Part shown: positions 1 through 64,000 of the stretch, in pieces | Position numbering within the stretch: position 1 is the stretch's first letter | Layout: the number at the start of each line of letters is the position of its first letter | Source: Trypanosoma brucei | Lineage: Eukaryota | NCBI GenBank assembly: GCA_000002445.1 | Contig: AE017150.2 | Location: 832,001 to 896,000 of the forward strand | Direction of reading: 5' to 3' | Length of the DNA: 64,000 nt | Translations under genes and position numbers: made by a program | The notes under the pieces: generated by a model | Seen by the model: only the letters and a program-made list of their open reading frames with translations | Database searches by the model: none | What the model was told of the DNA's origin: nothing

Positions 1-350
1 TGATATCACACGAAATTAAAATGACAAAAATGTAACTTGCTTTTCCTACTTTTTTTTTTCAAATGTATGTTTGTTTGTGTGTGTGTGTGTGTGTATGTGT
101 ATGTTTATTATATGGTTTTTATTAATTTTATTTTTTGAAATACGGTAGCGAAAACAAAATAAAATAAAACAACACCAAAAAAGAAAATAATAAGAGGAAA
201 GAGTAAAATATATATATATATGTTAGAAAAAGGGGTATGAAATGAGAAAACAAAAAGTTAGGCAAGCGGAACGCATGGAAGGGGGAAAAAGAGAAAAAAA
301 AGTCACTCGAACCCCTCCTCTTCCTCCTCCTCCTTAAAGGGGAAGCTCAT

Positions 351-617
351 ATATTATATTATATTATATTTATTTGTATTTGTATTTGTATTTGTATCTT
401 TATGTTTACACACTGACACCTCCCGCATAAGTTTCCTTCCTTCCATTTACTCGGCTCCCATTTTTCTCATATGCCTCCATGCATGCACACACTTACTGAG
501 GGCGAAGCGGGAGTGGTGGAAAAGGAGGGAGTGCCAAATGTTTGGAAGACGTGAAAAGAAAAAAGGAAATAAAAAAACAAACATAAACATAAACAAATAC
601 AAATACAAATACAAATG
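351..617. repeat. inverted pair of ATATT/TTTGTA-type satellite tracts (351-410 and 578-617) separated by a ~165-bp spacer
   Basis: Left arm: atattatattatatttatttgtatttgtatttgtatttgtatctttatgtttaca. Right arm: aaacataaacataaacaaatacaaatacaaatacaaatg. The right arm is the reverse complement of the left-arm motifs, so the pair could form a hairpin or cruciform. Confidence 0.8.
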
Positions 618-1214
618 AACACACGTCATTGAAAAAAAAAGAAAAGGGAGAACAAAAGGCGAAATTGTTCCTTTTCCGTGCGCAATAGACTGGCCGCGTA
701 TTCTTCGAGCGGTTTCAGTAGCACAAATGATTCCTTCTTTTTCCTTTGTTTCTAATTTTTTTTTTCTGTTCGTTATATTCCTCTTCCTACTTTCATTTCT
801 TTTTTCTCTTCCTCTCTTCCACCTCCCCTCCGTCCATACCACATTATACCCTTCCTCTTTTCAGATAAACCAATTCTGCAGCTTAACTACTATAGTCTTA
901 CTAGATTAATATATATATATGATTAAATAATTGCATGTTTCTCGGCCTTTTTTGTCTTTTGTCTGTCCGTTTTTCCCTTTTTTTTTTTTTCCTCCCTCTT
1001 CTTTCCTTCTTTTTCCTTCTATACTTTCTCGTGTAGCCCTGTTATGGTTGCTGTTTGGATCCTTTAGACCCTCCGACACGTCTCTCAGCTTTTTTTTTCC
1101 TCCTGCCGCTCCGCCCCACCCCCTTTTCCGCCACGACTGCCTTCTTTAAAACTTCTCCATCTTTTTCCCCCTCGTCTCTCATCATTGCTTTTTGTTCTGC
1201 CCTTTCATTACCGA

Positions 1215-1245
<31 letters not shown>

Positions 1246-1491
1246 GGTGTTGTTGTTTCTGATGCTGCTGCTGCGTTCATTTTCCGCCCCCTCAATCCCA
1301 TTCTCTCATAAAATACACGTAAATGTAAGTGTCCCCCAACGAAACTCCACTAGCCATTTTTTTTTCTTTTCTTTTCTTTTTGTTTTTCGTGTATTTTGTC
1401 CTCTGTTCTCATTGTTTCTCGAGATGATGTCAACACGAGGTGCAAATAATAATAATAATAATAATAATAACAACAACAATAATAATAATAA
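1215..1491. repeat. inverted trinucleotide microsatellite pair: (ATT)11 at 1215-1246 and (AAT)n/(AAC)n at 1445-1491
   Basis: Read directly. The first tract is followed by (GTT)/(GCT) repeats. The second tract is the reverse complement of the first. A further (ACA/ATA)n lies at 2041-2066. Confidence 0.85.
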
Positions 1492-2115
1492 CACCCATCA
1501 AGATCATTTGAACAGATTCCAATCGTTAGCTTCTTCTCTCCCCTGCCCTTTTGATTCACTGGCACTCACCTTCCGGTTACCATCATTGGTTTGAAAACAG
1601 TTATTGCGGCAACGGTAAATATGTCATAACGCCTTCTCTCTCTTAACTGCATCTCCGTGGTAAGAAATTATAGCGTGATCAATTGGACGGAGAGGGGTTT
1701 TAAAAAAAAAAAAAGAAAGAAACATGAGAAGAACAAAACCAAATAGCAACCGAATAGGAAGATGGGTGAGTCAGAGAAGAAATCAAGGACAAAAGGTAGA
1801 GGTAATGGGACAGGAAAGAGAAAAAGGAGATATGGGCTTCAGAAAGAGGGTTCCATCAACACAACGATACCTTGCTCACCGTTACCATGTCACACCACTA
1901 CTCTTGTTGATTTTTTTTTTAAAGAAAAGGGAAAGGGAAAAAAAAACGAAGCATTGTTAACGTTATTTCTTTTTCCTGGTTCATTTGGACTACTACACCT
2001 TATTATAGCGCTGTGAAGGGGATTTAAAAAAAAAAAAGAAACAACAACAATAATAATAATAATAACCCCCGGCACAGTCGCGTGCCGAACACTACAATTT
2101 TTCAGAATTTGGGCT

Positions 2116-3441
2116 TCAGTCCCTTACGCGGTCGTCACGCACGCGGGGCCGCTCCCCCTCACGCGGGTACCTTCGGCGTGATGGACTGCGACTTCGGTCA
2201 CGGCCCCGTTCCCGCTCCCGTGTGAATCGCTTGGGACTGCGACTGCGAGTTCGACTGCGACTGCGGCTGCGGCTGCGGCGTCGGTGCCGGCGTTCGTACG
2301 AGGGTGAGCGGGACCGGGAACGGGGCCGCCTCCTGTCGTATTCACCACCCACACGACGGTCATTGTAAGGAGGCCTTCTGCCAACATCCCCTCGTCTGTC
2401 ACCACCCATAGGACCCATGTAATAACCACCAGGAGGTGCATGTCCCATACGTCCCATTGCGCCCATATTACCCCCACGGTTGCGGTCGTACGAGCCGGGC
2501 TGCATGCGACAATCCCTCGCCATGTGACCCGGACGACCGCAGGTGCGGCAGGTTGGCTCACCACGGCACTGAGTGGCAACGTGACCCTCTTTATTACATT
2601 TGAAGCACCGTTGTCGCTGACGCCTCTCAATCTGCACACGGTGCCCATCCATCTCCGTACCGTCCATCTGAATGGCAGCCGCACAGGCACTTTCGTCTGC
2701 GAAACCAACAAAGGCGAACATCTTCCTTTCATGAATAAAAATATCCACCGGCTCGCCAACTGCCGCGAAAAAATTGCGAATAGAGTTCTCTGTTACATCT
2801 GGTGGAAGGTTCTTGACGACGACCTTCATCTCCAGTTGACTCTCCCGACTCACTGTCCGCTTGAGCTCGACATTAATGATGGTGCCGTTGAGTTCTGTGC
2901 CGGTCATTTTTAGAGCAGCTTCAACAGCTTCGCGGCTGTCAAACCCAACAAAGGCGTAGCGACGACGGGGTTCCAGAAAGAAATCCAAAATAGTACCTGC
3001 GCTTTGAAACATATTCCGTAGTTGCTGTTCCGTTGCGTCATCAGGAAGGTGACGTACAGCAACCTTGTAGTCGTCACGAAAGCGTTTCTGCTTATTGCTT
3101 TCCTCTGTATTTCCCGTATCCGACAGGCCATCACGATTTGCCCCATTGGAGACCTCTCCCGCGGCATCCTCAGCAGAACCCGCCCCCGCGCCGTCTGCCT
3201 GCGGAACATCCTCCGTCGTCTTTTCCACGGCCTCCACTTTCAGTGTTACTCCAACATCGAATTCACAACCATCCATTCTTAGAGCTTCCGCGTAATCGTC
3301 TTGGTTCTTGTAGGAAACTGTCGCCTCCGTCCCAGCGACGCTGCATTCCGTCACTTCACCAAAGCGGGTAAAAAATTCACGAACCGCGTCGTCGGCGGTT
3401 CCGTCGGCAAGTCCAGCCACCCGAAGGGTATATTGTTGCAT
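2116..3441 (-). CDS. RRM1: SR-related RNA-binding protein with RRM domains, two CCHC zinc knuckles and a C-terminal RS/RD-rich tail
   Basis: 441-aa ORF with an ATG start (cat at 3439-3441 on the plus strand). RRM-like segments (FAFVGFADESACAAAIQMDGTEMDGHRVQIERR, YAFVGFDSREAVEAALKMTG) precede CFKCNKEGHVATQC and CRTCGRPGHMARDC knuckles and an RSRSRSPS...RSRSRSRSRTRSRSP tail. This architecture matches my recollection of TbRRM1; the symbol is recall, not a search result. Confidence 0.7.
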   Translation of the reverse strand: MQQYTLRVAGLADGTADDAVREFFTRFGEVTECSVAGTEATVSYKNQDDYAEALRMDGCEFDVGVTLKVEAVEKTTEDVPQADGAGAGSAEDAAGEVSNGANRDGLSDTGNTEESNKQKRFRDDYKVAVRHLPDDATEQQLRNMFQSAGTILDFFLEPRRRYAFVGFDSREAVEAALKMTGTELNGTIINVELKRTVSRESQLEMKVVVKNLPPDVTENSIRNFFAAVGEPVDIFIHERKMFAFVGFADESACAAAIQMDGTEMDGHRVQIERRQRQRCFKCNKEGHVATQCRGEPTCRTCGRPGHMARDCRMQPGSYDRNRGGNMGAMGRMGHAPPGGYYMGPMGGDRRGDVGRRPPYNDRRVGGEYDRRRPRSRSRSPSYERRHRRRSRSRSRSRTRSRSPKRFTRERERGRDRSRSPSRRRYPREGERPRVRDDRVRD

Positions 3442-3980
3442 GCTGTTTTTTACCGTTGACTGCTTTTCTCCTGCCTACCACTTAATTACCCTTTCCCCCC
3501 TTCTTCTGAATGGTTTTCGTTACAGGTACCCACCACCTAACCACCTTCTTCGATTAAAATGGATATACCTCTCCAGCAAAGAGTAGCAATTATCTACTCT
3601 TTTTCTTTTTTTTAAAAAAAAAGTTTGTTTTTCCCTTTTTTAAATTTTTTTTCCTTTCCTGACGCAGTGTATATCTGTAAGATTACGCGTACCCCAGATA
3701 CCTTTCCTGCGTTTTATGTTTCCGCTTTGGTATCCGCCGTGTGAAGGAAAACGCGAAACGGCCTCGTTCTTTGAGTTCCTTTTTTGGGGTGGGAGGGGAA
3801 AGCTTCTTTCCCTTTCGTCTTCTTCCTTTCTGTTTTTGTCGCCGTCTCGAGACTCCTCCTCCGTTGCCTAATCAACAATATTGATAATAATGTTGTTCCT
3901 TCAGTAATAATGTCCGACAGACTAACGCACCTCTAAGCTTAGCTCTGCGCCAAATCAGAACTACTACGATACGGTTTTGT

Positions 3981-4000
3981 ATATATATATATATATATAT
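3981..4000. repeat. (AT)10 dinucleotide microsatellite
   Basis: atatatatatatatatatat read directly in the RRM1-ALG12 intergenic region. Similar short (TA)n tracts lie at 18055-18072, 39063-39076 and 60589-60602. Confidence 0.85.
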
Positions 4001-6136
4001 GTAAATGTATATACATACATACAATTACGATATTGTTGTTGTTGTTGGAAAGGGTTAGTGTGTTGATACGCATGCATGAGGAAAGGAGCATAAAGACACA
4101 TCATAATACCCGGTGGTTATTGTTGCAGCAGTGATGACGGAGCTTCCAGTCAATCAGTCAGTCGTGAGTTCGGTTTCATTTTTAACGCATCCATGGGAGT
4201 CCTTCAAATTTCCCCACACTTCGGAACCTCACATCAGCACATATCGCGTAGAAACGAGCACACTTACACGAAACCACCATACAAACATGAGCCATTTCCC
4301 TCCCCTCATGCCTTTCATTCGCATTCAGTAAATTAGTTTAGTTCATTGAGTATTGTGTTGCCGTATTTGCTCATTGTTCTTATCTGATACATATACGTAT
4401 ACAGCTGCGTGCGAGTGAACGTTATGGTTTGGGTCGCAGCACACCTCACCAAATATCGCACACAAACGTTCACCCAACCACTCAGTCATACATAAATTCA
4501 CGTGCACAGGATATGTACAAGTAAAAACAACAACTACAAAAGAAAAAGCAACCATCGTGTACACGACCATTGTAAACAGTACCACGAAATACGCACGAAC
4601 TGACACGACATCACAGCGCAACATATGCAAACTAAAGCCTCTCCCTCATTGCTCCTTCCAACTCAAACAAACCCGCGTCACCACGACAACACGACACCAC
4701 CTCCCCTACCACCACCACAACAAAAAACATATACAACAAAAAATACATACGCGCATGATTTTTTTTTTTCATCATTCGTCCCCCCACCCGCACTAACCAG
4801 GAAATTACAGCGGGTGAAGGAGGTTTGAGAGTACACAGTCAAGTGGTAATTAGCTCACATAACCACAACATACGAATGGAAAGAGAAAGGGAAAAAGAAA
4901 GGTTAAGGTAAGGAAAGGTAAGGTCGAAAAAAAAAAACGGAAAAAAAAAAGAAATATAGCAACACATAAGCGAAATGAGATAGAGAAACCCACGCCTTCC
5001 CCCTCTCTTTCTCTTTATTCAACTGACTCCTCACCCTTTCAATTATCCATCAACAATGGTTCCCCATCACACTCCTCACCACTTCCTCTCCTCCCACCTT
5101 ACATGCATACCCTTTCGTGTCCACGCTCCCATTTGATTAGGTGTCCTGCACCTGAGACATGAAAATAAAATAAAAATAAAAAACAAACCCATTTATTGTG
5201 TGTGTGTGTGTTTCGTTTCTCCGTCACTTTAAATTTAACATATTTATTTATTTGATCGCTCTTCCCACACACACCTCCCGTCGCGCACCTGCTTGCCTCA
5301 TTGCTTGCCTGCTACTGCCTCAGATTGTATATACACAAACACACTAATTTATGTAAAGCAAAGGAAGCAACACCAACAAAAATATAATTGGAGGGATGAA
5401 GCAAATGAATAAACAAATAAATAAGTGAATGAATTAATGAATGAAGTAAGTAAGGAACTTCAAAGTGTTTGGAAACCCACGAGGGGGGAAAAGAAAAAGT
5501 AGTCATAACGGCAAAGAGGGGGAAACCAGTCAGTCTCCGCCACTGAATATCATGACACTCACAGGTCATTCCTACTTTCCCGAAGATTGGCAGTAGGAAG
5601 CATTAGGCGCCGGTATTAGAATCAGAATAAAAACTTATAAGGTATGGAAAGTAGTCTTCATGAGCCGCCCTATTCGCAACGGCGAGGCATCAAATAATAA
5701 ATGGAGGGATGGAAAACGCTAGTATTTAAAGAATGAAAACAGGAAATAAGGGAGATACATTCCCTCATTTCCTGATGGTACCTTCACAGCACTGCAATTG
5801 TTTGCCATCACAGATTCGAGCACACAAACACGCGAGGACACGTACCACAGAGATCAAGTGCCGACACATAAAGTGGCATCCTTTCCACAAAAATTTAAAA
5901 AAATAGAAGACAAAAGACAGTAAAGTCGAGAAAGGAAAAAAAAAAAGAAAGGGGACAACACGAAATGAAACACAGAAGACAAAAATTTTCCAACGTGTGT
6001 TAAATTAGAGAGCGGGCAACAATATAAACAATTTTACAAAATATATTTATTAATAGGCATATATTTATTCGCCAAAGACAAGTGGCGCACGTGCTAAGTG
6101 CACGCGCAGCTCTGAAAGCAGGTAAGGACACGTGCC

Positions 6137-8413
6137 TCAACATCGTGGACCAAGGGCAATAAGGAAAGGTTTTCCCTCCGGGTCCGCCTGGTCCGCAACC
6201 TCATGTCGTTTCCGCAACCAAAACAACTGCATAAGCCGCAATTTGAGCATATGCAGTCTATTGGACTCATGCACGACTGCGATTTCATTGTACTCCCCGT
6301 GCTTGCGGTGAAGCTCCCGCTGCGAGTACCGCGAAATCACGTAATCTATGCCTTCAGAGTTGTACAAGTCATTAGTTTCGTCAAATCGTATTTCTTCCTT
6401 AATGTATTGCATCTCCAGCCCGCGTCTCTGAAGCAATATCGAAAGACTGAAGGCATCTGATACCTCTGTGCGGCTGCTATCGCCACCACTAACAACAGCG
6501 GGGGATGGCACATTGCCCGTCCCAAACAATTCTTCATCATGAAGCCCAGTGTCGCCAACAACTATTGATCGTCCGACACTCATTAGCGCGCGGAAAGGAA
6601 ATGTCAAAAGTTTAACAAAGCGATCCGACACCTGCTGTGAAGCGCCAGCGGTTGCAAATGTGCTATTTGTGGGGTTCCGCCTCTGTATTTTATGCACCTT
6701 CTGGAAGCGGCTGATTCCAGTCATTGCTGCATAGGCGTCAATGAAGACAGAAATAGAGTTGCTCCTGTTCGTTCTTGTGGTTAGGCGCCGACTTAGGCAC
6801 GAGGACGAGTTCCTAACATCTTTTTCTACAGCGTGGTGAAGACGTCGTAGAGCCTCGGACCCCGGGTAATTATCAGCGCTCAAGTACACAGAAAGCAAAA
6901 CGGTCGCGAGCTGCACAGTGTACAAGAGGACTATCAAAGATGCGATGACAGAGCGCCGGGTTAAGCAAGCAAGAAACCACCTCGGCCTGACATTAAAACC
7001 ACCCTTCCCATCTCCTCTGCTGCGCAGGTTTGCACCCTCATTCCTCCACTTTACTAGCGTAGCACGCCCCTGTACAATTCCCTTTCCTTTTGTCACCTCC
7101 AATGTGCAAGATGACAGTGGCCGCGCGAAACACTCGTCCCATAGGCGTGTACCAGCCGCCGCTAGGGGCACCAGCAACCAGGGAAACACAATCATCAAAA
7201 ACCGAACTTCCTTGTGGGGAAGCAAACTGTACAATACGATGAAGAGACTTGACGGTACCAATAAGTCAGCGTACCGCTCGCTGGTGTCCAGAAACACCCA
7301 AAGCGCACAGTGGGCTGCAGCAGGTGATGGTTCTTCACTAGTTGTTCCTTCTCTTCTGCCCGCGCCCGACAACCTATGCAATGCAAAATATATGTTCCCC
7401 CACCCCATGCACACTAAAGTAAGCCACAATGGATACAGAAAGAGCAAGCTGCGCGGCAGTGCCACCAGCACGTACCAATATACGGGCAGCCTTCCCCACC
7501 TCCACGATTGATTCTCTGCGGTGTTAAACAGGAGAACCACGGCTTCCGGCCACACCAACCTCCCCCACAAGTAGCTATCCATCCCAATACTGAAGATAAC
7601 GACAGCAGCCACCGAACAGATGCCCGCCGCGACGCCACGCAGCAACGTGATGTCACCTCTCAACAACAAGAATAAAGAGTAAGGTGCCAGCAAGACCAGA
7701 ACATCACATCGAAACAACGCTGAGGTAGCGCTGAGCAGTGCAATTGCCCAATAGTATTTGCCACGGCAAGTAGCACCACATGCTAGAGTACACATTATAA
7801 GTCCGTACGTGTTGGGCAACGGCCGCGTTGCATAAAATACCAAATGAAATTGCGACAGGCACAACAAGTAAAACACACTCGAAACATGCCGCATACTGAC
7901 AGGGCACCTGGCTGCGGCAACACGTGAAGATGTGCTCTTGAATTTTTCCCATTTCGCAGCGCTGTCAATACCACAACCAACATAACCGAGAGCACAGCAG
8001 GTGACGACGCCCAAGGTCACCCGACACATGTTAGAAGCAAGCATTGGAAACAACGCAAACAACTCCTCAGAAGAACCCACAAGACCAACATCCTCCACCA
8101 GTCGAACAAACCATGCAACATCTCCCGCAACAACATACTTCAATGGTTCCAATAGGAACCTTACGACATAATTCACATCACAGAGAAACGGCAACATCGC
8201 CAACGACGCAACAAACCAAGGTCCAGTAAACGTTCGAGGAACCACCCCAGGCGAGCTTAAATGGTCAAAACATGCTCTTTTACCACAAAGCAAAAAATCA
8301 TGCATCGCCTGCATACCGAAGCTCTCCTCCACTTTCGTATAAGGGCAAACTATTTCAACAGAAATGACACAAGCCAACAAAAATAAAAAACTAAAAAACG
8401 ATAAAACAGTCAT
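6137..8413 (-). CDS. ALG12: Dol-P-Man-dependent alpha-1,6-mannosyltransferase ALG12-like (glycosyltransferase family 22), multi-pass membrane protein with a long C-terminal extension
   Basis: 758-aa ORF with the N-terminal GT22 signature CPYTKVEESFGMQAMHD...DHLSSPGVVPRTFTGP, as in ALG12-type enzymes, and many hydrophobic helices. Sitting next to the RRM1-like gene matches the TbRRM1/TbALG12 order I recall. The true start Met may lie downstream of the first ATG. Confidence 0.65.
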   Translation of the reverse strand: MTVLSFFSFLFLLACVISVEIVCPYTKVEESFGMQAMHDFLLCGKRACFDHLSSPGVVPRTFTGPWFVASLAMLPFLCDVNYVVRFLLEPLKYVVAGDVAWFVRLVEDVGLVGSSEELFALFPMLASNMCRVTLGVVTCCALGYVGCGIDSAAKWEKFKSTSSRVAAARCPVSMRHVSSVFYLLCLSQFHLVFYATRPLPNTYGLIMCTLACGATCRGKYYWAIALLSATSALFRCDVLVLLAPYSLFLLLRGDITLLRGVAAGICSVAAVVIFSIGMDSYLWGRLVWPEAVVLLFNTAENQSWRWGRLPVYWYVLVALPRSLLFLYPLWLTLVCMGWGNIYFALHRLSGAGRREGTTSEEPSPAAAHCALWVFLDTSERYADLLVPSSLFIVLYSLLPHKEVRFLMIVFPWLLVPLAAAGTRLWDECFARPLSSCTLEVTKGKGIVQGRATLVKWRNEGANLRSRGDGKGGFNVRPRWFLACLTRRSVIASLIVLLYTVQLATVLLSVYLSADNYPGSEALRRLHHAVEKDVRNSSSCLSRRLTTRTNRSNSISVFIDAYAAMTGISRFQKVHKIQRRNPTNSTFATAGASQQVSDRFVKLLTFPFRALMSVGRSIVVGDTGLHDEELFGTGNVPSPAVVSGGDSSRTEVSDAFSLSILLQRRGLEMQYIKEEIRFDETNDLYNSEGIDYVISRYSQRELHRKHGEYNEIAVVHESNRLHMLKLRLMQLFWLRKRHEVADQADPEGKPFLIALGPRC

Positions 8414-8841
8414 TTACAGATAAGACTACGTGAAAAGGAAAAGAAAAAAAATAGAAATTTAAAAACTGCACTCACTCACAGAGAATATACATTACACGTC
8501 ACAAGCATTCAAATACAGCACAAAAATAAGGTTGACAACGAGCTTCCGGTGCACACACCAACCCGTAAACGAATAACAAAGCACATCAAAAACACAAAAC
8601 TACCAAGACAATCGATAAGGTAACTGTATGCCACGCCAACCAGTTGCAGCGCAATGCTCATACTGGCAAACGTGGCACACGCTGCGCCAAGGCTCACAGT
8701 ATCAACAGTGATGTAATCGACAGAGCGTTACCAAATACATCACCACGACAGGACATAGCACACTACGGAACCTGCAACATTACGATATAGCTGCAAAACA
8801 AAACAACAGGAAAAACAATTACTGTATATCCACAACACCGG

Positions 8842-9870
8842 TCACAGCTGCGCCCCATCACGCGTCCAGTACACCTCCCCACTCATTGCAGCCTCGTCCA
8901 TCTGCTTCCGCTTCTCACCTTCAGGGAGTCGGTAATTCATAAAAACAATACGCATCTCCTCTGGCGTCATGTCCTTCACCCAACCTCGTGCATTCAAGTA
9001 ACGTCGAGCAAGTTCCCGCTCCCTCAAATCACGATGATAAGGGCTCAGTGGGTGGCTCGCTCTCCACAGGGTATCCAGTAAACAGGGGTCACGCAAACCC
9101 TCCTCAATCTGTTCATCCGTCAGTGGTGACATATTGGGCCGGTGCAACCGCTCAATCAGTGGTGCCTCTTCAAGTTCACGCTGCCTCAACGTAGTATATT
9201 GTTCCATGTGTATACGCCTGTACCTTTCGCATTCCTCCGTGTACTGCTGCTCAGTCATATCTTTCACGGGGGAACTGTAAGGTGTATCTACGCCAATGAA
9301 ACAAACACCCATCCGCCTGGCTTGCCCAACAACGCGTCGTACACGGGTCTCCAGTAACGGGTACTCTGGACGTCCCCAACACAACGGTTTCATTTTCGCT
9401 ATTTCGTATGCCATCTCCAATGTCATCAGAGCACAGTAGTGCCCTCGCAGCGGCACAGGTCCCGTCTCCCGCCGCTTCTTCCGAAGTGCACGCAGAATGA
9501 ACCACGCAGTAGGTGGCGGTTCAATTGTAAAAAGATACGATTTGTCAAAGTACACTTGGATGCGAACAATCAGCTCGACATCTTCCTTGAAGTGTGGCTT
9601 CGTCCGGTCATTGAACACCTTCGCAAAATCCATCGCCTTCAGCCCAAGTTTCGAAAACTCTTGTCCCACGGGAGGACCCGTCGCCGCCTTCCCAGCCTTA
9701 ATAAAGAAACGCCAGTTGTGCAATACACGCTTCCCAGGAAATTCAGGTCGCCCAAATATATCCCTCGCCTTCTCAACCACCAAAGCTTCAGGCAGTCGGT
9801 TTGAACCAGGTTCTACACACACCGTCTTGGGCCGTGCCCTTAGTTGAAGGACGCCACACGCGCGGAGCAT
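8842..9870 (-). CDS. ribosomal protein L11-domain protein (likely mitochondrial large-subunit L11), copy 1
   Basis: 342-aa ORF. KAGKAATGPPVGQEFSKLGLKAMDFAKVFNDRTK resembles the L11 N-terminal domain consensus. An identical protein is encoded at 31965..32993. Confidence 0.65.
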   Translation of the reverse strand: MLRACGVLQLRARPKTVCVEPGSNRLPEALVVEKARDIFGRPEFPGKRVLHNWRFFIKAGKAATGPPVGQEFSKLGLKAMDFAKVFNDRTKPHFKEDVELIVRIQVYFDKSYLFTIEPPPTAWFILRALRKKRRETGPVPLRGHYCALMTLEMAYEIAKMKPLCWGRPEYPLLETRVRRVVGQARRMGVCFIGVDTPYSSPVKDMTEQQYTEECERYRRIHMEQYTTLRQRELEEAPLIERLHRPNMSPLTDEQIEEGLRDPCLLDTLWRASHPLSPYHRDLRERELARRYLNARGWVKDMTPEEMRIVFMNYRLPEGEKRKQMDEAAMSGEVYWTRDGAQL

Positions 9871-10412
9871 CAGTCAACTGTCACTAAATGGCTTACACAC
9901 AATTACTAGTTGTAAGTCCTTATATACAGTTGCGTACCAGAAGAGAAGAGGGAAGAGATAGTAACAGCAAGCATCCAAAGAAATGGGCGAGACGGTATAC
10001 AGGAAACATGTGTATGCATGTAGGCAGTAAGTAGAGCCCGTGCAGCAAGCAAAGGAAATGGTGAAACAGCACAATTACCGTATAGTGAAGAGAAGCTTCA
10101 GAAACACAAATACAACAAAATGTAAAGGGAAGGGAAGGAATAATACTGAGACCACACACACACGCACACAGAAAGAGAGAGAGAGAGAGACGTACAGACA
10201 AACAAGGAGAAAAAACTCCTCACGATGATTCACATTCCAACACGCGGCATACGACAGTTCCTACCGCAACCGCGTCGCGCCATATTAACGCACACACTCA
10301 CTCCATAAATGAATCAAATGTTCAGCACCCGCATCGATCACATCCTAAGCAATGCATTACTCAGTGCATGGCCAAGGGGAGAGTGCACATCCCAACAAGC
10401 TATAATAGCATC

Positions 10413-11393
10413 CTACTCAATTATACCACACAGAAACGACAAGAATAACAGGATACAACAAACAGGAAACGGCACCTTGTACAGAAGGAACACACTCAAT
10501 AGTGAGTACATCTCCCTCCCAGAATCAGGTGCAATAACATTCGTCATTCTGCTTGCCTCGCCGACAGCTGCTTCATACCCATTACTGCACCGACCGCTAG
10601 GAACAGTACCTGAAGCACAGTTAACAGGAGAATAAACCAATGGAGAAGCCGAAGCAGCAGTCTGATCCCCAGCACCCTTTGGGGAGTGACGGCTCCTCAA
10701 CGCTGTCGAAGGTGGAGACACCTCTCCTCCAGCATTCCTTACAGCTGAACCTAACTGTGGCTGTGCTGCCGGAGCTTTCTCCACAGCCGCAGTCTCACAA
10801 CCTTCCACAAGTCCTTCCACCTTTCCATGACTTCGCTTCATCACAAGGCTATCCGGAACACCCAACTCCCCATAAATACAGCGAAGTGCACACCGAACAG
10901 CATTCCGCTCCCTCGCCTGCACACGTCCACGTTGCTTCCAAAATGCAGCAGCGACGTCCGGACCGCTAGGGCCCTTGCTACTACAGTCACCTCCAAAGAA
11001 ACCACTCACAGACTCATACGGTGCCATAACTTCCCTCGGCACCACACATATATCCACGAACACCTCATCCCTTGTGCCAGCGTCTGGCAACTCCACAGCT
11101 CCTTCCTCCACGCCACCACGCCTCGCTGCGAGACGACGGAGCCTACGGATGTCAAGCATAAACTTCACCCTCACACATTCACCAGCAAATATCAGTCCAA
11201 CAGATGGTTGAACACCATAGCGATTGCGTACAGCACTGAGAACTTTGAACGCCACAACATTCTCACAAGGGTCCTCAGTACGTACAAGTAGACTACTTAA
11301 CTCGATAATATTCTCAATACTGGCATCCGTCAGAGGAGAAGGAAAGTACAGGCACTCCTGTGAAAAACAAACAATGCCCCCACCACCCTTCAT
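10413..11393 (-). CDS. conserved hypothetical protein (326 aa), copy 1
   Basis: Long ORF with coding-like composition and a polypyrimidine tract on the minus strand upstream. The copy at 33536..34516 differs by one residue (S to R). I recognise no domain. Confidence 0.5.
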   Translation of the reverse strand: MKGGGGIVCFSQECLYFPSPLTDASIENIIELSSLLVRTEDPCENVVAFKVLSAVRNRYGVQPSVGLIFAGECVRVKFMLDIRRLRRLAARRGGVEEGAVELPDAGTRDEVFVDICVVPREVMAPYESVSGFFGGDCSSKGPSGPDVAAAFWKQRGRVQARERNAVRCALRCIYGELGVPDSLVMKRSHGKVEGLVEGCETAAVEKAPAAQPQLGSAVRNAGGEVSPPSTALRSRHSPKGAGDQTAASASPLVYSPVNCASGTVPSGRCSNGYEAAVGEASRMTNVIAPDSGREMYSLLSVFLLYKVPFPVCCILLFLSFLCGIIE

Positions 11394-11893
11394 CGTGGAT
11401 GAAAGATACGAAACACTAATTACTCACCCGTAAGAAAGGACAGATACGAAATAGAGAAGAAAAACATAAACACATTCCCGGGAAGTAATGACAGTCACAG
11501 ATACAACAAGTATGAAAAAGAAGATATTACACCAATAATAAAATAGCAAAACACCAACCTCTAATACGGTCGAATAAATATAAACATATAACATGTCCGC
11601 TACGCAACAATTAAGCGAAACAAAAAACAATGAAAGGATAGAAAAAATACAGCGCAAACTTCGTTGGGTTGTCAAACAATTCAAAAACACAGATTATGTG
11701 GTTGCCCACAGCGCCAACAAATCATATAACCATGCCAAATAACGAGCTGAAAGCACTCCCCACTACGGTGTCATCCTCATGGTCATACCAATAAAGTAAA
11801 ATACAGAGCAAAAAAATGATCATACATACCATTCGAACGTATCATAGTACAATGAAAGAGTGACAAACATTTATGCAGCCACGCAACTCAACA

Positions 11894-12082
11894 TTACAAC
11901 ATATATATACAAACAGTATTAGGCATGGAGAAATACTCCTTCACATTAACAATCACGCGTCCATCATCACCATCAGCAGCAGTCACATGCAGCGAACACA
12001 CGGCAGTTAGCAATAATAAAATACCGCACAGGAGAGCAGCACGCGTAAAACCAAAATTCACCATACGGGTGTCCATGCTCAT
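11894..12082 (-). pseudogene. truncated 5' fragment of the lectin-like surface protein gene (first ~53 codons plus upstream region), copy 1
   Basis: Its 62-aa ORF shares MSMDTRMVNFGFTRAALLCGILLLLTAVCSLHVTAADGDDGRVIVNVKEYFSM exactly with the N-terminus of the 12902..13999 gene, then diverges and stops. It lies in a 395-bp element (11927-12322) repeated at 13845-14240. Confidence 0.6.
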
Positions 12083-12901
12083 TGTCAGTGTTGCTTCCTT
12101 ATGACTTTATCAAATACACACATATGCGGGAAAGAGGGAAGAGCGTGTGAGTAAAGGGGAAATGCAACAGTGACAATAGAAAAAGGAGTTACACAAGATA
12201 TCAAATAATCACACATACACTCGAGGATAATAAACAAGAAATATGAAAAGGATAACACAAATAATAATGGAAGAGAGCAGCCATATCACATATCCCAACA
12301 AATTGGTTAGTGAGACACAGGTACTCAAAACATTTATTATCATAATGGGCCAAGTATAACTCAGGGATTGAACACTATGGAACTCTCATTTAATACAACC
12401 TCATATAGATTGTTAAAATAATTAAGTGCTGCAAGTTACACGTATAGCAATACATCACACGTAACAGGGAGGACCTACAAGCCTCCCACATATACATGGA
12501 AGTAAAACATGAAATAACGCGAACTAAACATGACACCCACACACGAAATAAATAATCAACACCAACAACAACGAAACAATGGGACATCAAACAGTAAAGA
12601 TGGTTCAATGGGTCACACACTAAAAGAGCAATGATGTGGTCGGAGGGAAGTGATGCCACACATCGGAAGTCCCTCGCAGAGCCAACATGGTACAAGGAGA
12701 TCGTTAATATTAGGAACATAAAAGTAATAATTACATAAGAGAGTATTGAGCACTACTGAAAGTAATAATAGGAAGTGAAACAATACACGAAGCTAGAAAT
12801 TTTGACGGTCCGTAACGTAGGATGAAAGCGGCACAGTATTCATTACTCCACTTGATCCTAAACATCACTCAACCACCACCCATGTGATACACGATGTGAC
12901 G

Positions 12902-13999
12902 CTAATACGATTGACCGGTCATCATTTGGTTATAATATTGCAGGGCTAAGGGAGGAGCAGCAAAACCCTCTGGGGGAACAAAAGGTGTTGGCTCCAGGAC
13001 AAACAACGGCTCTCCAACAACTTCACGCAGCGTCATGGGAATGATCTCCTTTTTAACATTATAATCACAGAACCAACGTAAAAGGAAAAGCAGCAACACA
13101 ATGAGGGAAACAACAGAAATTAGAGCTATAAGAATAATGAGCAAATCAATCCTCTCTTCCAATGACACAGTTGTCACAGTAACTTCTTCATCCTTTGTCA
13201 CAGTTGGTTCCGGTACTTCGCCAGAGGCAGGTGCAGTTGTAGTTGTAGTGGTAGTTGTTGTGGTTGTCGTCGTGCTGATAGAATCATGGACCTCGCAAAC
13301 AACAACGTAGTCTTGAGACTTTGTTTCAAAGTTCTGACTTGTCCAACGAATAGTCCCAGAAGCCTCCCTGCCATCATACCAGGTAGTCACATCATCATCT
13401 TCATGGTACCATGAAAGGGTATACAACTGACCATGCTTGGGATATTCACTACCCCAAAAGGATGGGTAACCATTCATTGGAGCCGCAAAAGCGTATTTGA
13501 CATATGAACCACGCCAGAACGCCACCCCGTGACCATCAGGCAAAGCCTTTGCAAACAATCCCTTATTCCAACGATACACACAATGACGTGAAGATGCCGC
13601 GTCTCCAGGCTTACAACGCTTATCAGCCACAATGGCCCCGCCACTACTGTACACAGCATCTCCACCAAGGTAGCTGAAAGCATCCGAACCCGTTAACACA
13701 TCTTTCATTGCATCCTGCAAACTTTGGTGTGCCGCCTCCGTTTGATCGGCAGGAAGCACAGCGCCATTGTCGCGGCAATATGCTTCAGCATTGTTGTAAC
13801 TAACAAAGTACTTCCCATGACGACTAAATGCAAAATTGTCCATAGAGAAATACTCCTTCACATTAACAATCACGCGTCCATCATCACCATCAGCAGCAGT
13901 CACATGCAGCGAACACACGGCAGTTAGCAATAATAAAATACCGCACAGGAGAGCAGCACGCGTAAAACCAAAATTCACCATACGGGTGTCCATGCTCAT
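12902..13999 (-). CDS. type I membrane surface glycoprotein: signal peptide, C-type-lectin-like ectodomain, poly-Thr mucin-like stalk, single TM, short cytoplasmic tail (paralog A)
   Basis: 365 aa. The N-terminus has a hydrophobic signal peptide. The ectodomain has CTLD-like spacing (KYFVSYNNAEAYCRDNGAVLPADQTEAAHQSLQ ... WYDGREASGTIRWTSQNFE ... YVVVCEV). A run of 13 Thr precedes APASGEVPEPTVT, then the TM LIILIALISVVSLIVLLLFLL and tail RWFCDYNVKKE... The lectin assignment is tentative; the architecture is clear. Confidence 0.6.
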   Translation of the reverse strand: MSMDTRMVNFGFTRAALLCGILLLLTAVCSLHVTAADGDDGRVIVNVKEYFSMDNFAFSRHGKYFVSYNNAEAYCRDNGAVLPADQTEAAHQSLQDAMKDVLTGSDAFSYLGGDAVYSSGGAIVADKRCKPGDAASSRHCVYRWNKGLFAKALPDGHGVAFWRGSYVKYAFAAPMNGYPSFWGSEYPKHGQLYTLSWYHEDDDVTTWYDGREASGTIRWTSQNFETKSQDYVVVCEVHDSISTTTTTTTTTTTTTAPASGEVPEPTVTKDEEVTVTTVSLEERIDLLIILIALISVVSLIVLLLFLLRWFCDYNVKKEIIPMTLREVVGEPLFVLEPTPFVPPEGFAAPPLALQYYNQMMTGQSY

Positions 14000-15103
14000 T
14001 GTCAGTGTTGTTTCCTTATGACTTTATCAAATACACACATATGCGGGAAAGAGGGAAGAGCGTGTGAGTAAAGGGGAAATGCAACAGTGACAATAGAAAA
14101 AGGAGTTACACAAGATATCAAATAATCACACATACACTCGAGGATAATAAACAAGAAATATGAAAAGGATAACACAAATAATAATGGAAGAGAGCAGCCA
14201 TATCACATATCCCAACAAATTGGTTAGTGAGGCACAGGTACACGTCGTATTTGATACAATAGTGGAGAAACTAAAGCAGAAAGAATATACATTATTCAAC
14301 TCTTGTTTGGTACAACCCTACTGTGCGAGGTCACCCGGAGCATTCGAGAGTGATGAAAACCAAATCCTCGCCTATTCATTATCCACGTTAGTTGAGGGGC
14401 GGAAGTGCTGCGTACATCAACGCGCGGTAAGAAGCGAGTGAAAACCGACTTACATTTGTCGCGACCTTCTTCAGGTGACGTCCGTAGGTGTGCCTGATCA
14501 GGATACGGCCATCTAGTATGAGAAGTAACCGGCGACGCCGATCTATCCGAACAAATACTACAACAAACAGCATAGACACGGAAGCGGAGTGGGAAAGCAT
14601 CACCAGCTCAGTTGTACTCAGTGTGCCAATAGGGTGGTTTTTTTTCTGCTATAAAAAAAGAACTTGAAGCATAAAGAAACGATGGTCCGCCTCCAGCTGC
14701 GTACCGGCGCACAGCGGAACCCCCATTGAATTTAAAACATCGTGCAGGTGGAGGTGCGGCAAGTTTACTCCCTCCCTTCCCTTCATTGTCTTCTTGGGTA
14801 CCTCGCGCATGTCCCAACAAACCACACAATCTCCAACCCGAGGACAACCGATAACGGGCATACGCTTTGTCTCCCCGCAAAGTCTCCAAGCGCGCACGTA
14901 TTCACATCACTATCGCAGCCTGTCATATTGCATACAAGTCGCTGTGGCCTTGCGAAAAAAAGCTCCCAGCTAGCGTAAACTAAACTCTCTCCAAGCACCA
15001 GGAGACAGAGTTGCAAATGCACACCACCACTCAGTCCCAACCTCGCTTCTTCGATCTGTTCATCTGTCAACACCAGCTCTCCCAAGTCCGTTCATCCATT
15101 GTG

Positions 15104-17926
15104 TTACCTCCCGGGGCGTACATCCCATTGCACAGCCTCCAGTCCATCCACAAGCAGCACCGCGCGTCCACAAAACCCCCTCACCAACGGCACCTCGCCA
15201 ACAAACACGGTGCACGCATCATCGACAACGTCCAACCTCGTGACGTCGGATGACACGAACGTTGAATAACCGTCCGCTATAAGCGCTACCTCCACGCGGG
15301 GGCATTTTGAGGAATCTGTGAGGTCCCGCAAGCGGGAATACTCCCGTCGCAACATCTTTAACCGCCTTGAACGAGCTGCGCTACGGCGGCACACCAGCAC
15401 CAGCTCTTCCTCCGCGTCGCTTACTGCGTCCTGTCGCTCTGACACCCTGTCTCTCAGTTCGTTAACTTTCTGTTGCAAGGCATCCTCCTGTCTCTTCAGA
15501 TTCGCGAGTTCTTTACCCCGGCGGCGCACCATATTTTTCTGAAGAGCAGCGATTTCCTGTTGAAGAGTCTCTATCCCTTCCTTCTCCTCCTCTTGGGCCT
15601 CCGCCAACTCTTCCTTGGCTCGCCGAATCTGTTCTTTCAATTGGGACTGGCTGCTCTCTCGCTGCTCCTGATGCATGGCACGCTCCTCTCTGTAGAGGTG
15701 GGTGGAGATGGTGTCCACAGCGCAGCGCAAGTGATCGTTGCGCGGAACTCTTACGGCAACACGCTGTGTGTGGTTGAGTGTTGTCCACACTCCACAAAGC
15801 GGTTCGATCAGAGTTGCACCACGTTGTTGAAATTCGTTCATGATGAGCGGCCAGCCGCAAGGTTCCTCGGTCTGATCGATGGGGCAGGCACACCGCAACT
15901 GAAGTAGTGCAGATGGCAAACGTACCACAGGCCCATCGGCCGGCACTTGATGCAACCCCGGCTGATGGCAATGGTGGTGTTGTTGATACCGCACCAAAGA
16001 ACCGTAGTTTTGCTCAGGTTGAACAAGGGAGCACTGATTCGTGGGTGTCACGCGTATGCAACCTACATTTCTGAATGGCTCAACGGCGCCCAACCCCCGT
16101 GGACGTTCAAATATGTGCACGAGTAGTGGTTGAGATGACCACCGCATTCGAGCAGAGCGGACATCTAAAAGAATTTCCACCTCATTCAAGTCGTCAAGTC
16201 TTCGTTGAACGAGAATCAACTCCTTGTCTAAAAGGGGAACCATGGGCACAGGGTCCAAGGTTGACGTCGCCGTTGCCGAAATGTCAACATCGCACATGCA
16301 CGCTCGAACAACTACACGTACAACATGTTGGTTCCTGTCAGCAAAAATGGGGTGAGAAGTTGGTTCGACCACCTCCACAAACAGCGAAGATTGCAACTGT
16401 ACAACGACACGGCCACTCAGCAACTCCTTCTTTCTTGATTGACTCTGAGGAGAATCATCACCATTCTGGTTGTTGTTGTTGCTATTTATAATGCGATGGA
16501 TTTGAGGGAGTGAAAAGTCCCGTTGCTCATGGATCAGGCTAAGTTCTTCGAAATTTGTTGCTAGCAATAGCGTCAAACTCACCCTACCATCAGGAGCACG
16601 CACCCAGCCACACCCCAAAAGACGACCATCTTTCCAAAGAAGTGGGTTGCGAATTGATCCTGCGGGAAATTCGTAAGCCTCGGCATTGACGTTGGGTGCC
16701 AAAAGAAGGAACTCTGGTAGTCTCTGTGCGAGGAGCATTTGCAACACCATTTTTCGTGGTGTGAAAGCATTACACATCTGAATTCCACGAAGTGCCCCAG
16801 ACAAGTGACCGTACTTTCCGTACACACTTACAGTCGTTTGCTTCAGTGATTCGCTTTCCTCCGCAAGAGCGAGGAGAGATTGATCCATACGTTGGGCCCC
16901 CGTTTGTGAAAGGCTAAGTGAAGGATATGAGTTCCGGCCACTGTTAAAATGGCCTTGCCTCCGTTCCATATCATCACTGTCCCCATCCGTGCCGCACTCA
17001 CTACTCCCCTTGTAGCTATCACTGCTCCCTTCACCCGACAGCCCTGCGGACAACTTTGCCATGCTGTTAGTGTGTTCACTCAACTCGCTCATGGCGCAAG
17101 TCGTGCTAGTGGGCACCTGCGATCCTTTTACGGTGCTTTCCGTACTGGCTCGAACCCGCCTCATCCCCTTCTTCGGCGGCGACCCATGAGGCCTTTCTGC
17201 TGCCGCAACAACACCCAACACGCTCTGATGTCCGTTACTTACGTCTCGTGCAGCAAGGGTCAAACTACGGCTGTACTCCAGTAAAGGTACTGATTCCGCT
17301 TGCATCAACCATTGAGCGCAGTTCAGAATTAGGGTCGCGCCCTCCGTTGCCCACATGCATGAGCGCTCGACGTACCGCTTTCTCTCTTCAGCCTCCTTTA
17401 TCTGGCTCTTAAACTCCTCACTCATCCGCATTATGGCTCGCTGCCGCCTATCCAAGTAGTCGTCATCAATCAACGACGATCCTCTCCGCTTTCGTATGTT
17501 GGCGCGTCGTAACTTCTTGGCTCGCTCAGCGTCCTCGTGGTTCCATCGCTCCCTCATGTCGAGCTGTGCATCATTCCAGTCCTTTTTCAGCGATGCGATG
17601 GATTCCTCTAGTGCATTGTGCTCTTGCTTAAAATCCTGAATATACACCTTCAATTGTTCGAGCGTCATCTCTGGGCAGCACTGCGTCTTCGGATCAGCAC
17701 GAACGTAAGGATAACCAACGGTAGCTTCCTCCCGTAAGATATCCGCGTAACGTGCGGGGTCGCGGCGGAGTTCATTCACCTCGACAACAATTTCCCTCTC
17801 GAACTTGCTGTATTCATCTTCCTTCGACATGACTGCCCTGCGAAGTTCACCTGTGCTCGTGAAGTTATGCAGCTGACGGTAAGGGCCCAGAGGCTGCGCA
17901 CTCATAGTGTCAACTGTGATGGACAT
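15104..17926 (-). CDS. hypothetical protein, 940 aa, with a C-terminal coiled coil
   Basis: Long uninterrupted ORF. Its heptad-rich C-terminus (KEQIRRAKEELAEAQEEEKEGIETLQQEIAALQ...) indicates a coiled coil. No domain assigned. Confidence 0.55.
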   Translation of the reverse strand: MSITVDTMSAQPLGPYRQLHNFTSTGELRRAVMSKEDEYSKFEREIVVEVNELRRDPARYADILREEATVGYPYVRADPKTQCCPEMTLEQLKVYIQDFKQEHNALEESIASLKKDWNDAQLDMRERWNHEDAERAKKLRRANIRKRRGSSLIDDDYLDRRQRAIMRMSEEFKSQIKEAEERKRYVERSCMWATEGATLILNCAQWLMQAESVPLLEYSRSLTLAARDVSNGHQSVLGVVAAAERPHGSPPKKGMRRVRASTESTVKGSQVPTSTTCAMSELSEHTNSMAKLSAGLSGEGSSDSYKGSSECGTDGDSDDMERRQGHFNSGRNSYPSLSLSQTGAQRMDQSLLALAEESESLKQTTVSVYGKYGHLSGALRGIQMCNAFTPRKMVLQMLLAQRLPEFLLLAPNVNAEAYEFPAGSIRNPLLWKDGRLLGCGWVRAPDGRVSLTLLLATNFEELSLIHEQRDFSLPQIHRIINSNNNNQNGDDSPQSQSRKKELLSGRVVVQLQSSLFVEVVEPTSHPIFADRNQHVVRVVVRACMCDVDISATATSTLDPVPMVPLLDKELILVQRRLDDLNEVEILLDVRSARMRWSSQPLLVHIFERPRGLGAVEPFRNVGCIRVTPTNQCSLVQPEQNYGSLVRYQQHHHCHQPGLHQVPADGPVVRLPSALLQLRCACPIDQTEEPCGWPLIMNEFQQRGATLIEPLCGVWTTLNHTQRVAVRVPRNDHLRCAVDTISTHLYREERAMHQEQRESSQSQLKEQIRRAKEELAEAQEEEKEGIETLQQEIAALQKNMVRRRGKELANLKRQEDALQQKVNELRDRVSERQDAVSDAEEELVLVCRRSAARSRRLKMLRREYSRLRDLTDSSKCPRVEVALIADGYSTFVSSDVTRLDVVDDACTVFVGEVPLVRGFCGRAVLLVDGLEAVQWDVRPGR

Positions 17927-19133
17927 TAAGATCCTCTCTGAGTGCGTGTGGTTAAATTGCTTCTACCCGAAGTCAAGCTTTACAGGCCGCGTCGTATAAA
18001 CAAGAGACAAACTACAGCGTTTGGTCCCCGTCTCTATACACACGGCACTCTAAGAATATATATATATATATAATCTTAACCTCTTTTGGTTTGCCTCTTC
18101 TCTACTACAAAACAGAAAATATAGAAAGTGGTATTGCTCCCTTCTTCTTTTTTTTTTCGGAGAAGGGGTTTGAATATTAAATTCCTGTGTCTTCGACCTG
18201 CGGTAAGACAGGCGTTATGGGTGGCTAATGTAGCTGCCGCCTTCCCGATCACGTACCACCATAAAGAGATATAAGCACGTATGATACGTAAGTGCACAGG
18301 GAAGGGCGAAAGGGGGAAAAACAGAACGAAGTATATTAAGAGGAAGGGAGAGTTGAAGAGAAAGAGAAAAGAGGTATCTGCGCAAAGGATAGAACATGTT
18401 GTTGAAAGCCGAAAACAGTTCATGGAAATGCGTGAGACAATCAGCACACTAATTGGAGGGAAAGTAAAAAGGTGTTGCACAGGTATTGCTAATGACGTAT
18501 CGCTACGAACTCCTTTACGACCACTTTTTGCCCAACTGCTGCCCATCATACCGCTCGGCCATTGACTGCCAGTTTTGCTTCGCACCGTCTTGATTAACGA
18601 GCATTGCGAGAGCAGCGGAAAAACAACAAAATACGAGTCCGTAGCGACGCATCCCTGACTGGTAGGTTGTCCAAGAGGCCATTTGAATGGAGAATACGCA
18701 ACAGTGGGTGAGGAACCGGAGCCGATGTCAAAAGAGAAAGCAGCAGTAGAAGTCCGCAGCCAAACCGTTTCAATAATTTAGCGCAGCGACAGCCGAACTG
18801 TATGCTTGTACGTGGACGCGAGTCAAGGTACTTTTGTGTTTAAAACTACTGCAAAGAGCTTTTGTCGTTCCGTAACGGGGAGCAGAAACAAATCGTTTAG
18901 GAGGAAATGACACAACGGGAGAAGAACAAAAAAAAACAAAGGAGGGGGGAAAGCGAAGCGAGTGCAGGAACTGGAAGAGCGATTCGTAGCAGCGGATACA
19001 CACGCACAAGTACCAACTCCCAGCTGAAATGGTAACGGAGGGGGAGGGGTTTGAAAATAACAAAGAGAAAGGTTTTGCCAACAGTAATGGGGACGGTACT
19101 CAGTGAGTCACTATAAGGCGCGAGGCCACTCCC

Positions 19134-20210
19134 CTATTCATTATTCAGCAACCGATTCGCCTCCATGACCCGAACAGTCATTGATTCCTGCTCGGGTGCG
19201 CCCAACTTGGGCACACCACGAACGTACAAGTAATCTCCCTCTTCAATCGGGCACAGAGCACGTAGTGCGAAGAAGGCGCCCGCTCCCTGCTCCTGAGCAA
19301 GGCACCTTCGTCGCAGCTCCCTCATTTCATTCGTCCCCCCTTCCGATAAAACCAAATCTTTGCACTGCTTCAAAAGCGTCTCCTCGTCACTGAAAGGAAA
19401 GTATTCTACCGCAGTATTGTGCAGACCGTCCTCCAGCTGTGGCACCGCGTCGATGAGCGGCATGAGCGTCGGTACAAACATTTCATCCACTTTAGCTTTG
19501 AAAAAGTTTGTACCTGGAAGAAACAGTCGAATAGCAGCGGACTCAATGGGCACCGCACGCAGGTGCAGTGCAGCGAAACTTCGGAACAAATTCTCAAGGA
19601 ACTCTTCGGGATCTTCGCACGCGTCTGTAGCCATCTCTGAGAAGTAATGATCCACCAGCCCGCTTTCTTCACCCCTTTCTCTCGAAACGCCGTTGGCAAC
19701 GCCGTCGCGCCCGCGTGTGTCTTCTAGCAGCCAATGAATGTATGGAGTGAAACGACTCTCCTCTAGTGAGGCTATACGGCACATCCAACCGGCCGTGGTG
19801 AGTTCCGACATACTGGCACTGCGCAAGAAGCTACACCGCTCGTCGTAATTCATCCAATTCACCTCGAGAGGAAAGTTATGCGATACGGTCCCACCCTTGC
19901 CGCTAACACCGTACATCTCCTTGGCAACAACGAGAAAGTTGAAGCAGGCGGTGTGTGGAAGGGTGATGATCGCCTGCCCGGGCCGCAAATGTCTTGCAGC
20001 ACGAAGGCATCGGGCGTAGTGCATGGTGGACACAACCTTCACGTTCCCGCTACCACGCACGTTGTTGGCCTTGCACCATGCACGAAACGACTCCACAGTC
20101 TCCCGTTTGTACAGCCACGAACCCACCTCCTTTACCAAACGCGGTGTTTTTGTCGTGTCACGGTGTACCGGAAATGCAACGCGGCATAGGGACGACGGAC
20201 GTAACATCAC
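19134..20210 (-). CDS. hypothetical protein, 358 aa, possible SET-domain (Rubisco-LSMT-like) methyltransferase
   Basis: The N-terminal segment ESFRAWCKANNVRGSGNVKVV...RHLRPGQAIITLPHTACF resembles the start of LSMT-type SET domains. This is a weak assignment. Confidence 0.4.
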   Translation of the reverse strand: MMLRPSSLCRVAFPVHRDTTKTPRLVKEVGSWLYKRETVESFRAWCKANNVRGSGNVKVVSTMHYARCLRAARHLRPGQAIITLPHTACFNFLVVAKEMYGVSGKGGTVSHNFPLEVNWMNYDERCSFLRSASMSELTTAGWMCRIASLEESRFTPYIHWLLEDTRGRDGVANGVSRERGEESGLVDHYFSEMATDACEDPEEFLENLFRSFAALHLRAVPIESAAIRLFLPGTNFFKAKVDEMFVPTLMPLIDAVPQLEDGLHNTAVEYFPFSDEETLLKQCKDLVLSEGGTNEMRELRRRCLAQEQGAGAFFALRALCPIEEGDYLYVRGVPKLGAPEQESMTVRVMEANRLLNNE

Positions 20211-20335
20211 CTACACGTCCACAACGCTTCGAAAATGGACGCCCTTCCGCAATCCCGTTTTCCCCTTCCCCACACTGTAGCGGTTACCACAAACATCACG
20301 GGTGGAAAGACAATAAAACATGGGCGGCCGTGTTG

Positions 20336-20398
20336 GGTTGGGAGGTAAAACAAAAGAAAAACAATAGAAAAAGCAGAAATAGAAAAGGTCACGCCAGT
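20336..20398 (-). promoter_or_regulatory. polypyrimidine tract on the transcribed strand upstream of the 19134..20210 gene (candidate trans-splicing/polyadenylation signal)
   Basis: The plus strand here is purine-rich (caaaagaaaaacaatagaaaaagcagaaatagaaaagg), so the minus strand is CT-rich, ~130 nt upstream of the ATG. Confidence 0.35.
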
Positions 20399-21039
20399 CA
20401 GATAGTGCAAGACGCGTGATGTTAGGCAACAGGCGGGTCACAGATGTTGTAAACACAAGGGAACGTGTAAGGAGGATTGAAAGATAGGGGGTGGAATTAA
20501 GTTTAAAAGAAAAAAACCTTCTGTATCCAAACCGTACCTATACCCAGTTGTTCTCCCTTCCCCCTCTCTTTCTAAAGAATCATTCTTTTTTTTTTAAGAG
20601 TGTAACGAAGAAGAGAGGAAGAAAGCGAATGTAAGAAAATCACAGCAGTCTATTTCGATCTAGCTTTTCTCCCCATTTGTTCGTGTTTCCCCTCTCCCTT
20701 TCCATTTCCATTTCCCTTTCCCCTCCCCCACATTTGACTCTTCCGAAAGTTTCAAATCCAAAGACACTGCTATACATACAATGTGAAATACATGAATCAC
20801 GCCACACCATCGCTGTAGCACAGAATCTCCCTCACGTCTCAACTACATAATCAGCATAACCCATTGGCAACATCATGCACAACGCTTTCCTGCACAATCC
20901 TCACACACAGAGAGATGGAGGCAATATGCACAACAACAAGAACAGCAAAAAGATTGGAAAACGGAGCGGTCAAACAGTACTTGAAAAAACTAAAGTCAGC
21001 GAAAAGGGATAGAGGGGGTAATAAGTAAGTAACAACAGA

Positions 21040-24000
21040 CTACACAAGTGGGGGGAGCGAGACAATGGCCGATTTGGGGGGAGCGAGTGATGCCAACATC
21101 TGCTGTAGTGATTCGACATGATCACGTATGGATTTCAATGCCTTGCGGTTTTCCTCCAACTCCCACAGCAACTCCGGTCGCTTCACACCAGCCAGTCCCG
21201 TTGGTAGAGCAACCCGACCTGGAGGGCCTTGTTTGCCGCGCTCCTCTAACATGGCGTGCCGCTTACCCTCGTCCGCCACAGTTACTGACACATTGCGGAG
21301 ATCTGCAAGTTCAGCTCGGAGTTCATGAATTTCACGGATAAGTGTAAGATTCTCCATCATCATTGCTGAAACCTCGCAGCGGTGCTGCTCCTGGTCCGCC
21401 TCACATTTGCGGCTCAGCGCCTCCACAGAAGTACTAAGGTATTCCACCTGTGATTTGAACTCGTCCTTTATCTCCTGGCCCACCTGTGCTGCCCGCTGGC
21501 CGTCTCGCGCTACCACGTGCCGTTGATACAACCGCTCAACCACGTCACGCAGCATTGCGGCATCTTGCATGGCTGGGGCAATCTCACCTATATCCCTCTT
21601 CACACGGGATTTGTATGTCTCAAAATCCTTCATGTGGCTGAGTGTTTGCTTGATTTGCTGCTGCTGCTGCGCCAGTTCGGCCTTGAGTTCCTCAATGTTC
21701 TGGCGAAGAGCAATGTTGTTCCCGTGCAGATTGTCTAGCTCAACATTTCGTTCACTAATGCGCTGGTGCTCCCGAGCAATCTCCCGTTGTCTTGGCTCCA
21801 TCTGCGACTTAAGCTGTCGGATACGATAGTCCAGAACGAACTTGTGCTTCTCCAGCTCCTGGTTCAATTTCTTTAGATCATATATTTTTCGCTCCTTCTC
21901 ACCGATAATAGCATCACGCTCATCAATATCTTGATGCAGTTGAGCCATCGTTTCATTCAACTCGCTCAACTGTTCTGTTAGCGTTGCCTTTGCGTTATCG
22001 AGCACCTGCAATTCACTGTTGTGTACGTCTGTTTCCTTTTGCATGCGAAGAGTATTTTTCCGCATAATAGCACCTTCACCCTTCATACGCAAGTACCGTT
22101 CACGGATGGCATTCAACTCCGCCTGATTTTGTTTCTCTACGTTCATAACTTCGGCATCCGTGTCAAGTTCAAGACGTTGACGCACCTCCGCGTTGTTTGC
22201 CTTTGTCCTTTGCACCTGTTGCTCGAGTTTCTGAAGCCCCTTCTCTCGCTTTGACACAACATCCTTGAAGCGGTCATGATCTTCCTCTTGATGCCGCTGG
22301 ATCTCTGCCAGTAGATCCTCTACTTCTCGTTCATACACAAACGTACTTTGATCGAGCTTGTGTTGCAGCTCAGCGCAGAGGTCCTCCAAACGCTGCACCT
22401 CTGCCTGCCCTTCGCGCTCTAATCCTTCGAGCTGTGGGGCTGACTCGCCCTCTTTTTCTAACTTAACCGCCACGAACGCCCGCTCCTGCTCCGCTTTTGC
22501 ATTAAGCAGTGCCTCATACTCTGCATCTAGTGTGTCCAGTTCATTCTTGAACTCATCCGCGCGCTCACGCAGACGGGTGTTCTGCTCGTGATTACGTCGC
22601 TTCTCGTCACTCTCAATATCTGTACGTAGTTTCTCCGTTGTGTGACGCAGACTCTCAATGGTAATGTCATGATCCTCCACTTCACTTGCGAGAACAAGCA
22701 CATCATCACTGAAGTATCCCAAGTCTCGCTGGAGCGGTCGACCATCCTCGCGGGCATCAAATATGAAGAGCGTTCCATCAGAGCTAATGGTGTAGAGGGT
22801 GCTCTCATCATGCGAAAGTACCATACGCCCCACCGGACCCATGTGCGCAACAATAGGAACTTCCTGCACACCTACCTGAAGTGGAAAAGACATAAACTTA
22901 ACGGAACCATCGTCCATACCACCAAACAGCATACGTTGTTTTGGTGCGATCAGTAGTGACGTAACTTTGCTTTCCACAAATTCGTACTCCGTGACGGCCG
23001 CGTTCGCAGCAATGTCAGAGGTAGTGTACCGGTCCATCTCGTGAAGTGTGGACTTCCACTGCACATCCATGGCAATCGACGTCGGCTCACTAACGGCCCA
23101 CAAGGTTCTATCATCGGCTGTGATATAGCGAAACTGGTGTTTTTTGTCAGCATACTCCGTTTCCTTACGCATCTCGCTTATATTCCAGTTGATGACGATC
23201 CCATCAAGTGAAGATGAAATGATCGAGTTGTCGGTTGGATATGGTGAAGTGGCGCACCACTGAAAACAGTTGATTTTCTGCGGATGACCGCGTAACTGCC
23301 CATGCACATCGCAAGTAAGTGAATTGTACAAATGAATAATATTACCGTGAGCAACGGCGAAGTAACTTCCACCAACTGAGTATTTTACGTCTGTAGTGTT
23401 GCGCAAGTTGATGACCCGCCGCTCACGCAAACCGTTCCAAAGGATGCTCAAGACACGTACCTTATCAGGAAAGCACACGACCAGGTACAGACCATTGGGA
23501 TGAATGGCTAACGCGCCGGGTTGGGAGGTGAAGTACTCACACGTTTCCAAGCGGTGGGTGCTGGTATTCCATATGCGGACGCTCTGGTCAACACCACTTG
23601 TAGCGAGATAGGGCTTCTTCACACTGCAGTCCAGGCCAATAATCCCACCAATGTGAAATGGTTGACAAACGTGCAAGACCGTGGGTGGCTCCTCCGCAGA
23701 AACCTTCGACCAATCGCTTGCAAAGTTGAAGGCGAGGATTTGTCCGCCGTGAGTCACCATTGCCACGGTTTCTTCTGTCTGATCAATACAAAGGTGCACT
23801 ACGCTGTTGTCCTTCCGGGGCTCGGGTCGTCCAGCTTCCAAGCGCAGTTGTGCTGGTCGAATTCCCTTTCCACTCACAGTTGGTGAACTTTCGGTGGTTG
23901 AGGAAATTTTACCCTGCGTTACGTCATTTATAACAAAAAGCGGTTTTGCGGGTGCGTCCTGACCTCCTTCACCTTCGGTTTGCCCATCGCTTATAATGGA

Positions 24001-25062
24001 AGCTCGCAGCTTGTTAGTCGCTACCGGCCGGGAGGCAACACCAAGATCATCACTCTTCACCTCACCTGGCTTCTCCGACGGCACAGGTACATTGTACACA
24101 ATGGCGTAGCTCTCATTTGCAGATCCGATAGTTTCATAAATGGCAACCGTACCCTGATCGCTTCCAGCAATAAAACCATTCCTTGTCGGTACAATGGCCA
24201 ACACTGCCGGATTCACAGCACCCTCGGTGGTGGAGGGTGGAACAGGAAGAATACGCCTAAAGACACCGGCTTCAATCAACAACAACTCACCATTCTGCGT
24301 CGAAGCAACTACACGATCTCTCCCAACCCAAGAATGAGTTAAAAAGTTCGACGTCCGTTCCCGCGCGAAAGATATATGAGGCTGAATCCTCAGTACGCCC
24401 TCCTGATAGCGGTAAAAATACATGAACCCGAATCCCGACACGCCGATCAGTAGCGGATCACTGGGACAAACGGTCACACATGTCACGTGAGACATCGACG
24501 TGGTGGAGCTCTGCGCGGCAGTGGTACGGGCCCCGGATGACAAAGATCCAGGAGCGGCATCACTTTCATTATGTGCTTCACATATCTCCTGCAACCCAAA
24601 ATCAGCCACTACGGATGTGGAAGCCAGAGGCTTCGACCGCTCCCAGTTCCAGAAGAACAGTCGCCACTGGGGGGCACCACCCTGCGTGACGAGGTGGCGA
24701 CCATCGGCACTGAAGTCTAGGGCGGTGAAGCGATCACCTTCAAGGTCAGGAACAGTCAACACCTTCCGCCGTTTCCGGGTAACAGTGTCAAAAACCTGAA
24801 CTTGTGGTGCTGCACCGCTTTCTGCCATGGCAATGAATTTCTTATTTGCACTTACCGCAAGCGCCGTGATGCCTCCGCTCCGCTGACTTGTTTCAAAGAA
24901 GCGCTGAGTGTTCGTATTGAGGTTGTGCATCGCGGCCGTCTTTCCGATTGGGTAGAGAAGTGTTCCCTCTTCAACCCAACAAACGCAACCAGAGACGTCA
25001 GCCTTCACGCCGAAAGCATGGCGCTTCACAAGCGTTCGATCGTGACCTTTCCTCTCCTCCAT
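21040..25062 (-). CDS. WD40-repeat beta-propeller plus long C-terminal coiled-coil protein, 1340 aa (CFAP57/WDR65-like flagellar protein architecture)
   Basis: The N-terminal ~800 aa carry multiple WD-like repeats (GDRFTALDFSADGRHLVTQGG, LATSGVDQSVRIWN, etc.). The C-terminal ~500 aa are an E/K/Q/L-rich heptad coiled coil. The WD-then-coiled-coil architecture resembles CFAP57; the family call is inference. Confidence 0.6.
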   Translation of the reverse strand: MEERKGHDRTLVKRHAFGVKADVSGCVCWVEEGTLLYPIGKTAAMHNLNTNTQRFFETSQRSGGITALAVSANKKFIAMAESGAAPQVQVFDTVTRKRRKVLTVPDLEGDRFTALDFSADGRHLVTQGGAPQWRLFFWNWERSKPLASTSVVADFGLQEICEAHNESDAAPGSLSSGARTTAAQSSTTSMSHVTCVTVCPSDPLLIGVSGFGFMYFYRYQEGVLRIQPHISFARERTSNFLTHSWVGRDRVVASTQNGELLLIEAGVFRRILPVPPSTTEGAVNPAVLAIVPTRNGFIAGSDQGTVAIYETIGSANESYAIVYNVPVPSEKPGEVKSDDLGVASRPVATNKLRASIISDGQTEGEGGQDAPAKPLFVINDVTQGKISSTTESSPTVSGKGIRPAQLRLEAGRPEPRKDNSVVHLCIDQTEETVAMVTHGGQILAFNFASDWSKVSAEEPPTVLHVCQPFHIGGIIGLDCSVKKPYLATSGVDQSVRIWNTSTHRLETCEYFTSQPGALAIHPNGLYLVVCFPDKVRVLSILWNGLRERRVINLRNTTDVKYSVGGSYFAVAHGNIIHLYNSLTCDVHGQLRGHPQKINCFQWCATSPYPTDNSIISSSLDGIVINWNISEMRKETEYADKKHQFRYITADDRTLWAVSEPTSIAMDVQWKSTLHEMDRYTTSDIAANAAVTEYEFVESKVTSLLIAPKQRMLFGGMDDGSVKFMSFPLQVGVQEVPIVAHMGPVGRMVLSHDESTLYTISSDGTLFIFDAREDGRPLQRDLGYFSDDVLVLASEVEDHDITIESLRHTTEKLRTDIESDEKRRNHEQNTRLRERADEFKNELDTLDAEYEALLNAKAEQERAFVAVKLEKEGESAPQLEGLEREGQAEVQRLEDLCAELQHKLDQSTFVYEREVEDLLAEIQRHQEEDHDRFKDVVSKREKGLQKLEQQVQRTKANNAEVRQRLELDTDAEVMNVEKQNQAELNAIRERYLRMKGEGAIMRKNTLRMQKETDVHNSELQVLDNAKATLTEQLSELNETMAQLHQDIDERDAIIGEKERKIYDLKKLNQELEKHKFVLDYRIRQLKSQMEPRQREIAREHQRISERNVELDNLHGNNIALRQNIEELKAELAQQQQQIKQTLSHMKDFETYKSRVKRDIGEIAPAMQDAAMLRDVVERLYQRHVVARDGQRAAQVGQEIKDEFKSQVEYLSTSVEALSRKCEADQEQHRCEVSAMMMENLTLIREIHELRAELADLRNVSVTVADEGKRHAMLEERGKQGPPGRVALPTGLAGVKRPELLWELEENRKALKSIRDHVESLQQMLASLAPPKSAIVSLPPLV

Positions 25063-26278
25063 TTTGTAAACCTAATATATGTTTACGCTATATGCTTGTG
25101 GGTAAGGATGAGACAAGTTGAGTTTCTCTCCTTCAGCTGAAAAAGACCAACACGGCCCACTCCTGAGTCCCAGGCTCCTTTTTCTGCTCTCTAATTTTTG
25201 TACTGATTTTAACTTGCAGGGGACGCATCAAAGAGGGAAGCAGAGATAGATTAAAAACACACGGTAGAGAAGGTCCAATGGGGCAAAAACATTGTGCAAT
25301 GGCAACAAAAACACCGGCAACATCACGCGAAGCGATGTCCGTTTGTGACTAGTAGGAGAGAACCCTTCGTCTTATCTCTTATCCGTCAAACACCCTGCAT
25401 ACACTAACAGAAATGACGATATATCATTCTGCTCTTCGTTGTTCCAGCACCAGATTTGAATTATAAATTACCACATCTCAAACATGTTAGCGTCTTCATC
25501 CATCTTTCTCAGTGGTTGCTGGTTCAAATAATCTGTGAGCCGGCGGGAACAGGCGGCCCATTAGCCATTACCAGTTTCTTTAACCGCTCATTCCCCTTCC
25601 CCCCTCAGAAAAGGAAAAAAAGAATCAGCACACTACCAACTGCATGATTACGATCTAAGTGACAAACCAGTGGTACACCAGCAACCAGAAACCTCTCCGG
25701 AAATGGCGGTACCACGTCCCGTATTGTGGAGGAAGAGAACGCTTAACTCAAAAAGGATGAAAGCAACCTCATTGAGTGGTAGCATTACTGTGTTAAAGGT
25801 AGAAACAAACGAAACCGAAAGAATCATTGTTCATGGAAAGGTTTACGACAATGACTAGGCATGTACGAGGCACACGCGCATATTGCATACAGTTGGCTTG
25901 CATACGGGTGTGATGGCTACAGTGCCTTTAAAAGAAAAAGAGAGTTAATGCACACGGTGCGATACCAGAACGTCACTTCCCCCTCTTATGGTTGGAATGT
26001 ACCATTTCACTTTCCACCTTCGTCTAACGCCATGAGCAACGAGCTCCACCATCATAACTACTTCGTTTTCCCTCCCCTCCCCATAGGCACAACCTGCAAG
26101 ACACCGTGACACATACACACCCGAGTCCCCAAAAAGCAACCTTCTTAGCGGCATTGCTACTGTCCAAGCACACACACTACGAACATTTTCCCGACCCCTC
26201 TATTTTCTGCTGATGTCACGCCCGCTTTCTCCAACGCAACACTGCAAAAATGCACACACGAATAGAGCTACGTGGCAC

Positions 26279-27289
26279 TCAAGAAGCGCTACTGTGCTTG
26301 TACTTCTCACCAATGAAGTAAAACACCCCACGCGCCAACTCATCAGGCAGCTGCCGGAAGGCCAAATGGCACGGTATTTCCTTGATGTCCTTGTTGCGCC
26401 GCTTCGCATCCGCGAGGTACTCCTTCACAGGCAGTCCTGACTCATGTAAATCTTGAATAATCGCCTTGAGTGTACGCAGCGCATTGTCGTTCGATGGGTA
26501 GTCCTTCCCCGTATCCATATACTCAGCACGAATAAAGTCATCTACAAGGATGGCATTAGCATTGCAATTTCGGACGCTCAGCGGCCGGTTTTCAACGATA
26601 AGTGTGTCCTCCAGCGGGCGTTTCAACCATAAAATGTTCTTCTCGTAATAGTTGTCACCCGTAAACCAATCTCTGTTGCGGACGATACATTGCGACACCC
26701 GTATACCCGACGGGTCGATCACGTTCAGCACCTGTTGCATGTACCGTTCGCTGCATGCTGACCACAGCACAACCTCCGCATCTATGAACGAAAGATAATC
26801 CAACAACTCCGCCAAGTAGGGTCGTGGTACCAAACCAGCCTTCATGCGGAACGCCTTGTCCCCGTACGATACAATTGTCTCATCAACATCCAGTACGACG
26901 GTGAGCCGACTTCGATAGTTTTTTTTCTTCGGGCCTATAAGCCCTAATAATCTCTTCTGCTTCTCCTGCAACGACCACAACTTCGAGCCAGCCAACATAA
27001 TTGCCACAAGGGTGGCCAACACGTAATAGCGAGCCCCACGATCATACATCATGCGTACCCAGTACTCTTTCATCCGCTTTGCACCATAGAAGCGATCGTC
27101 CGTGTAATCCTTCCACGCATTCTCCTTATTGGCATACATGTGAATAGGAGAGGCACTACGTGTAAAAATGTGTGCATCCGTATTTGTCCCTCCTTTTGTG
27201 CTGGTGCCCTGCGGGAAGGCCGACTGCCACTGACGACCCAATACGCCGGGCGCGCTGCGGGAAAGCCGGTGCAGACAGCGGCCATACAT
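26279..27289 (-). CDS. NIF/FCP1-homology (CTD-like) phosphatase-domain protein with an N-terminal presequence and single TM; TIM50-like
   Basis: 336 aa. Has the DxDxT motif in LTVVLDVDETIVSYGD, an NIF-domain body (VLWSACSERYMQQVLNVIDPSGIRV), a hydrophobic helix YYVLATLVAIMLAGSKLWSL upstream of the domain and an Arg-rich N-terminus. This presequence-TM-FCP1-domain order is the TIM50 architecture. Confidence 0.55.
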   Translation of the reverse strand: MYGRCLHRLSRSAPGVLGRQWQSAFPQGTSTKGGTNTDAHIFTRSASPIHMYANKENAWKDYTDDRFYGAKRMKEYWVRMMYDRGARYYVLATLVAIMLAGSKLWSLQEKQKRLLGLIGPKKKNYRSRLTVVLDVDETIVSYGDKAFRMKAGLVPRPYLAELLDYLSFIDAEVVLWSACSERYMQQVLNVIDPSGIRVSQCIVRNRDWFTGDNYYEKNILWLKRPLEDTLIVENRPLSVRNCNANAILVDDFIRAEYMDTGKDYPSNDNALRTLKAIIQDLHESGLPVKEYLADAKRRNKDIKEIPCHLAFRQLPDELARGVFYFIGEKYKHSSAS

Positions 27290-27869
27290 GGCTGTAGCCG
27301 GAGGTCGTTAGCAACTTTGTGTAGTGACAGAGTAGCCTCTCTTCACCGCCTTCCCTCCCTTCCTTTTTAGAGGGTGGTAAATCATCAGGCGGTAAATAAT
27401 AATAATAAGAACGAATAAAAAAGTCAAGATACAGAATAACGTTTGTACGTGCTCACACGTGTGTGACAGGGAGGAAAAATGTATTCTCTATAATAATTTA
27501 ACTACTCCAGAAGACGGACGACCCTTCAAAATCAGCCTCCGCGCACGCACGCTACCAACAACAAACTTTCGTGCAAATGATGCGGCGTGTACTTTAACAC
27601 ACAGACACACACCAACTTTTGGCGGCATTTGCAGGAAAGAAGGAAAACTAATGAACTTCACACATATATGCACAACAAAAGTGGAAATCAGCAGCTCAAA
27701 CAACAGCCCCAATGCCCTCACTCAAGAGGACAAAGCACTTTTTCATTACCGCGGGGAAGTAAGCCCACCAGTTTGAAGGGTGCGGATCTGAATGAGTAAT
27801 AAAGAATATATATATGTATATATAAGTAATGGATTGATATCGCTTGGCCTACCACTTTCTACAACCGCC

Positions 27870-28310
27870 TCAATCGACATGAACCCGACCAGTCTGACTC
27901 CTCCACCGCACCGCCAGGGCAAACGTGATAAAGTTGATCGCATACATTGAGCAGCAAACCACACATAAATCTTTCAAAATAAACACCAAAACAAATAGCA
28001 ACACAACCGATAAGACACAGCTACACGCACTTAACCACAATAAGAGAAGAGAACACCTGCATGCCATCAACTCTATCATATAGAAAGCGATACCCAACAA
28101 TGCGTTTGACACTTCCGGTAATCCAACCAGCCGGGAAATGGAGCGGTACTCGGAGGTGAAAACACGGGTGCATGAAAACATCCCGACATCGCAGTAGGCA
28201 CGGTACGTATCACCATATCTTTGCGCCCTATTTGCTTGCAACTCCACGTAGTAAGCATAGCATGACAACAATAAGTTGGTCATGATGAGGAAAGGCGGAA
28301 GAAGTAGCAT
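27870..28310 (-). CDS. vitamin K epoxide reductase (VKOR) family membrane protein
   Basis: 146-aa ORF. YRAYCDVGMFSCTRVFTS matches the VKORC1 segment YRALCDVGTAISCSRVFSS. It also has the VKOR CXXC active-site motif CVVCCSMYAINF (compare CIVCITTYAINV) and four hydrophobic helices. Confidence 0.6.
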   Translation of the reverse strand: MLLLPPFLIMTNLLLSCYAYYVELQANRAQRYGDTYRAYCDVGMFSCTRVFTSEYRSISRLVGLPEVSNALLGIAFYMIELMACRCSLLLLWLSACSCVLSVVLLFVLVFILKDLCVVCCSMYAINFITFALAVRWRSQTGRVHVD

Positions 28311-29374
28311 TGTGAAGTTTGTGCAGAATCAGTTACAGCAGCTCTATGCTCCGGCGAACCTTTCGTTTACTTTGTTCCGCTCACAACCTTTCGATTAATG
28401 TACAACTGCAAACGTTTCCTCACCACACCTTCTCCTTCGGTTTCAGTTTTCGTTCAGTTTAATGCCTTCAGTTTCTTATCGTGATACCACTTCACTTTTA
28501 TGTGATTACAACACACACACAAGCATGCGAATGACACCGATAGAGCTTCGATCGCTTTAGAGATTACCTAAACCAACGAACAGTCAGATAAAATTGAGGG
28601 TGAAGGCGCTAAAAAAAAAAAAGAACGTAGCAAAGGAGATTTATGGCAACAACCACGTCACACAAGTAGGGTAACCAGAGAGAAAAAAAAGAACAAAGCA
28701 CAGAGCAGGAAAGACGCAAAACGAATGGCAAAAAAAAAACATATTGTGACCAATGGTACTGAGGCAGACAACAATTATTAACGTTTAAAGGGAAGGAAAA
28801 CGCTAACATATCCGTGCGACATTGACGCCACCCCCATGTTGTACAGCTCTCATGCGCGCATACCCTTCACTTGAATTCTTCACGGCAGGTTGTCACCACC
28901 TACACACACACATAGTCGCTTAGGAGCGTACGCATGACACCAGCTCTAAAAAAGAAAAACGCTTCCCACACATGTGAAAGTGCACAGAGGTACCGATCTC
29001 ACGACGGCAAGAGGGCAGGACGCAAACAATCATCAGGATATTGGAAGGAGTACACAACAGCAACTGCAACGTCCCCTTAGCAGTGTAGTGGGAGAATGGA
29101 TGGGAAGAAGCGGTATGCAAATAAACAGTAAAGACGTAAATAGAAAACAGGCGACATCCACACCGGTGACCGTGGCAGAGTTTCACGTTTTCTGTGGACG
29201 GCTTGACCGCCCCTTCGATTACCTCACTTCATTTTCCTTTATGTCACTACCGTCGGCATTTCCCTCCCCAGTGGTTACGGTATGGAAGCGCTCCATGAAT
29301 TCTTCTACCCTACTTTTTGTCCATGCATTTCCCTGCGGGACAATGCCCTCATCACTACCACTGGGCGCACACGG

Positions 29375-30133
29375 TTATTCGCATTCCTCCTGCTTACAGT
29401 TAACTGCACGTAGGATGCGCTCACCGAGGAGTTCCTTGTCCAGCAGGCCATCTTCGCCTATGCAGCCCTCAAAACCGTAAATACGGTCGACTGCAACGTC
29501 GTTATGAAATAGCACGCAGCAAGGCAACGTTTTAATATGCAACCGCTCAACAAGAAAGGGTGATTTCTCTGCGTCGATCTTCACAAACTTCACGCTTAAC
29601 ATCATCCGCGAAAGTTCAAGCAGGCGGCTGTCCATTACACGGCATGTTTCAAAGTCCTTGTGATAGAAGTGCACGCAGACGTCATCACTCCCGCCCTTCT
29701 CTCGCACAACAATGCTAAAGAACTCATCTTGCGATATCTCACGGTATTGTCCATGTTGCTTCTGCCGCCACTCTGCCACCTTTGCGTGATGTTGCTGCAT
29801 TTGGGCCATGCGTCGCTTGCGGAGCTCCTCCAACTCCCCATCATCGTCGCTGTCATTTCTGTCTTCTATGTGCGTCTGACCGCGTTCCTTTCGTTCTTTT
29901 TCCTTTTCTGCCGCTGGATCGTACGCGGGGAGTCCGACCTTGCCATTGTTGTTATTACCTTTATTCATCATGGCCTCCACCTGACGACGGTGTGTTGGTA
30001 CCACGTCATTGAGGTCACGGTTGCGGATGTACTCTTTCGTGTTCATTTCCTCAATGGCGCTTGTCAGGTTCTGGTTCGCCTTGAGGTTTGAGGCCTCATT
30101 GACCACACCGCTGCTTTTTCCTGAGCCGAGCAT
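29375..30133 (-). CDS. phosducin-like / thioredoxin-fold protein (TXNDC9 / PhLP3-like)
   Basis: 252 aa. The thioredoxin-like core VCVHFYHKDFETCRVMDSRLLELS...VKFVKIDAEKSPFLVERLHIKTLPCCVLF is typical of the phosducin-like family. An acidic, charged coiled segment lies upstream. Confidence 0.6.
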   Translation of the reverse strand: MLGSGKSSGVVNEASNLKANQNLTSAIEEMNTKEYIRNRDLNDVVPTHRRQVEAMMNKGNNNNGKVGLPAYDPAAEKEKERKERGQTHIEDRNDSDDDGELEELRKRRMAQMQQHHAKVAEWRQKQHGQYREISQDEFFSIVVREKGGSDDVCVHFYHKDFETCRVMDSRLLELSRMMLSVKFVKIDAEKSPFLVERLHIKTLPCCVLFHNDVAVDRIYGFEGCIGEDGLLDKELLGERILRAVNCKQEECE

Positions 30134-30653
30134 AGCCTTCGCCGAAACCGAGATTTCAGTTGTAACTGCGGTCTAATGCTTCACAACGAGACTCCTTCTT
30201 GTTCCTTCTCGTCCTTGATCACGAAGGATTGCTTTCTTTCTTTCAAGACCCTCCTCACTTTTCACAATATTTCCTTATCTGCTGTAGCGGCGGTTATGTC
30301 ACTCCCCTACAGTGAGTACGTGAGGCGTTGCAAATTCACCCCAAACCAGTTTGCACAAGCGGGCACAAAATAATGACAGCAGGAATAATGCAAAGGATAG
30401 GAAAAAAAAAATAATGCACACAGCAATAGCGCCCATCAGTCCGTCAGGGATATGAACTTAGCAGTAGAGGCCTAAGTCATAAATAAAAAAGAAAGTTCCC
30501 TCCCGATAACACCAACAGCGAAGGGAAACTAACACCGAAGTCTCGTAAACAAGGGAGAAAAATGAGTAGTGAATGAGAGCCACATAAAGCCCTGCTGTGG
30601 GGCGTAAGTTGTATTTTAAATCTTTTCTTAAAAAAATCTGCGCAACAAATTGG

Positions 30654-31562
30654 TCACGCAACACCCAAATCACGCTGGTATTTCTTCAACTGCTGCCGGA
30701 ATCCCGCATTTGGGGAGGCAACAGGCCGTTTACGCTGGATAAGTGCGATTACACTGTCCGCTGGCATACGCAACTTTCTAATAAGATATGCGGCAGCAAT
30801 TGTTGGAGCACGGGATATACCGGCCCCGCAATGTACAAGCACAGAGGAGCATTGCCCCACAATCGCTGACTCAATAAAGTTATACGTCTTCTCGAAAAAA
30901 ATTGAAATGTTGTAATTAGGTGCATCCTGCGCAGGGACCGTCATGTATTTGAAATCATTGGGGAATCGTGGAAGTACATCAATACAACAAAGTATATGCG
31001 TCACTCCTCGCTGCTGCAGAAGAATTTTGTTTGACGCTGGGTGATAGGAACCAATAAATAAACCTGGCACAACCTCATGCATGCTCTGCACTTGGTACAT
31101 GTTGCCCTGCAGGAAGAGCGGTTGTTCAGCACCAGGGGAGAGCGGAATTTTTGTACCACACTCCCATAGCGCATTCACTTCAGCAGCCCTATCCGCATAG
31201 GCCTCTAGCATAACATTCCGAAGATCTGAACGCGTGCTTTCTACTAAATCCAACTGCACAGGTACGTTAGTGACAGCCATACGATATCGCTCTAATGCCT
31301 GGTCGACAGTGGATGATAAAAGAGCATTAGAGGAATCCAATGCGCCCTTTTTCGCAGCCATTGAACGTTCTTCACCCACACTAATATTGCAACTAACAGA
31401 TGGCACGGCTTCTGAAGAACTGTGTTGCGAAATAAAGCGTATAACCGCAAAAACCTTTTCAACATCAACCATCGAAACCCCGAATCCCTTTCCAAGCTCA
31501 GGAGACGTTCCGGACACCCCCGGTCGCTGGCGGTTCATTGCAGATGCACCCCGTCTCACCAT
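30654..31562 (-). CDS. dual-specificity protein phosphatase
   Basis: 302 aa with the catalytic HCX5R P-loop VLVHCGAGISRAPTIAAAYLI and a typical DSP fold context. Confidence 0.7.
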   Translation of the reverse strand: MVRRGASAMNRQRPGVSGTSPELGKGFGVSMVDVEKVFAVIRFISQHSSSEAVPSVSCNISVGEERSMAAKKGALDSSNALLSSTVDQALERYRMAVTNVPVQLDLVESTRSDLRNVMLEAYADRAAEVNALWECGTKIPLSPGAEQPLFLQGNMYQVQSMHEVVPGLFIGSYHPASNKILLQQRGVTHILCCIDVLPRFPNDFKYMTVPAQDAPNYNISIFFEKTYNFIESAIVGQCSSVLVHCGAGISRAPTIAAAYLIRKLRMPADSVIALIQRKRPVASPNAGFRQQLKKYQRDLGVA

Positions 31563-31964
31563 ACTTAAACTGATAAAAAAACAGCCTTAACTACAAAAGG
31601 GATATGCCTAAAAAAAACCTAAATAAAAGATTCAAATACAGCACAAAAATAAGGTTGACAACGAGCTTCCGGTGCACACACCAACCCGTAAACGAATAAC
31701 AAAGCACATCAAAAACACAAAACTACCAAGACAATCGATAAGGTAACTGTATGCCACGCCAACCAGTTGCAGCGCAATGCTCATACTGGCAAACGTGGCA
31801 CACGCTGCGCCAAGGCTCACAGTATCAACAGTGATGTAATCGACAGAGCGTTACCAAATACATCACCACGACAGGACATAGCACACTACGGAACCTGCAA
31901 CATTACGATATAGCTGCAAAACAAAACAACAGGAAAAACAATTACTGTATATCCACAACACCGG

Positions 31965-32993
31965 TCACAGCTGCGCCCCATCACGCGTCCAGTACACCTC
32001 CCCACTCATTGCAGCCTCGTCCATCTGCTTCCGCTTCTCACCTTCAGGGAGTCGGTAATTCATAAAAACAATACGCATCTCCTCTGGCGTCATGTCCTTC
32101 ACCCAACCTCGTGCATTCAAGTAACGTCGAGCAAGTTCCCGCTCCCTCAAATCACGATGATAAGGGCTCAGTGGGTGGCTCGCTCTCCACAGGGTATCCA
32201 GTAAACAGGGGTCACGCAAACCCTCCTCAATCTGTTCATCCGTCAGTGGTGACATATTGGGCCGGTGCAACCGCTCAATCAGTGGTGCCTCTTCAAGTTC
32301 ACGCTGCCTCAACGTAGTATATTGTTCCATGTGTATACGCCTGTACCTTTCGCATTCCTCCGTGTACTGCTGCTCAGTCATATCTTTCACGGGGGAACTG
32401 TAAGGTGTATCTACGCCAATGAAACAAACACCCATCCGCCTGGCTTGCCCAACAACGCGTCGTACACGGGTCTCCAGTAACGGGTACTCTGGACGTCCCC
32501 AACACAACGGTTTCATTTTCGCTATTTCGTATGCCATCTCCAATGTCATCAGAGCACAGTAGTGCCCTCGCAGCGGCACAGGTCCCGTCTCCCGCCGCTT
32601 CTTCCGAAGTGCACGCAGAATGAACCACGCAGTAGGTGGCGGTTCAATTGTAAAAAGATACGATTTGTCAAAGTACACTTGGATGCGAACAATCAGCTCG
32701 ACATCTTCCTTGAAGTGTGGCTTCGTCCGGTCATTGAACACCTTCGCAAAATCCATCGCCTTCAGCCCAAGTTTCGAAAACTCTTGTCCCACGGGAGGAC
32801 CCGTCGCCGCCTTCCCAGCCTTAATAAAGAAACGCCAGTTGTGCAATACACGCTTCCCAGGAAATTCAGGTCGCCCAAATATATCCCTCGCCTTCTCAAC
32901 CACCAAAGCTTCAGGCAGTCGGTTTGAACCAGGTTCTACACACACCGTCTTGGGCCGTGCCCTTAGTTGAAGGACGCCACACGCGCGGAGCAT
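31965..32993 (-). CDS. ribosomal protein L11-domain protein (mitochondrial L11-like), copy 2
   Basis: 342-aa translation identical to 8842..9870. Confidence 0.65.
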   Translation of the reverse strand: MLRACGVLQLRARPKTVCVEPGSNRLPEALVVEKARDIFGRPEFPGKRVLHNWRFFIKAGKAATGPPVGQEFSKLGLKAMDFAKVFNDRTKPHFKEDVELIVRIQVYFDKSYLFTIEPPPTAWFILRALRKKRRETGPVPLRGHYCALMTLEMAYEIAKMKPLCWGRPEYPLLETRVRRVVGQARRMGVCFIGVDTPYSSPVKDMTEQQYTEECERYRRIHMEQYTTLRQRELEEAPLIERLHRPNMSPLTDEQIEEGLRDPCLLDTLWRASHPLSPYHRDLRERELARRYLNARGWVKDMTPEEMRIVFMNYRLPEGEKRKQMDEAAMSGEVYWTRDGAQL

Positions 32994-33535
32994 CAGTCAA
33001 CTGTCACTAAATGGCTTACACACAATTACTAGTTGTAAGTCCTTATATACAGTTGCGTACCAGAAGAGAAGAGGGAAGAGATAGTAACAGCAAGCATCCA
33101 AAGAAATGGGCGAGACGGTATACAGGAAACATGTGTATGCATGTAGGCAGTAAGTAGAGCCCGTGCAGCAAGCAAAGGAAATGGTGAAACAGCACAATTA
33201 CCGTATAGTGAAGAGAAGCTTCAGAAACACAAATACAACAAAATGTAAAGGGAAGGGAAGGAATAATACTGAGACCACACACACACGCACACAGAAAGAG
33301 AGAGAGAGAGAGACGTACAGACAAACAAGGAGAAAAAACTCCTCACGATGATTCACATTCCAACACGCGGCATACGACAGTTCCTACCGCAACCGCGTCG
33401 CGCCATATTAACGCACACACTCACTCCATAAATGAATCAAATGTTCAGCACCCGCATCGATCACATCCTAAGCAATGCATTACTCAGTGCATGGCCAAGG
33501 GGAGAGTGCACATCCCAACAAGCTATAATAGCATC

Positions 33536-34516
33536 CTACTCAATTATACCACACAGAAACGACAAGAATAACAGGATACAACAAACAGGAAACGGCACCT
33601 TGTACAGAAGGAACACACTCAATAGTGAGTACATCTCCCTCCCAGAATCAGGTGCAATAACATTCGTCATTCTGCTTGCCTCGCCGACAGCTGCTTCATA
33701 CCCATTACTGCACCGACCGCTAGGAACAGTACCTGAAGCACAGTTAACAGGAGAATAAACCAATGGAGAAGCCGAAGCAGCAGTCTGATCCCCAGCACCC
33801 TTTGGGGAGTGACGGCTCCTCAACGCTGTCGAAGGTGGAGACACCTCTCCTCCAGCATTCCTTACAGCTGAACCTAACTGTGGCTGTGCTGCCGGAGCTT
33901 TCTCCACAGCCGCAGTCTCACAACCTTCCACAAGTCCTTCCACCTTTCCATGACTTCGCTTCATCACAAGGCTATCCGGAACACCCAACTCCCCATAAAT
34001 ACAGCGAAGTGCACACCGAACAGCATTCCGCTCCCTCGCCTGCACACGTCCACGTTGCTTCCAAAATGCAGCAGCGACGTCCGGACCGCTAGGGCCCTTT
34101 CTACTACAGTCACCTCCAAAGAAACCACTCACAGACTCATACGGTGCCATAACTTCCCTCGGCACCACACATATATCCACGAACACCTCATCCCTTGTGC
34201 CAGCGTCTGGCAACTCCACAGCTCCTTCCTCCACGCCACCACGCCTCGCTGCGAGACGACGGAGCCTACGGATGTCAAGCATAAACTTCACCCTCACACA
34301 TTCACCAGCAAATATCAGTCCAACAGATGGTTGAACACCATAGCGATTGCGTACAGCACTGAGAACTTTGAACGCCACAACATTCTCACAAGGGTCCTCA
34401 GTACGTACAAGTAGACTACTTAACTCGATAATATTCTCAATACTGGCATCCGTCAGAGGAGAAGGAAAGTACAGGCACTCCTGTGAAAAACAAACAATGC
34501 CCCCACCACCCTTCAT
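33536..34516 (-). CDS. conserved hypothetical protein (326 aa), copy 2
   Basis: One amino-acid difference from 10413..11393 (SRKGPSG versus SSKGPSG). Confidence 0.5.
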   Translation of the reverse strand: MKGGGGIVCFSQECLYFPSPLTDASIENIIELSSLLVRTEDPCENVVAFKVLSAVRNRYGVQPSVGLIFAGECVRVKFMLDIRRLRRLAARRGGVEEGAVELPDAGTRDEVFVDICVVPREVMAPYESVSGFFGGDCSRKGPSGPDVAAAFWKQRGRVQARERNAVRCALRCIYGELGVPDSLVMKRSHGKVEGLVEGCETAAVEKAPAAQPQLGSAVRNAGGEVSPPSTALRSRHSPKGAGDQTAASASPLVYSPVNCASGTVPSGRCSNGYEAAVGEASRMTNVIAPDSGREMYSLLSVFLLYKVPFPVCCILLFLSFLCGIIE

Positions 34517-35016
34517 CGTGGATGAAAGATACGAAACACTAATTACTCACCCGTAAGAAAGGACAGATACGAAATAGAGAAGAAAAACATAAACACATTC
34601 CCGGGAAGTAATGACAGTCACAGATACAACAAGTATGAAAAAGAAGATATTACACCAATAATAAAATAGCAAAACACCAACCTCTAATACGGTCGAATAA
34701 ATATAAACATATAACATGTCCGCTACGCAACAATTAAGCGAAACAAAAAACAATGAAAGGATAGAAAAAATACAGCGCAAACTTCGTTGGGTTGTCAAAC
34801 AATTCAAAAACACAGATTATGTGGTTGCCCACAGCGCCAACAAATCATATAACCATGCCAAATAACGAGCTGAAAGCACTCCCCACTACGGTGTCATCCT
34901 CATGGTCATACCAATAAAGTAAAATACAGAGCAAAAAAATGATCATACATACCATTCGAACGTATCATAGTACAATGAAAGAGTGACAAACATTTATGCA
35001 GCCACGCAACTCAACA

Positions 35017-35205
35017 TTACAACATATATATACAAACAGTATTAGGCATGGAGAAATACTCCTTCACATTAACAATCACGCGTCCATCATCACCATCAGC
35101 AGCAGTCACATGCAGCGAACACACGGCAGTTAGCAAATATAAAAGACCGCACAGGAGAGCAGCACGCGTAAAACCAAAATTCACCATACGGGTGTCCATG
35201 CTCAT
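35017..35205 (-). pseudogene. truncated 5' fragment of the lectin-like surface protein gene, copy 2
   Basis: Shares the signal-peptide N-terminus with the 36049..37104 gene, then diverges to the same PNTVCIYML stop as copy 1. It has 2 substitutions relative to the copy-1 fragment. Confidence 0.6.
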
Positions 35206-36048
35206 TGTCAGTGTTGCTTCCTTATGAGTTTATCAAATACACACATATGCGGGAAAGAGGGAAGAGCGTGTGAGTAAAGGGGAAATGCAACAGTGACAAT
35301 AGAAAAAGGAGTTACACAAGATATCAAATAATCACACATACACTCGAGGATAATAAACAAGAAATATGAAAAGGATAACACAAATAATAATGGAAGAGAG
35401 CAGCCATATCACATATCCCAACAAATTGGTTAGTGAGACACAGGTACTCAAAACATTTATTATCATAATGGGCCAAGTATAACTCAGGGATTGAACACTA
35501 TGGAACTCTCGTTTAATGTAACCTCATATAGATTGTTAAAATTATCAAGTGCTGCAAGTTACACGTATAGCAATACATCACACGTAACAGGGAGGACCTA
35601 CAAGCCTCCCACATATACATGGAAGTAAAACATGAAATAACGCGAACTAAACATGACACCCACACACGAAATAAATAATCAACACTAACAACAACGAAAC
35701 AATGGGACATCAAACAGTAAAGATGGTTCAATGGGTCACACACTAAAAGAACAATGATGTGGTCGGAGGGAAGTGATGCCACACATCGGAAGTCCCTCGC
35801 AGAGCCAACATGGTACAAGGAGACCGTTAATATTAGGAACATAAAAGTAATAATTATATAAGAGAGTATTGAGCACTACTGAAAGTAATAGTAGGAAGTG
35901 AAACAATACACGAAGCTAGAAATTGTGACGGTCCGTAACGTAGGATGAAAGCGGTACAGTATTCATTACTCCACTTGATCCTAAACATCACTCAACCACC
36001 ACCCATGTGATACACGATGTGACGCTAATATTATTCACTGGTTCTCAT

Positions 36049-37104
36049 TTAGCCATAATATTGCAGGGCTAAGGGAGGAGCATCAAAACCCTCTGGGGGA
36101 GCAAAAGGTGTTGGCTCCAGGACAAACAACGGTTCTCCAACAACTTCACGCAGCGTCATGGGAATGATCTCCTTTTTAACATTATAATCACAGAACCAAC
36201 GTAAAAGGAAAAGCAGCAACACAATGAGGGAAACAACAGAAATTAGAGCTATGAGAATAATGTGCCAATTACTTCTCTCTTCCAATGACGCAGTTGTCAC
36301 AGTAACTTCTTCATCCTTTGTCACAGTTGGTTCCGGTACTTCGCCTGAGGCAGGTGCAGCTGTAGTTGTTGTCGTCGTGCTGATAGAATCGTGGACCTCG
36401 CAAACAACAACGTAGTCTTGAGACTTTGTTTCAAAGTTCTGACTTGTCCATCGGATAGTCCCAGAAGCCTCCCTGCCATCGTACCAGGTAGTCACATCTT
36501 CGTGTTCATGGTACCATGAAAGGGTATACAACTGACCACTCTTGGGATATTCACTACCCCAAAAGGATGGGTAACCATTCATTGGGGCCGCAAAAGCGTA
36601 TTTGACATATGAACCACGCCAGAACGCCACCCCGTGACCATCAGGCAAAGCCTTTGCAAACAATCCCTTATTCCAACGATACACACAATGACGTGAAGAT
36701 GCCGCGTCTCCAGGCTTACAACGCTTATCAGCTTCAAATACCCTTGTACTGCTGTACACAGCATCTCCACCAAGGTAGCTGACGGCCTCAAACTCAAAAA
36801 TTACACTCTTCATAGCATCCTGCAAACTTTGGTGTGCCGCCTCCGTTTGATCGGCAGGAAGCACAGCACCGTTGTCGACACAATATGCTTCAGCATTATC
36901 GTAACCAACAATGTACCGTTCGTGACGACTAAATGCAAAATTGTCCATAGAGAAATACTCCTTCACATTAACAATCACGCGTCCATCATCATCATCAGCA
37001 GCAGTCACATGCAGCGGACACACGGCAGTTAGCAATAATAAAATACCGCACAGGAGAGCAGCACGCGTAAAACCAAAATTCACCATACGGGTGTCCATGC
37101 TCAT
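36049..37104 (-). CDS. type I membrane surface glycoprotein with a lectin-like ectodomain, short poly-Thr stalk and TM (paralog B)
   Basis: 351 aa with the same architecture as 12902..13999. It differs in clustered ectodomain substitutions (SRHERYIVGYDNAEAYCVDNG, KSVIFEFEAV, SSTRVFEAD, HEHED). The Thr run is 5 rather than 13, and the C-terminus is shorter (QYYG stop). Confidence 0.6.
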   Translation of the reverse strand: MSMDTRMVNFGFTRAALLCGILLLLTAVCPLHVTAADDDDGRVIVNVKEYFSMDNFAFSRHERYIVGYDNAEAYCVDNGAVLPADQTEAAHQSLQDAMKSVIFEFEAVSYLGGDAVYSSTRVFEADKRCKPGDAASSRHCVYRWNKGLFAKALPDGHGVAFWRGSYVKYAFAAPMNGYPSFWGSEYPKSGQLYTLSWYHEHEDVTTWYDGREASGTIRWTSQNFETKSQDYVVVCEVHDSISTTTTTTAAPASGEVPEPTVTKDEEVTVTTASLEERSNWHIILIALISVVSLIVLLLFLLRWFCDYNVKKEIIPMTLREVVGEPLFVLEPTPFAPPEGFDAPPLALQYYG

Positions 37105-39087
37105 TGTCAGTGTTGTTTCCTTATGAGTCTATCAAATACACACATATGCGGGAAAGAGGGAAGAGCGTGTCAGTAAAGGGGAAATGCAACAGTGACAATA
37201 GAAAAAGGAGTTACACAAGATATCAAATAATCACACATACACTCGAGGATAATAAACAAGAAACATGAAAAAGGATAACACAAATAATAATGGAAGAGAG
37301 CAGCCATATCACATATCCCAACAAATTGGTTAGTGAGGCACAGGTACACGTCGTATTTGATACAATAGTGGAGAAACTAAAGCAGAAAGAATATACATTA
37401 TTCAACTCTTGTTTGGTACAACCCTACTGTGCGAGGTCACCCGGAGCATTCGAGAGTGATGAAAACCAAATCCTCGCCTATTCATTATCCACGTTAGTTG
37501 AGGAGCGGAACCAACACCGACCGTCACTTCGCAAAGACGAAAAAAAATATGCAGATACAGCATAACATATCAGCTACATGCATGGTTTATGTACTGGAGC
37601 ACAGCTGGACAGTCAGCGACATTTGTCACGTAATTGCGAAACATTGTCCGTTGTTTCGTGCTTGCTGAGAGACTCCTGTAAAGTACATACTCGTCAAAAT
37701 AACCTTAAGGAAGAAAGAGAAGAAAACTAGTGGCAAGCCTTTACGACAGTAGTGAAGTTTTTGCACAAATCCTTCATCACGTGCAAAACTGTTGTAGTCA
37801 TCATCTGTACACTAAATCATTGTGCGCGCCCCATTATTCATTGCTTACTATGTCGCTTTATTGCACTACGCTACGCTGTATAACCTCATCGTCTTGGAAG
37901 TAACGTGGGTCAGATGTGGACCGTTATGAAAAAGTCGTACAACCACCACACGTTGGAAGTGCCCGTGGCGAAGGCAGCGCCGTTGGAGAAGATCAACTTA
38001 TCTTTTGTCCACGTTACGTGCAAACGCAGTTACATCCTTCGGAAACCTTCTGAAGAGCATTAAACCTTCGAAAGACGTTACGCATTTTATCTCGGTCGTG
38101 CCCATACTTACGGCTATGACTCCTCAAAGGATAAATTGAGTAATTATATATGAGTAATCACTCTTCATTTGTCAAAAAAAAAAAGATGAAAGGAAAGGAA
38201 AGGGGGCAAGTTTTAAGATATTGATGTTGTGTAACGGACATGAGTTGCCCTCCATTCCATTTGAAAAAAAAAACAAGATATTTCCTTTATGTTACACACT
38301 CTCTCACATTGTTGTGATTCAGCATTATGAAGCTTACTGCTGCCACTGCCGCTGCCACGCGTTGATAACAGCAACAGCGAGTAGACGGTTTCAGAGGCCA
38401 CCCTCGCCATTTACCGTCCTTCTCGTTTACTTCTCTCCTTTACTAGTTTTGAGACTTCTTTTTTTTTTCTTTTTGCAGCTATCCCCGTGCCTTGTGTCCT
38501 TCGCGTTTGCACAACATAAAGGGGAACTTTGGAGGAGGGGGGGAGGCGATGCCTTTTTATAATGTCATGTGCTCTGTACGAAGCAGAGGAGGGGAGTTAA
38601 ACAGCGTTGTGCTGCTGGCACGAGACGGGGGTTAGACATTTCCTCCAATGCGCATGTCAAAATACACGGGAGGGCTCAAGCAATGTGCAGCACTCACTTT
38701 ACCAGGCAAACCACCTAAAAACAGTCTCTCCACCCCGAGTCAGCATCAAGAGCAGAGGATGGTTGGAGTTAGGATGAAAAAAAAAACTGAGAACGTGAAC
38801 AAGTTAGCGAATGTAAAGTTGAGGGAATCAAGGTACTTTCGTTTTTACACACACACACATACCTACCTACTTGAGCACAGAGCTAAAAAAGAAAATGGGT
38901 AAACTATTTCCCACGCTACTCCACACCATTCTGTCTGACGGAGAGTCCTATGAAGGCAAGAAGCGCCACTCGCTAACCCAACCCATTTCTCCTTCTTTAC
39001 GTGTATCGAAGTTTGTGGAATAAGAAGGAAACTCCTAAAACATACACAAACACACACACACGTATATATATATATACTTCACCACTC

Positions 39088-39825
39088 TCATTTCATCAAC
39101 GTCATGAAGTCTGGAAGTTGAGTCGCCACATTTCCTGGAATGATTTGAGCTGAGTGGGGTGAACTCTCAATCGCGCTCATTAGGGCATCGAACACCAAAG
39201 CGCCTCCAGTCTCACTAAAGTGAAGACCATCAGAAAGGTAATCGCACCACGGCCCTTTGGCTACATTTGGCGACTCAGCGTCTTTTCCAAGAAAACGTTC
39301 GTACAGGTCAACGACATGAACGTCATTGTGCGCTTTTTTCTCCACGCATCCGACCTGCAAAACCGCATCGCGATAACTGAGGACCCTTTCAAGTGATCGG
39401 CCACAGGTGCTGGGGTCTGCCCCAAACTCCCGCTGCAGGCGTTTATGCCACTTTTCAACATTTATAGGTGGTGGCGTCATGAGAAAAATACCGCCGACAG
39501 GAGAAGCGTGTTTACGTACCAAGTCGATGATCGCCCTCAAGTTACTCTTGAATTCATGCAACGGTACGGCCTGACCACCGGTGGCACAGTCATTGGAACC
39601 CAACAACAATGTTATAAACAGCGGACGTGGGGCGTACGCGGGAAGTAAATGGTGCCGTGACTCATCATTCTTCAGTATGCTCAGAATCCAACGAGTGTTG
39701 TAACCACACAACCCACGGTTTATGACGTCTGCGCGGCGGACGTATACGTTGCTCAGTCGTGACGCCCACCCGCACTCAAAGCCCCACTCCGTGAGAGAAT
39801 CACCCAACAAAAGAATGTGAGACAT
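39088..39825 (-). CDS. GDSL/SGNH-family lipase or esterase (IAH1-like)
   Basis: 245 aa. Carries SGNH-hydrolase blocks: an N-terminal GDSLTE block (LLLGDSLTEWGF), GSNDCA, and a DGLHFS catalytic Asp/His block. Confidence 0.75.
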   Translation of the reverse strand: MSHILLLGDSLTEWGFECGWASRLSNVYVRRADVINRGLCGYNTRWILSILKNDESRHHLLPAYAPRPLFITLLLGSNDCATGGQAVPLHEFKSNLRAIIDLVRKHASPVGGIFLMTPPPINVEKWHKRLQREFGADPSTCGRSLERVLSYRDAVLQVGCVEKKAHNDVHVVDLYERFLGKDAESPNVAKGPWCDYLSDGLHFSETGGALVFDALMSAIESSPHSAQIIPGNVATQLPDFMTLMK

Positions 39826-40125
39826 AGAAAATACGTCGGAGGGGAAAAGAGGTACAAAACTGTTGAATATAGGTGATGTCTGTTGCTAATGTTTCTTCTT
39901 TGATACTATTATTAATACTGGTGGATCGCGTAACGCAATCGCGCAGCAAAAATGAAAGGAGGGAAGAAGGGACATACACGACAAATACTCGGCACTATCT
40001 AACATACAATACAACCGCCACAACAATGTTGTTATTAACCCCAAATGCTCTCCCCCACTTGCCGCACACAAACACCCCATAATAACCGTAAGCGCCAACT
40101 CTGGTGAAGAATAAACCGAAAGCGT

Positions 40126-40175
<50 letters not shown>

Positions 40176-40180
40176 AGACA
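40126..40180. repeat. (CA)n / (GT)n dinucleotide microsatellite, about 22 perfect repeats plus a degenerate tail
   Basis: Read directly: cacacaca... from 40126 to 40170, then tacacagacac. It lies between the zinc-finger gene stop (40188) and the GDSL gene start (39825). Confidence 0.9.
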
Positions 40181-40187
40181 CCTCCAT

Positions 40188-43100
40188 TCATTCATGCAGC
40201 GGCAACAAACCTCCTGCTGCGGTTGTGCATTTAGAACCACCACTGTTAGCGGCGGAATTGGCTGTGGTGTGCCTTTTACACTTACAGATATCATTCATAT
40301 TCGTCCCAACCACCTCTGTCACCACTCGGGACTCACGGGGCACCGCTTTCCGATGTAGACAAGCAGGGCAAACAACATCGTTCACAATCCACTGACGCGG
40401 CAATTTCATGTATCGAAGGTACGCCCAACGCGTCTCACGATAAATGTGAGCCTTTTGCATAGGTCGCACGAGCTCGCACAACTGTGAGAGTACCTCAAAA
40501 CCTAGTTCGTCATAGTCGGTCGTGAGATTCATAAGATCGACCAAATCCAGCGCAATAGCTACCCAGGGCCTCTTGTGTGCCCACGAAACCACCGGCACGC
40601 CGTCAACAACGTTATTGGGCTTTCCTTCCAACGCCAACAAGCAAGCCAACTGAATAATCTCCGCCACGCTCCTTACGGCACTGTGCACTGTGCCATCCTC
40701 CAACACTGGCACCCGTGGGCGTATGCCGCACCTCAAACCTCGAGAAAGGTCACATCCACGCCAGGGCAACGCTGCCTCCTCTGCGCGCTGTAGTGCAGCG
40801 ACTGCGGAACGAAGTAACTTCAAAGCGGTCGAAGGGGAGAGCTCACCATGCGCCGCGCGACGGACCGCGTTGAGAACTATCTTAAGCCTCAAACGGTGAA
40901 CTATCTCTTGCTCCGCCGGCCACACACTGGAAGGCAAAGACCGTCGTTGGTTGCAGTGGTTACATGCAGGACAGACACCGGCTAGATTTTCCAAATGCAA
41001 AAACGTCCCACATGAAGCGCAAGGGGATGGCCCTAAGGGCAGCGGAAAAAGTAGTGCAGTGGGTAAGCAAACCTCAGCACCACCCGGTGAGACACCGTCG
41101 CCGTCTCCCGCAGGGTGGTTCCCGCTGCCGCTAATGTCTTCAACTTCCTTGACTGTGTGATGTAGGTCACTCGCAACCGCAGCCCCGCCAACCTTCTGTT
41201 CAGCAGCGCTGGGATGCATGTCAGTGCACGAACGTATTTCTCGGTACCGAAGAGGATTTGTATAATAAGTAGCGACAGCAACGGCATCGTGAGCAGCACC
41301 ACAGTGCAGGCACGCTAACAGTCCCTCACCACTACCTTTTCGCAAATTGACGCCTAAACAGTTGTTTTTCAGGCAAACCCAAAGCGTGCAAGCGGTATGT
41401 GGGCGAGGAGCATGGCACGTTGGACAAGCCACAGCCTCCTTACCATCGTAGAGGCTACCGCAATGTGGACACGAAGTGTATGCCGGCTCCACCCCACCCT
41501 CAGTAAAATCAATGTCACGTCGGCCTGGATCCCTCTCTGTAGGCTCGAGCACATCCTCGCAGCTACGACAGACAACACTCCACGCAGGGCATGTTGCTCC
41601 ACAGCGAGTGCATTGTCGGGTGGCCCACGGTGTGTCAAGGCGAGTAAATGACGCAGATTTGGTGGCGCCACAGCCGTGACAATGAGTAAGTAGCCATGGG
41701 CAAGCCGTATGGCACTCCACACAACGCCACAATGTCTTTGGAGGACCCGAAGCGGCAGCTGTACACAATGTCCCGCAAAGGGAACACCAAGGACGGAGCA
41801 TCCCAAGAGGATTGTGCCGTCCGCAAACCCTGCAGTCGAATGCAGTTCGCGCCATGGCCTCTTCCATCGTTGGCTGAGGGGATGCACACCGTGCGCAGTA
41901 GAATAAATGTTGCGGTTCGTTTGTGTGGCTGCATCGACCACAGCGCCAGCGTCGTAGTGGAAAGATGGTGCAACCATCAAGAGGAAGCGCGTCACATCCA
42001 ACACCCGCTCCCCGTTCCAATGTTTCCGCTCCACATACAAGACAAATAGGGAAGTTACTGGGAGAAAATCCCCCACAGCCGCGGCATTGAATGACTGCTA
42101 GCTCCAGCGTACCACAGTATTGACACGTGCTGGCACCCCTCCTGTTCCATCGAGTGCATGACCGGCACCTCCACGGCTGTCGCTGCCGCCCAACGTACCG
42201 TCGAAATTCTAAAGCACTCTGCACAGCTTTCAGCACCTTGTCCGTGTGCTCACCCATTTCTGTGGTCGTGACACGGTGGTTCAACGACTCCAATGACGCG
42301 AGTGGCATTTCGTGCAGTGGGCTTAGGTGAGTAACGGGGCATCGAGGCGCGCCCACCACGTCGAGGAGTACAACGCTTATTCCTTCAACGAAACCCAAAC
42401 TAAGGAAGTGCTGAAGGGCCATACGACGCGCACCCAACCCAGGGTGCGCGCGATCCAACAGAGACAAGAGGCAGAAGTGGTCGGATGTAGCTTCCCCGGA
42501 ACGGCATTCACCAAGAAGACGCACGTACAATTCTACAACCTTCGAAAGGAGTCCATCCCTTCGGTAAGTTTCCACTGATGTGTGGCGGTGCAGCAATGCG
42601 TGAAGCAGCTGCAGGCATTCATAAGGCGTAGCATATCCCAAATGACTGTCGTTCGCACCAGCACACCCATGGGCAACTGCAGAAAAGGCGACTGCCGGAG
42701 GTATAGGAAATTTCCATGCTCGCGTCAGGTCGTACAAGCGGAACATACCCACCAAAGCCTCCTCAAATCCTGATTCACTGCAGTACCGCCTAGATGCCCC
42801 CTCCACAGCTTCCAACATCAAATCACGGATGTAGTGAGGGAGGCCGGCAGCAAAGTGCCGCCTCGCACCCAGTAAAAAATGTGTGAAAACCTCCACAGCC
42901 TCAGAATACCTCCCCAACAACACGAGTGCTTTGCCGCCCTCCCACGAACCACCCAATGATGGACAGTCGTGTAGATGCCTCTCAATGATTTCATAGGCGC
43001 CACAGCGTAGAAATAACTTGAAGGAAATGCGAATAGCCTCCCTTAGGCGCCGATCAACCACTGCCCGCGCCCCGCGGTGGAGACCGATGGCATCACGGTC

Positions 43101-44462
43101 ACAGCCGACGGCGGGCGCGCTCCGCTCCAGGGCGTTAAGGTGGGCAACACAACGCGACAGGAGAGAGGATGTTTTCTCTTTCGCATACGCGTTAACGTCT
43201 GGGGCGGTCTCACCAACGTGTCCAACTGTCATGAGAGTGTAGGCGTCAAGCAACAACACTTCTCTGTACACCAAGGGCCCAAATCGCCCTGCTGCGGCAG
43301 AGACAAGCGGAGATTCCAGGCCAGCGACGTCATCCCCCCGCACGGAAGCGTGAGAAGCAGATACCAGGGCACTGTGAAGAAGTAAAATTGGTAGTACGCG
43401 GCCGTGGCGACGGAATGAACAAATGGTACGGCGAAGCGACTGCAACGCGCCGACCTTCGTGCGAGTTCCTACGTCCGTACGGGCAAGCACAAAGTGCGCG
43501 TAACGCACCATCTCAAAAAGAAGCAAGCGCCAAAAAGGGGAAAAGCGCTCTGCCTCCGAAGGAATACAGGAAATTGGTAAAATATTTTGTAACGATAAAA
43601 GCAGTCTCTCTTCTCTCTCGTTCTCACCAAACAGGCACCCATCCAATGCATCCAGCTCTGAGCCGTCATTCGGGAATTGGAAAAGATAACCAGTTGGGGC
43701 CCGGCACACTTCCACCGTTGCGGACTCTAGCAACTCGGTATTTTCAACGTCAGGGCTCACCGCGCACCGCCACAACAACCACAGCACCCCTCCGTGTGCA
43801 CCACGTTTCACCAACAGCTGCATGCTCTTCCGCAAAGGACCTCCAGTGGTGTCCTCAGCTGCAGCAGCACAGGCAAGTGGCAAAAGAAGGTGCACACTCA
43901 AAATATTATCTTGCCGCAACCAGTATGTAAAAATTGTTGTTGCACAATCCCACGTTTCTTGCACTGTCCAGAAGAACTCGTACTTCTTTTCACTCCGTTC
44001 CGCATGCCAACCGCGGCCTAACCGGCATCCACCAACCATGTCCCTCACGAACAGAGCATACTCCCTTTGCACGCCACAGAGAAGCCGCCAGGATCCCCCC
44101 TCCTCTGAAGTAGCGGTGGCTTTATGACGAGTATTTTCCTCACCACCCGGAACCAAAGGAAATGGGGGAGGAGTGTCTAAAAGACCCGCCACAGCGCTTG
44201 CGCCCAGCCCTGTCGCGACTATAATGTCACACAATATTCCCTCGCGTATAAGCGAACGCAGCGGCAGGGAGTTGTACAAAAAGAAAGAAACCGACAGTGC
44301 TGCGTCCGACCGACCCTTCGTCACGTGAAACAACTCGCTGAACAAGTGCGACTTCAGGGAGGGTTTGCTACCCTCAGGGTTAAAGGCGATGCCATACTCT
44401 ACCGGCACAACACAACGCGCGTGCGCAACAGCACTCTGCCGGATAAAAGGTGGCTTCAGCAT
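40188..44462 (-). CDS. large (1424 aa) protein with a central tandem array of about 9 RanBP2-type / C2C2 zinc-ribbon fingers
   Basis: Repeated W-x-C-x2-C-x3-N-x6-C-x2-C motifs include WRCRSCTRWNRRGASTCQYCG, WRCGRCSHTNEPQHLFYCARCA, FDCRVCGRHNPLGMLRPWCSLCG, WRCVECHTACPWLLTHCHGCG and RQCTRCGATCPAWSVVCRSCE. More C2C2 units follow. They are encoded at roughly 41070-42215. The flanking ~750-aa N-terminal and ~300-aa C-terminal regions have no recognised domain. Confidence 0.6.
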   Translation of the reverse strand: MLKPPFIRQSAVAHARCVVPVEYGIAFNPEGSKPSLKSHLFSELFHVTKGRSDAALSVSFFLYNSLPLRSLIREGILCDIIVATGLGASAVAGLLDTPPPFPLVPGGEENTRHKATATSEEGGSWRLLCGVQREYALFVRDMVGGCRLGRGWHAERSEKKYEFFWTVQETWDCATTIFTYWLRQDNILSVHLLLPLACAAAAEDTTGGPLRKSMQLLVKRGAHGGVLWLLWRCAVSPDVENTELLESATVEVCRAPTGYLFQFPNDGSELDALDGCLFGENEREERLLLSLQNILPISCIPSEAERFSPFWRLLLFEMVRYAHFVLARTDVGTRTKVGALQSLRRTICSFRRHGRVLPILLLHSALVSASHASVRGDDVAGLESPLVSAAAGRFGPLVYREVLLLDAYTLMTVGHVGETAPDVNAYAKEKTSSLLSRCVAHLNALERSAPAVGCDRDAIGLHRGARAVVDRRLREAIRISFKLFLRCGAYEIIERHLHDCPSLGGSWEGGKALVLLGRYSEAVEVFTHFLLGARRHFAAGLPHYIRDLMLEAVEGASRRYCSESGFEEALVGMFRLYDLTRAWKFPIPPAVAFSAVAHGCAGANDSHLGYATPYECLQLLHALLHRHTSVETYRRDGLLSKVVELYVRLLGECRSGEATSDHFCLLSLLDRAHPGLGARRMALQHFLSLGFVEGISVVLLDVVGAPRCPVTHLSPLHEMPLASLESLNHRVTTTEMGEHTDKVLKAVQSALEFRRYVGRQRQPWRCRSCTRWNRRGASTCQYCGTLELAVIQCRGCGGFSPSNFPICLVCGAETLERGAGVGCDALPLDGCTIFPLRRWRCGRCSHTNEPQHLFYCARCASPQPTMEEAMARTAFDCRVCGRHNPLGMLRPWCSLCGTLCTAAASGPPKTLWRCVECHTACPWLLTHCHGCGATKSASFTRLDTPWATRQCTRCGATCPAWSVVCRSCEDVLEPTERDPGRRDIDFTEGGVEPAYTSCPHCGSLYDGKEAVACPTCHAPRPHTACTLWVCLKNNCLGVNLRKGSGEGLLACLHCGAAHDAVAVATYYTNPLRYREIRSCTDMHPSAAEQKVGGAAVASDLHHTVKEVEDISGSGNHPAGDGDGVSPGGAEVCLPTALLFPLPLGPSPCASCGTFLHLENLAGVCPACNHCNQRRSLPSSVWPAEQEIVHRLRLKIVLNAVRRAAHGELSPSTALKLLRSAVAALQRAEEAALPWRGCDLSRGLRCGIRPRVPVLEDGTVHSAVRSVAEIIQLACLLALEGKPNNVVDGVPVVSWAHKRPWVAIALDLVDLMNLTTDYDELGFEVLSQLCELVRPMQKAHIYRETRWAYLRYMKLPRQWIVNDVVCPACLHRKAVPRESRVVTEVVGTNMNDICKCKRHTTANSAANSGGSKCTTAAGGLLPLHE

Positions 44463-45243
44463 CCATCAGTCACTCTTCCTCTTCCTCCTCCTCCCACGGC
44501 ACAGAAATTAACAGCTGCAACAAGGTAACAAAAAAGCAAAAAAAAGGAAATGAACGATACCACCACAGAAAAAAGGCGGAGGCGGGAATTATAGTGAGCT
44601 CTCCGCCAGCGAACAACAGCCGTGGAATATGTGCTTAGGTGCAAACAAGTGAGCCACAAAACGGGCAGCAAAACTGTCACAAACAGCGAGAACGCCTGGT
44701 AAACATCACACCTCGGTGCCCCGTCCAAACGCGCTCCGGTGCAGCGCATCTACAATATCATGTACGTAAGCGGCCCTGTTGTTCGTAACGCGCAGTCGTT
44801 CTACAGGCTCAAAGTACGGCACCAGTATCTCCTGTCTAAGAAGTTGTAGTGTGCGCTGCAGAACTTCCACCCGTGTCTCTGAAGGAAGCTGACGAGAAAC
44901 ACCATCCGTTGTCATCGCGCCTACAGCGGCGGTGCGGGCTGCGGAAGATGCTGTCTCGCTTGTATTCATAAAGTCCATCAACTTCACGACGACGAAAGGC
45001 ACGGCGGCCCTAGACTAGTGTTGAGCATTATGGAAAAGAAAAGGGTTACGGCAAAATCCGTGCATAGGGACAGAAGGGGGAAATGGGCGCAAAGAAACAA
45101 GATAAACCGAGCAAACATGTTGCAACCACTTTGTGATGGGATGTTACGTGTACCATCTTCGAATAGGCCAGGAACGGCATTCGTTTCCACTAGTGGGGGC
45201 CGAGTCCCCTTAAAGCAACTTTACTCCGTTATCGTGCGCGCTG

Positions 45244-47046
45244 TCACACTCCTTGATCATTTGGAGACGCTACTGCAGAACCTGTTGGACTTGGGGGACG
45301 GAAAAGCAAACCCTGCAAAATATCACCCAGCAATTTTATGCCGTCCACTGTCCTAGCGGCTTCCTCGGCACGGGTAGCGATGACATCCTGTCCAGCCTCC
45401 CTTGCTACTGAGGCCACATCTAAGAGAAGTAAGAGCACAGCCGCATCCATAATCGACCGGTCGGCTAGCCGACAGCAATGCAACGGCAATCGTACGTCAC
45501 TACCCGTCCCACTTCCAGGAGAGCACACCACCTCAGGTGACAGAACAGGCCGTCGCAGTACGTAGCTGCGCCCACCACACACTAAGAGCGGATGTGGGAG
45601 AGTACAACCGTAAAGAGTGGACAACGCAACCACGAGATGCGCCGCGCAACCAAGAGAGAGACCCCATTCCTGCAGCAACTCGGTTGACACCCCCTCTGAC
45701 TGGTTGAGTGTTGGCAAGCGGAACCCGCATATACTATACCCAGTGCCGGCCGCCGTGGTGTGGAGAGAGTTACCAGCGCAGCGGATGGGGAACAGCTCCC
45801 GCAACTCCACCACCCTGTAGTACCTCGCCCGCCCAAGCTGTGTGCGAAGGGAGGCATGTTTTCGCTCCTGCTCCTGCACCGTGCTGATGGACAGTTCCTG
45901 TTCCATCCTTTCCTGATCCAACTTTTGCTCTACCGTTTCCAGTTGCGTGTATAGTGACAGTGCGGCCCTCCGTTCATCCGCATATTCTCTACGCAGCTTC
46001 TCCAAGGACAGAAGTTCATATCGCTGCCTCTCGCGGGCACTCTCCAAGCGCGCCTTCAGCACGGCATGCTGCGCCCCCACCACCGCACCCTCTCCTCCCA
46101 AATAGCCGTACTTATCAGCCTTGTCCATGAGTGCCTTCTGCAATTTAGCCCTTGCTGAGCCGAATTCGTTCAAATAGACCCACGCCAAAGTGCCTGTCGA
46201 ACAGGCCTTCAGGTCTCCGACCGACATATTCTTCAAACTGTCAATACGTCGCAGCAGCGCGCCGTTGCGGGTCTCGTTATGAGATGAGGTCACCGAGCCA
46301 CCAGCTCCCCATGCAGTTGGCGCCGCCATTTTGAACAGTGATATTTGTGCTTCCGCAGAGTCCTCCCGCTCCGCACACATGCCTTGGTGTAGCGGAAAGA
46401 AAACACCATCGCTACACCGCAGTAACAAGACAAAAGAATGCAACCCATTGTCCACATGACAGGGCAGTTGCGGTAACTCATCCGCGGCTGTCATGCTCGG
46501 TGCTACAAACTGTACATGGGACGTCTCCACCAACATCTCGTACAGAAGCAAATCCGTATCAGGTGCCGGTCGTGGATCTTTCAGATGTGTTGTGCAGGAG
46601 TACAGAGAAAAGATAAACTTCGTCAGACTTGCGAATTGCATCCGCACCGATTCCGGAATATGCTGCCACACCGGATGCTGAGTATCACACTGAACCTCAC
46701 TCATGTAAATGCAGCGACCCCCATCGGTGGAAGCCCTCTCAGCGACACCCGCATCAACAGCGGCCTCTGAACCTCTTTGGTTTGTGGTCTTCGGAGCAGA
46801 ACTAATAACAAAATAAGATGATATACATCGCCGATCATTCTCCTGGGCTTCTTTGCTTTCGCCATGTGCCCCCGGTTCATCTCCGGCGTTTTTTAGCGGT
46901 AGGTTGCGGGCGTAGATATGCAATATGTGCCGAAAACAGCGAAGCTCAGGTGGAACCACCGAACACGTCATGATGTTCAGTGGTACAGAGCAGGCAACAC
47001 AAACTACGAAAACAAACAAGAGATAACTGTCCAGTTTGTCCCCCAC
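45244..47046 (-). CDS. hypothetical protein, 600 aa, with an N-terminal C2-like region and central coiled coil; possible UVRAG/Vps38-like PI3K-complex subunit
   Basis: The N-terminal LRCFRHILHIYARNL ... YFVISS ... IYMSEVQCDTQHPVWQHI ... FIFSLYSC parallels the UVRAG C2 region (RRLRHLRNIAARNI ... YFTLHL ... [22 protein letters not shown] ... FVVKIWGG). A coiled coil follows (LESARERQRYELLSLEKLRREYADERRAALSLYTQLETVEQKLDQERMEQE). The assignment is speculative. Confidence 0.4.
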   Translation of the reverse strand: MGDKLDSYLLFVFVVCVACSVPLNIMTCSVVPPELRCFRHILHIYARNLPLKNAGDEPGAHGESKEAQENDRRCISSYFVISSAPKTTNQRGSEAAVDAGVAERASTDGGRCIYMSEVQCDTQHPVWQHIPESVRMQFASLTKFIFSLYSCTTHLKDPRPAPDTDLLLYEMLVETSHVQFVAPSMTAADELPQLPCHVDNGLHSFVLLLRCSDGVFFPLHQGMCAEREDSAEAQISLFKMAAPTAWGAGGSVTSSHNETRNGALLRRIDSLKNMSVGDLKACSTGTLAWVYLNEFGSARAKLQKALMDKADKYGYLGGEGAVVGAQHAVLKARLESARERQRYELLSLEKLRREYADERRAALSLYTQLETVEQKLDQERMEQELSISTVQEQERKHASLRTQLGRARYYRVVELRELFPIRCAGNSLHTTAAGTGYSICGFRLPTLNQSEGVSTELLQEWGLSLGCAAHLVVALSTLYGCTLPHPLLVCGGRSYVLRRPVLSPEVVCSPGSGTGSDVRLPLHCCRLADRSIMDAAVLLLLLDVASVAREAGQDVIATRAEEAARTVDGIKLLGDILQGLLFRPPSPTGSAVASPNDQGV

Positions 47047-47547
47047 TTACACGCCTCCCTGAGTGGGACAATGTGCCCCCTCCCTCCTTACTTCTGCCTT
47101 AGTTTTGCTTCTCCCCTTAATTACGTTTTCGGCCCTCGTACTATCCCTACGAGGGGAAGACGAATAGCTAAAATATATAAAAGTGAAAAGAAAATTATAC
47201 AAATGAGTCACGGAAAGCCATGCAAACAAAGAGGATGGCGTGACCGAGCACTGAGCAACAGGGTGCAACAACAAGAAGCGAACATAAGCAGAAGATGAAT
47301 ACGGTGAGTGATCTGGTGAGGCGAGAGAAGGAGACACAAAAGCGGAAGAGGTGGTACGTTCATAAACATCACATGAACAGTACCCCTTTGCCATTCAGTC
47401 CCCACTCAGCGTCACCGTCACTGCCGTCGATATATTTCCGCACTTATCTCTCTTATTGGTTCCCGCTACTAGCTCCCAGCTTTTATCCCCACCTTCGTTA
47501 CTTCTCAACAAGGTCCTTCACACTCAAACCCTCGCCGAACTTGTCCC

Positions 47548-48387
47548 TTAACGATTGCCGGTGGCTGCTGCACGCGAGAATCCTTCACAAAGGCGGGAGC
47601 ACATGACATGTGCTGTCATCGGGTAGGCGCTGAGACAAACCTGCTGCGTGACATAATCCACCCCATCGAGACTTCCATCCTCAGAGCAACAAATGCAGAA
47701 AAAGCCCGCGACTCCCTTCAAGCCACCCTGCAGCTTGTCATCCACGGGGTTTTCCAGAGCTGCGCGAGCCAACTGCGTGGGGGTGCGAACAGGCGCACTA
47801 TGGGCGTTGGTAAGTCCAATTACTTCTGCGCCATACGGAAGAACTGGGGCAAGCGAGCCAGGGAGTACTTGAAGCAAAACTTCGCCATCTTGCGACCGGA
47901 CTACACCATCGCGTAATAGCGCCGCCACGAGACCCTTGAACCTGCGAAGCGTACGTGGTGGACGCAGTGAAGGGGAAACCTCAACAGTGCGGCCTCCACG
48001 GGAAAATAGGTTGATGAACACGCGTAACTGGCGTTGCTCTTGGGCAAGGCCAGAGTCAAACAGAGCGAGAAGACATTGATGAACGATATCTGGTCGCACG
48101 TCGCGCAGTGAAGCATTCGCAATGGTAGTTGACCCCGCGCGATCGTACGCGTCCACAACGCCCTCGCGCCCAAGCAGTAGTCCAGCTTTTTCGAGTATAA
48201 CAACGACGGAGGGGCAACTAACAGCGGAAGCTCCCGATCCTCTTGTGGATAGTCCACGGCACAAAGGACGGTACAAACTGCTAACTGGAGAAGCGTTGTC
48301 CTCAACTCGCTTTCGTTTCGCCCCTACATGCATCCTAGAACTGAACTGTTGGCCACGTCGATTCAAAAGCGTGTGCGAGGGGGGCAT
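47548..48387 (-). CDS. EMG1: ribosome biogenesis SSU rRNA pseudouridine-N1 methyltransferase NEP1/EMG1 (SPOUT family)
   Basis: 279 aa. VVVILEKAGLLLGREG ... RPDIVHQCLLALFDSGLAQEQRQLRVFINLFSRGGRTVEVSPSLRPPRTLRRFKGLVAALL closely parallels the conserved EMG1 core (RPDITHQCLLMLLDSPLN ... RIPRTFDRFCGLMVQLL). Confidence 0.8.
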   Translation of the reverse strand: MPPSHTLLNRRGQQFSSRMHVGAKRKRVEDNASPVSSLYRPLCRGLSTRGSGASAVSCPSVVVILEKAGLLLGREGVVDAYDRAGSTTIANASLRDVRPDIVHQCLLALFDSGLAQEQRQLRVFINLFSRGGRTVEVSPSLRPPRTLRRFKGLVAALLRDGVVRSQDGEVLLQVLPGSLAPVLPYGAEVIGLTNAHSAPVRTPTQLARAALENPVDDKLQGGLKGVAGFFCICCSEDGSLDGVDYVTQQVCLSAYPMTAHVMCSRLCEGFSRAAATGNR

Positions 48388-48787
48388 ACGGCTTCAGGAC
48401 TCTTACTCGTACTCGTACTGGCTCCAGGTGCACAAAAACAAAGAACACGGCACGGGGGAAACAGGTGTACTTAACAGTTAGTTAAGTAAAACAAAGACAG
48501 TACAAGGGGGAAAAGCACACAATGTTCGCGTTGTAACACTTCATCGCACAATGCAATAAAGCACATGATACAAGAGAAAGCCAGGTCAAACACGTGGCAA
48601 GAGCGAAGCAAACAAAAAAAAAACACCACCGCATTGGCTCTTCGAATCTACGAAACGCAACATTTGACAGTACTTAGAGCCGCCAATCATATCACGTCAC
48701 TCTCATGACTTGTGCATTTGCGCCCGCTCGATCCCCCACCTCTTGCGCCCGCCATTTTCCCCCACTCGCTCACTCAGTAAAGGAATA

Positions 48788-51433
48788 TCAAAACGGTCCG
48801 GAGGGCCCCTCTGACGAGACAAATCTCCCCTGTCCGTTGCTCTTGATATCGGGGCGGAGCATCACAGCAGCAGCTGCAACAAGTTGCTCCACACGGGTCA
48901 ATGTCTCTGTTTCCTCTCGCGTCAACGAACGGCCAACTGACTCCTGCGACTCCAAAAACAACCGAAGAGTCTCCTCACACTTCTGCAGTGGAAGAAGAAG
49001 TCTGCCGGGGGTACTCTGCGAAGAACAGTGGGAAGAATCACTTGACGCATCCACAGTGAGCTGCGATCCCTGTGAACCCCCTTTGATTGCCTTTGTTTCT
49101 GAAGTTGGAACCCGACCCAAGTGGGGAAAAAGCATTTGCCAGACGGTAACTTGTGGCGCCAATAAGGCCTCGCATGAGTGCATGGTCACGTCGCCACCAG
49201 TAGTAAGCCCCTTCCCTTCCAGAATCTGACGGAGTGCCGTAGCGACAGAGCCCCCAGGACACAACTCCGCCACCGGTACCGAGGTTTCGCGCTGCGCAAA
49301 AAGGTACAAACACACCGCCGCGTGGTAGCGCAAGATCCCCTCCACACACTGAGACCTGTCGGCTGGCTCTCCGCTGAGCCTACTACCATGTAAGTCGCTT
49401 CCGGATTCCAAGGGTTTGAAGCTTATCTGCACCAGGCGGTGCAACAGTGTGCTATAGGCTGAATCACCACACTGTAAAAGTCCTGCAACAGCAACAATCT
49501 CCGCAGCTACAAATCGTGCACACACGCGAACATCATCCGACGAGTCAGCTGAGTTGTAAAGCGCCTCAATAGCACGCGTGGCAACAGAGAACAAGGGCAC
49601 CACGTTGATGCTACGTGAACCGCTCGTGTGGTTGCACTGCCGCAAAATTTCAACAAGCTTTCCTGGGACCGATGTTAGAACCATGCACAGACGTTGTTTC
49701 TGATCCCCTTCATTGTGTGAAAAAGCGGATTGAAGCTCGTCATGGAGAGCCGAAACAGCCGTTCCCGGTGGAGTCGCTGACACCGCTGCACCCGCTGCGC
49801 GCTCATTACCGCTGAGCACCAGCATCTCCTCCCACCACCACTGATACACACGCGACTGGTGGTACAGTATGCTTACCATGCGATGAAACGTCGGACCTTC
49901 CGGAGGCACGGATCCAACCGTAGAGTCGTTCCTTGTGCCAGTGAGCACCTCAGGCGGGACTCGCAACAGGCGGCATATCTCCGCTGTAAGGACGGCTAGT
50001 AGATTGAGAAATCTGCGCAGAGTCTCCACTTTATCATGCTGCAGAGTATGTGATCTGCGCAGAGCACATAGCTGTCCCTCGCCTAGGAGCAGCAGCTCTT
50101 CCCCCAAGGTTCGACGCAAAGCGCCAGGAAGAGCGTGTAGCGCCGCCTCCCACACCAACAGCACCCGAGCGGCGCTAGTATCGTTTGGTACAAGAAGCGC
50201 GGCAAGCAAAATACTGAAAACCCGAAAGCGCTGTAGCACACCGCACATGAAGCCACTCCCATTCTTTTCGAGGTTTCCGTCCTGCTGATCCAACTGCACG
50301 CTCCTTCGAACGGTACTACGCAGCAGCAACATGAGCTGTGCCCCAAGGTCAAGCTCCTGTGACGACTCCATCGCTTCCACCTCATGCCCCCGACCTGCGT
50401 AGTACACCTCCCGTGGGAGCTCCTTTGCGAGCTGTGAGACGCGTTTGTGCAGTGCACATGCCCCACTATCTTGCTCAACAAGGACAACTGTCATGTCTGG
50501 TAGCCACAAGAGCGAAACCTCCAACAACCGCTCTAGAGAAGCTGGCTTCTCCAACAACGGCACCATCGAACGCGCCATCGCCAACATGGCCGTCATTGCT
50601 GCCACCGCCGTTATAGAATCAACGTCCACCTCATCTCCCAACGATGTCGCTACCTCCGAAGGAGCAGTTCTCAGACACTTCACAAGCAACGGCGACCAGC
50701 CCCCATCCTCCCCAACCTGCTGTTCACCCAGTGTTCCCCCTAAAGCTCCGAGTGTGCCAAGCAGCCGCACCCCAACTTGTTTCTGCAGTTGTTGCGCAGC
50801 CTCCCCATTCTCGGTAGTAACAAGTGTGAAGACGGTCGTGATATGAAGATCCAATATCGAGTTAACAAATGCTTCATCCCGCACCGCAAACGACGGATGC
50901 TTCCTCACGGTCGAAACAAGGTATGAGGCCACGAAGGTTGTGAGTTTAATTTGTTTCGGATCAGACCAGTCGTGCGAAAAAATGTGGTGCTGTAGTTGCG
51001 AGAGCATGAAGTGTAGAATTTTGCAGTAAAGGCCCGCGGTAACATCTTTCAGGGCGGCAACTGAAAGCAGGAGTTTCCATGCAGTGTTCAGTAGCGACAT
51101 GCTGTGGGAACCGCCAACAGAGTTACACAACTGCAGCAGTTCCGGAACAGCTTGCTTATGATGCAAAAGGACTGCGTTTTCATCGAGAGTCCGTATAGAG
51201 TCCGCCTTCCCGGATGACAAAGCCGTCCGGAGGGCGTTAAGTGTGCCTTCCTCACTACCATGTTCCTGTGTCATGAAAACAATCCTTATTGTTGATGAAG
51301 GTATGTATATATTTCTACGTAGACGCGTACGCAAGAATGTCCTTCTGCCCAAAACTCCCCTAGTAAATGCACAAAACGCACACATGTGTACAAACCCAGT
51401 AATTACAGCAAGGGGAAAAGGTAAGCGATTCAA
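48788..51433 (-). CDS. hypothetical protein, 881 aa, predicted largely alpha-helical (possible HEAT/ARM-like solenoid)
   Basis: Long ORF, Leu/Ala-rich with periodic helices. No motif recognised. Confidence 0.5.
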   Translation of the reverse strand: MNRLPFPLAVITGFVHMCAFCAFTRGVLGRRTFLRTRLRRNIYIPSSTIRIVFMTQEHGSEEGTLNALRTALSSGKADSIRTLDENAVLLHHKQAVPELLQLCNSVGGSHSMSLLNTAWKLLLSVAALKDVTAGLYCKILHFMLSQLQHHIFSHDWSDPKQIKLTTFVASYLVSTVRKHPSFAVRDEAFVNSILDLHITTVFTLVTTENGEAAQQLQKQVGVRLLGTLGALGGTLGEQQVGEDGGWSPLLVKCLRTAPSEVATSLGDEVDVDSITAVAAMTAMLAMARSMVPLLEKPASLERLLEVSLLWLPDMTVVLVEQDSGACALHKRVSQLAKELPREVYYAGRGHEVEAMESSQELDLGAQLMLLLRSTVRRSVQLDQQDGNLEKNGSGFMCGVLQRFRVFSILLAALLVPNDTSAARVLLVWEAALHALPGALRRTLGEELLLLGEGQLCALRRSHTLQHDKVETLRRFLNLLAVLTAEICRLLRVPPEVLTGTRNDSTVGSVPPEGPTFHRMVSILYHQSRVYQWWWEEMLVLSGNERAAGAAVSATPPGTAVSALHDELQSAFSHNEGDQKQRLCMVLTSVPGKLVEILRQCNHTSGSRSINVVPLFSVATRAIEALYNSADSSDDVRVCARFVAAEIVAVAGLLQCGDSAYSTLLHRLVQISFKPLESGSDLHGSRLSGEPADRSQCVEGILRYHAAVCLYLFAQRETSVPVAELCPGGSVATALRQILEGKGLTTGGDVTMHSCEALLAPQVTVWQMLFPHLGRVPTSETKAIKGGSQGSQLTVDASSDSSHCSSQSTPGRLLLPLQKCEETLRLFLESQESVGRSLTREETETLTRVEQLVAAAAVMLRPDIKSNGQGRFVSSEGPSGPF

Positions 51434-52007
51434 CGAGCGGAAGATAGTTCATACAGAATCATCGTGCTTGTACCTCATCGGCCAAGCACCGGGAGTTGCA
51501 TAAATCGCAACAAACAGTCACACAGCGCTGTAGGGAAGGCGTGGGGGGGAGGGTAAGGAGCTTTCTAAAAAATTAAAACAGAAACGAGATGAGGCTCCAC
51601 TTCCGGTCGGCCATCACAATTCATCGGCTACTATGATTTTGCAGCTGTCTATAGTTTCGTGCCCCGAATGGAGGGACATGGTCATGCGTCCAAAACATTA
51701 AGAAAGGTATAACTAGATAACGATCAACACCACGCCCTTATGTACAAAGAACATATCTATGGTGACGGCTTTCAAAAAAGCACTCCGTGTATTAACACGA
51801 ACCACTCTTTTCCGCCGACTCCAGAGGTGGGCACCACCCGTTTTCGTTTTGTTGCTTCTATCCCCTTGTAACGAACTGGCGTTCACATGCAAGTCCTTTT
51901 TGCATCTATCTACTCTATTCGTTTAGCAGCGTGCTGACGGCTGTACGAACATATAAACAGACCGAAATGACGATAACAACAGCACTGAGTATACACAAAT
52001 ATATTCC

Positions 52008-53240
52008 TCACTTGTGTTGAAGCCTGAGAGCCATTGGTGGAGTCGGTGGCACGCGCAGAGTCACGCCTTTTGCGCCTGTCTCCTGGTGAACTGGCTTCCC
52101 TCGGGTACCACCCGGTGCAAGTAGAGACCCGGAGTTGGCTTCTTCTGTTACGCAGCGGTTTTGTGAACCACGAGCCACGCCAGCTCCGTCCACACACTCC
52201 GTTTTTGTTAGTAATACCTCTCCTTTGACCAATATTGCCTCCTCCAACTGCCGTACCCACTGTAAAAGATACTGAACTTGCGCAACCAACTGGGACTGAC
52301 GCTCCTCCAACCGCGTGGTAGCTTCGTCGTGCTGAAGTTTCAGTGCATGGAAAGCTACCTCTAGCTCCTCACATCGAGCTTCCGCCCGCGTTGCACGCTC
52401 CTGAGCATCCCGAAGGGCTGACTGCATGAAATCCAAACGTGAGTCGATGACTGATGGTTCCCTCCCCACAGAATCGAGCGTAGTCGTACCCTCCGCCTTC
52501 CGGGCGAGGGACACAACCACGGAAGATGCCCTTGAGTTTGAGGGCGCTGACCGGTTCGAGGGCCTTCGCACACTCTCTGAAGGCGCGGCATAACTCTTGC
52601 CCGACACTCTTTGAGTGTGAGCATCAGATCCCGTACTTCCAACACGTTTCAAACCTTCCTGCTGCGGGCGCCTCGGATTATCGGCGCTCGAGCTGCGGGT
52701 AACACGACGTGGCTCTGTGACCGGGTCACTTACGACAGGCTTTTTGCGCGGGGTTGGAGTCCTCCGATTCCACCCCGGCTTTGCCGGCGACTCGTCACGG
52801 CGGGGCGGACGTGGTGAGGGAGGTCGAAGGCCTTTACCCCGATGTCTCTGGTCTTCCCGCTGCTCCAGAGAAGTGCCAATTGGCGTTCGGCATTTTGCTT
52901 TTGTGCACTCGCTTTGTGGTAGTGCACCCGCGACGGCAGCCGTCTCCCTCGTCGGAGCATCACAGTGCTTATGGACGCTGCGCAGGAGCTCTTCGATGTG
53001 AGCCATCCGTGCGGCGCTGTCAAGTATTGCTGTTTCGGCGCAAGCAACACTCTCAAGCACGCGGCCAGGGTGCGCTGTTTGATAGTGATCGGTCAGTATA
53101 CTGCCAGTCGAAGGCAGTGCAGGGGGTTTTCCCCAGAGGGAGCGAGCTGCGGTGACGGATGTAGGCGTTGGCTCAAGCAGTGGGACCCGCACGACGGGGG
53201 GTGGGGGAGCCACACCTCTTGTTGCCATGCCGCTCCTCAC
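52008..53240 (-). CDS. hypothetical basic, Pro/Ser/Arg-rich, low-complexity protein (410 aa) with a C-terminal coiled coil
   Basis: ORF with long disordered segments rich in R, P, S and T, and a C-terminal heptad region (ATRAEARCEELEVAFHALKLQHDEATTRLEERQSQLVAQVQYLLQWVRQLEE). Confidence 0.45.
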   Translation of the reverse strand: MRSGMATRGVAPPPPVVRVPLLEPTPTSVTAARSLWGKPPALPSTGSILTDHYQTAHPGRVLESVACAETAILDSAARMAHIEELLRSVHKHCDAPTRETAAVAGALPQSECTKAKCRTPIGTSLEQREDQRHRGKGLRPPSPRPPRRDESPAKPGWNRRTPTPRKKPVVSDPVTEPRRVTRSSSADNPRRPQQEGLKRVGSTGSDAHTQRVSGKSYAAPSESVRRPSNRSAPSNSRASSVVVSLARKAEGTTTLDSVGREPSVIDSRLDFMQSALRDAQERATRAEARCEELEVAFHALKLQHDEATTRLEERQSQLVAQVQYLLQWVRQLEEAILVKGEVLLTKTECVDGAGVARGSQNRCVTEEANSGSLLAPGGTRGKPVHQETGAKGVTLRVPPTPPMALRLQHK

Positions 53241-54018
53241 CGTATCTGTGTCCGTTTCGATCCCCTTGCGATGCTAGGAAACCTTGAAAACTTTACCCTC
53301 AAATTATCGGTGCATCGATACGAGCAAATGGGATAGAGAGAATCGCATCGCTAGTAAGTCAAGTGGCAGTGGCACCTCCGGTAAGCGAAAGAAACAACGA
53401 GTCGCTCACCCCGAGAATTTGGACGCAAAGACAGAATGAAACAAAATGGAGAGCAACCCGATCTCCCGTGTCTTCATCAAACGGAGCAGGGTCAATATAT
53501 ACGGAGATGGAAGAAGTGATAAATGAACGGTTGTTGTTGTGCCTTTTGCAGCAGTCCATGGTGGGGTTCGCCCCGACTGGTTCGAACAGAGCGGAGAATA
53601 AGTAAGAGCACCCCTCCTACTATTCCGTCTATGTCCTTAAAACTTCCAACCCAAGTGCTCCACACCCACATACCCTCATGCACCATCTCATTTCAACTAA
53701 TTACGTCTCATCCCCCTGCCACGAATATACAGGAATATAAAGCAATCTCAACCATTACCCTCACTTCCCATCGCTGTCCACCCGTTCTGAACGGACGCGG
53801 ATCAAAATCGGACTCACAGAAGCTTTGCAGAGGCACCGCAATTCAGTCCCAGCGAATATGTTGGCGCAGAAACCACGCAGGGAACCCGAAGAAATGAACC
53901 GCACCCACCTAACCCTCTTCTCGGAGACTGGTGACAGGTCGAAACCGGGTCCCTGCCGCGGTTACAAGCATGCAAAAAAAAAAGGAAAAGGAAGAAACAA
54001 CTTCTATGTGCACCTCTT

Positions 54019-55572
54019 TTATACTACATGTGCGCTCTGGTCATCCAACTGCGTAATAGCAGCAACTGGGTCGTCGCTGCTCATGGTCGCTTGAGACCTT
54101 GGAGAGGTGAGATGCGATAAAAGGTTTGCCAGGGCTTTGCACCAGATATCGGCCTTCGATTTGGATTCCGTGCTTAGCCTCAGAAGCCTTCTCGAAGTTT
54201 TCACGAGCAACGTATGCGGAGTGCGTGGGGCGCGAGTGGGACTTCTGCATTCAACTTCCTCTGATTCACATGTTTCTTTGTAGCACACGCGGGTGATATG
54301 ATCTAACCTAATTTTCCTAGCGAATGTCGTCTCAAAGGTCTCCCAATGCGCCCATAAAAGGAATAAATTCACAATATCCACCCATACCCACCGCGGAGAG
54401 CAGGTGCCCGCCCTGCTGCTCCACTTGTAGAACCAGTCACCGCCACATAGCAAAGACACAGGCGCATAGGTGGTCAGCCTCAACTCATCAACCGGAAGCC
54501 TAGTCAGGGCGTTAGGACGCAGAGAAACCGTGCCTACGCCCCCCTGAGCACCCGGCAATGGTGACACCTGCAGTGGAGCTGGTAAGGGCTTTGGTTCCTC
54601 CGCTTCAAGAAACAGCTCCCCTGATTGTAGTCTGTCACCCTCCAGCTTACCCGTGTCTCTAGAAATTGTATTCTGTAGGTGCTGCACCCGCTCACCGCGA
54701 CGTGGTGTGTCAAGTGAAAAAATGGGGCAAACGGCAAGGCTATCTGCATGGCCAGTGCGGGAAACCGGCGTACAGTTGGGGCTGTCGTAGCGCAAAGGCT
54801 GAACACACGCTTCCTCAAGGGGTTGACGATGGACTAACCTCACAACGCACCGCCCGGGTGAGCCGAACCTGCGCATGCTCAAATCATTGGTGTTTTCCCC
54901 CGATGGGTTGAAGCACGCTTCAGGCTTGCTGTAAGAAAGCTGCGGTACTGTTCGGCCGATGGGAAATTCGTCATAAAGTGCAGTAACAGTGTTAATCGCA
55001 CCCCTTTCGCCATTGACGGAAGAATAAAGACTGTTTGTCCGATGACATGCAGCCTCCCAGCGGCTCCCTTCACAATTACCGTTTCCACGGGGGTTACCGT
55101 GAGGTGATATGGGGAAGCTACAGTACCCCGTATCCGTGCTTAGCATTGTAAATCTTCTCCGGTTGCTGTCACTGTCCGGGTACGTGCTAACATTAATGAC
55201 TAAGCACGGCACACAGCGGTCATCCTCCGCACCTCCCCGGGTGGGCTCCGCTGAGTGAGCAGACGAATTGCAGGTGCGGGTAACCTCCGGCACCGCATCA
55301 ACTGCTTCTTGAGCACGGGGGCGATTTCCCGACACCAAATCCTTTGGGGACGTGGCAGACGATGCCCTTCTCGTTTCTGTTCCTTCGATTGCCTGCACTT
55401 GTTCATCCGTTGCTGCGCCTGCAGGAGGAGAACAGGATATGGTGACTGCGGCGTTGGGCGCGTTGCGCCGCCGACGCCTCTCCAATATCTTCTCTAGGTG
55501 TGCCTCGTGTACGGCGTCCATATCTCCACCGAGAAAGACATGGTTCGTTGTTGTTAAAATGATGGACACCAC
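54019..55572 (-). CDS. hypothetical protein, 517 aa
   Basis: Long ORF in the same orientation with typical spacing. No recognised domain. Confidence 0.45.
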   Translation of the reverse strand: MVSIILTTTNHVFLGGDMDAVHEAHLEKILERRRRRNAPNAAVTISCSPPAGAATDEQVQAIEGTETRRASSATSPKDLVSGNRPRAQEAVDAVPEVTRTCNSSAHSAEPTRGGAEDDRCVPCLVINVSTYPDSDSNRRRFTMLSTDTGYCSFPISPHGNPRGNGNCEGSRWEAACHRTNSLYSSVNGERGAINTVTALYDEFPIGRTVPQLSYSKPEACFNPSGENTNDLSMRRFGSPGRCVVRLVHRQPLEEACVQPLRYDSPNCTPVSRTGHADSLAVCPIFSLDTPRRGERVQHLQNTISRDTGKLEGDRLQSGELFLEAEEPKPLPAPLQVSPLPGAQGGVGTVSLRPNALTRLPVDELRLTTYAPVSLLCGGDWFYKWSSRAGTCSPRWVWVDIVNLFLLWAHWETFETTFARKIRLDHITRVCYKETCESEEVECRSPTRAPRTPHTLLVKTSRRLLRLSTESKSKADIWCKALANLLSHLTSPRSQATMSSDDPVAAITQLDDQSAHVV

Positions 55573-55784
55573 GAAAAAGAAAACACGAATAGGGTAATTC
55601 CCATTGGAGAATAAAACGATAATGCCACAATCGGGGGCGGGGTATTACCACATGCACAAGAAGTGGTGCAGAAGAAGGGGAAGAAAATGAGAGCCGCACT
55701 AAACCAGGGGATACCAAATTTTCACACGAGTGCGCACTGAAAAAAGAAAAAGAAAGAATCAAGCGATTGAAGTAGTTGAATGCA

Positions 55785-57971
55785 TCATTTCTCTTGTGCA
55801 AAGGACTGTTTGCCCGCTAGCCCATGGAAAAGATCAAAATCTTCCCTTGATTCCTCCATCTTCTCTTGCTCCGCCTTAGTGTTTCCGAAAGGCTTCCTAT
55901 CGCCAAACAGAAGAACCTTATCCCCCCGTTGTATCCCTGTGTCGGTTCCCGGGATGGTCCAGTAGGACTCCATATCCTCTGCAGCGCAGGGGGCGCGTAG
56001 AGCCCTCGGAACCTGGAAAGCGTCGACAAGGTTTACACACTGCGGCGCCATGACAGTAACAATGTTATCAAGATGGGAGCTGAGGATGCAGGATTTGCTG
56101 GGACTCATCATTTGTTGGGTGAGAAAGTAATCTAACCGGTCCTGCTGCCTGGAAAGGGCAAATATCCACCCCATGTCACGTAGTATTTTTCTCGCTCGAG
56201 GATCGGTACAGGCCTGGGTTTCGTCCATCATCACTTCCAGTGCGAACATTTCCATGTACGCTTCGCCGCAGTGCACCACCTGTTCGTGACGAAACATTAC
56301 CCAGTCGTACCATTGGTGCTCGGAGCCGCCTTTACGCCTTTCTATTTCACGGGATTGCCGTAGGCGCTTCTTCTCGCGGTAATGCTTGTGACTAAAAAAA
56401 ATCCGATGCCTTCCCAGATCCGCAATTCGTGGTGAATAAAAGGGGTTTTTAACGAACCTATCCAGCGCCGCAAACGACTGGAAACAACTGGAGAGCCACC
56501 AACCCCAATGGGTAGTGCCCACATTTTTGACGACCGATTTGAACGCCACCTCTCGAATAAGTGAAGAATGGTCCAACCCATCACGCCGCATCTGAACTGT
56601 TAAAAGGACGTCGCACGTTCCGGTGCTCCTGAGGGAGGAATGCACATCCATAAAATCATCCGCAAAACTCTTTAGAGTCGACAAATTATCCGTTAAGAAG
56701 TACAGGGTTCCGGCAAGTTTCATCTCATCTTCGTAGTCCGCCGGTTGTGCCTCTGGCTTCGTGAAGGCGGGAAGCACGCGCCGCCAGAGGGTCATGTAAA
56801 CGTACGATGTGCAGAGAAGCTTTACAAGAGGCGATTGGACATGTTGCACTCCAAAGACTGGGTAATTGCGTCGTCCATCAGGCCCCACCATCCACTTTTG
56901 TGCGACGTAGCGGACAATATTCGTCAAACTCCTCTTCAAGGTTCCAACGTAAAGTGCTCCGGATGCCAACCGCATTTGGCGGGTTAGTGCCTGTACGGAT
57001 GTGAGAGTGGCAGCACCACCCGCAAATACAAGTTTTCCATCAACAATCTCGGACGGAAGAAGTAGGGAAGTAACAGGGATGGTAACATTCTCGAAGTGAA
57101 GGACGCCCACGCCGGCAGCAGTCATGGCTTCATTCTCTCCATTAATCGGCCTCGCACTAACGCCCTTTTTCAGCACTCCACCCTCCCTTAGTTGCACTGC
57201 GAAAGCATGAATCCCCATGTTGTCATCCTTGTTAAGCGTAAGGGTGGCAGTAACAATAGCCCAGTCCGCACACACGGCACCCACAACAGCAAACTTTCCC
57301 GAACCGCGCAGTACAAAAACATTTTCGCCGCGGTTGTAGCGCGCTTCTGTGTTGAGAGGGACGCCTTCAGCAATGAGCTCTCTGTGGGCAATTGCCCCAA
57401 CAATGTGGCAACTGTCAACGTGGTCCAGCAGAAGTGCCTTCATTTCTTTCGACCCGTACAACGCTATCATTGCCGCGAAGGTGAAGTGGTCTGCAGCCAA
57501 CAGCGCAAGTGGGGTACAACACATTGCGATGACCTCATAGAAGGTACAAAACAACTGCGGGGTAGAGTTCACCTGCGCAAAAGAAAGAAGTCGCTTCTTG
57601 GCAATTGCACGAAGGAGCTGGACGGTTCGCTGAACAGAACTACCCTGGGACTGAGGCAGGTCATCACGCACGACAAAATTTGATGGGTTCCGGGGGAGCA
57701 CCTCCATTAAAGCCCGCCGCACCTCCTCCTTGTAGTCTATATCGATGCCCTCACAAATAAAGCGGAATGTTGGCTCCTCAAATGCATGTTCCATGCTGTA
57801 CATCTGCTGTGAAGGATTCAACTCGAAGTGCAGCTGAGGGGAACGATGGAACGTCCGCCGCTGAGCAGTTAGCGGCGCCTTCCAGCAACAGCTTTTAAGG
57901 CCCGTGTTCGCGTAAAGAAACCGATACACAATATTTGGGGGCAATTTTGAAAATAGACCCTTGCACATCAT
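55785..57971 (-). CDS. acyl-CoA dehydrogenase/oxidase superfamily protein (acyl-CoA oxidase-like, 728 aa)
   Basis: The central region (GSKEMKALLLDHVDSCHIVGAIAHRELIAEGVPLNTEARYNRGENVFVLRGSGKFAVVGAVCADWAIVTATLTLNKDDNMGIHAFAVQLRE) fits an ACAD/ACOX middle beta-barrel domain. The ~700-aa length fits acyl-CoA oxidases. No obvious C-terminal PTS1. Confidence 0.5.
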   Translation of the reverse strand: MMCKGLFSKLPPNIVYRFLYANTGLKSCCWKAPLTAQRRTFHRSPQLHFELNPSQQMYSMEHAFEEPTFRFICEGIDIDYKEEVRRALMEVLPRNPSNFVVRDDLPQSQGSSVQRTVQLLRAIAKKRLLSFAQVNSTPQLFCTFYEVIAMCCTPLALLAADHFTFAAMIALYGSKEMKALLLDHVDSCHIVGAIAHRELIAEGVPLNTEARYNRGENVFVLRGSGKFAVVGAVCADWAIVTATLTLNKDDNMGIHAFAVQLREGGVLKKGVSARPINGENEAMTAAGVGVLHFENVTIPVTSLLLPSEIVDGKLVFAGGAATLTSVQALTRQMRLASGALYVGTLKRSLTNIVRYVAQKWMVGPDGRRNYPVFGVQHVQSPLVKLLCTSYVYMTLWRRVLPAFTKPEAQPADYEDEMKLAGTLYFLTDNLSTLKSFADDFMDVHSSLRSTGTCDVLLTVQMRRDGLDHSSLIREVAFKSVVKNVGTTHWGWWLSSCFQSFAALDRFVKNPFYSPRIADLGRHRIFFSHKHYREKKRLRQSREIERRKGGSEHQWYDWVMFRHEQVVHCGEAYMEMFALEVMMDETQACTDPRARKILRDMGWIFALSRQQDRLDYFLTQQMMSPSKSCILSSHLDNIVTVMAPQCVNLVDAFQVPRALRAPCAAEDMESYWTIPGTDTGIQRGDKVLLFGDRKPFGNTKAEQEKMEESREDFDLFHGLAGKQSFAQEK

Positions 57972-58405
57972 CTTCCTGGCCAGACAGGTCTACCGATAGC
58001 TGCACAAAAGTTTTGAGGGAGAACGTACTCATGGGTACGTACACAAAGTGGTGAAGAACAAGTAATTAAAAAAGTGTAACACCCCAAACCATACCACTGA
58101 CCCGGTTTGGGCGCTGACCCCTGCCCTTATTCTTATCTCCCACCAAATCTAGGCGGGTCAACCAATTCCCGCTGCCTCGCTTTAAAACTCTTACCCTTTC
58201 CTTATTCGTAAGGAGGGAATGGATAATGCAAAACGAGGATATACATACACCGCCCATTATTGCTTTCCTTCCCCTCGAACACGTGCTCCTATGTGATACA
58301 TATGATATTGTGACTCCTATTTCCCTTGCCTTGCCACAATTTTGGCTAAGCTTACCTTGACTCGGCATTCCCCAAGCAGACTACGTAGACACCTCGCTGC
58401 CACAC

Positions 58406-60553
58406 TTACTCTATGTCCATCTCGTACCACTCGGAGTTGCCCGCCCAGTCTTCCGATGTCATGCGAGGATTGGGAACCGACAGGTCTGCTCGAGAAGCAT
58501 TATGTGGGTTGCGATTTACCGTTGGAAGCTGCTTCGCTGGTTGTATCTGTTTTGTCGTGGTTCGACCGCCAATAAGCAGGACACAACTAGCATCGACAGC
58601 TACCAACCCTGAGTTTTCCTTCACAGTTTTTACGCGCACAAAAAGGGTAGTGTTAAATACCTGTTCCACACGACCAGTCTGGCCGTCGAGATGATACGGA
58701 GAGCTGTCGTCATTCTGTATAATCACCTCAGATCCACGGGTAATCATGTTAGCCAGCTGGTCCGTGGTTTGGCGCCGCCCAGTGAGGACTGGCTTGATCT
58801 GTGTGGTTGACAAGTAGCGCGTCTCCATCCGATCTGTCAAGACGCATACGTCGTTGCGGTTTAGGCGCACAACACAAGCGACGGATGAGGAATCCGGCAG
58901 CATCACTAGATCAAATAGTTTCCATGACCCCGAAGTATGGCCGAAGGAGCCAACGAGATTGCTCCGATGACAGTCATCTGCACGAACCACCAACTCGCGT
59001 GTAGCAGTAGCCCTATCGGAGAACACATGTACAACATCACCCAGCGCCTTCACCACCGTGCCACTTTCACCAGCATGCACACCCCCATCGATAACGACAT
59101 GGGTCCCCTCGGTGAAGTGCTTCACACACAGTGGAAGCTCGACCCGAAGCTTTATTGTCTCGCCCCTCATGGGAACCCGACATGACAAGGCAACCGTATT
59201 TGTGTCCAGAAAAATATTTTCTATTGTCCCCACAGTTTCGCGCAGCTGTCCAGATACCACCCGCACCATGTCACCAATGCGCAGCCCCGCTGAGCCACGA
59301 CCGTTGGAGGCGAAATGGGAAGCAGCCTCACGCACCCTGTTAAGGTCGCTGCTAAAGAAGGCAGCTAACTCCTCTACTGTGGGCTTCTCCATCTTAACCC
59401 CACTTATAACCTGGCTGAGGGACACGCTGAGGTGAAGGTATCCTTCGCCATCAAAAATGAGGTCACCCCACGCGTACATTTCACCCCGGTTATGAGCTCC
59501 TACGGCAAGATTTGGGACAAATAAGCGTTGGGGCATTCGCACCTCAGGTTTGTTGCAAGTTTTTCCAACGAAGTCCTCCCGAGGAACCACTTTAACCGTC
59601 ACGCGTCGAGAGGCTGAGTCAACGGCAATTACCTGCGCGATATCCAGGCGGTATTGACGCCGCCGCAGCCGAACAAAGGAGCCTACACGAATCTTATCCT
59701 CTGAGGGCCGATGTTCCATCATCTGCATCAGCTCTGAAGGATTTACTAGAGAAATATTGCTTCGAAACAGGCCAACTAACCCGTTGATTGCATTCTCTAC
59801 AAACGCTTTGCGGTGTGATTCAATATATATATATTCTTTCACGTGATCGAAGCAAAACACCGAAATAATACCCAGGTCAACTTTTCGCTTCTCATAATTG
59901 CGACCTATACGAAAAGCGTAGCATTTGTTTACTAATCGGGCGACAAGCACACGAGCCATGCGAGGGCGACACTTAACAGCGAAAACTTTGGGATCCGTAT
60001 CCTGCGGCAGCAAATGCGAAGCATAACGTAGTGACGACAGCTTCCCTTTAGGAATACCAGAAGACAAAAGCGCTTCTGTTCGGTTCGCTTTTTTCCTACC
60101 AGAGCGGTACCGTTCTTCAATAGCACGCGCTACCTCTTCGGCTGTCATGTCCTCTTCTCCCTCAAGAAAGATGTGTCGTTTCCCTCCTTCGCGCATCGCC
60201 ATCGGACCACCATAGACGTCACTTTCGCTGTCCTCATCACTTCCAACAACAAAACCATCGTCAGATTCCGTTTCCCCGCTCTCTGCAGCATCAATAACAA
60301 ACTTGGATCGCACCCTTGGGTTCACGCCATCGCTCTTTCTCCCTCCCGAATGCTTAATACGTGATTTGGCCCCATGACGCGAACGCTTCCTCCTTTTATG
60401 TTTCCTGCTCTCTTCTCTTTCCTGCTGTTCTTTCTTGTAAACTTCGTCATAACTACCTTCTACTTCTGAGGGGTCGGAGGGAACCACAAGGTCCATTGGT
60501 TCATGGTCTGCAAGGAGATCAGCGAGTTCCTTTACACCTAGTTCGTCGGACAT
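58406..60553 (-). CDS. SPT5: transcription elongation factor SPT5 (NGN domain plus multiple KOW motifs, acidic N-terminus)
   Basis: 715 aa with an acidic N-terminus (DSESDVYGG..., EGEEDMTAEE). The NGN-like segment is KVFAVKCRPRMARVLVARLVNKCYAFRIGRNYEKRKVDLGIISVFCFDHVKEYIYIESHRKAFVENAINGL. Several KOW-like G-x-V-x-V/I-x-x-G motifs follow (GSFVRLRRRQYRLDIAQVIAVD, GDMVRVVSGQLRETVGTIENI, GTHVVIDGGVHAGESGTVVKAL). Confidence 0.7.
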   Translation of the reverse strand: MSDELGVKELADLLADHEPMDLVVPSDPSEVEGSYDEVYKKEQQEREESRKHKRRKRSRHGAKSRIKHSGGRKSDGVNPRVRSKFVIDAAESGETESDDGFVVGSDEDSESDVYGGPMAMREGGKRHIFLEGEEDMTAEEVARAIEERYRSGRKKANRTEALLSSGIPKGKLSSLRYASHLLPQDTDPKVFAVKCRPRMARVLVARLVNKCYAFRIGRNYEKRKVDLGIISVFCFDHVKEYIYIESHRKAFVENAINGLVGLFRSNISLVNPSELMQMMEHRPSEDKIRVGSFVRLRRRQYRLDIAQVIAVDSASRRVTVKVVPREDFVGKTCNKPEVRMPQRLFVPNLAVGAHNRGEMYAWGDLIFDGEGYLHLSVSLSQVISGVKMEKPTVEELAAFFSSDLNRVREAASHFASNGRGSAGLRIGDMVRVVSGQLRETVGTIENIFLDTNTVALSCRVPMRGETIKLRVELPLCVKHFTEGTHVVIDGGVHAGESGTVVKALGDVVHVFSDRATATRELVVRADDCHRSNLVGSFGHTSGSWKLFDLVMLPDSSSVACVVRLNRNDVCVLTDRMETRYLSTTQIKPVLTGRRQTTDQLANMITRGSEVIIQNDDSSPYHLDGQTGRVEQVFNTTLFVRVKTVKENSGLVAVDASCVLLIGGRTTTKQIQPAKQLPTVNRNPHNASRADLSVPNPRMTSEDWAGNSEWYEMDIE

Positions 60554-60874
60554 ACTTCGTGACTACAACAAGGAAGGGTCAAAGTCAAATATATATATAT
60601 ATTAAAAGGCTATGCAGGAAAAAAAAAAAGTAGTTTTTTTTCTTTTGTTCACAACCTAGAACGCGGCGAGCGAGTCAACCTCTTTATTCATCATGACCGT
60701 ATCATATGCCCCAATATTCCACATTGTACAAATTGGTACTGCTGCCGCAGCCCCACACACCTCGTGCTTCATCGAACGAGAGCCTCTCAGTGGGAAATGG
60801 CACCGGGATAACAAATGCGAATGATCATGGTGGTACTCAGAACAATCAACGAGACCCCATGTGCTCAGAGTGCT

Positions 60875-61408
60875 CTATAAACTAACCTCCGCAAGCAAGC
60901 CAACTCCCTGTCCGTGATGGAACTTTCCAGCCCAACGTTTCCCCTTTGCATCGATATATGTCCCTTTACCATGCATTTTGTTGTTTTCCCACTGCCCCTC
61001 GTAGCGGGAGCCATCAGGCCAAGTATACGTTCCCGTCCCCCAAAACGAGTTTGCGTACATACTACCCTCATATGTGGCGCCGCTGGGAAACCGTAGCAGA
61101 CCCTCCCCAGTCATGTCACCCTCAACCCAGCAACCGTCGTACACCAAACCGCCAGCATCTTTAAAAACGCCCTTCCCATGGTGAAAAGGTATGGGAGGGG
61201 GAAGTTCCTGCTGTTGTGCATTGCGCGTCGTTGGTGGGTGGGCAGATGGGAATTGTGATTTAGCCGTTCCATCAGCATTCGACTCACGGCGACAGAACTT
61301 TCCTTCGTACATACTTCCATCAGCAAAGCGGAAGGCACCAAACTCCTCTTCATCTCGGTGCTCTTCCTTCTTTCTCTTCATTCTGTCAGCGTCCCTCTGC
61401 ATGATCAA
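60875..61408 (-). CDS. MORN-repeat protein (177 aa)
   Basis: Tandem YxGxWxxGxxxGxG MORN units: YEGKFCRRESNADGTAK, YDGCWVEGDMTGEGLLRFPSGATYEGSM, YTWPDGSRYEGQWENNKMHGKGTYIDAKGKRWAGKFHHGQG. Confidence 0.75.
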   Translation of the reverse strand: MIMQRDADRMKRKKEEHRDEEEFGAFRFADGSMYEGKFCRRESNADGTAKSQFPSAHPPTTRNAQQQELPPPIPFHHGKGVFKDAGGLVYDGCWVEGDMTGEGLLRFPSGATYEGSMYANSFWGTGTYTWPDGSRYEGQWENNKMHGKGTYIDAKGKRWAGKFHHGQGVGLLAEVSL

Positions 61409-62052
61409 CTCACTTTAGATGTGCTTTTTTTTCTCCCTTTGGCACTCTGTGGTCCCCCTGATCTATCGTCGCTTCCGTAGCACAACTTGTGCGGGTGGGT
61501 TGGTACAAAACCGGTAGTACTTGTGCACAACGAGAATTTCACTAAGTTGGAAAGAACTTATTGCTGCATTCGATTCGCACGGAACCCCACAGCAAAGACA
61601 TTATATATTTTTTTGAGAAAAAATAAAGGAAGTGCTTAGCTGCTGTGAGGATGTTAGGAACGTCGTTTCATGAAACGAAGCAGCAAAAATATAAAATTAT
61701 ATTTGCTGCTTTGCGCAAAACAACCGCGCCGTCTTGAAAAAGTGCGAGCGCACTGTGGAAAAAAAGAAAAGAAAAACGGTGAAGTGGGAAGATTTAAAAA
61801 AAAAAAAGTAAAACAGCTTCAAAAATAAGGAAGTTCATACAACAACTAAATGAGGTTTGAGGACTGCCAACACTACCTGATGCCCACTTGTAAAATCCCA
61901 TAGCAAACACTGAGCGCCCTCCTCCACCCCCTAACCAGTTCCGTTCTCTGCGTTACGTGTTAGGAAGAAGCGCTTATCAACCCATGTTGAGGTACAGCAA
62001 GCTACATACGTGGGTAACGCAATGCAAGCCAAGACACAAAACCGCGCCTCAC

Positions 62053-63012
62053 TCATAATTTTACATTACTCGAATGATCGTCGGCAAAGCCATCTTCTAC
62101 CCTCTTCAAAAAGGAACTTTTAAACTGAACGATGATGACGGTCATATTATCCGCGCCAGGAGCAGCCGACACAGGAGCCAGGCAAGAGTCCATCAACCGT
62201 TCACATGCCAGCGAAAGATCGCCGTGGTCTCCCACCTCCTCTCGAATAAATTTAACAACCCTTTCGTTAGAAAACTTCTCCCACACGCCATCGCAAGCGA
62301 TAACAACGAACTCATCCTGAGGCGTGAGCTTCACGTGAAGAACATCTGGAACCGCGCTTATCGCTTGATCCTCAGGTTTTAAATGGTGGTCCTTAAATGC
62401 AAAATCACCTAAAGCGCGGCTCAACGACAGTATACCATTTACACGCCCGTTTCGAACGTAACATCCTGCTTTTTTTATCCGCTCCTTTTCCCTGAGAAGA
62501 GTAGGTTTATGATCCTCGCTTAGAGGTAAGGGAACCCCTCCCCGACACATAACCGCACGGCTATCGCCAACATTACCGCAGTATAAATTATTCTGCACTA
62601 GCACTATGCAATTCCCCGTGCAGCCACTCTGCTCATGAGGCATACTCCTCCGAATAGCTGCATCGCCCGAAATGAAGGCTTCAAAAATCGCGTTTTCTAC
62701 ATTTCCCGAAACAAACGACTCACTTGAAGTTATCCATCTCGCCATATGTGTTGCAGCGAACTGAGCCGTTTTGCATCCCGAGTGTCCATCAAAGACTGCT
62801 GCCATAGCAGCGTCATGAGGAGATATATGAAGGGGAAGATTTGGTAGGGAAAGGTGAATGGCGTGGGCATCTTCCATTGTGCTCCTCCATCCCTGCATAC
62901 TACTTGTGCCCACACGAATTTTATCATCCTCCATCAAAATCGAATACTTATCTCTTACTGGTGTACATAGCACCGCCTGTGCATGAGAAGCATAGGCTCC
63001 AAATAAGTCCAT
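62053..63012 (-). CDS. protein phosphatase 2C (PPM family)
   Basis: 319 aa with PP2C motifs: RSTMEDAH, AVFDGHSGCKTAQFAATHM, NVGDSRAVMC, VIACDGVWEKFSNERVVKFI and DNMTVIIVQF. Confidence 0.8.
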   Translation of the reverse strand: MDLFGAYASHAQAVLCTPVRDKYSILMEDDKIRVGTSSMQGWRSTMEDAHAIHLSLPNLPLHISPHDAAMAAVFDGHSGCKTAQFAATHMARWITSSESFVSGNVENAIFEAFISGDAAIRRSMPHEQSGCTGNCIVLVQNNLYCGNVGDSRAVMCRGGVPLPLSEDHKPTLLREKERIKKAGCYVRNGRVNGILSLSRALGDFAFKDHHLKPEDQAISAVPDVLHVKLTPQDEFVVIACDGVWEKFSNERVVKFIREEVGDHGDLSLACERLMDSCLAPVSAAPGADNMTVIIVQFKSSFLKRVEDGFADDHSSNVKL

Positions 63013-63260
63013 TTTCTATTATCGTTCCTTTCTTGCTATACCAGTGCGCCTAGCTATAAGCTAGTGTCCCGAGAATAGAAAGGAAAAAACAAAGGAGAAA
63101 GCCGTATTGAAACGGACATCGGAAGCATACGCAATCCACGTCTCACAACTTATCATTCAAAAATGGAACGCAAACACAAAACGGTTTAATTCATGGGATA
63201 GAGGAAGCCCTCTTGTTAGTAACACCAATATCGTGGTTATTGAACTTCATCTCTTTTCTA

Positions 63261-64000
63261 TTACTTCTTACCTCCTTTAGCTGCATTAAATTTGAAGAAG
63301 ATTATATCACCGTCCCTTACCTCATAGTTCCTTCCCTCCTGATGTTGCTTACCTGCTTCGCGACAGGCAGCTTCACTCTCCAATTTTTCGTAGTCCTCCC
63401 AGTGAATCACCTCGGCACAGATGAACCCTTTCTCCATGTCAGAATGAATCTTTCCAGCGGCCTGAGGGGCTTTTGTGCCACGTTGTATTGTCCAACATTT
63501 CACTTCATCCGGGCCCGCTGTAAAATAGTGAATCAAGTTAATCGCATGGTAAGCACTGGTTATAATCTTCGGAACTTGAGACTTAGTTTTATTTTGCTTG
63601 AGAAATTCTTCGGCTTCTTCTGAAGACATATTAAGGAGGTTGGCCTCCATCTCCGCGGAAACTGGGATAAGAAGCTCCCCGGTATGCTTGTCGATCCATT
63701 CTTTTAGCTTCGCAAGCCACTTACTCCGTTGACGGATGAAATCTTTCTCGGACATATTAGCCAGAAATATTGCCGGTTTTGCCGTCAATAGTTGAAGTGT
63801 ATTGAGAAAGTCGATCTCCTTATTATTCCACTGATAGCACCGAACCTGTTCACCCTTCTCTAAGTGATCCCTTACCTTATGCAATATTTCTAGATCATTC
63901 TTTTTGGTTTTATCAAGTCCGCGATTGACTATCACAGTTAATTTATCAATCAAACCGTTGACAACCTGTAAATCCTTCAGTACGAGTTCTGAAAAGATGA
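63261..64000 (-). CDS. Obg-like ATPase OLA1/YchF, C-terminal part (gene continues beyond the right window edge)
   Basis: The C-terminal TGS-domain region (KCWTIQRGTKAPQAAGKIHSDMEKGFICAEVIHWEDYE...QEGRNYEVRDGDIIFFKFN) matches YchF/OLA1. The start shown by the ORF track at 63953 is a TTG. Hand translation shows the frame stays open upstream to position 64000 (...IFSELVLKDLQVVNGLIDKLTV...), so the N-terminal G domain lies outside the window. Confidence 0.7.
   Translation of the reverse strand, partial: IFSELVLKDLQVVNGLIDKLTVIVNRGLDKTKKNDLEILHKVRDHLEKGEQVRCYQWNNKEIDFLNTLQLLTAKPAIFLANMSEKDFIRQRSKWLAKLKEWIDKHTGELLIPVSAEMEANLLNMSSEEAEEFLKQNKTKSQVPKIITSAYHAINLIHYFTAGPDEVKCWTIQRGTKAPQAAGKIHSDMEKGFICAEVIHWEDYEKLESEAACREAGKQHQEGRNYEVRDGDIIFFKFNAAKGGKK

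What the first reader, a model, noticed from the sequence alone, without database searches (positions are those of the whole stretch)
8507..37512. Dispersed 5.9-kb segmental duplication with a left-to-right divergence gradient
Two units (8507-14406 and 31630-37512), ~17 kb apart, carry the same gene set in the same orientation: the L11-like gene, a 326-aa hypothetical, a truncated surface-gene fragment and a full surface-protein gene. The left ~3.4 kb (L11 plus the hypothetical) differs by only one nucleotide (10977 g versus 34100 t). The fragment and spacer show a few percent divergence. The surface-protein gene differs at tens of positions plus indels. Such a gradient within one unit suggests either recent gene conversion homogenising the housekeeping end, or diversifying selection/relaxed constraint on the surface-gene end. 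An assembly collapse or expansion artefact is also possible. My recollection that the T. brucei reference annotates two L11 paralogs on chromosome 2 supports a real duplication.
Basis: seen in the sequence. Interest (0 to 1): 0.7.

Follow-up and report, generated by a model that had tools for sequence, protein, structure and literature searches.

The report
Old duplicated gene block, recently re-homogenised
A 5.9-kb block of genes occurs twice, 17 kb apart, on Trypanosoma brucei chromosome 2; it is a real and probably ancient duplication, and one half was recently copied from one site to the other, which is a well-known kind of genome behaviour.

Summary
The duplication is real: 8507-14404 and 31630-37510 align at 98.1% over 5900 nt, in T. 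b. brucei TREU927 chromosome 2. Each unit, read on the minus strand, holds an IGP40-family gene, a 55-codon IGP40 5' fragment, an MSP-domain gene (326 aa) and the mitoribosomal uL11m gene.

Divergence is a step, not a gradient. Positions 8507-12013 differ at one site. Positions 12014-14162 carry about 95 clustered substitutions plus indels. The last 242 nt are again almost identical.

Comparison with DAL972 and IVM-t1 explains the step:
- **Left part:** both TREU927 copies share 20 derived sites, mostly non-coding, and no site is specific to one copy in all three strains. This indicates concerted evolution by ectopic gene conversion.
- **IGP40 gene:** 29 of 90 variable sites separate copy A from copy B in all three strains, so that divergence is older than the strains. 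dN/dS is 0.39, and the differences form patches partly shared with other IGP40 paralogs.

T. vivax carries the same block at the same two positions with the same step. T. cruzi and Leishmania have a single uL11m, at the copy-B position.

An assembly artefact and recent diversifying selection are both rejected. "Surface protein" is a mislabel, because IGP40 is ER-resident. This is an ordinary mechanism, cleanly shown.

The parts
8507..14404 (-). Duplication copy A. It lies between the ALG12-like mannosyltransferase gene (6137-8413) and a 940-aa hypothetical gene (15104-17926).
   Evidence: Self-alignment; flanking genes; sharp edges with no flanking repeats.
31630..37510 (-). Duplication copy B. 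It lies between the dual-specificity phosphatase gene (30654-31562) and the GDSL esterase gene (39088-39825). This is the ancestral position of uL11m.
   Evidence: T. cruzi and Leishmania have L11 directly upstream of DSP.
8842..9870 (-). uL11m gene, copy A (342 aa), the mitochondrial ribosomal protein L11.
   Evidence: Pfam Ribosomal_L11_N and Ribosomal_L11. Matches PDB 6HIV chain AK over residues 1-342, E 1e-238. Nucleotide-identical to copy B.
31965..32993 (-). uL11m gene, copy B (342 aa).
10413..11393 (-). MSP-domain hypothetical protein, copy A (326 aa), with a C-terminal hydrophobic tail (VAP-like). It contains the only A/B difference in the left part (10977, codon 139, Ser in A and Arg in B).
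   Evidence: Weak Pfam Motile_Sperm hit. Orthologues in T. grayi and T. vivax are annotated as MSP-domain proteins. Sequence.
33536..34516 (-). MSP-domain hypothetical protein, copy B (326 aa).
8507..12013 (.). Homogenised tract in copy A (partner 31630-35136): 3507 nt with 1 difference. Its right end falls between 11995, the last TREU927-specific site shared by both copies, and 12014, the first A/B difference. That is inside the IGP40 5' fragment.
11924..12324 (-). 401-nt internal repeat, fragment copy A: 242 nt of IGP40 upstream sequence plus the first ~55 codons (coding remnant 11918-12082). It is the truncated last member of a former IGP tandem array.
   Evidence: A truncated IGP also precedes the MSP gene in both T. 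vivax loci.
35047..35447 (-). 401-nt internal repeat, fragment copy B (coding remnant 35041-35205).
12325..12901 (-). Spacer, the IGP40 3' region (partner 35448-36048). It has 12 A/B substitutions in 577 nt. Six sites are TREU927-specific and shared by both copies, a sign of older conversion.
12902..13999 (-). IGP40-family gene, A type (365 aa): signal peptide, IGP C-type-lectin domain, Thr run, transmembrane segment and cytoplasmic tail.
   Evidence: Pfam DUF5075, E 5e-84. Both published IGP40 qPCR primers match exactly. Alignment.
36049..37104 (-). IGP40-family gene, B type (351 aa): shorter Thr run, earlier stop codon, and B-specific patches at aa 62-69, 100-108 and 120-124.
13841..14241 (-). 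401-nt repeat at the 5' end of the full IGP40 gene, copy A (partner 36946-37347 in copy B).
14163..14404 (.). Upstream end of the unit (partner 37269-37510). It is again almost identical, with 1 difference in 242 nt.

Best explanation
This is a genuine dispersed segmental duplication of the block [IGP40 gene, truncated IGP40 5' fragment, MSP-domain gene, uL11m gene] on T. brucei chromosome 2.

**Origin (inferred).** The block most likely arose in the copy-B position, upstream of the DSP phosphatase gene, where uL11m sits in T. cruzi and Leishmania. It was then copied to the position upstream of ALG12 before T. vivax and T. brucei diverged.

**Maintenance.** Since then the two copies have not evolved independently. 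Homologous recombination between them (interlocus, or ectopic, gene conversion) repeatedly overwrites one copy with the other across the MSP/uL11m part.
- In the TREU927 lineage the latest event covered at least 3.5 kb. It ran from the left edge of homology (8507/31630) to a point between 11995 and 12014, inside the IGP40 fragment. Only one later substitution separates the two copies there.
- The IGP40 gene itself escaped that event. It keeps an older divergence that is specific to each position (A type and B type in all three strains). That divergence is itself a patchwork produced by short conversion tracts among IGP40 paralogs.

**What is shown and what is inferred.**
- Shown: the sequence patterns within and between genomes.
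- Inferred: the recombination mechanism, its direction, and why tracts stop at the IGP40 gene. The likely reason is that dense mismatches impede strand exchange, as shown experimentally for T. brucei recombination in PMC1904282. Selection for two distinct IGP40 isoforms may also contribute.
For: **1. The duplication is real and has a step profile.** The probability of at most 1 of 97 substitutions in the left 3507 nt is 1e-36.

**2. Concerted evolution in the left 3.4 kb (8507-11923).**
- TREU927 A against B: 1 difference.
- TREU927 against DAL972 or IVM-t1, either copy: 22-29 differences.
- DAL972 A against B: 12. IVM-t1 A against B: 11.
- Over 8507-12013, 20 sites are TREU927-specific and carried by both copies. 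Fifteen are non-coding and 3 are third codon positions.
- No site separates A from B in all three strains.
- Had the copies evolved independently since the strain split, about 24 differences would be expected. P(at most 1) is 9e-10.

**3. The IGP40 coding sequence behaves the opposite way.**
- TREU927 A against B: 73 of 921.
- A against A across strains: 10-23. B against B across strains: 24-40.
- 29 of 90 variable sites are position-specific in all three strains.

**4. Mosaic structure of the IGP40 genes.**
- DAL972 copy B switches from B type to A type and back. IVM-t1 copy A carries a B-type patch at nt 833-870.
- Several states are shared with three paralogs of the IGP40 array in L013.
- The differences are significantly clustered.

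**5. No sign of positive selection.** dN/dS is 0.39. For aa 37-130, dS is 0.36, against 2% divergence in the adjacent spacer.

**6. Age of the duplication.**
- T. vivax has IGP x4, fragment, MSP, uL11m, ALG12, RRM at the A position (L008).
- It has IGP x2, fragment, MSP, DSP, Phd, NIF, WD40 at the B position (L007).
- Its two copies are 98-100% identical over the MSP part but only 83-84% over the full IGP genes, the same step.
- T. cruzi has GDSL, L11, DSP. Leishmania has L11 directly upstream of DSP but no GDSL hit. Neither has IGP or MSP there.

**7. Recombination in T. brucei is impeded by mismatches** and uses short-patch repair (PMC1904282).
Against: - No conversion event was observed directly, and its direction is unknown.
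- TREU927 reads were not available. Some consensus mixing between two 99.97%-identical copies in the original assembly cannot be formally excluded.
- The OVI contig used as a fourth sequence is probably a collapse of both copies.
- DAL972 contigs were ordered on the TREU927 template (PMC2854126), so that assembly is not fully independent in structure.
- The T. congolense locus could not be recovered. The claim that the duplication predates the salivarian split therefore rests on T. vivax alone, and on parsimony about two shared insertion sites.
- No donor was found for the two B-specific patches at aa 100-108 and 120-124.
- Most A/B differences in the left part of DAL972 and IVM-t1 sit at a CA/GA microsatellite, where changes can recur independently.
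Confidence: 0.85

Rival explanations
1. The whole 5.9-kb unit was duplicated only very recently within T. brucei. The IGP40 end then diverged quickly through diversifying selection or relaxed constraint, while the housekeeping end stayed unchanged.
For: The left 3.5 kb is almost identical. The amino-acid differences in IGP40 fall in dense patches in the lectin domain.
Against: - The A-type and B-type IGP40 alleles are shared by TREU927, DAL972 and IVM-t1: 29 of 90 variable sites are position-specific.
- Both copy positions exist in all of these strains and in T. vivax.
- dN/dS is 0.39, and synonymous divergence (0.13 overall, 0.36 in aa 37-130) is hundreds of times higher than in the left part.
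- Twenty derived sites are shared by both TREU927 copies.
Confidence: 0.04
2. One copy is an assembly artefact: a duplicated placement of a single locus, or two haplotypes placed in series.
For: Repeats of this kind do cause trouble in other assemblies. OVI contigs break at the edges of copy B. The DAL972 scaffold has a 100-N gap and a doubled segment in copy A.
Against: - The two copies have different flanking genes on both sides.
- They carry different IGP40 alleles that recur at the same positions in DAL972 and in the gap-free IVM-t1 chromosome record.
- OVI contigs run 31 nt and about 121 nt into copy B from its own unique flanks.
- T. vivax has both positions occupied.
Confidence: 0.02
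3. The duplication is not ancient. T. brucei and T. vivax each copied the IGP/MSP(/uL11m) block independently between the same two positions. The near-identity in T. brucei then simply reflects a young duplication within the T. brucei group, followed by conversion limited to TREU927.
For: - Copies within each species are far more alike than copies between species (MSP protein 41% identity between species). This is what independent duplication would also give.
- IGP arrays expand and contract independently between taxa (PMC4497807).
- T. congolense could not be examined.
Against: - It requires the same two insertion sites, directly upstream of ALG12 and directly upstream of DSP, to be used twice.
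- It also requires a truncated IGP copy directly upstream of MSP in all four copies.
- In T. vivax uL11m is found only at the non-ancestral A position, and homology in the B copy stops 19 nt into the uL11m coding sequence. That fits loss from an older two-copy state.
- Even under this rival, gene conversion is still needed to explain the TREU927 pattern.
Confidence: 0.1
4. The conversion tracts stop at IGP40 not passively, because of mismatches, but because selection removes recombinants that homogenise the two IGP40 isoforms. On this view the A and B types have different functions.
For: - A and B types persist in three strains, including a B-specific early stop and B-specific lectin-domain patches.
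- T. vivax shows the same contrast, with MSP about 99% identical and IGP 83-84%.
Against: - A/B patches do get exchanged. DAL972 copy B and IVM-t1 copy A are mosaics.
- OVI, and possibly one DAL972 haplotype, lack the A-copy IGP40 altogether.
- dN/dS gives no sign of adaptive divergence.
- A mismatch barrier alone is sufficient (PMC1904282).
Confidence: 0.2

Closest known systems
Ectopic gene conversion and concerted evolution of duplicated genes in T. brucei (Jackson 2007, BMC Evol Biol 7:54, PMC1855330). Examples include the ISG75 array with its nearby segmental duplicate, and Tb105a with Tb10.70.2860.
   Same: Non-allelic copies on one chromosome exchange sequence. Coding and flanking regions show different histories. 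The IGP40 array Tb927.2.5290 is itself one of the arrays analysed there (dS 0.156, dN 0.078), close to the A/B values found here (0.134 and 0.052).
   Different: That study covered tandem arrays of more than 3 copies and found ectopic conversion very rare, with two cases and tracts of about 30-200 bp. Here the partners are 23 kb apart with 8-9 unrelated genes between them. The tract is at least 3.5 kb and spans two unrelated genes plus their intergenic DNA. This locus was not mentioned in the passages my term searches of that paper returned.
Segmental duplications of putative membrane-protein genes in T. b. brucei compared with T. b. gambiense (Jackson et al. 2010, PMC2854126, Figure 2: three-gene unit repeated 5 times on chromosome 9).
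   Same: This is also a multi-gene unit. One coding sequence is identical in all copies, while the neighbouring membrane-protein genes vary substantially between copies.
   Different: Those repeats are tandem and subspecies-specific, so they are recent. The block here is dispersed, shared by all the T. brucei-group genomes examined, and present in T. vivax.
Classical gene conversion between T. brucei housekeeping paralogs: PGK genes (Le Blancq et al. 1988) and hsp70 genes (Lee et al. 1990). Both are cited in PMC1855330; the details are from my own knowledge.
   Same: Segmental conversion homogenises part of a duplicated unit and leaves other parts divergent.
   Different: Those genes are adjacent to each other. 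Here the partners are separated by 17 kb of unique genes.
IGP (invariant glycoprotein) family, subfamily IGP40 (Allison et al. 2014, PMC4497807).
   Same: Both full genes have the IGP C-type-lectin domain and type I membrane layout, and both published IGP40 primers match them exactly.
   Different: The paper treats the family as tandem arrays that expand and contract. It does not describe this two-site block in the text passages I retrieved. The gene identifiers of these two copies were not confirmed.

Membership tests
Paralogs under concerted evolution by interlocus gene conversion | Two copies at different loci, each with its own unique flanks. | tested here: met
   The flanks differ on both sides and the edges are sharp. 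The same arrangement is seen in DAL972 and IVM-t1.
Paralogs under concerted evolution by interlocus gene conversion | Paralogs within a genome are more alike than orthologues between genomes, although the duplication predates the split. | tested here: met
   In the left 3.4 kb there is 1 difference within TREU927 and 22-29 between strains. The duplication predates the split, as shown by position-specific IGP40 alleles and by T. vivax.
Paralogs under concerted evolution by interlocus gene conversion | Derived substitutions at neutral sites are shared by both copies of one lineage. | tested here: met
   There are 20 TREU927-specific sites in both copies. Fifteen are non-coding and 3 are third codon positions.
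Paralogs under concerted evolution by interlocus gene conversion | An abrupt tract boundary, with divergent sequence beyond it. | tested here: met
   The boundary lies between 11995 and 12014. The step is visible in 100-nt windows.
Paralogs under concerted evolution by interlocus gene conversion | A non-reciprocal, recombination-dependent transfer is observed directly (RAD51/BRCA2 dependence, donor unchanged). | not testable with these tools
   This needs experiments or pedigree and clone resequencing.
IGP40 subfamily of trypanosome invariant glycoproteins | IGP-type C-type-lectin ectodomain. | tested here: met
   Pfam PF16825, E 5.5e-84 (copy A) and 1.3e-85 (copy B), full-length profile match 1-173.
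IGP40 subfamily of trypanosome invariant glycoproteins | High identity to IGP40 members (85-100% within a subfamily according to PMC4497807). | tested here: met
   Identity to chromosome 2 paralogs P0029, P0028 and P0040 is 83-87%, so P0029 at 83% is just below the published range. Both IGP40-specific qPCR primers match exactly. Identity to the other subfamilies is 32-34%.
IGP40 subfamily of trypanosome invariant glycoproteins | ER localisation, not cell surface. | not testable with these tools
   Reported for the tagged representative Tb927.2.5330, with no surface signal (PMC4497807). Not tested for these two genes.
Mitochondrial ribosomal protein uL11m | L11 N-terminal and RNA-binding domains, and identity with the protein seen in the T. 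brucei mitoribosome structure. | tested here: met
   Pfam PF03946 and PF00298. Matches PDB 6HIV/6HIX chain AK 'uL11m' over 1-342 of 342 residues, E 1.3e-238.
Assembly artefact (false duplication) | The second copy lacks independent support: no unique junctions, and absent from other assemblies. | tested here: not met
   Unique junctions and copy-specific alleles recur in DAL972, IVM-t1 and OVI.
Gene pair under positive diversifying selection | dN/dS above 1 in the divergent gene or domain. | tested here: not met
   Nei-Gojobori estimates give 0.39 for the whole gene, 0.35 for aa 37-130 and 0.17 for aa 131-240. Only the short TM/tail segment reaches 0.99, on 8 differences.

The most novel reading that the evidence does not exclude
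The boundary between a homogenised part and a divergent part is not an accident of the last conversion event. It may be a feature kept for the whole history of salivarian trypanosomes. In both T. brucei and T. vivax, the MSP(/uL11m) part of the block is kept nearly identical between the two sites. The adjacent IGP genes stay distinct at each site. This would mean selection maintains two site-specific ER lectin isoforms against a constant homogenising flux. The MSP/VAP-like gene and the IGP genes might also form a functional ER gene pair that is worth keeping in two doses.
Probability: 0.15. Interest if true: 0.45.

Novelty: new member of a known kind. Interest (0 to 1): 0.3.

Why it matters
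The locus gives a clean, datable example of long-tract (at least 3.5 kb) ectopic gene conversion between dispersed repeats in the transcribed core of a T. brucei chromosome. The one systematic survey reported such events as very rare and short (PMC1855330).

It has three practical uses:
- It warns that the two uL11m and two MSP genes cannot be told apart by short reads, RNAi or tagging.
- It shows that the IGP40 copies at these sites are stable, strain-shared isoforms.
- It offers a natural substrate for measuring how far apart, and how mismatched, chromosomal repeats can be and still recombine in trypanosomes.

It does not reveal a new mechanism.

Tried and rejected
- **Retroelement or flanking repeats at the junctions.** None were found. 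Repeat searches at seed 14 and 20 over 6000-40500 and the whole window returned only the unit itself, the 401-nt internal repeat and microsatellites. No inverted repeats were found, and the only tandem repeat was (CA)27 at 40127.
- **Structured RNA genes in the unit.** There was no Rfam hit anywhere in the window.
- **Donor for the B-specific IGP40 patches.** None was found among TREU927 P0029, three IVM-t1 array genes, or IGP34/IGP48-like proteins. DNA of the TREU927 paralog could not be fetched.
- **T. congolense copy number.** The two IL3000 contigs retrieved hold only IGP arrays, with no MSP or uL11m.
- **T. grayi context.** The MSP orthologue sits on a 4.2-kb contig next to a lipase gene, which is uninformative.
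- **ORF 12390-12719 (109 aa).** It has no Pfam hit and lies in the IGP40 3' spacer, so I treated it as non-coding.
- **Literature.** The chromosome II sequencing paper (El-Sayed et al. 2003) is not held in the library. My recalled gene identifiers Tb927.2.4740 and Tb927.2.4890 returned no paper and are not used as evidence.
- **Purifying selection as the cause of the identical left part.** Rejected, because 1.4 kb of it is non-coding and those sites do vary between strains.

Full report
**Source of the window.** Exact look-ups of eight encoded proteins place the window on the 1,193,948-nt record of Trypanosoma brucei brucei TREU927. The locus tags of relatives (DPX39_0200..., TCIL3000_2_...) and the IGP40 gene name Tb927.2.5330 (PMC4497807) agree with chromosome 2. 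All long ORFs in the region are on the minus strand, as expected for one polycistronic unit.

A BLAST self-comparison gives a single long alignment, 8507-14404 against 31630-37510: 98.085% identity over 5900 columns, with 92 mismatches and 4 gaps. It also finds a 401-nt element present twice in each unit, at 11924-12324, 13841-14241, 35047-35447 and 36946-37347.

Base-by-base, positions 8507-12013 contain one difference, 10977 G against 34100 T, exactly as reported. All other differences lie between 12014 and 14162. The last 242 nt, 14163-14404, are again almost identical, with one difference at 14398. The profile is therefore a step with patches, not a monotonic gradient.

The non-uniformity is far beyond chance. 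The probability that at most 1 of 97 substitutions falls in the left 3507 nt is 1e-36. Within the divergent part the substitutions are also clustered: the index of dispersion is 4-6 and 0 of 5000 permutations reach it. The edges of the unit are sharp. No other repeat, inverted repeat or tandem repeat flanks them.

**What the genes are.** Read on the coding (minus) strand, each unit holds four elements.
- **A full IGP-family gene.** Pfam PF16825, "IGP family C-type lectin domain", matches at E 5e-84 to 1e-85. Both published IGP40 qPCR primers match both copies exactly. Identity is 83-87% to other chromosome 2 IGP40 paralogs and 32-34% to the other subfamilies. IGP40 was reported as ER-localised with no surface signal (PMC4497807), so "surface protein" is a mislabel.
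- **A 401-nt repeat of the IGP40 upstream region plus its first ~55 codons,** ending in a stop. This looks like the truncated last member of a former tandem array.
- **A 326-aa protein with a weak MSP-domain match**. Its orthologues in T. grayi and T. vivax carry the MSP annotation. It ends in a hydrophobic tail, so it resembles a VAP-like tail-anchored protein.
- **The 342-aa L11 protein.** This is the mitoribosomal uL11m seen in PDB 6HIV chain AK, matching residues 1-342 at E 1e-238.

**It is not an assembly artefact.** The two copies have different neighbours. Copy A lies between ALG12 and the 940-aa gene; copy B lies between the DSP phosphatase and the GDSL esterase. Both positions are occupied in T. 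b. gambiense DAL972 (L005, L006) and in the gap-free chromosome record of T. b. equiperdum IVM-t1 (L002, L003). In T. equiperdum OVI, two contigs run from the unique flanks 31 nt and about 121 nt into copy B and then stop. This is the signature of a repeat in a short-read assembly.

**Cross-strain test.** I aligned the six complete units (TREU927, DAL972 and IVM-t1, copies A and B) plus the OVI contig.

In the left 3.4 kb (8507-11923):

| Comparison | Differences |
|---|---|
| TREU927 A vs B | 1 |
| TREU927 vs DAL972 or IVM-t1, either copy | 22-29 |
| DAL972 A vs B | 12 |
| IVM-t1 A vs B | 11 |

- None of the 40 variable sites separates A from B in all strains.
- Over 8507-12013, 20 sites are TREU927-specific and present in both copies. 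Fifteen are non-coding and three are third codon positions.
- If the copies had evolved independently since the strain split, about 24 differences would be expected. P(at most 1) is 9e-10.

In the IGP40 coding sequence the pattern is reversed:

| Comparison | Differences |
|---|---|
| TREU927 A vs B | 73 of 921 |
| A vs A across strains | 10-23 |
| B vs B across strains | 24-40 |

- 29 of 90 variable sites are position-specific in all three strains.

The duplication is therefore older than these strains. The IGP40 genes have kept position-specific identities. The MSP/uL11m part has been overwritten within the TREU927 (and OVI) lineage, which is concerted evolution by ectopic gene conversion.

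The last shared derived site is at 11995 and the first A/B difference is at 12014. The tract therefore ended inside the IGP40 fragment. The spacer (12325-12901) is intermediate, with 12 A/B differences but also 6 TREU927-specific sites shared by both copies. This points to earlier events with other end-points.

**The divergent end.**
- Nei-Gojobori estimates for IGP40 A against B give dS 0.134, dN 0.052 and a ratio of 0.39. In the most variable stretch (aa 37-130) dS is 0.36 and the ratio is 0.35.
- Synonymous divergence that high, next to a spacer at 2% and a left part at 0.03%, does not fit recent selection-driven change. It fits old sequence.
- A site-by-site display shows mosaics. DAL972 copy B is B type, then A type (CDS nt ~307-360), then B type again. 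IVM-t1 copy A carries a B-type patch at nt 833-870. Many states are shared with the three genes of the IGP40 array elsewhere on the IVM-t1 chromosome (L013).
- Short-patch exchange among IGP40 paralogs is therefore the likely source of the clustered differences.
- Two B-specific patches (aa 100-108 and 120-124) found no donor among the sequences I could obtain. This remains unexplained.

**Age and origin.**
- In T. cruzi the order is GDSL esterase, L11, DSP, thioredoxin-like, VKOR, NIF, WD40. Leishmania shows the same run from L11 onward, but no GDSL hit upstream of L11. Neither has IGP or MSP genes there. The copy-B position is therefore ancestral for uL11m.
- T. vivax has both positions occupied. 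L008 reads IGP x4, truncated IGP, MSP, uL11m, ALG12, RRM (position A). L007 reads IGP x2, truncated IGP, MSP, DSP, Phd, NIF, WD40 (position B, without uL11m).
- Homology between the two T. vivax loci ends about 19 nt into the uL11m coding sequence. This fits loss of uL11m from an older two-copy state.
- The T. vivax copies show the same step as T. brucei: 98-100% identity per 100 nt across the MSP gene, 68-96% in the fragment, and 83-84% for the full IGP genes.
- The most parsimonious reading is one duplication before the T. vivax/T. brucei split, followed by recurrent conversion in each lineage.
- Independent duplications into the same two sites cannot be strictly excluded, because T. congolense could not be examined.

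**Mechanism.** The sequence patterns are shown. The following points are inferred.
- The agent is homologous recombination between direct repeats 23 kb apart on one chromosome, or on its sister or homologue.
- Tracts run to the end of homology on the left.
- Tracts tend to stop where IGP40 heterology begins. T. brucei recombination is impeded by base mismatches and repairs heteroduplex in short patches (PMC1904282).
- Selection for two distinct IGP40 isoforms is a possible additional cause. I give it about 0.2.

**Comparison with what is known.** Concerted evolution and gene conversion in T. brucei gene families are well documented. Jackson (2007) analysed tandem arrays, including the IGP40 array Tb927.2.5290. 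That study found ectopic conversion very rare, with two cases and tracts of tens to hundreds of bp. Jackson et al. (2010) describe multi-gene segmental duplications in which one gene is identical in all copies while the neighbouring membrane-protein genes vary.

The present locus is the same kind of phenomenon. It is unusual only in the length of the tract, the distance between the partners, and the apparent age of the duplication. The two gene copies are already annotated in the reference. I found no description of this locus's history in the papers searched, but the original chromosome II paper was not available.

**Verdict.** The other two alternatives are rejected, and two gene labels are corrected. 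The finding is a new, well-resolved example of a known process, of modest interest.

Noticed in passing
L001 7384-7947 (T. equiperdum OVI), corresponding to window 13841|12324; L006 5538-9470 (DAL972): The OVI contig joins the two 401-nt IGP repeats directly, so copy A has no full IGP40 gene there. The DAL972 scaffold carries both an IGP-containing and an IGP-less version of the 940-aa-gene-to-IGP-upstream segment. The two versions are 99.77% identical and separated by 100 N. This could be a deletion allele formed by unequal crossing-over between the 401-nt repeats, possibly heterozygous in DAL972, or it could be an assembly problem.
   Followed up: partly
L007 6731-7420 and L008 10001-11029 (T. 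vivax): T. vivax has uL11m only at the derived A position. The B-position copy ends about 19 nt into the uL11m coding sequence, so the ancestral copy seems to have been deleted.
   Followed up: partly
L007 9373-10024 (T. vivax): There is no tblastn hit to the VKOR-like gene between the phosducin-like and NIF genes in T. vivax. T. brucei (window 27870-28310), T. cruzi and Leishmania all have it there.
   Followed up: no
window 10413-11393 and 33536-34516: The 326-aa MSP-domain protein ends in a hydrophobic tail (…LLSVFLLYKVPFPVCCILLFLSFLCGIIE). This suggests a VAP-like tail-anchored membrane protein. In both T. brucei and T. vivax it always sits directly downstream of ER-resident IGP genes.
   Followed up: no
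window 10977 / 34100: The only A/B difference in 3.5 kb changes MSP codon 139 from Ser (AGC, copy A) to Arg (AGA, copy B). All other strains have the copy-A state, except the OVI contig at position A, which shows the copy-B state. The allele has either moved between copies or the OVI consensus is a collapse of both copies.
   Followed up: partly
window 10153-10196 and 33276-33319; 40127-40181: A CA/GA microsatellite in the MSP-uL11m intergenic region holds most of the indels and clustered differences seen between strains in the otherwise homogenised part. These include a 10-nt insertion in copy A of DAL972 and IVM-t1. A (CA)27 tract lies at 40127-40181, where alignments to other strains also break.
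   Followed up: partly
window 36049-36075 (end of IGP40 copy B) against 12902-12928: B-type IGP40 has an in-frame stop 8 codons earlier than A type (…QYYG* against …QYYNQMMTGQSY*). The early stop is shared by the B copies of TREU927, DAL972 and IVM-t1.
   Followed up: partly
window 36733-36814 (IGP40 copy B, aa 100-124): Two dense patches (SVIFEFEAV and TRVFE) are shared by TREU927 and IVM-t1 copy B. They are absent from DAL972 copy B, from copy A and from all sampled paralogs. No donor sequence was found.
   Followed up: partly
window 11918-12082 and 35041-35205: The truncated IGP40 fragments read …EYFSMPN, like the paralogs of the distant IGP40 array, whereas the adjacent full genes read …EYFSMDN. 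Fragment A is closer to the 5' end of full gene A (3 differences) than full gene A is to full gene B (7 differences). This hints at exchange between a fragment and its neighbouring full gene.
   Followed up: no
window 1-64000: No Rfam family reaches its gathering score anywhere in the window.
   Followed up: yes

What the first reader, a model, noticed from the sequence alone, without database searches (positions are those of the whole stretch)
11927..14240. A 395-bp element holding the surface-gene 5' end and upstream region occurs twice per unit (four times in the window), leaving truncated gene stubs
Elements 11927-12322 and 13845-14240 (and 35050-35445 / 36950-37345 in unit B) are near-identical. 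Each contains the first ~53 codons of the surface protein (signal peptide) plus ~240 bp of upstream sequence. In the downstream copy the ORF breaks after ...KEYFSM into PNTVCIYML-stop. This looks like the remnant of a once-tandem array of surface-protein genes, one of which was deleted leaving its 5' end. Alternatively the upstream control region was duplicated. The repeats are direct and ~1.9 kb apart, so they are substrates for unequal recombination that could expand or contract the family. The stub retains a splice-acceptor region and start codon, so it could be transcribed and translated into a 62-aa signal-peptide-bearing peptide.
Basis: seen in the sequence. Interest (0 to 1): 0.6.

Follow-up and report, generated by a model that had tools for sequence, protein, structure and literature searches.

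The report
Truncated end-copy of IGP40 gene array
The repeated 400-bp element is real, but it is an ordinary leftover: the cut-off first fifth of a second copy of a tandemly repeated trypanosome glycoprotein gene (IGP40), already annotated as a gene fragment in a sister genome.

Summary
Observation confirmed. A 401-bp block occurs four times, all direct repeats, 97-99.3% identical: 11924-12324, 13841-14241, 35047-35447 and 36946-37347. Each holds 242 bp of upstream sequence plus 53 codons.

The window is Trypanosoma brucei chromosome 2. The gene is IGP40 (Pfam PF16825), which the literature places in the ER, not on the surface.

The pair of elements is 1.2 copies of the 1.9-kb IGP40 tandem-array unit. 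T. b. equiperdum carries six such units head to tail about 100 kb away on the same chromosome.

The stub derives from an array-type unit, not from its neighbouring gene. It reads ...SMPN like array copies, and it ends abruptly at 11917/11918.

The same junction is present at all six loci examined: units A and B in the window, in DAL972 and in T. equiperdum. It therefore predates both the 5.9-kb A/B duplication and the split of the subspecies. DAL972 already annotates it as a "fragment".

SNP mosaics show that the elements exchange sequence by gene conversion. The stub holds the only polypyrimidine tract/AG downstream of the full gene, so it probably sets that mRNA's poly(A) site; this step is inferred.

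The 62-aa ORF shows no sign of constraint. Low novelty.

The parts
13841..14241 (-). Unit A, 5' block of the intact IGP40 gene. It is 242 bp of upstream processing region (polypyrimidine tracts 14172-14149, 14105-14086 and 14068-14039; first AG at 14023/14022) plus codons 1-53 (signal peptide).
12902..13999 (-). IGP40 gene of unit A, 365 aa: signal peptide, IGP-family C-type-lectin domain, Thr run, TM helix, cytoplasmic tail.
   Evidence: Pfam PF16825, E 5.5e-84. 97% identical to T. b. equiperdum RHW74093.1. The IGP40 RT-PCR primers of PMC4497807 match the sequence.
12325..12901 (-). 3' UTR / inter-unit spacer of the array unit. It contains no polypyrimidine tract of its own.
   Evidence: Homologous to T. 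equiperdum array spacers; polyY scan.
11918..12324 (-). Unit A stub: the first 407 bp of a second, array-type IGP40 unit. It holds the polyY tracts 12255-12122, AG 12106/12105, ATG 12082 and 55 genuine codons ending ...SMPN. It is cut at an illegitimate junction at 11917/11918. The ORF 11894-12082 adds 7 unrelated codons.
14242..14317 (-). Old, diverged upstream edge of the repeat: 59% identical, in exact register, to 12325-12400.
36946..37347 (-). Unit B, 5' block of the intact IGP40 gene.
36049..37104 (-). IGP40 gene of unit B, 351 aa, identical to T. b. brucei TREU927 XP_951669.1.
35041..35447 (-). Unit B stub, with the same junction as unit A. ORF 35017-35205, 62 aa, with two extra substitutions in the signal-peptide core (I21L, L23Y).
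8507..14404 (-). Copy A of the 5.9-kb segmental duplication. It carries IGP40, the stub, an MSP-domain gene (10413-11393) and a mitochondrial-type ribosomal L11 gene (8842-9870). Both ends are sharp.
31630..37510 (-). Copy B of the 5.9-kb segmental duplication.

Best explanation
Each element pair is 1.2 copies of the 1.9-kb IGP40 tandem-repeat unit. One complete unit (processing region, gene, 3' UTR/spacer) is followed by the first 407 bp of a second unit. That second unit is joined to unrelated sequence at an illegitimate breakpoint two codons into the first hypervariable patch of the ectodomain.

The truncation happened once, in an ancestor of the T. brucei subspecies. The 5.9-kb duplication that produced units A and B then copied it passively.

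As a coding sequence the stub is a dead fragment: a signal peptide, about 20 further residues and 7 junk codons.

The stub remains part of the IGP40 repeat family at the DNA level. It exchanges sequence with the other 5' blocks by gene conversion, and together with the upstream block it forms direct repeats that could delete or amplify the gene.

Inferred step: trypanosomes place the poly(A) site about 100 nt upstream of the next active polypyrimidine tract. The stub carries the first such tract after the intact gene. It therefore most likely defines the 3' end of the IGP40 mRNA, giving the dispersed genes the same 3' UTR as the array genes. As a by-product it would yield a short trans-spliced transcript.
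For: Shown:
1. T. b. equiperdum OVI chromosome 2 has six head-to-tail units of 1906-1926 bp plus a partial seventh, each 91-93% identical to window 12325-14241 over its full length.
2. The stub reads TCC ATG CCT AAT, like array units u2-u4 and TREU927 XP_951702.1 (...SMPN...). The adjacent gene reads TCT ATG GAC AAT (...SMDN...). Two further diagnostic sites group most stubs with array units (Tbg_B_stub departs at column 10).
3. No residual homology to the rest of the gene lies downstream of the stub.
4. The identical junction is present at units A and B in the window, in DAL972 and in T. equiperdum, 6 of 6 loci.
5. Distributions of variants that conflict with orthology show conversion among the elements. 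The S30 variant is shared only by the window's A-full, A-stub and B-stub. The T-insertion/G haplotype is scattered across paralogues.
6. The only polyY tracts between the IGP40 stop codon (12902) and the MSP gene's own signals lie inside the stub.
7. DAL972 annotates the stub as a 41-aa 'hypothetical protein, conserved, (fragment)', CBH09534.1, next to the IGP40 gene CBH09535.1.

From the literature:
- IGP40 has ten genes in TREU927, including the dispersed Tb927.2.4760 and .4920 and the array Tb927.2.5290-5360 (PMC4497807 supplement; PMC3998935).
- The array is recombinant and varies in copy number, 8 versus 24 (PMC2854126).
- The poly(A) site is measured about 100 nt from the downstream polyY tract (PMC6597758).
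Against: - The role in mRNA processing is inferred from sequence only; no SL or poly(A) mapping data could be consulted.
- In T. equiperdum the last unit of the main array keeps only about 55-68 bp of the next unit and takes a polyY tract from unrelated flank. A stub is therefore not required for 3' processing.
- The 76-bp, 59%-identical upstream edge shows the history has more than one layer. There was an older duplication or insertion, followed by later homogenisation.
- Truncation in place cannot be told apart from insertion of a 1.2-unit fragment copied from the main array.
Confidence: 0.85

Rival explanations
1. The 400-bp control region and 5' end were duplicated locally from the adjacent gene, with no tandem array involved.
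For: A-stub and A-full differ at only 3 of 401 positions.
Against: The spacing equals the array period, and the whole intervening spacer is array-homologous. The stub carries CCTAAT and other array-type bases that the neighbouring gene lacks. The A-stub is closer to T. equiperdum array units u3 and u6 (2 differences) than to its own neighbour (3 differences).
Confidence: 0.04
2. The stub is kept by selection as a functional module. It would act as a downstream homology arm and processing signal, turning each dispersed IGP40 gene into a cassette flanked by direct repeats. Such a cassette could be popped out, re-amplified or overwritten from the main array.
For: - The stub is conserved at 6 of 6 loci.
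- The SNP mosaics involve the stubs.
- In the window, A and B are identical downstream of the stub (1 difference in 3.4 kb) but differ at 112 sites from the stub upward.
- DAL972 contains an IGP40-less junction running through a chimeric element.
Against: Conservation over about 1% divergence is expected for neutral sequence as well. The DAL972 junction may be an assembly join across a 100-N gap, because the 3.3 kb of redundant upstream sequence differs by only one indel. There is no direct evidence of selection.
Confidence: 0.12
3. The stub is a small functional gene encoding a 62-aa peptide with a signal sequence.
For: The polyY tract, AG, ATG and open frame are intact at all six loci.
Against: Variable codons among the stubs run about 8 nonsynonymous to 1 synonymous, and they include changes in the hydrophobic core of the signal peptide. 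The last 7 codons are read from unrelated flank. An intact ORF is expected by chance at this low divergence.
Confidence: 0.04
4. The repeat is an assembly artefact, or the direct repeats are LTR-like ends of a mobile element.
For: Direct repeats of 400 bp flanking 1.5 kb look superficially like LTRs. Tandem arrays are often misassembled.
Against: The same structure appears in three independent assemblies and twice per genome, with distinct SNPs each time. The internal part encodes the IGP40 lectin domain, and the repeat itself contains the gene's 5' end. Rfam finds nothing in 8000-15000.
Confidence: 0.01

Closest known systems
IGP40 tandem array of T. brucei chromosome 2 (Tb927.2.5290-5360; array 'Tb12' of Jackson 2007, PMC1855330; Allison et al. 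2014, PMC4497807) with dispersed copies Tb927.2.4760 and Tb927.2.4920
   Same: Same gene family, same 1.9-kb unit and same conserved 5' block and spacer. Recombinant mosaics and copy-number variation have already been published for it (PMC2854126, Table 2). The window's unit-B protein is identical to the TREU927 protein XP_951669.1.
   Different: The papers deal with whole genes. As far as the text I could search goes, the truncated second unit beside each dispersed copy is not discussed.
Annotated gene fragment CBH09534.1 / XP_011771839.1 of T. b. gambiense DAL972 ('hypothetical protein, conserved, (fragment)')
   Same: It is the orthologous stub at unit A, next to the IGP40 gene CBH09535.1.
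   Different: It is annotated as only 41 aa because a contig ends inside it, followed by a 100-N gap.
Coupled trans-splicing and polyadenylation in trypanosomatids (reviewed in PMC6597758)
   Same: The stub holds the first polyY tract and AG after the intact gene. That is the signal known to position the upstream poly(A) site about 100 nt away.
   Different: Use of this particular site was not tested here.
Deletion or amplification between direct repeats, and concerted evolution at the edges of arrays
   Same: The gene is flanked by 401-bp direct repeats at 97-99% identity. The identity drops in a step to 59% at the outer upstream edge, as expected where homogenisation cannot reach.
   Different: Only indirect evidence exists for an actual pop-out allele, and it comes from a gapped region of the DAL972 assembly.

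Membership tests
IGP40 subfamily of trypanosome invariant glycoproteins (full genes at 12902-13999 and 36049-37104) | IGP-family C-type-lectin domain (Pfam PF16825/DUF5075) | tested here: met
   E 5.5e-84, residues 64-236 covering the full model.
IGP40 subfamily of trypanosome invariant glycoproteins (full genes at 12902-13999 and 36049-37104) | Type I topology: N-terminal signal peptide, one TM helix, short cytoplasmic tail | tested here: inconclusive
   A hydrophobic N-terminus and a C-terminal hydrophobic stretch (LLIILIALISVVSLIVLLLFLL) are visible in the translation. No predictor was run. PMC4497807 reports signal peptides for all 20 IGPs.
IGP40 subfamily of trypanosome invariant glycoproteins (full genes at 12902-13999 and 36049-37104) | At least 85% identity to other IGP40 members, located on chromosome 2 | tested here: met
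   83-97% identical to T. brucei-group chromosome 2 proteins. The B gene is identical to TREU927 XP_951669.1.
IGP40 protein (the stub ORFs 11894-12082 and 35017-35205) | Lectin domain and TM anchor present | tested here: not met
   Only 55 IGP40 codons remain, and no homology to the rest of the gene lies downstream. The stub is a gene fragment, not a family member as a protein.
Terminal partial unit of a tandem gene array | Repeat spacing equals the array period, and the intervening sequence is homologous to a complete unit | tested here: met
   1917 bp versus 1906-1926 bp units in T. equiperdum; 91-93% identity over the full length.
Terminal partial unit of a tandem gene array | Same orientation and register as a unit start, with abrupt loss of homology at the truncated end | tested here: met
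Terminal partial unit of a tandem gene array | More than one complete unit was once present at this locus (contraction in place) | not testable with these tools
   No outgroup with synteny could be fetched. The T. congolense contig L005 has four IGP-like genes but no flanking marker genes.
Processed (retroposed) pseudogene | Starts at the mRNA 5' end, lacks upstream intergenic sequence, has a poly(A) tail and target-site duplications | tested here: not met
   The stub includes 242 bp upstream of the ATG, with polyY tracts that lie outside the mature mRNA. It has no poly(A) tail.
Active trans-splice acceptor / poly(A)-determining signal | Polypyrimidine tract followed by AG, located upstream of an ATG | tested here: met
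   PolyY tracts at 12255-12122, first AG at 12106/12105, ATG at 12082.
Active trans-splice acceptor / poly(A)-determining signal | Spliced-leader addition and upstream poly(A) sites observed in RNA | not testable with these tools

The most novel reading that the evidence does not exclude
The stub is not inert debris. It would be a retained module that supplies the dispersed IGP40 genes with array-type 3' processing and with a downstream homology arm. Each gene would then sit in a cassette bounded by about 400-bp direct repeats, and its hypervariable lectin ectodomain could be deleted, re-amplified or rewritten from the main array 100 kb away. This would be a VSG-like cassette logic applied to an ER lectin family.
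Probability: 0.12. Interest if true: 0.4.

Novelty: already known. Interest (0 to 1): 0.15.

Why it matters
It matters little beyond annotation.
- It explains a small "conserved hypothetical (fragment)" gene model.
- It warns that the IGP40 RT-PCR forward primer of PMC4497807 also lies in the stubs.
- It marks sites where copy number of an essential ER glycoprotein family could change by recombination between repeats.
- The sharp contrast between the perfectly homogenised flank and the fast-evolving IGP40 unit is a tidy local example of concerted evolution. It would be worth a look in population long-read data.

Tried and rejected
- Exact-sequence look-ups found nothing on record for the window's IGP40-A, MSP-domain, stub and IGP40-B proteins, or for TREU927 P0003. 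The TREU927 locus itself could therefore not be fetched. Comparison relied on DAL972 and T. equiperdum OVI.
- The T. congolense contig L005 has four tandem IGP-like genes but none of the flanking marker genes, so the ancestral state of the locus stays open.
- A sensitive BLAST for decayed remains of the gene downstream of the stub found nothing colinear.
- Rfam found no RNA family in 8000-15000.
- An LTR or mobile-element reading and a retroposed-pseudogene reading were both considered and rejected on anatomy.
- I considered treating the DAL972 IGP40-less junction as proof of a pop-out allele and did not. It borders a 100-N gap, and the redundant 3.3 kb differs by only one indel.

Full report
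**Observation.** Self-BLAST, the repeat finder and a four-way alignment confirm a 401-402-bp block present four times as direct repeats. The copies are at 11924-12324, 13841-14241, 35047-35447 and 36946-37347, at 97.0-99.3% identity. No other copies occur in the window. All long ORFs lie on the minus strand, as expected for a trypanosomatid polycistronic unit. In gene sense, each block is 242 bp of upstream sequence followed by 53 codons. The upstream copy in each pair heads an intact gene: 12902-13999 (365 aa) and 36049-37104 (351 aa). The downstream copy heads a 62-aa ORF: 11894-12082 and 35017-35205. The two pairs lie in a 5.9-kb segmental duplication, 8507-14404 and 31630-37510, with sharp ends. 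That duplication also carries an MSP-domain gene and a mitochondrial-type L11 gene.

**Identity of the gene.** The intact protein matches Pfam PF16825, the 'IGP family C-type lectin domain', at E 5.5e-84. Its closest relatives are T. brucei-group chromosome 2 proteins. The unit-B protein is identical to TREU927 XP_951669.1. The published IGP40 RT-PCR primers are present in the sequence. Allison et al. 2014 (PMC4497807) define IGP40 as ten genes in TREU927. Their supplement, together with PMC3998935, lists Tb927.2.4760 and .4920 plus the array Tb927.2.5290-5360. HA-tagged IGP40 co-localised with BiP in the ER, so 'surface gene' is not the best label.

**What the element pair is.** In T. b. equiperdum OVI the orthologue of unit A has the same gene-plus-stub structure (L001). 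About 100 kb away on the same chromosome (L002) there are six head-to-tail units of 1906-1926 bp and a partial seventh. Each is 91-93% identical to window 12325-14241 over its full length. The 1917-bp spacing of the window's elements is therefore the array period, and the locus is 1.2 array units.

The stub is not a copy of its neighbour's 5' end. It continues 6 nt past the within-window repeat as TCC ATG CCT AAT. Array units u2-u4 and TREU927 XP_951702.1 read the same (...SMPN...), whereas the neighbouring gene reads TCT ATG GAC AAT (...SMDN...). Two more sites group most stubs with array units; Tbg_B_stub departs at column 10. Beyond 11917/11918 there is no colinear homology to the rest of the gene. 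The junction is therefore clean and illegitimate, two codons into the first hypervariable patch of the ectodomain.

**Age.** The same junction sequence occurs at units A and B in the window, in DAL972 (L003, L004) and in T. equiperdum (L001, L007). The truncation therefore happened once, before the A/B duplication and before the subspecies diverged. DAL972 already annotates the unit-A stub as a 41-aa 'hypothetical protein, conserved, (fragment)', CBH09534.1, beside the IGP40 gene CBH09535.1.

**A second, older layer.** Upstream of the 401-bp block the repeat continues for 76 bp at only 59% identity, in exact register. That is 45/76 against a background of 19.5 +/- 3.8 and a maximum of 39 over 63,618 offsets. 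A step from 99% to 59% is what an old duplication edge looks like when later homogenisation cannot reach it. It shows the locus has a longer history than one event. I cannot tell whether the locus was once a longer array that contracted in place, or whether 1.2 units were copied in over an older IGP-related sequence.

**Ongoing exchange.** The distribution of variants among twelve full-length copies of the element and one partial copy conflicts with orthology.
- A T (Ser30) is shared only by the window's A-full, A-stub and B-stub.
- A T-insertion/G haplotype is scattered across full and stub copies in all three genomes.
- The T. equiperdum A and B stubs share M53I and M61V.

These patterns are signatures of gene conversion that includes the stubs. 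Published work already reports recombinant mosaics and copy-number differences for this array, 8 versus 24 copies (PMC2854126; PMC1855330).

In DAL972 a second contig, placed after a 100-N gap, runs from the upstream flank through a chimeric element straight into the stub's downstream flank, with no IGP40 gene. The element is full-type at its 5' end and stub-type at its 3' end. This is what a pop-out allele would look like. However, the redundant 3.3 kb differs from the first contig by only one indel, so an assembly join cannot be excluded.

**Likely mechanism (inferred).** A pyrimidine scan shows that the first polyY tracts after the IGP40-A stop codon are those inside the stub (12255-12122). 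The first AG is at 12106/12105, 22 nt before the stub ATG. The MSP gene has its own signals further on, at 11652-11432. In T. brucei the poly(A) site is measured about 100 nt upstream of the active polyY tract (PMC6597758). The stub should therefore fix the 3' end of the intact IGP40 mRNA near 12290-12360. That would give it the same roughly 0.55-0.6-kb 3' UTR as array copies, and it would produce a short trans-spliced by-product.

This role is not obligatory. The last unit of the T. equiperdum main array keeps only about 55-68 bp of the next unit and is followed by an unrelated polyY-rich flank.

The 62-aa ORF is open at all six loci. Its variable codons are about 8 nonsynonymous to 1 synonymous, including changes in the hydrophobic core of the signal peptide. 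There is no sign of constraint on a peptide.

**Verdict.** The feature is nevertheless an ordinary truncated terminal unit of a published tandem gene family, and it is already annotated as a fragment in a sister genome. Novelty is low.

Noticed in passing
8507-11923 vs 31630-35046: In the window, the 3.4 kb downstream of the stub (MSP-domain and L11 genes) differs between units A and B at 1 position. The 2.5 kb from the stub upward differs at 112 positions. In DAL972 and T. equiperdum the same 3.4 kb differs between A and B at 21-25 sites, and orthologues pair with each other (12-14 differences). This points to a very recent A/B homogenisation in the window's lineage, towards the B type, with the tract ending at the stub.
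   Followed up: yes
L003 12043-15607 (T. b. gambiense DAL972 FN554965.1, unit A): A 100-N gap lies inside the stub. It is followed by a redundant 3.4-kb copy of the upstream region that runs through a chimeric element directly into the stub's flank, giving an IGP40-less junction. This is either a heterozygous pop-out allele or an assembly join. The 733-aa gene model there is the C-terminal part of the 940-aa gene.
   Followed up: partly
14242-14317 vs 12325-12400 (and the unit-B equivalents): A 76-bp extension of the repeat at only 59% identity, in exact register. It is an old array edge lying outside the homogenised block.
   Followed up: yes
12902-13999 and 36049-37104, compared with T. equiperdum and DAL972 units: Among all 11 aligned units, the 5' 350 bp and most of the TM/tail and 3' UTR/spacer are 94-100% identical, with a few spacer windows at 90-91%. 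Patches of the lectin ectodomain drop to 63-87%. The first hypervariable patch begins exactly where the stub is cut. Orthologous IGP40 units differ 2-4 times more than the flanking genes.
   Followed up: partly
13230-13270 vs 36370-36390: The poly-Thr run differs in length: 12 Thr in unit A, 6 in unit B and 10 in the DAL972 and T. equiperdum A and B copies. This accounts for the 1917 vs 1899/1900 bp spacing.
   Followed up: yes
L002 4014-15569 (T. equiperdum CM010673.1): The main IGP40 array has six units, but genes were called in only three (u3, u4, u6). Units u1, u2 and u5 look degenerate. The array lies between a trans-sialidase-like gene and an RHS-protein fragment.
   Followed up: no
L007 12740-13801 (T. 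equiperdum, unit B): An intact 353-aa IGP40 ORF is present, but no gene is called there in the record's gene list.
   Followed up: partly
12902-13999: The 365-aa unit-A protein has no exact match in the protein collection, although the unit-B protein equals TREU927 XP_951669.1. The window may come from a different assembly version or a close relative of TREU927.
   Followed up: no
13975-13992 within the element (and 12058-12075, 35181-35198, 37080-37097): The published IGP40 qRT-PCR forward primer (CTGCATGTGACTGCTGCT, PMC4497807) lies inside the repeated block, so it also anneals to the stubs. The reverse primer lies only in intact genes.
   Followed up: no

What the first reader, a model, noticed from the sequence alone, without database searches (positions are those of the whole stretch)
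12902..13999. Paralogous lectin-like type I surface glycoproteins with a variable poly-Thr stalk and clustered ectodomain substitutions
Both paralogs (12902-13999 and 36049-37104) encode signal peptide, a ~200-aa CTLD-like ectodomain, a Thr-rich stalk, a TM and a short tail. Between copies, substitutions cluster in ectodomain patches (SRHGKYFVSYNNAEAYCRDNG versus SRHERYIVGYDNAEAYCVDNG; KDVLTGSDAF versus KSVIFEFEAV; SSGGAIVAD versus SSTRVFEAD; HEDDD versus HEHED). The TM and tail are almost unchanged. The Thr run differs (13 versus 5, a ~21-nt indel in a degenerate ACN/GTN coding repeat) and the C-terminal tail length differs. Conserved membrane anchor with patchy ectodomain change is the signature of surface proteins under host or ligand-driven diversification. 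A C-type-lectin-like fold would be unusual for a trypanosome surface protein and needs checking.
Basis: partly seen in the sequence, partly recalled or inferred. Interest (0 to 1): 0.75.

Follow-up and report, generated by a model that had tools for sequence, protein, structure and literature searches.

The report
Two known trypanosome IGP40 lectin-like genes
These are two copies of the already described Trypanosoma brucei IGP40 gene family (membrane proteins with a C-type-lectin-like domain and a poly-threonine stalk), and their patchy differences look like swapped DNA tracts between gene copies rather than host-driven selection.

Summary
Both ORFs exist exactly as stated (365 and 351 aa, 90% identical). 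They match Pfam PF16825, "IGP family C-type lectin domain" (E about 1e-84). Copy B is identical to T. brucei TREU927 XP_951669.1. The published IGP40 primers match both genes exactly. Allison et al. 2014 list Tb927.2.4760 and Tb927.2.4920 among the ten IGP40 genes.

The clustering of differences is real: 41 of 67 nucleotide differences fall in codons 58-125 (p = 7e-14). Synonymous changes cluster in the same places (pS 0.71 in the patches, 0.046 elsewhere). dN/dS is about 0.3-0.4.

The genes lie in a 5.9-kb segmental duplication whose other 3.4 kb differs at 3 bases. This is a gene-conversion mosaic, as Jackson et al. 2010 reported for this family, not a demonstrated case of diversifying selection.

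"Surface" is unsupported. Tagged IGP40 is ER-resident in bloodstream forms. Its location in tsetse salivary-gland epimastigotes, where transcripts peak, is untested.

Already known; low interest.

The parts
12902..13999 (-). IGP40 copy A, complete CDS (365 aa, 40.4 kDa); probably Tb927.2.4760
   Evidence: ORF. PF16825 E 5.5e-84. Molecular weight. 99% identical to T. b. gambiense CBH09535. The gene ID is inferred from accession spacing and from the family lists in PMC3998935 and PMC4497807 Table S2.
36049..37104 (-). IGP40 copy B, complete CDS (351 aa, 39.2 kDa); identical to XP_951669.1 of T. brucei TREU927; probably Tb927.2.4920
   Evidence: ORF. PF16825 E 1.3e-85. Exact-sequence look-up.
13292..13810 (-). 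IGP-family C-type-lectin-like domain of copy A (residues 64-236). The equivalent in copy B is 36397-36915.
13625..13828 (-). Divergence hot zone, codons 58-125 (strand beta1, helix alpha1, alpha2-beta2 loop, start of the long loop). It holds 41 of the 67 A/B nucleotide differences.
   Evidence: pS is 0.71 in the tight patches and 0.046 in the rest of the CDS.
13235..13273 (-). Poly-Thr run of copy A (13 mixed ACN codons). Copy B has 6 Thr at 36361-36378. The indel is 18 nt.
   Evidence: A 6-18 Thr range for this family is published in PMC8483307.
13079..13144 (-). Transmembrane segment of copy A (about residues 286-307), followed by a 58-aa cytoplasmic tail (12905-13078)
   Evidence: Kyte-Doolittle scan. 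The tail is conserved across paralogs.
11918..12324 (-). Relic of a second IGP40 gene downstream of copy A: about 242 nt of upstream region plus the first ~55 codons, then unrelated sequence
   Evidence: blastn self-hit, 99.3% identical to 13841-14241. tblastn. Translation.
35041..35447 (-). The same relic downstream of copy B
8503..14404 (.). Copy 1 of a 5.9-kb segmental duplication: IGP40, the relic, an MSP-domain gene and a mitochondrial-type L11 gene
   Evidence: blastn 98.1% over 5905 bp. 3 substitutions in 3415 nt outside the IGP part. Pfam hits for the neighbouring genes.
31627..37510 (.). Copy 2 of the 5.9-kb segmental duplication

Best explanation
The two ORFs are the two dispersed members of the T. 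brucei IGP40 ('invariant glycoprotein, 40 kDa') subfamily on chromosome 2. The gene IDs Tb927.2.4760 and Tb927.2.4920 are inferred.

- a signal peptide;
- a roughly 200-aa C-type-lectin-like domain, with extra N-terminal strands and an enlarged long-loop region;
- a poly-Thr, mucin-like stalk;
- one TM helix;
- a conserved tail of about 50-58 aa.

The lectin-like domain keeps the canonical alpha1-beta5 cysteine pair. It lacks the EPN/QPD and WND Ca2+/sugar motifs, so it is lectin-like by fold and not a demonstrated lectin.

The patchy A/B differences are not point substitutions accumulated under positive selection. They are short tracts of a different ancestry, set in an otherwise almost identical 5.9-kb duplicated segment. 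That pattern is a mosaic made by non-allelic gene conversion among the ten or more IGP40 copies, with purifying selection overall. The poly-Thr length change is an in-frame 18-nt indel within the run of mixed ACN codons.

Function rests on the literature and on inference. The lumenal/ecto domain keeps IGP40 in the ER of bloodstream forms. Oligomerisation was shown for IGP48 only. An ERGIC-53-like role in handling secretory cargo has been proposed. Transcripts peak in stumpy forms and in salivary-gland epimastigotes, so the protein probably acts during remodelling of the cell surface at life-cycle transitions.
For: Identity:
- PF16825 E 1e-84.
- B is identical to XP_951669.1.
- The published IGP40 qRT-PCR primers match both genes exactly.
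- The IGP40 cloning primers ATGAGCATGGACACCCGT and ...GAAGAGAGAAGTAATTGGCAC match the CDS.
- Tb927.2.4760 and Tb927.2.4920 are in the IGP40 block of Table S2 of PMC4497807. They are also in the family lists of PMC3998935 and PMC8483307.

Fold:
- AF2 model with pLDDT 94.2 and pTM 0.91.
- Foldseek top 50 are all CTLDs.
- The family profile matches the SP-A CRD at E 0.001.

Mosaic:
- 3 substitutions in 3415 nt of the shared flank, against 74 in the 1098-nt CDS.
- Synonymous differences cluster with the non-synonymous ones (Fisher p = 1e-7).
- pS is 0.71 in the patches and 0.046 elsewhere.
- dN/dS is 0.32-0.44.
- Character states are incongruent among the eight sampled proteins. For example, T. 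equiperdum P0001 is A-like up to residue 277, B-like at 278, 284-287 and 347, and A-like again in the tail.
- Published recombination tests on this family give PHI p < 0.001 and 10 LRT breakpoints (PMC2854126).
- Published Ds 0.156 and Dn 0.078 (PMC1855330) agree with the values obtained here.

Function:
- ER localisation, retention through the ectodomain, a half-life of about 30 min and an RNAi growth defect are reported in PMC4497807.
- Stage-specific expression is reported.
Against: - No donor was found for the two B-specific tracts (codons 100-108 and 120-124). None is in the window or among the proteins sampled, so conversion is inferred from the pattern rather than traced.
- The patches coincide with segments that vary across the whole IGP family. 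Selection may therefore help decide which tracts persist.
- A pairwise NG86 estimate on saturated multi-hit codons is crude.
- ER localisation comes from ectopic HA-tagged Tb927.2.5330 in bloodstream forms only, not from these two copies or from the stage of peak expression.
- The AF2 model is a prediction.
- The absence of a canonical sugar site rests on missing motifs, not on a structural superposition. hhalign aligned only helices alpha1-alpha2.
Confidence: 0.85

Rival explanations
1. One reading: these are cell-surface glycoproteins, and their ectodomain patches are diversifying under host- or ligand-driven positive selection.
For: - The patches fall in loops that are hypervariable across the whole IGP family.
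- Copy number is lineage-specific: 8-10 copies in T. b. brucei and 24 in T. b. gambiense.
- Transcripts peak together with BARP and other surface-protein genes in salivary-gland epimastigotes. Naguleswaran et al. suggest adhesion roles and O-glycosylation of the poly-Thr stretch.
- Copy B carries radical, unique changes relative to its T. b. gambiense counterpart.
Against: - dN/dS is 0.32-0.44 overall and 0.33-0.38 inside the patches.
- Synonymous sites in the patches are near saturation (pS 0.71), while the surrounding 5.9 kb is almost identical. Selection on amino acids cannot produce that.
- Tagged IGP40 is in the ER in bloodstream forms, and its ectodomain is the retention signal.
- Neither protein has an N-glycosylation sequon.
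Confidence: 0.12
2. Copy B is decaying under relaxed constraint. It would be an incipient pseudogene that is accumulating radical changes and has a truncated tail.
For: - The B-only substitutions TGS->FEF and GG->TR, and the premature stop that removes 7-8 tail residues.
- The ratio in the TM and tail region is about 1.
Against: - The ORF is intact and dN/dS is below 1.
- The truncated tail is shared with T. b. gambiense P0015, so it is old and has been retained.
- The changes are confined to short tracts that also carry synonymous changes. They are not scattered.
- Transcripts assigned to both gene IDs are regulated like the rest of the family.
Confidence: 0.08
3. The differences are an assembly artefact: a chimeric collapse of reads from the larger tandem array into the two dispersed loci.
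For: - The family is repetitive.
- The exact protein of copy A is absent from the 15-billion-protein collection.
Against: - B equals the GenBank reference protein.
- A is 99% identical to a T. b. gambiense protein from an independent assembly. That protein has a neighbouring 'fragment' gene that matches the relic.
- The patch 1 states are shared with T. b. gambiense and T. equiperdum orthologs.
Confidence: 0.02

Closest known systems
T. brucei IGP40 subfamily (Tb927.2.5330 and paralogs; Allison et al. 2014, PMC4497807; Pfam PF16825/DUF5075)
   Same: - The same domain (E 1e-84).
- The same architecture.
- The same 40-kDa core.
- Published IGP40 primers match exactly.
- 83-87% identity to array copies.
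- The gene IDs are listed in the paper's Table S2.
   Different: - These are the two dispersed copies, about 23 kb apart inside a 5.9-kb segmental duplication. They are not in the main tandem array.
- Copy A has the NQMMTGQSY tail type and the IDLL juxtamembrane variant.
- Copy B has a nonsense-shortened tail and two private tracts.
- Neither has an N-glycosylation sequon.
'Polythreonine transmembrane protein family' of salivary-gland epimastigotes (Naguleswaran et al. 2021, PMC8483307; Telleria et al. 2014, PMC3998935)
   Same: - The same genes under another name. Both gene IDs are listed.
- A stretch of 6-18 Thr is described, and the window copies have 13 and 6.
   Different: Those papers did not connect the family with the IGP name or with the ER localisation data. 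They propose mucin-like surface or adhesion roles.
Canonical C-type lectin-like domains (tetranectin 1HTN, collectins CL-K1, SP-A, SP-D and MBP, CD93)
   Same: - The alpha1-beta5 cysteine pair.
- The alpha1/alpha2 sequence signature and a 'YLGG' strand at the WIGL position.
   Different: - About 85 extra residues.
- No EPN/QPD or WND motif. WYD stands where one relative (P0024) has WND.
- No cysteines in strands beta3 and beta4. There is instead a C129/C140 pair in the long loop.
- Sequence identity is 10-20%.
ERGIC-53/LMAN1-type cargo receptors (functional analogy proposed by Allison et al.)
   Same: [quoted passage not shown]
- Residence in the ER or the ER-Golgi system.
- Oligomerisation, shown for IGP48.
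- No bulk secretion defect.
   Different: - There is no sequence relationship.
- To my knowledge ERGIC-53 has an L-type (legume-like) lectin domain, not a CTLD.
- The window proteins have no C-terminal KKFF-type motif. Their tails end ...GQSY and ...QYYG.
- No cargo is known.
Mosaic tandem arrays of T. brucei such as ISG65 (Jackson 2007, Jackson et al. 2010)
   Same: - The same mode of evolution: concerted evolution plus short recombinant tracts.
- This family is array 12 in both papers, with PHI p < 0.001.
   Different: Here the mosaic is seen between two dispersed copies, each embedded in a nearly identical 5.9-kb duplication together with two housekeeping genes.

Membership tests
IGP family (Pfam PF16825) | Significant match to the PF16825 domain model | tested here: met
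   E 5.5e-84 and 1.3e-85, covering model positions 1-173 of 173. The cut-off is 22.6 bits and the scores are 280 and 286 bits.
IGP family (Pfam PF16825) | Type I topology: N-terminal signal peptide, one TM, short cytoplasmic tail | tested here: met
   Two hydrophobic segments only, at about 7-37 and 278-315, with a basic stretch after the TM. SignalP and TMHMM were not available.
IGP family (Pfam PF16825) | Restricted to trypanosomatids | tested here: inconclusive
   Every named homolog is from Trypanosoma. The 1.84-billion-protein library gave only about 50 hits to the domain, and that library carries no names.
IGP family (Pfam PF16825) | At least one N-glycosylation sequon (part of the reason for the family name) | tested here: not met
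   There are no N-X-S/T sequons in either protein. This is a naming feature, not a homology criterion. IGP40-HA also ran at its core polypeptide mass.
IGP family (Pfam PF16825) | ER localisation through the lumenal domain | not testable with these tools
   Shown for HA-tagged Tb927.2.5330 in bloodstream forms (PMC4497807). Not shown for these two copies.
IGP40 subfamily | Core polypeptide of about 40 kDa and at least ~85% identity within the subfamily | tested here: met
   40.4 and 39.2 kDa. 83-99% identity to the other IGP40-type proteins.
IGP40 subfamily | Match to the published pan-IGP40 primers and listing of the gene IDs | tested here: met
   IGP40-RTF and IGP40-RTR match both genes exactly. 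Tb927.2.4760 and Tb927.2.4920 are in the Table S2 block with Tb927.2.5330. The mapping of the window ORFs to those two IDs is an inference.
C-type lectin-like domain (fold) | CTLD double-loop fold | tested here: met
   [not shown]
C-type lectin-like domain (fold) | Conserved C1-C4 cysteines (helix alpha1 and strand beta5) | tested here: met
   C75 lies in helix 68-77 and C235 in strand 233-238. Both are nearly invariant across 47 family members. The disulfide itself is inferred.
Ca2+-dependent C-type lectin (carbohydrate-recognition domain) | EPN or QPD motif plus WND motif that form Ca2+ site 2 | tested here: not met
   EPN, QPD and WND are absent. WYD is at 207-209 and EYPK at 185-188. Positional equivalence was not confirmed by superposition.
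Ca2+-dependent C-type lectin (carbohydrate-recognition domain) | C2-C3 disulfide linking beta3 and the loop after beta4 | tested here: not met
   There is no Cys in residues 193-215. The other two ectodomain cysteines are C129 and C140.
Mucin-like O-glycosylated stalk | Thr-rich run that carries O-glycans | not testable with these tools
   The run is present (13 and 6 Thr). O-glycosylation is only predicted in PMC8483307.
Surface protein under diversifying selection | dN/dS > 1 in exposed patches without a parallel excess of synonymous change | tested here: not met
   pN/pS is 0.38 in the tight patches, with pS 0.71. Omega is 0.32 for the ectodomain.

The most novel reading that the evidence does not exclude
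In their native stage, tsetse salivary-gland epimastigotes, IGP40 proteins may leave the ER and act as mucin-stalked, lectin-like adhesins on the parasite surface. Short-tract gene conversion among the ten or more copies would then serve as a diversity generator for particular loops of the lectin-like domain, such as the private tracts of copy B at codons 100-108 and 120-124. This would be a small, non-VSG analogue of segmental gene conversion.
Probability: 0.1. Interest if true: 0.55.

Novelty: already known. Interest (0 to 1): 0.15.

Why it matters
It matters little beyond bookkeeping. The family, its lectin-like domain, its variable poly-Thr stretch, its stage-regulated expression and its recombinant mode of evolution are all published.

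Three things are added here:
- A high-confidence fold assignment. It shows a true CTLD core without the canonical sugar/Ca2+ motifs.
- A clean two-copy illustration that patchy divergence in trypanosome multigene families reflects mosaic ancestry. Synonymous sites are saturated inside the patches and the flanks are nearly identical. This is a caution against reading clustered amino-acid changes as positive selection.
- The observation that two literatures describe the same genes under different names and reach conflicting views on location: 'IGP40, ER-resident' against 'polythreonine membrane proteins of salivary-gland forms'. Tagging the protein in epimastigotes would settle this.

Tried and rejected
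- Full-length AF2 with a 14-sequence alignment gave pLDDT 49 and was unusable. It was replaced by an ectodomain model with a 47-sequence alignment.
- The second and third homologous-protein searches, run with alignments, added almost nothing. The word-index candidate cap filled with low-complexity Thr/TM matches.
- The look-up of encoding contigs found no contig for copy B. No DNA of the other IGP40 paralogs could therefore be obtained, and no GARD- or GENECONV-type donor search was possible.
- hhalign of the family profile against a canonical EPN/WND CTLD taken from P0057 aligned only helices alpha1-alpha2. The motif equivalence could not be settled by sequence.
- The afdb50 fold library was unavailable.
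- A search for a donor of B's tract 2 in the window, with up to 3 mismatches, found only the tract itself. A simple compensated-frameshift origin for that tract was considered by eye and rejected.
- The Rfam and tandem-repeat scans of the window found nothing relevant.
- Model coordinates are not exposed, so the variable residues could not be mapped in 3D.

Full report
**Observation.** They are 90% identical with one internal gap. All the quoted peptide differences are present.

Three details need correcting:
- The Thr runs are 13 and 6, and the indel is 18 nt.
- B's short tail is caused by a CAA->TAA nonsense change. After it the DNA still reads MRTSE-stop, which is the C-terminus of other paralogs.
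- The membrane anchor is not 'almost unchanged'. A four-residue IDLL/SNWH swap sits at the TM boundary, and three more substitutions lie in the tail. This gives dN 0.037, against 0.015 for ectodomain residues 126-240.

The clustering is statistically real. 41 of 67 nucleotide differences lie in codons 58-125, where 13 are expected (binomial p = 7e-14). The spacing is more uneven than in any of 20,000 permutations.

**What the genes are.** Both proteins match Pfam PF16825, 'IGP family C-type lectin domain', over the full model at E about 1e-84. Copy B is identical to XP_951669.1 of T. brucei brucei TREU927, on the 1.19-Mb chromosome 2 record. Copy A is 99% identical to T. b. gambiense CBH09535.

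The family was described by Allison et al. 2014 (PMC4497807). It has twenty 'invariant glycoprotein' genes in three subfamilies: IGP34, IGP40 and IGP48. All are type I membrane proteins with a putative C-type lectin domain.

The window proteins weigh 40.4 and 39.2 kDa. The published pan-IGP40 qRT-PCR primers match both genes exactly. The IGP40 cloning primers match the start codon region and B's EERSNWH junction. Table S2 of that paper lists Tb927.2.4920 and Tb927.2.4760 in the block of ten genes that includes the IGP40 representative Tb927.2.5330.

Two tsetse-stage transcriptome papers list the same ten gene IDs. In them the family appears as a signal-peptide/TM family (PMC3998935) and as a 'novel family' with 6-18 threonines predicted to be O-glycosylated (PMC8483307). 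From accession spacing I infer that A is Tb927.2.4760 and B is Tb927.2.4920.

**Fold.** A full-length AF2 run with 14 sequences failed (pLDDT 49). The ectodomain (residues 37-242) with a 47-sequence alignment gave pLDDT 94.2 and pTM 0.91.
- The top 50 Foldseek hits are all CTLDs.
- By sequence, the family profile reaches the SP-A CRD at E 0.001 over beta1-alpha1-alpha2-beta2.

It is also already the published view and the name of the Pfam family.

About 117 of the 206 residues form the CTLD core. The rest are N-terminal strands and an enlarged long-loop region. C75 (alpha1) and C235 (beta5) correspond to the canonical C1-C4 pair. The usual beta3/beta4 cysteines are missing, and C129/C140 lie in the long loop. 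The tripeptides EPN, QPD and WND are absent. WYD stands where one relative has WND. I therefore regard the domain as lectin-like in fold but without the canonical Ca2+/sugar site. This rests on motif absence only, because a profile alignment to a canonical CTLD covered only alpha1-alpha2.

**Why the differences are patchy.** The two genes lie inside a 5.9-kb segmental duplication (8503-14404 and 31627-37510). The duplication also carries a mitochondrial-type L11 gene and an MSP-domain gene.

Divergence between the two copies varies sharply along the segment:

| Region | Length | Substitutions |
|---|---|---|
| Segment outside the IGP part | 3415 nt | 3 (0.09%) |
| IGP flanks | | 1-2% |
| IGP CDS | 1098 nt | 74, plus the 18-nt indel |

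Within the CDS the differences form tight blocks separated by identical runs of up to 146 nt.

The synonymous changes cluster in the same blocks:

| Measure | Tight patches (codons 61-79, 97-108, 118-124) | Rest of the CDS |
|---|---|---|
| pS | 0.71 | 0.046 |
| pN | 0.27 | 0.022 |

(Fisher p = 1e-7 for the synonymous heterogeneity.)

NG86 dN/dS is 0.44 for the gene, 0.32 for the ectodomain and 0.33 for codons 58-125. Positive selection on amino acids cannot saturate synonymous sites in 20-30-nt tracts while the surrounding kilobases stay identical. The pattern is that of tracts with a different ancestry. Either gene conversion from diverged paralogs introduced the tracts, or concerted evolution homogenised everything except those tracts.

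Protein-level incongruence supports this. The T. equiperdum protein P0001 is A-like up to residue 277, B-like at 278, 284-287 and 347, and A-like again in its tail.

The literature agrees. This family is 'array 12' of Jackson 2007, with Ds 0.156 and Dn 0.078. In Jackson et al. 2010 it has 8 copies in T. b. brucei and 24 in T. b. gambiense, PHI p < 0.001 and 10 LRT breakpoints.

One point stays open. B's tracts at codons 100-108 (SVIFEFEAV) and 120-124 (TRVFE) are unique among the sequences I could sample, and they differ from its positional T. b. gambiense counterpart. No donor was found in the window or in the other subfamilies. An unsampled array copy is the obvious candidate, but I could not obtain that DNA.

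**Relics.** About 580 nt downstream of each gene there is a 401-bp copy of the IGP40 upstream region plus the first ~55 codons. It stays open for 62 codons and carries the 'SMPN' variant seen in array paralogs. T. b. gambiense annotates a 41-aa 'fragment' next to A's ortholog. Each dispersed locus therefore looks like the remnant of a two-gene mini-array.

**Function and location.** The claim of a surface location is not supported. HA-tagged IGP40 (Tb927.2.5330) co-localises with BiP in bloodstream forms, has a half-life of about 30 min, and migrates at its core polypeptide mass. Replacing its lumenal domain releases it from the ER. RNAi against the subfamily slows growth. The RNAi forward primer matches the CDS of both window genes on inspection.

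Neither window protein has an N-glycosylation sequon. O-glycosylation of the Thr run is only predicted.

Transcripts rise in stumpy forms. They peak in BARP-positive salivary-gland epimastigotes. The protein's location in that stage has never been tested, so a surface role there is not excluded.

My best reading is a lectin-like, stalked type I protein of the early secretory pathway that acts during life-cycle remodelling. Its paralogs exchange short tracts by gene conversion under overall purifying selection.

**Verdict.** The 'surface protein under diversifying selection' reading is not supported. Everything essential is already published, so the finding is already known and of low interest.

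The residual novelty is modest. It consists of the motif-less CTLD core, the clear mosaic signature between the two dispersed copies, the private tracts of copy B, and the unresolved conflict between ER and surface location across two literatures that use different names for the same genes.

Noticed in passing
window 8503-14404 and 31627-37510: A 5.9-kb segmental duplication carries IGP40 together with two housekeeping-type genes. These are a mitochondrial-type ribosomal L11 gene (8842..9870- and 31965..32993-) and an MSP-domain gene (10413..11393- and 33536..34516-). Outside the IGP part the two copies differ at 3 of 3415 nt.
   Followed up: partly
window 11918-12324 and 35041-35447 (minus strand): A 401-bp relic of a second IGP40 gene lies downstream of each full copy. 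It consists of the upstream region plus the first ~55 codons and stays open for 62 codons. It carries the 'SMPN' variant of the array paralogs. T. b. gambiense annotates a 41-aa 'fragment' at the matching place.
   Followed up: partly
window 36028-36051 (minus strand): Copy B's stop codon is a CAA->TAA change. The next codons still read MRTSE-stop, the C-terminus of Tb927.2.5330-type paralogs, and they match the published IGP40 reverse cloning primer except for that one base. The T. b. gambiense counterpart is truncated at the same place.
   Followed up: yes
window 12902-13999 and 36049-37104: Neither 'invariant glycoprotein' has an N-X-S/T sequon. Any glycosylation would have to be O-linked on the Thr run.
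   Followed up: yes
window 12905-13078 (cytoplasmic tail of copy A): The 58-aa cytoplasmic tail is almost invariant among T. brucei-group paralogs. A core motif (KE..PM.LRE....P..V....PF.PP) recurs in the consensus of the T. brucei, T. congolense and T. vivax relatives, although Allison et al. found no sorting role for it. No KKxx or FF motif is present.
   Followed up: no
window 12902-13999: The exact protein of copy A is absent from the 15-billion-protein collection, whereas copy B is present as XP_951669.1. The GenBank chromosome 2 annotation may lack this gene or give a different version of it.
   Followed up: no
whole window: Every ORF with a Pfam hit lies on the minus strand, consistent with one polycistronic unit in a core housekeeping region. 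The hits include an RRM/zinc-knuckle protein, an ALG9-like mannosyltransferase, a WD40 protein, NIF and DSP phosphatases, a GDSL lipase, ATG14-like, EMG1, ACOX-like and SPT5. No Rfam family reached its threshold.
   Followed up: partly
window 40127-40181: A (CA)27 dinucleotide microsatellite lies just downstream of the 1424-aa ORF.
   Followed up: no
literature (PMC4497807, PMC8483307): The same ten genes are described as ER-resident IGP40 in 2014 and as a 'novel' polythreonine membrane-protein family of salivary-gland forms in 2021. In the passages of the 2021 paper that I read there was no reference to the IGP name or the ER data.
   Followed up: partly

What the first reader, a model, noticed from the sequence alone, without database searches (positions are those of the whole stretch)
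27870..28310. Small VKOR-family gene hidden in a 2-kb apparently intergenic gap
The 2.1-kb gap between the TIM50-like and phosducin-like genes holds a 146-aa minus-strand ORF. It matches vitamin K epoxide reductase (YRAYCDVGMFSCTRVFTS versus YRALCDVGTAISCSRVFSS) and has the CXXC redox motif (CVVCCSMYAINF versus CIVCITTYAINV) and four hydrophobic helices. Short ORFs like this are easily missed by length-based gene calling. A VKOR homolog in a trypanosome raises the question of its quinone substrate (ubiquinone?) and a role in ER oxidative folding.
Basis: partly seen in the sequence, partly recalled or inferred. Interest (0 to 1): 0.5.

Follow-up and report, generated by a model that had tools for sequence, protein, structure and literature searches.

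The report
Known trypanosome VKOR gene, correctly spotted
The 146-codon reading frame is a real, conserved vitamin K epoxide reductase (VKOR) family gene of Trypanosoma brucei, but it is already annotated in public genomes and was described in 2004, so only its biochemical role in the parasite remains open.

Summary
A 146-aa minus-strand ORF lies at 27870..28310. It scores 53.9 bits (E 2.7e-14) on Pfam VKOR, against a cut-off of 27.5 bits. It matches the human VKORC1 and Takifugu VKOR-like crystal-structure sequences at E about 1e-13 to 1e-14. An AlphaFold2 model (pLDDT 93.4) superposes on those structures with TM 0.78-0.83 and rmsd about 2.1 A. The catalytic residues are invariant across 35 homologs: C40, C47, S53, C116, C119 and Y123, which correspond to human C43, C51, S57, C132, C135 and Y139. 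N69 (human N80) is nearly invariant.

The gene is not new. The identical protein is deposited for T. brucei (AAQ15942.1, CBH09543.1, XP_011771848.1, RHW74139.1) and is called as a CDS in two T. brucei-group assemblies. Orthologs are annotated as VKOR across Trypanosoma, Leishmania, Leptomonas and Strigomonas. Robertson (2004) reported the T. brucei, T. cruzi and L. major genes. Bevans et al. (2015) had already noted the active-site Tyr and the extra Cys after CXXC.

The most likely mechanism is a membrane thiol:quinone oxidoreductase that relays electrons from a luminal thioredoxin-fold protein through the two Cys pairs to a quinone. T. brucei makes ubiquinone-9. The acceptor, the cellular role and the localisation are untested. 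Interest is low.

The parts
27870..28310 (-). VKOR-family coding sequence, 146 aa plus the TGA stop. This is the T. brucei ortholog of VKORC1/VKORC1L1.
   Evidence: ORF listing. Pfam PF07884 at 53.9 bits, E 2.7e-14. PDB sequence matches to 6wv9 and 6wv3. The identical protein is deposited for T. brucei and called as a CDS in two assemblies.
28215..28301 (-). Transmembrane helix 1 (residues 4-32 in the model)
   Evidence: DSSP on the AlphaFold2 model, pLDDT 92-97. It aligns to TM1 of human VKORC1.
28170..28193 (-). Loop cysteine pair C40...C47 (CDVGMFSC). These are the shuttle cysteines, equivalent to human C43 and C51.
   Evidence: Both are invariant in 35 sequences.
28152..28154 (-). Ser53 codon, equivalent to human Ser57, the conserved loop Ser/Thr of the family
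   Evidence: Invariant in alignment A2. PMC4555119 states that Ser57 is essential for VKOR activity in vitro.
28056..28106 (-). Transmembrane helix 2 (residues 69-85). It starts at Asn69, equivalent to human Asn80, a quinone/warfarin-contacting residue.
   Evidence: Model. N69 is conserved in at least 90% of 35 sequences. The role of N80 is from my own knowledge of the 6WV3 structure paper and was not tested here.
27975..28052 (-). Transmembrane helix 3 (residues 87-112)
   Evidence: Model. It is the most hydrophobic stretch in the Kyte-Doolittle profile.
27951..27965 (-). Active-site CVVCC: the redox CXXC (C116, C119, equivalent to human C132, C135) followed by a third Cys (C120, equivalent to human I136)
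   Evidence: C116 and C119 are invariant. The codons TGT/TGC/TGC were read directly. The extra Cys was already noted for T. brucei in PMC4555120.
27942..27944 (-). Tyr123 codon, equivalent to human Tyr139 of the TYA motif
   Evidence: Invariant in 35 sequences. PMC4555120 notes a Tyr at this position in Trypanosoma and Leishmania.
27882..27962 (-). Transmembrane helix 4 (residues 117-143)
   Evidence: Model.
28609..28740 (-). Candidate trans-splicing signal: a polypyrimidine block (T10, TTCTTTTTTTTCTCTCT, TTCTTTTTTTTTTTT) ending in an AG at 28610/28609, about 300 nt upstream of the ATG. This is an inference, not a mapped site.
   Evidence: Sequence scan. It fits the usual trypanosome layout of a polyY tract followed by the first AG (established knowledge). 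No RNA data were available here.

Best explanation
This is the single-copy, single-exon Trypanosoma brucei ortholog of the eukaryotic vitamin K epoxide reductase family (VKORC1/VKORC1L1 type). It is a four-helix integral membrane thiol:quinone oxidoreductase. Family membership, fold and an intact catalytic residue set are shown here. The mechanism is inferred by homology. A luminal thioredoxin-fold protein (PDI-like) would reduce the loop disulfide C40-C47. C47 would pass the electrons to the CXXC pair C116-C119 at the luminal end of helix 4. That pair would reduce a quinone held between N69 and Y123 in the helix bundle. The net effect would be to make disulfides in secretory proteins at the expense of a membrane quinone. 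The most likely acceptor is endogenous ubiquinone-9, or vitamin K scavenged from the host. No vitamin K-dependent carboxylase is known in trypanosomes, so the likely physiological role is ER oxidative folding or redox homeostasis alongside Ero1 and QSOX, not a vitamin K cycle. My confidence in identity and the relay mechanism is about 0.95. My confidence in the oxidative-folding role is about 0.5, and in ubiquinone as the acceptor about 0.4.
For: Pfam VKOR scores 53.9 bits against a 27.5-bit cut-off, nearly full length. phmmer against the PDB gives VKOR-like 6wv9 at E 2.1e-14 and human VKORC1 6wv3 at E 3.1e-13. The AlphaFold2 model has pLDDT 93.4 and pTM 0.84. Foldseek finds only VKOR structures at E<=0.05: eukaryotic ones at TMq 0.69-0.83 (0.74-0.83, rmsd 2.0-2.3 A, for the top seven) and Synechococcus VKOR at TMq 0.57-0.68. 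C40, S46, C47, S53, C116, C119 and Y123 are invariant, and N69 nearly invariant, across 35 kinetoplastid, animal, choanoflagellate and other homologs. Orthologs are intact in T. congolense, T. grayi, T. cruzi, T. theileri, T. rangeli, Leishmania, Leptomonas, Novymonas, Porcisia and Strigomonas. Against T. grayi, pN is 0.32 while pS is saturated at 0.77. The gene order DSPc phosphatase, phosducin-like, VKOR is kept in T. grayi. The ORF is on the same strand as all 26 large ORFs of the window and has a polyY/AG signal upstream. The relay and the PDI/TMX partners of VKORC1, and its ability to support oxidative folding when Ero1 and PRDX4 are silenced, are stated in PMC4555119. Non-animal VKORs characterised so far are quinone reductases that use ubiquinone or vitamin K (PMC4555120). 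T. brucei makes UQ-9. Vitamin K synthesis is uncharacterised in trypanosomatids.
Against: There are no expression, localisation, activity or knock-down data for the trypanosome protein in the held literature. The T. brucei and T. congolense proteins lack the Lys-rich, KKxx-like C-terminus that human VKORC1 and the T. cruzi, T. theileri and Leishmania orthologs have, so ER retention is not evident from the sequence. The luminal loop is 7 residues shorter than in human VKORC1, and human W59 is replaced by Tyr, so partner and ligand binding may differ. The conserved Asn/Tyr pair is typical of animal vitamin-K-using enzymes, and PMC4555120 took it as a hint of true epoxide reductase activity. That argues somewhat against ubiquinone as the acceptor. 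The absence of a carboxylase in trypanosomes is from my own knowledge and was not tested here.
Confidence: 0.85

Rival explanations
1. The enzyme mainly produces hydroquinone as a membrane antioxidant. It would reduce ubiquinone or scavenged vitamin K to the hydroquinone to limit lipid peroxidation, as proposed for vertebrate VKORC1L1, and disulfide formation would be a by-product.
For: It uses the same catalytic machinery as the best explanation. [quoted passage not shown] After the kinetoplastids, the next best hits include many VKORC1L1 sequences.
Against: There is no direct evidence in trypanosomes. The two roles are not mutually exclusive, and sequence cannot separate them.
Confidence: 0.25
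2. It is a genuine vitamin K 2,3-epoxide reductase that runs a vitamin K cycle for gamma-carboxylation of parasite proteins, using vitamin K from the host.
For: The Asn80 and Tyr139 equivalents are conserved. PMC4555120 suggests that a Tyr at this position in Trypanosoma and Leishmania 'might' indicate VKOR activity. The eukaryotic-type fold is closest to warfarin- and vitamin-K-bound structures.
Against: A vitamin K cycle needs a gamma-glutamyl carboxylase to make the epoxide. None is known outside animals and a few bacteria (my own knowledge; Leptospira is mentioned as an HGT case). Free-living-derived and insect-only trypanosomatids (Leptomonas, Strigomonas, Novymonas) keep the gene, which argues against dependence on vertebrate host vitamin K. 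The loop region whose animal-specific insertions correlate with epoxide reductase activity is 7 residues shorter here than in human VKORC1.
Confidence: 0.07
3. It is a chance ORF or a decaying pseudogene in an intergenic or UTR region, not a functional gene.
For: The ORF is short. Another ORF of similar length (168 aa, plus strand) extends from the same gap into the neighbouring gene with no family match. No transcript or peptide data were examined.
Against: The Pfam E-value is 2.7e-14. All catalytic residues are intact and invariant. Full-length orthologs exist across the family Trypanosomatidae. pN is far below pS. The ORF is 100% identical at the nucleotide level in three other T. brucei-group sequences, while the flanks differ by about 0.8%. 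Strand and synteny are correct.
Confidence: 0.01

Closest known systems
Vertebrate VKORC1 / VKORC1L1 (human VKORC1, PDB 6WV3; Takifugu VKOR-like, PDB 6WVB)
   Same: A single VKOR domain of about 150-165 aa with four TM helices. The loop Cys pair, Ser, CXXC, Asn and Tyr all align. Sequence identity is 31-36%, and the predicted fold superposes at TM 0.78-0.83 and rmsd about 2.1 A.
   Different: There are four extra residues after TM1. The luminal loop/cap is 7 residues shorter, and W59 is replaced by Tyr. The TM2-TM3 turn is shorter. A third Cys follows directly after CXXC (CVVCC). There is no C-terminal di-lysine-type signal in T. brucei. No carboxylase partner is known in the organism (own knowledge), so a vitamin K cycle is unlikely.
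Trypanosomatid VKOR orthologs (T. cruzi, T. congolense, T. grayi, Leishmania, Leptomonas and others), first reported by Robertson 2004
   Same: This is the same gene: 44-62% identity, the same length class, the same indels relative to animals, the CxxCC motif in most, and the same gene neighbourhood where DNA was available.
   Different: T. brucei and T. congolense end in ...HVD / ...HID, not in the Lys/Arg-rich tails of the other orthologs. T. cruzi has Gly in place of the third Cys.
Bacterial VKOR homologs (Synechococcus VKOR, PDB 3KP9/4NV5; M. tuberculosis VKOR)
   Same: The same four-helix core and four-Cys relay. They are shown biochemically to be quinone reductases that replace DsbB in disulfide formation (PMC4555120). 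This is the best functional analogy for an organism without a carboxylase.
   Different: Structural similarity is lower (TMq 0.57-0.68) with 13-16% identity. Many of the bacterial proteins carry a fifth TM helix, and many a fused thioredoxin-like domain, both absent here.
DsbB (E. coli disulfide bond formation protein B)
   Same: It works in a similar way: a four-helix membrane thiol:quinone oxidoreductase with two Cys pairs that reoxidises a thioredoxin-fold partner. PMC4555120 proposes it as a circularly permuted relative.
   Different: There was no DsbB hit in the Pfam scan at E<=1 and no DsbB structure among the Foldseek matches. The ORF is not a DsbB family member.

Membership tests
VKOR family (Pfam PF07884) | Sequence matches the family HMM above the curated gathering score over most of the domain | tested here: met
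   53.9 bits against a 27.5-bit cut-off, E 2.7e-14, residues 10-133 on profile positions 8-133 of 134.
VKOR family (Pfam PF07884) | Four conserved cysteines: a loop pair plus a CXXC at the start of TM4 | tested here: met
   C40, C47, C116 and C119 are invariant in 35 sequences and align with human C43, C51, C132 and C135.
VKOR family (Pfam PF07884) | Conserved loop Ser/Thr (human Ser57) | tested here: met
   S53 is invariant and aligns with human S57.
VKOR family (Pfam PF07884) | Four-transmembrane-helix bundle with a luminal loop/cap between TM1 and TM2 | tested here: met
   The AlphaFold2 model has helices at 4-32, 69-85, 87-112 and 117-143 plus short loop helices, pLDDT 93.4. Foldseek matches VKOR structures only, top TMq 0.83. 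This is a predicted structure, not an experimental one.
Animal-type VKORC1/VKORC1L1 subgroup | Substrate/warfarin-contacting Asn80 and Tyr139 (TYA motif) | tested here: met
   N69 is conserved in at least 90% of sequences and Y123 is invariant. The motif reads MYA instead of TYA. The ligand-contact role is from my own knowledge of the 6WV3 paper.
Animal-type VKORC1/VKORC1L1 subgroup | Full-length luminal loop with the animal-specific insertions that correlate with epoxide reductase activity (PMC4555120) | tested here: inconclusive
   The loop is 7 residues shorter than in human VKORC1 (gaps of 4 and 3) and W59 is replaced by Tyr. It still models as a cap over the bundle.
Animal-type VKORC1/VKORC1L1 subgroup | C-terminal di-lysine ER retention signal (human KAKRH) | tested here: not met
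   The T. brucei protein ends RSQTGRVHVD, with no Lys in the last 30 residues. Other trypanosomatid orthologs do have Lys-rich tails. This is not a family-defining feature, and localisation itself could not be tested.
VKOR family (function) | Thiol-dependent reduction of a quinone or of vitamin K epoxide; warfarin sensitivity | not testable with these tools
   This needs a biochemical assay. No such data for a trypanosomatid enzyme were found in the held literature.
Vitamin K cycle (VKOR + GGCX system) | A gamma-glutamyl carboxylase (PF05090) in the same genome | not tested
   Only a 64-kb window is available and no tool searches the T. brucei genome. The absence of a carboxylase is from my own knowledge only.
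DsbB family | Match to the DsbB profile or fold | tested here: not met
   Only VKOR was reported in the Pfam scan at E<=1. No DsbB structure appeared among the Foldseek matches.

The most novel reading that the evidence does not exclude
The trypanosomatid VKOR works without any carboxylase as a ubiquinone-linked (or host-vitamin-K-linked) ER disulfide generator or membrane antioxidant. Its shortened cap loop and CxxCC active site would give it a partner and ligand specificity distinct from the host enzyme. That would make it a parasite-specific, coumarin-class-druggable redox node. The idea has been hinted at in reviews but, as far as the held literature shows, never tested.
Probability: 0.35. 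Interest if true: 0.4.

Novelty: already known. Interest (0 to 1): 0.1.

Why it matters
As a discovery it does not matter. The gene is annotated, is named in UniRef as a VKOR, and has been discussed in the literature since 2004. Its residual value is as a reminder of an open biochemical question. Trypanosomatids, including insect-only lineages, keep an animal-type VKOR with an intact active site, although they are not known to make vitamin K or to carboxylate proteins. Which quinone the enzyme uses, and whether it backs up Ero1 and QSOX in folding the disulfide-rich surface coat proteins, is still untested. The result also shows that the first-stage reader can recognise a small membrane enzyme from raw sequence.

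Tried and rejected
1. The primary paper, Robertson 2004 (PMC1448852), is not held. Its content is cited only through PMC4555119 and PMC4555120.
2. Literature searches for experimental work found nothing on a trypanosomatid VKOR. The searches were VKOR + T. brucei + Ero1, 'vitamin K epoxide reductase' + Tb927, and VKOR + warfarin + Leishmania.
3. I tried to anchor the locus to a Tb927 gene ID through the neighbour (TbTim50 + Tb927.2). The hits were unrelated table entries. I therefore do not claim that the NIF-domain neighbour is TbTim50 itself, only that it is NIF/FCP1-like.
4. An Rfam scan of 26000-30500 at E<=1 found no hits, so there is no evidence of a structured RNA in the gap.
5. dN/dS against T. 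grayi could not be given as a ratio because synonymous sites are saturated (pS 0.765). Only pN < pS is reported.
6. A Foldseek search of afdb50, meant to retrieve the UniProt entry, failed because the library is not installed.
7. I considered the adjacent phosducin/thioredoxin-fold gene as a redox partner and rejected it. It has no CxxC in its sequence. It is a phosducin-like, presumably cytosolic, protein. Conserved gene order in trypanosomatid polycistrons carries no functional implication (established knowledge).
8. I considered spending the last large protein search on human GGCX and rejected it. Metazoan hits would swamp the list, and absence from a capped hit table would not prove absence in kinetoplastids.
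9. Other ORFs in the gap were considered and rejected: 66 aa at 28609-28809, 88 aa at 28920-29186 and 168 aa at 28974-29480 on the plus strand. The first is just the translated polypyrimidine tract. None is called in the T. b. gambiense or T. equiperdum annotations.

Full report
**Observation.** The window holds a 146-codon ATG-initiated ORF on the minus strand at 27870..28310, with the stop codon included. I read the DNA directly. An in-frame stop lies six codons upstream of the ATG, so no longer version of the protein is possible. ORF length alone would not be convincing, because a 168-aa plus-strand ORF with no family match extends from the same gap into the phosducin-like gene.

**Family assignment.**
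- The protein hits Pfam VKOR (PF07884) at 53.9 bits, E 2.7e-14. The gathering score is 27.5 bits, and the match covers profile positions 8-133 of 134. No other family appears at E<=1.
- Against PDB sequences it matches the Takifugu VKOR-like protein (6wv9, E 2.1e-14) and human VKORC1 (6wv3, E 3.1e-13). No other molecule is matched at E<=1.
- An AlphaFold2 model built on a 35-sequence alignment is confident, with mean pLDDT 93.4 and pTM 0.84. It shows four long helices (residues 4-32, 69-85, 87-112, 117-143) plus short loop elements.
- Foldseek against the PDB returns only VKOR structures at E<=0.05. The eukaryotic ones give TMq 0.69-0.83 (rmsd 2.0-2.3 A for the top seven), and Synechococcus VKOR gives TMq 0.57-0.68.

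**Catalytic residues.** In the 35-sequence alignment the invariant columns are C40, S46, C47, S53, C116, C119 and Y123, and N69 is among the near-invariant ones. Aligned to it, these residues correspond to C43, S50, C51, S57, C132, C135, Y139 and N80. That is the complete loop-Cys pair, Ser, CXXC and the Asn/Tyr substrate pocket. Relative to the human enzyme, the trypanosomatid proteins differ in five ways:
- There are four extra residues after TM1.
- The luminal loop is 7 residues shorter, and W59 is replaced by Tyr.
- The TM2-TM3 turn is shorter.
- In most species a third Cys follows directly after CXXC.
- T. brucei and T. congolense lack the Lys-rich C-terminal tail that the human, T. cruzi, T. 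theileri and Leishmania proteins have.

**Is it a real gene?**
- Orthologs are full length and intact in T. equiperdum (99%), T. congolense (60%), T. grayi (60%), T. cruzi, T. theileri, T. melophagium, T. conorhini, T. rangeli, Leptomonas, Novymonas, Porcisia, Leishmania and Strigomonas.
- Against T. grayi, nonsynonymous divergence is 0.32 while synonymous sites are saturated at 0.77.
- The ORF is nucleotide-identical in three other T. brucei-group sequences, while the surrounding 8 kb differs by about 0.8%.
- The neighbourhood DSPc phosphatase, phosducin-like, VKOR, (NIF phosphatase) is shared with T. grayi.
- All 26 ORFs of at least 220 aa in the window are on the minus strand, as is this one.
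- A dense polypyrimidine block (about 28740-28611) ending in an AG at 28610/28609 lies about 300 nt upstream of the ATG. This is the expected layout for a spliced-leader acceptor, but it is an inference without RNA data.
- Rfam finds nothing in the gap.

**Is it new?** No.
- The identical 146-aa protein is in NCBI as AAQ15942.1, CBH09543.1, XP_011771848.1 and RHW74139.1. UniRef names it 'vitamin-K-epoxide reductase (warfarin-sensitive)' for Trypanosoma brucei.
- It is a called CDS with a precomputed Pfam VKOR hit in T. b. gambiense DAL972 (FN554965.1) and T. equiperdum (CM010673.1).
- The window is about 99.2-99.4% identical to both assemblies. It is therefore a T. brucei-group chromosome, probably chromosome 2 of another strain, given the 1.19-Mb contig.
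[quoted passage not shown] This is according to PMC4555119 and PMC4555120; the paper itself is not held.
- Bevans et al. 2015 (PMC4555120) already singled out the active-site Tyr in Trypanosoma and Leishmania, and the Cys immediately after CXXC in T. brucei.
- A 2019 review (PMC6832408) lists the T. cruzi and L. donovani entries and poses the vitamin K question.

**Mechanism.** What is shown here is family membership, the predicted fold and a complete catalytic residue set. The rest is inferred by homology.
- PMC4555119 describes the four cysteines of VKORC1 as a double disulfide relay. The relay takes reducing equivalents from ER thioredoxin-fold oxidoreductases (PDI, TMX, TMX4, ERp18) and passes them to the membrane quinone. 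VKORC1 can sustain oxidative protein folding when Ero1 and PRDX4 are silenced.
- Non-animal VKORs characterised so far are quinone reductases without epoxide reductase activity.
- T. brucei synthesises ubiquinone-9, and vitamin K synthesis has not been characterised in trypanosomatids.
- To my knowledge a gamma-glutamyl carboxylase is not known in these organisms, so no epoxide would be produced. I did not test this.
- I therefore favour a thiol:quinone oxidoreductase that supports ER disulfide formation or redox homeostasis, with ubiquinone-9 or scavenged vitamin K as acceptor.
- Retention of the gene in insect-only trypanosomatids argues against dependence on vertebrate vitamin K.
- Rivals are an antioxidant hydroquinone-generating role (VKORC1L1-like), a true vitamin K cycle (unlikely), and a non-functional ORF (effectively excluded).

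**Neighbour check.** The adjacent phosducin/thioredoxin-fold gene is not a plausible redox partner. It has no CxxC, and gene order in trypanosome polycistrons does not imply shared function.

**Verdict.** The novelty category is 'already known' and the interest is low. The only open matter is the long-standing, untested question of what the enzyme does in a carboxylase-less protist.

Noticed in passing
window 8503-14404 and 31627-37510: There is a direct segmental duplication of about 5.9 kb at 98.1% identity. It carries the same 342-aa (ribosomal L11-domain) and 326-aa ORFs twice. The VKOR gene lies in the 17-kb unique stretch between the two copies.
   Followed up: partly
window about 26105 (minus strand), versus L001 6215-6405 and L002: The window lacks about 190 bp that are present in the T. 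b. gambiense and T. equiperdum assemblies. The missing stretch is bounded by the short direct repeat TGTCACGGTG. The deletion removes most of a 122-aa 'gene' called in the gambiense annotation (L001 6203-6571, no Pfam hit), which suggests that call is not a real gene.
   Followed up: partly
window 27870-27872 (stop codon); protein P0006: A 153-aa variant of the same protein occurs on 6 short Logan contigs. It ends ...HVDWGGCRKW, consistent with a stop-loss change (TGA to TGG) that reads through to the next in-frame TAG at window 27849-27851. Whether it is a real strain polymorphism or an assembly or read error was not checked.
   Followed up: no
window 28509-28526 (minus strand): The putative 5' UTR holds a single upstream ATG that opens a 6-codon uORF (MLVCVL), in frame with the main ORF but terminated well before it.
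   Followed up: no
C-termini of orthologs (alignment A3): The African salivarian trypanosome proteins (T. brucei ...RVHVD, T. congolense ...RPHID) lack the Lys/Arg-rich tails of T. cruzi, T. theileri, T. rangeli, Leishmania and Leptomonas, which resemble di-lysine ER retrieval signals. This may point to a different retention mechanism or localisation.
   Followed up: no
window 26279-27289 (minus strand): The NIF/FCP1-like phosphatase neighbour has an Arg-rich N-terminus and one hydrophobic segment (YYVLATLVAIMLAGSKLWSL) before the phosphatase domain. That is a Tim50-like architecture. I could not confirm from the held literature that it is the published TbTim50.
   Followed up: partly
window 1-64000: All 26 ORFs of at least 220 aa are on the minus strand. 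The window therefore lies inside a single directional (polycistronic) gene cluster, with no strand-switch region.
   Followed up: no
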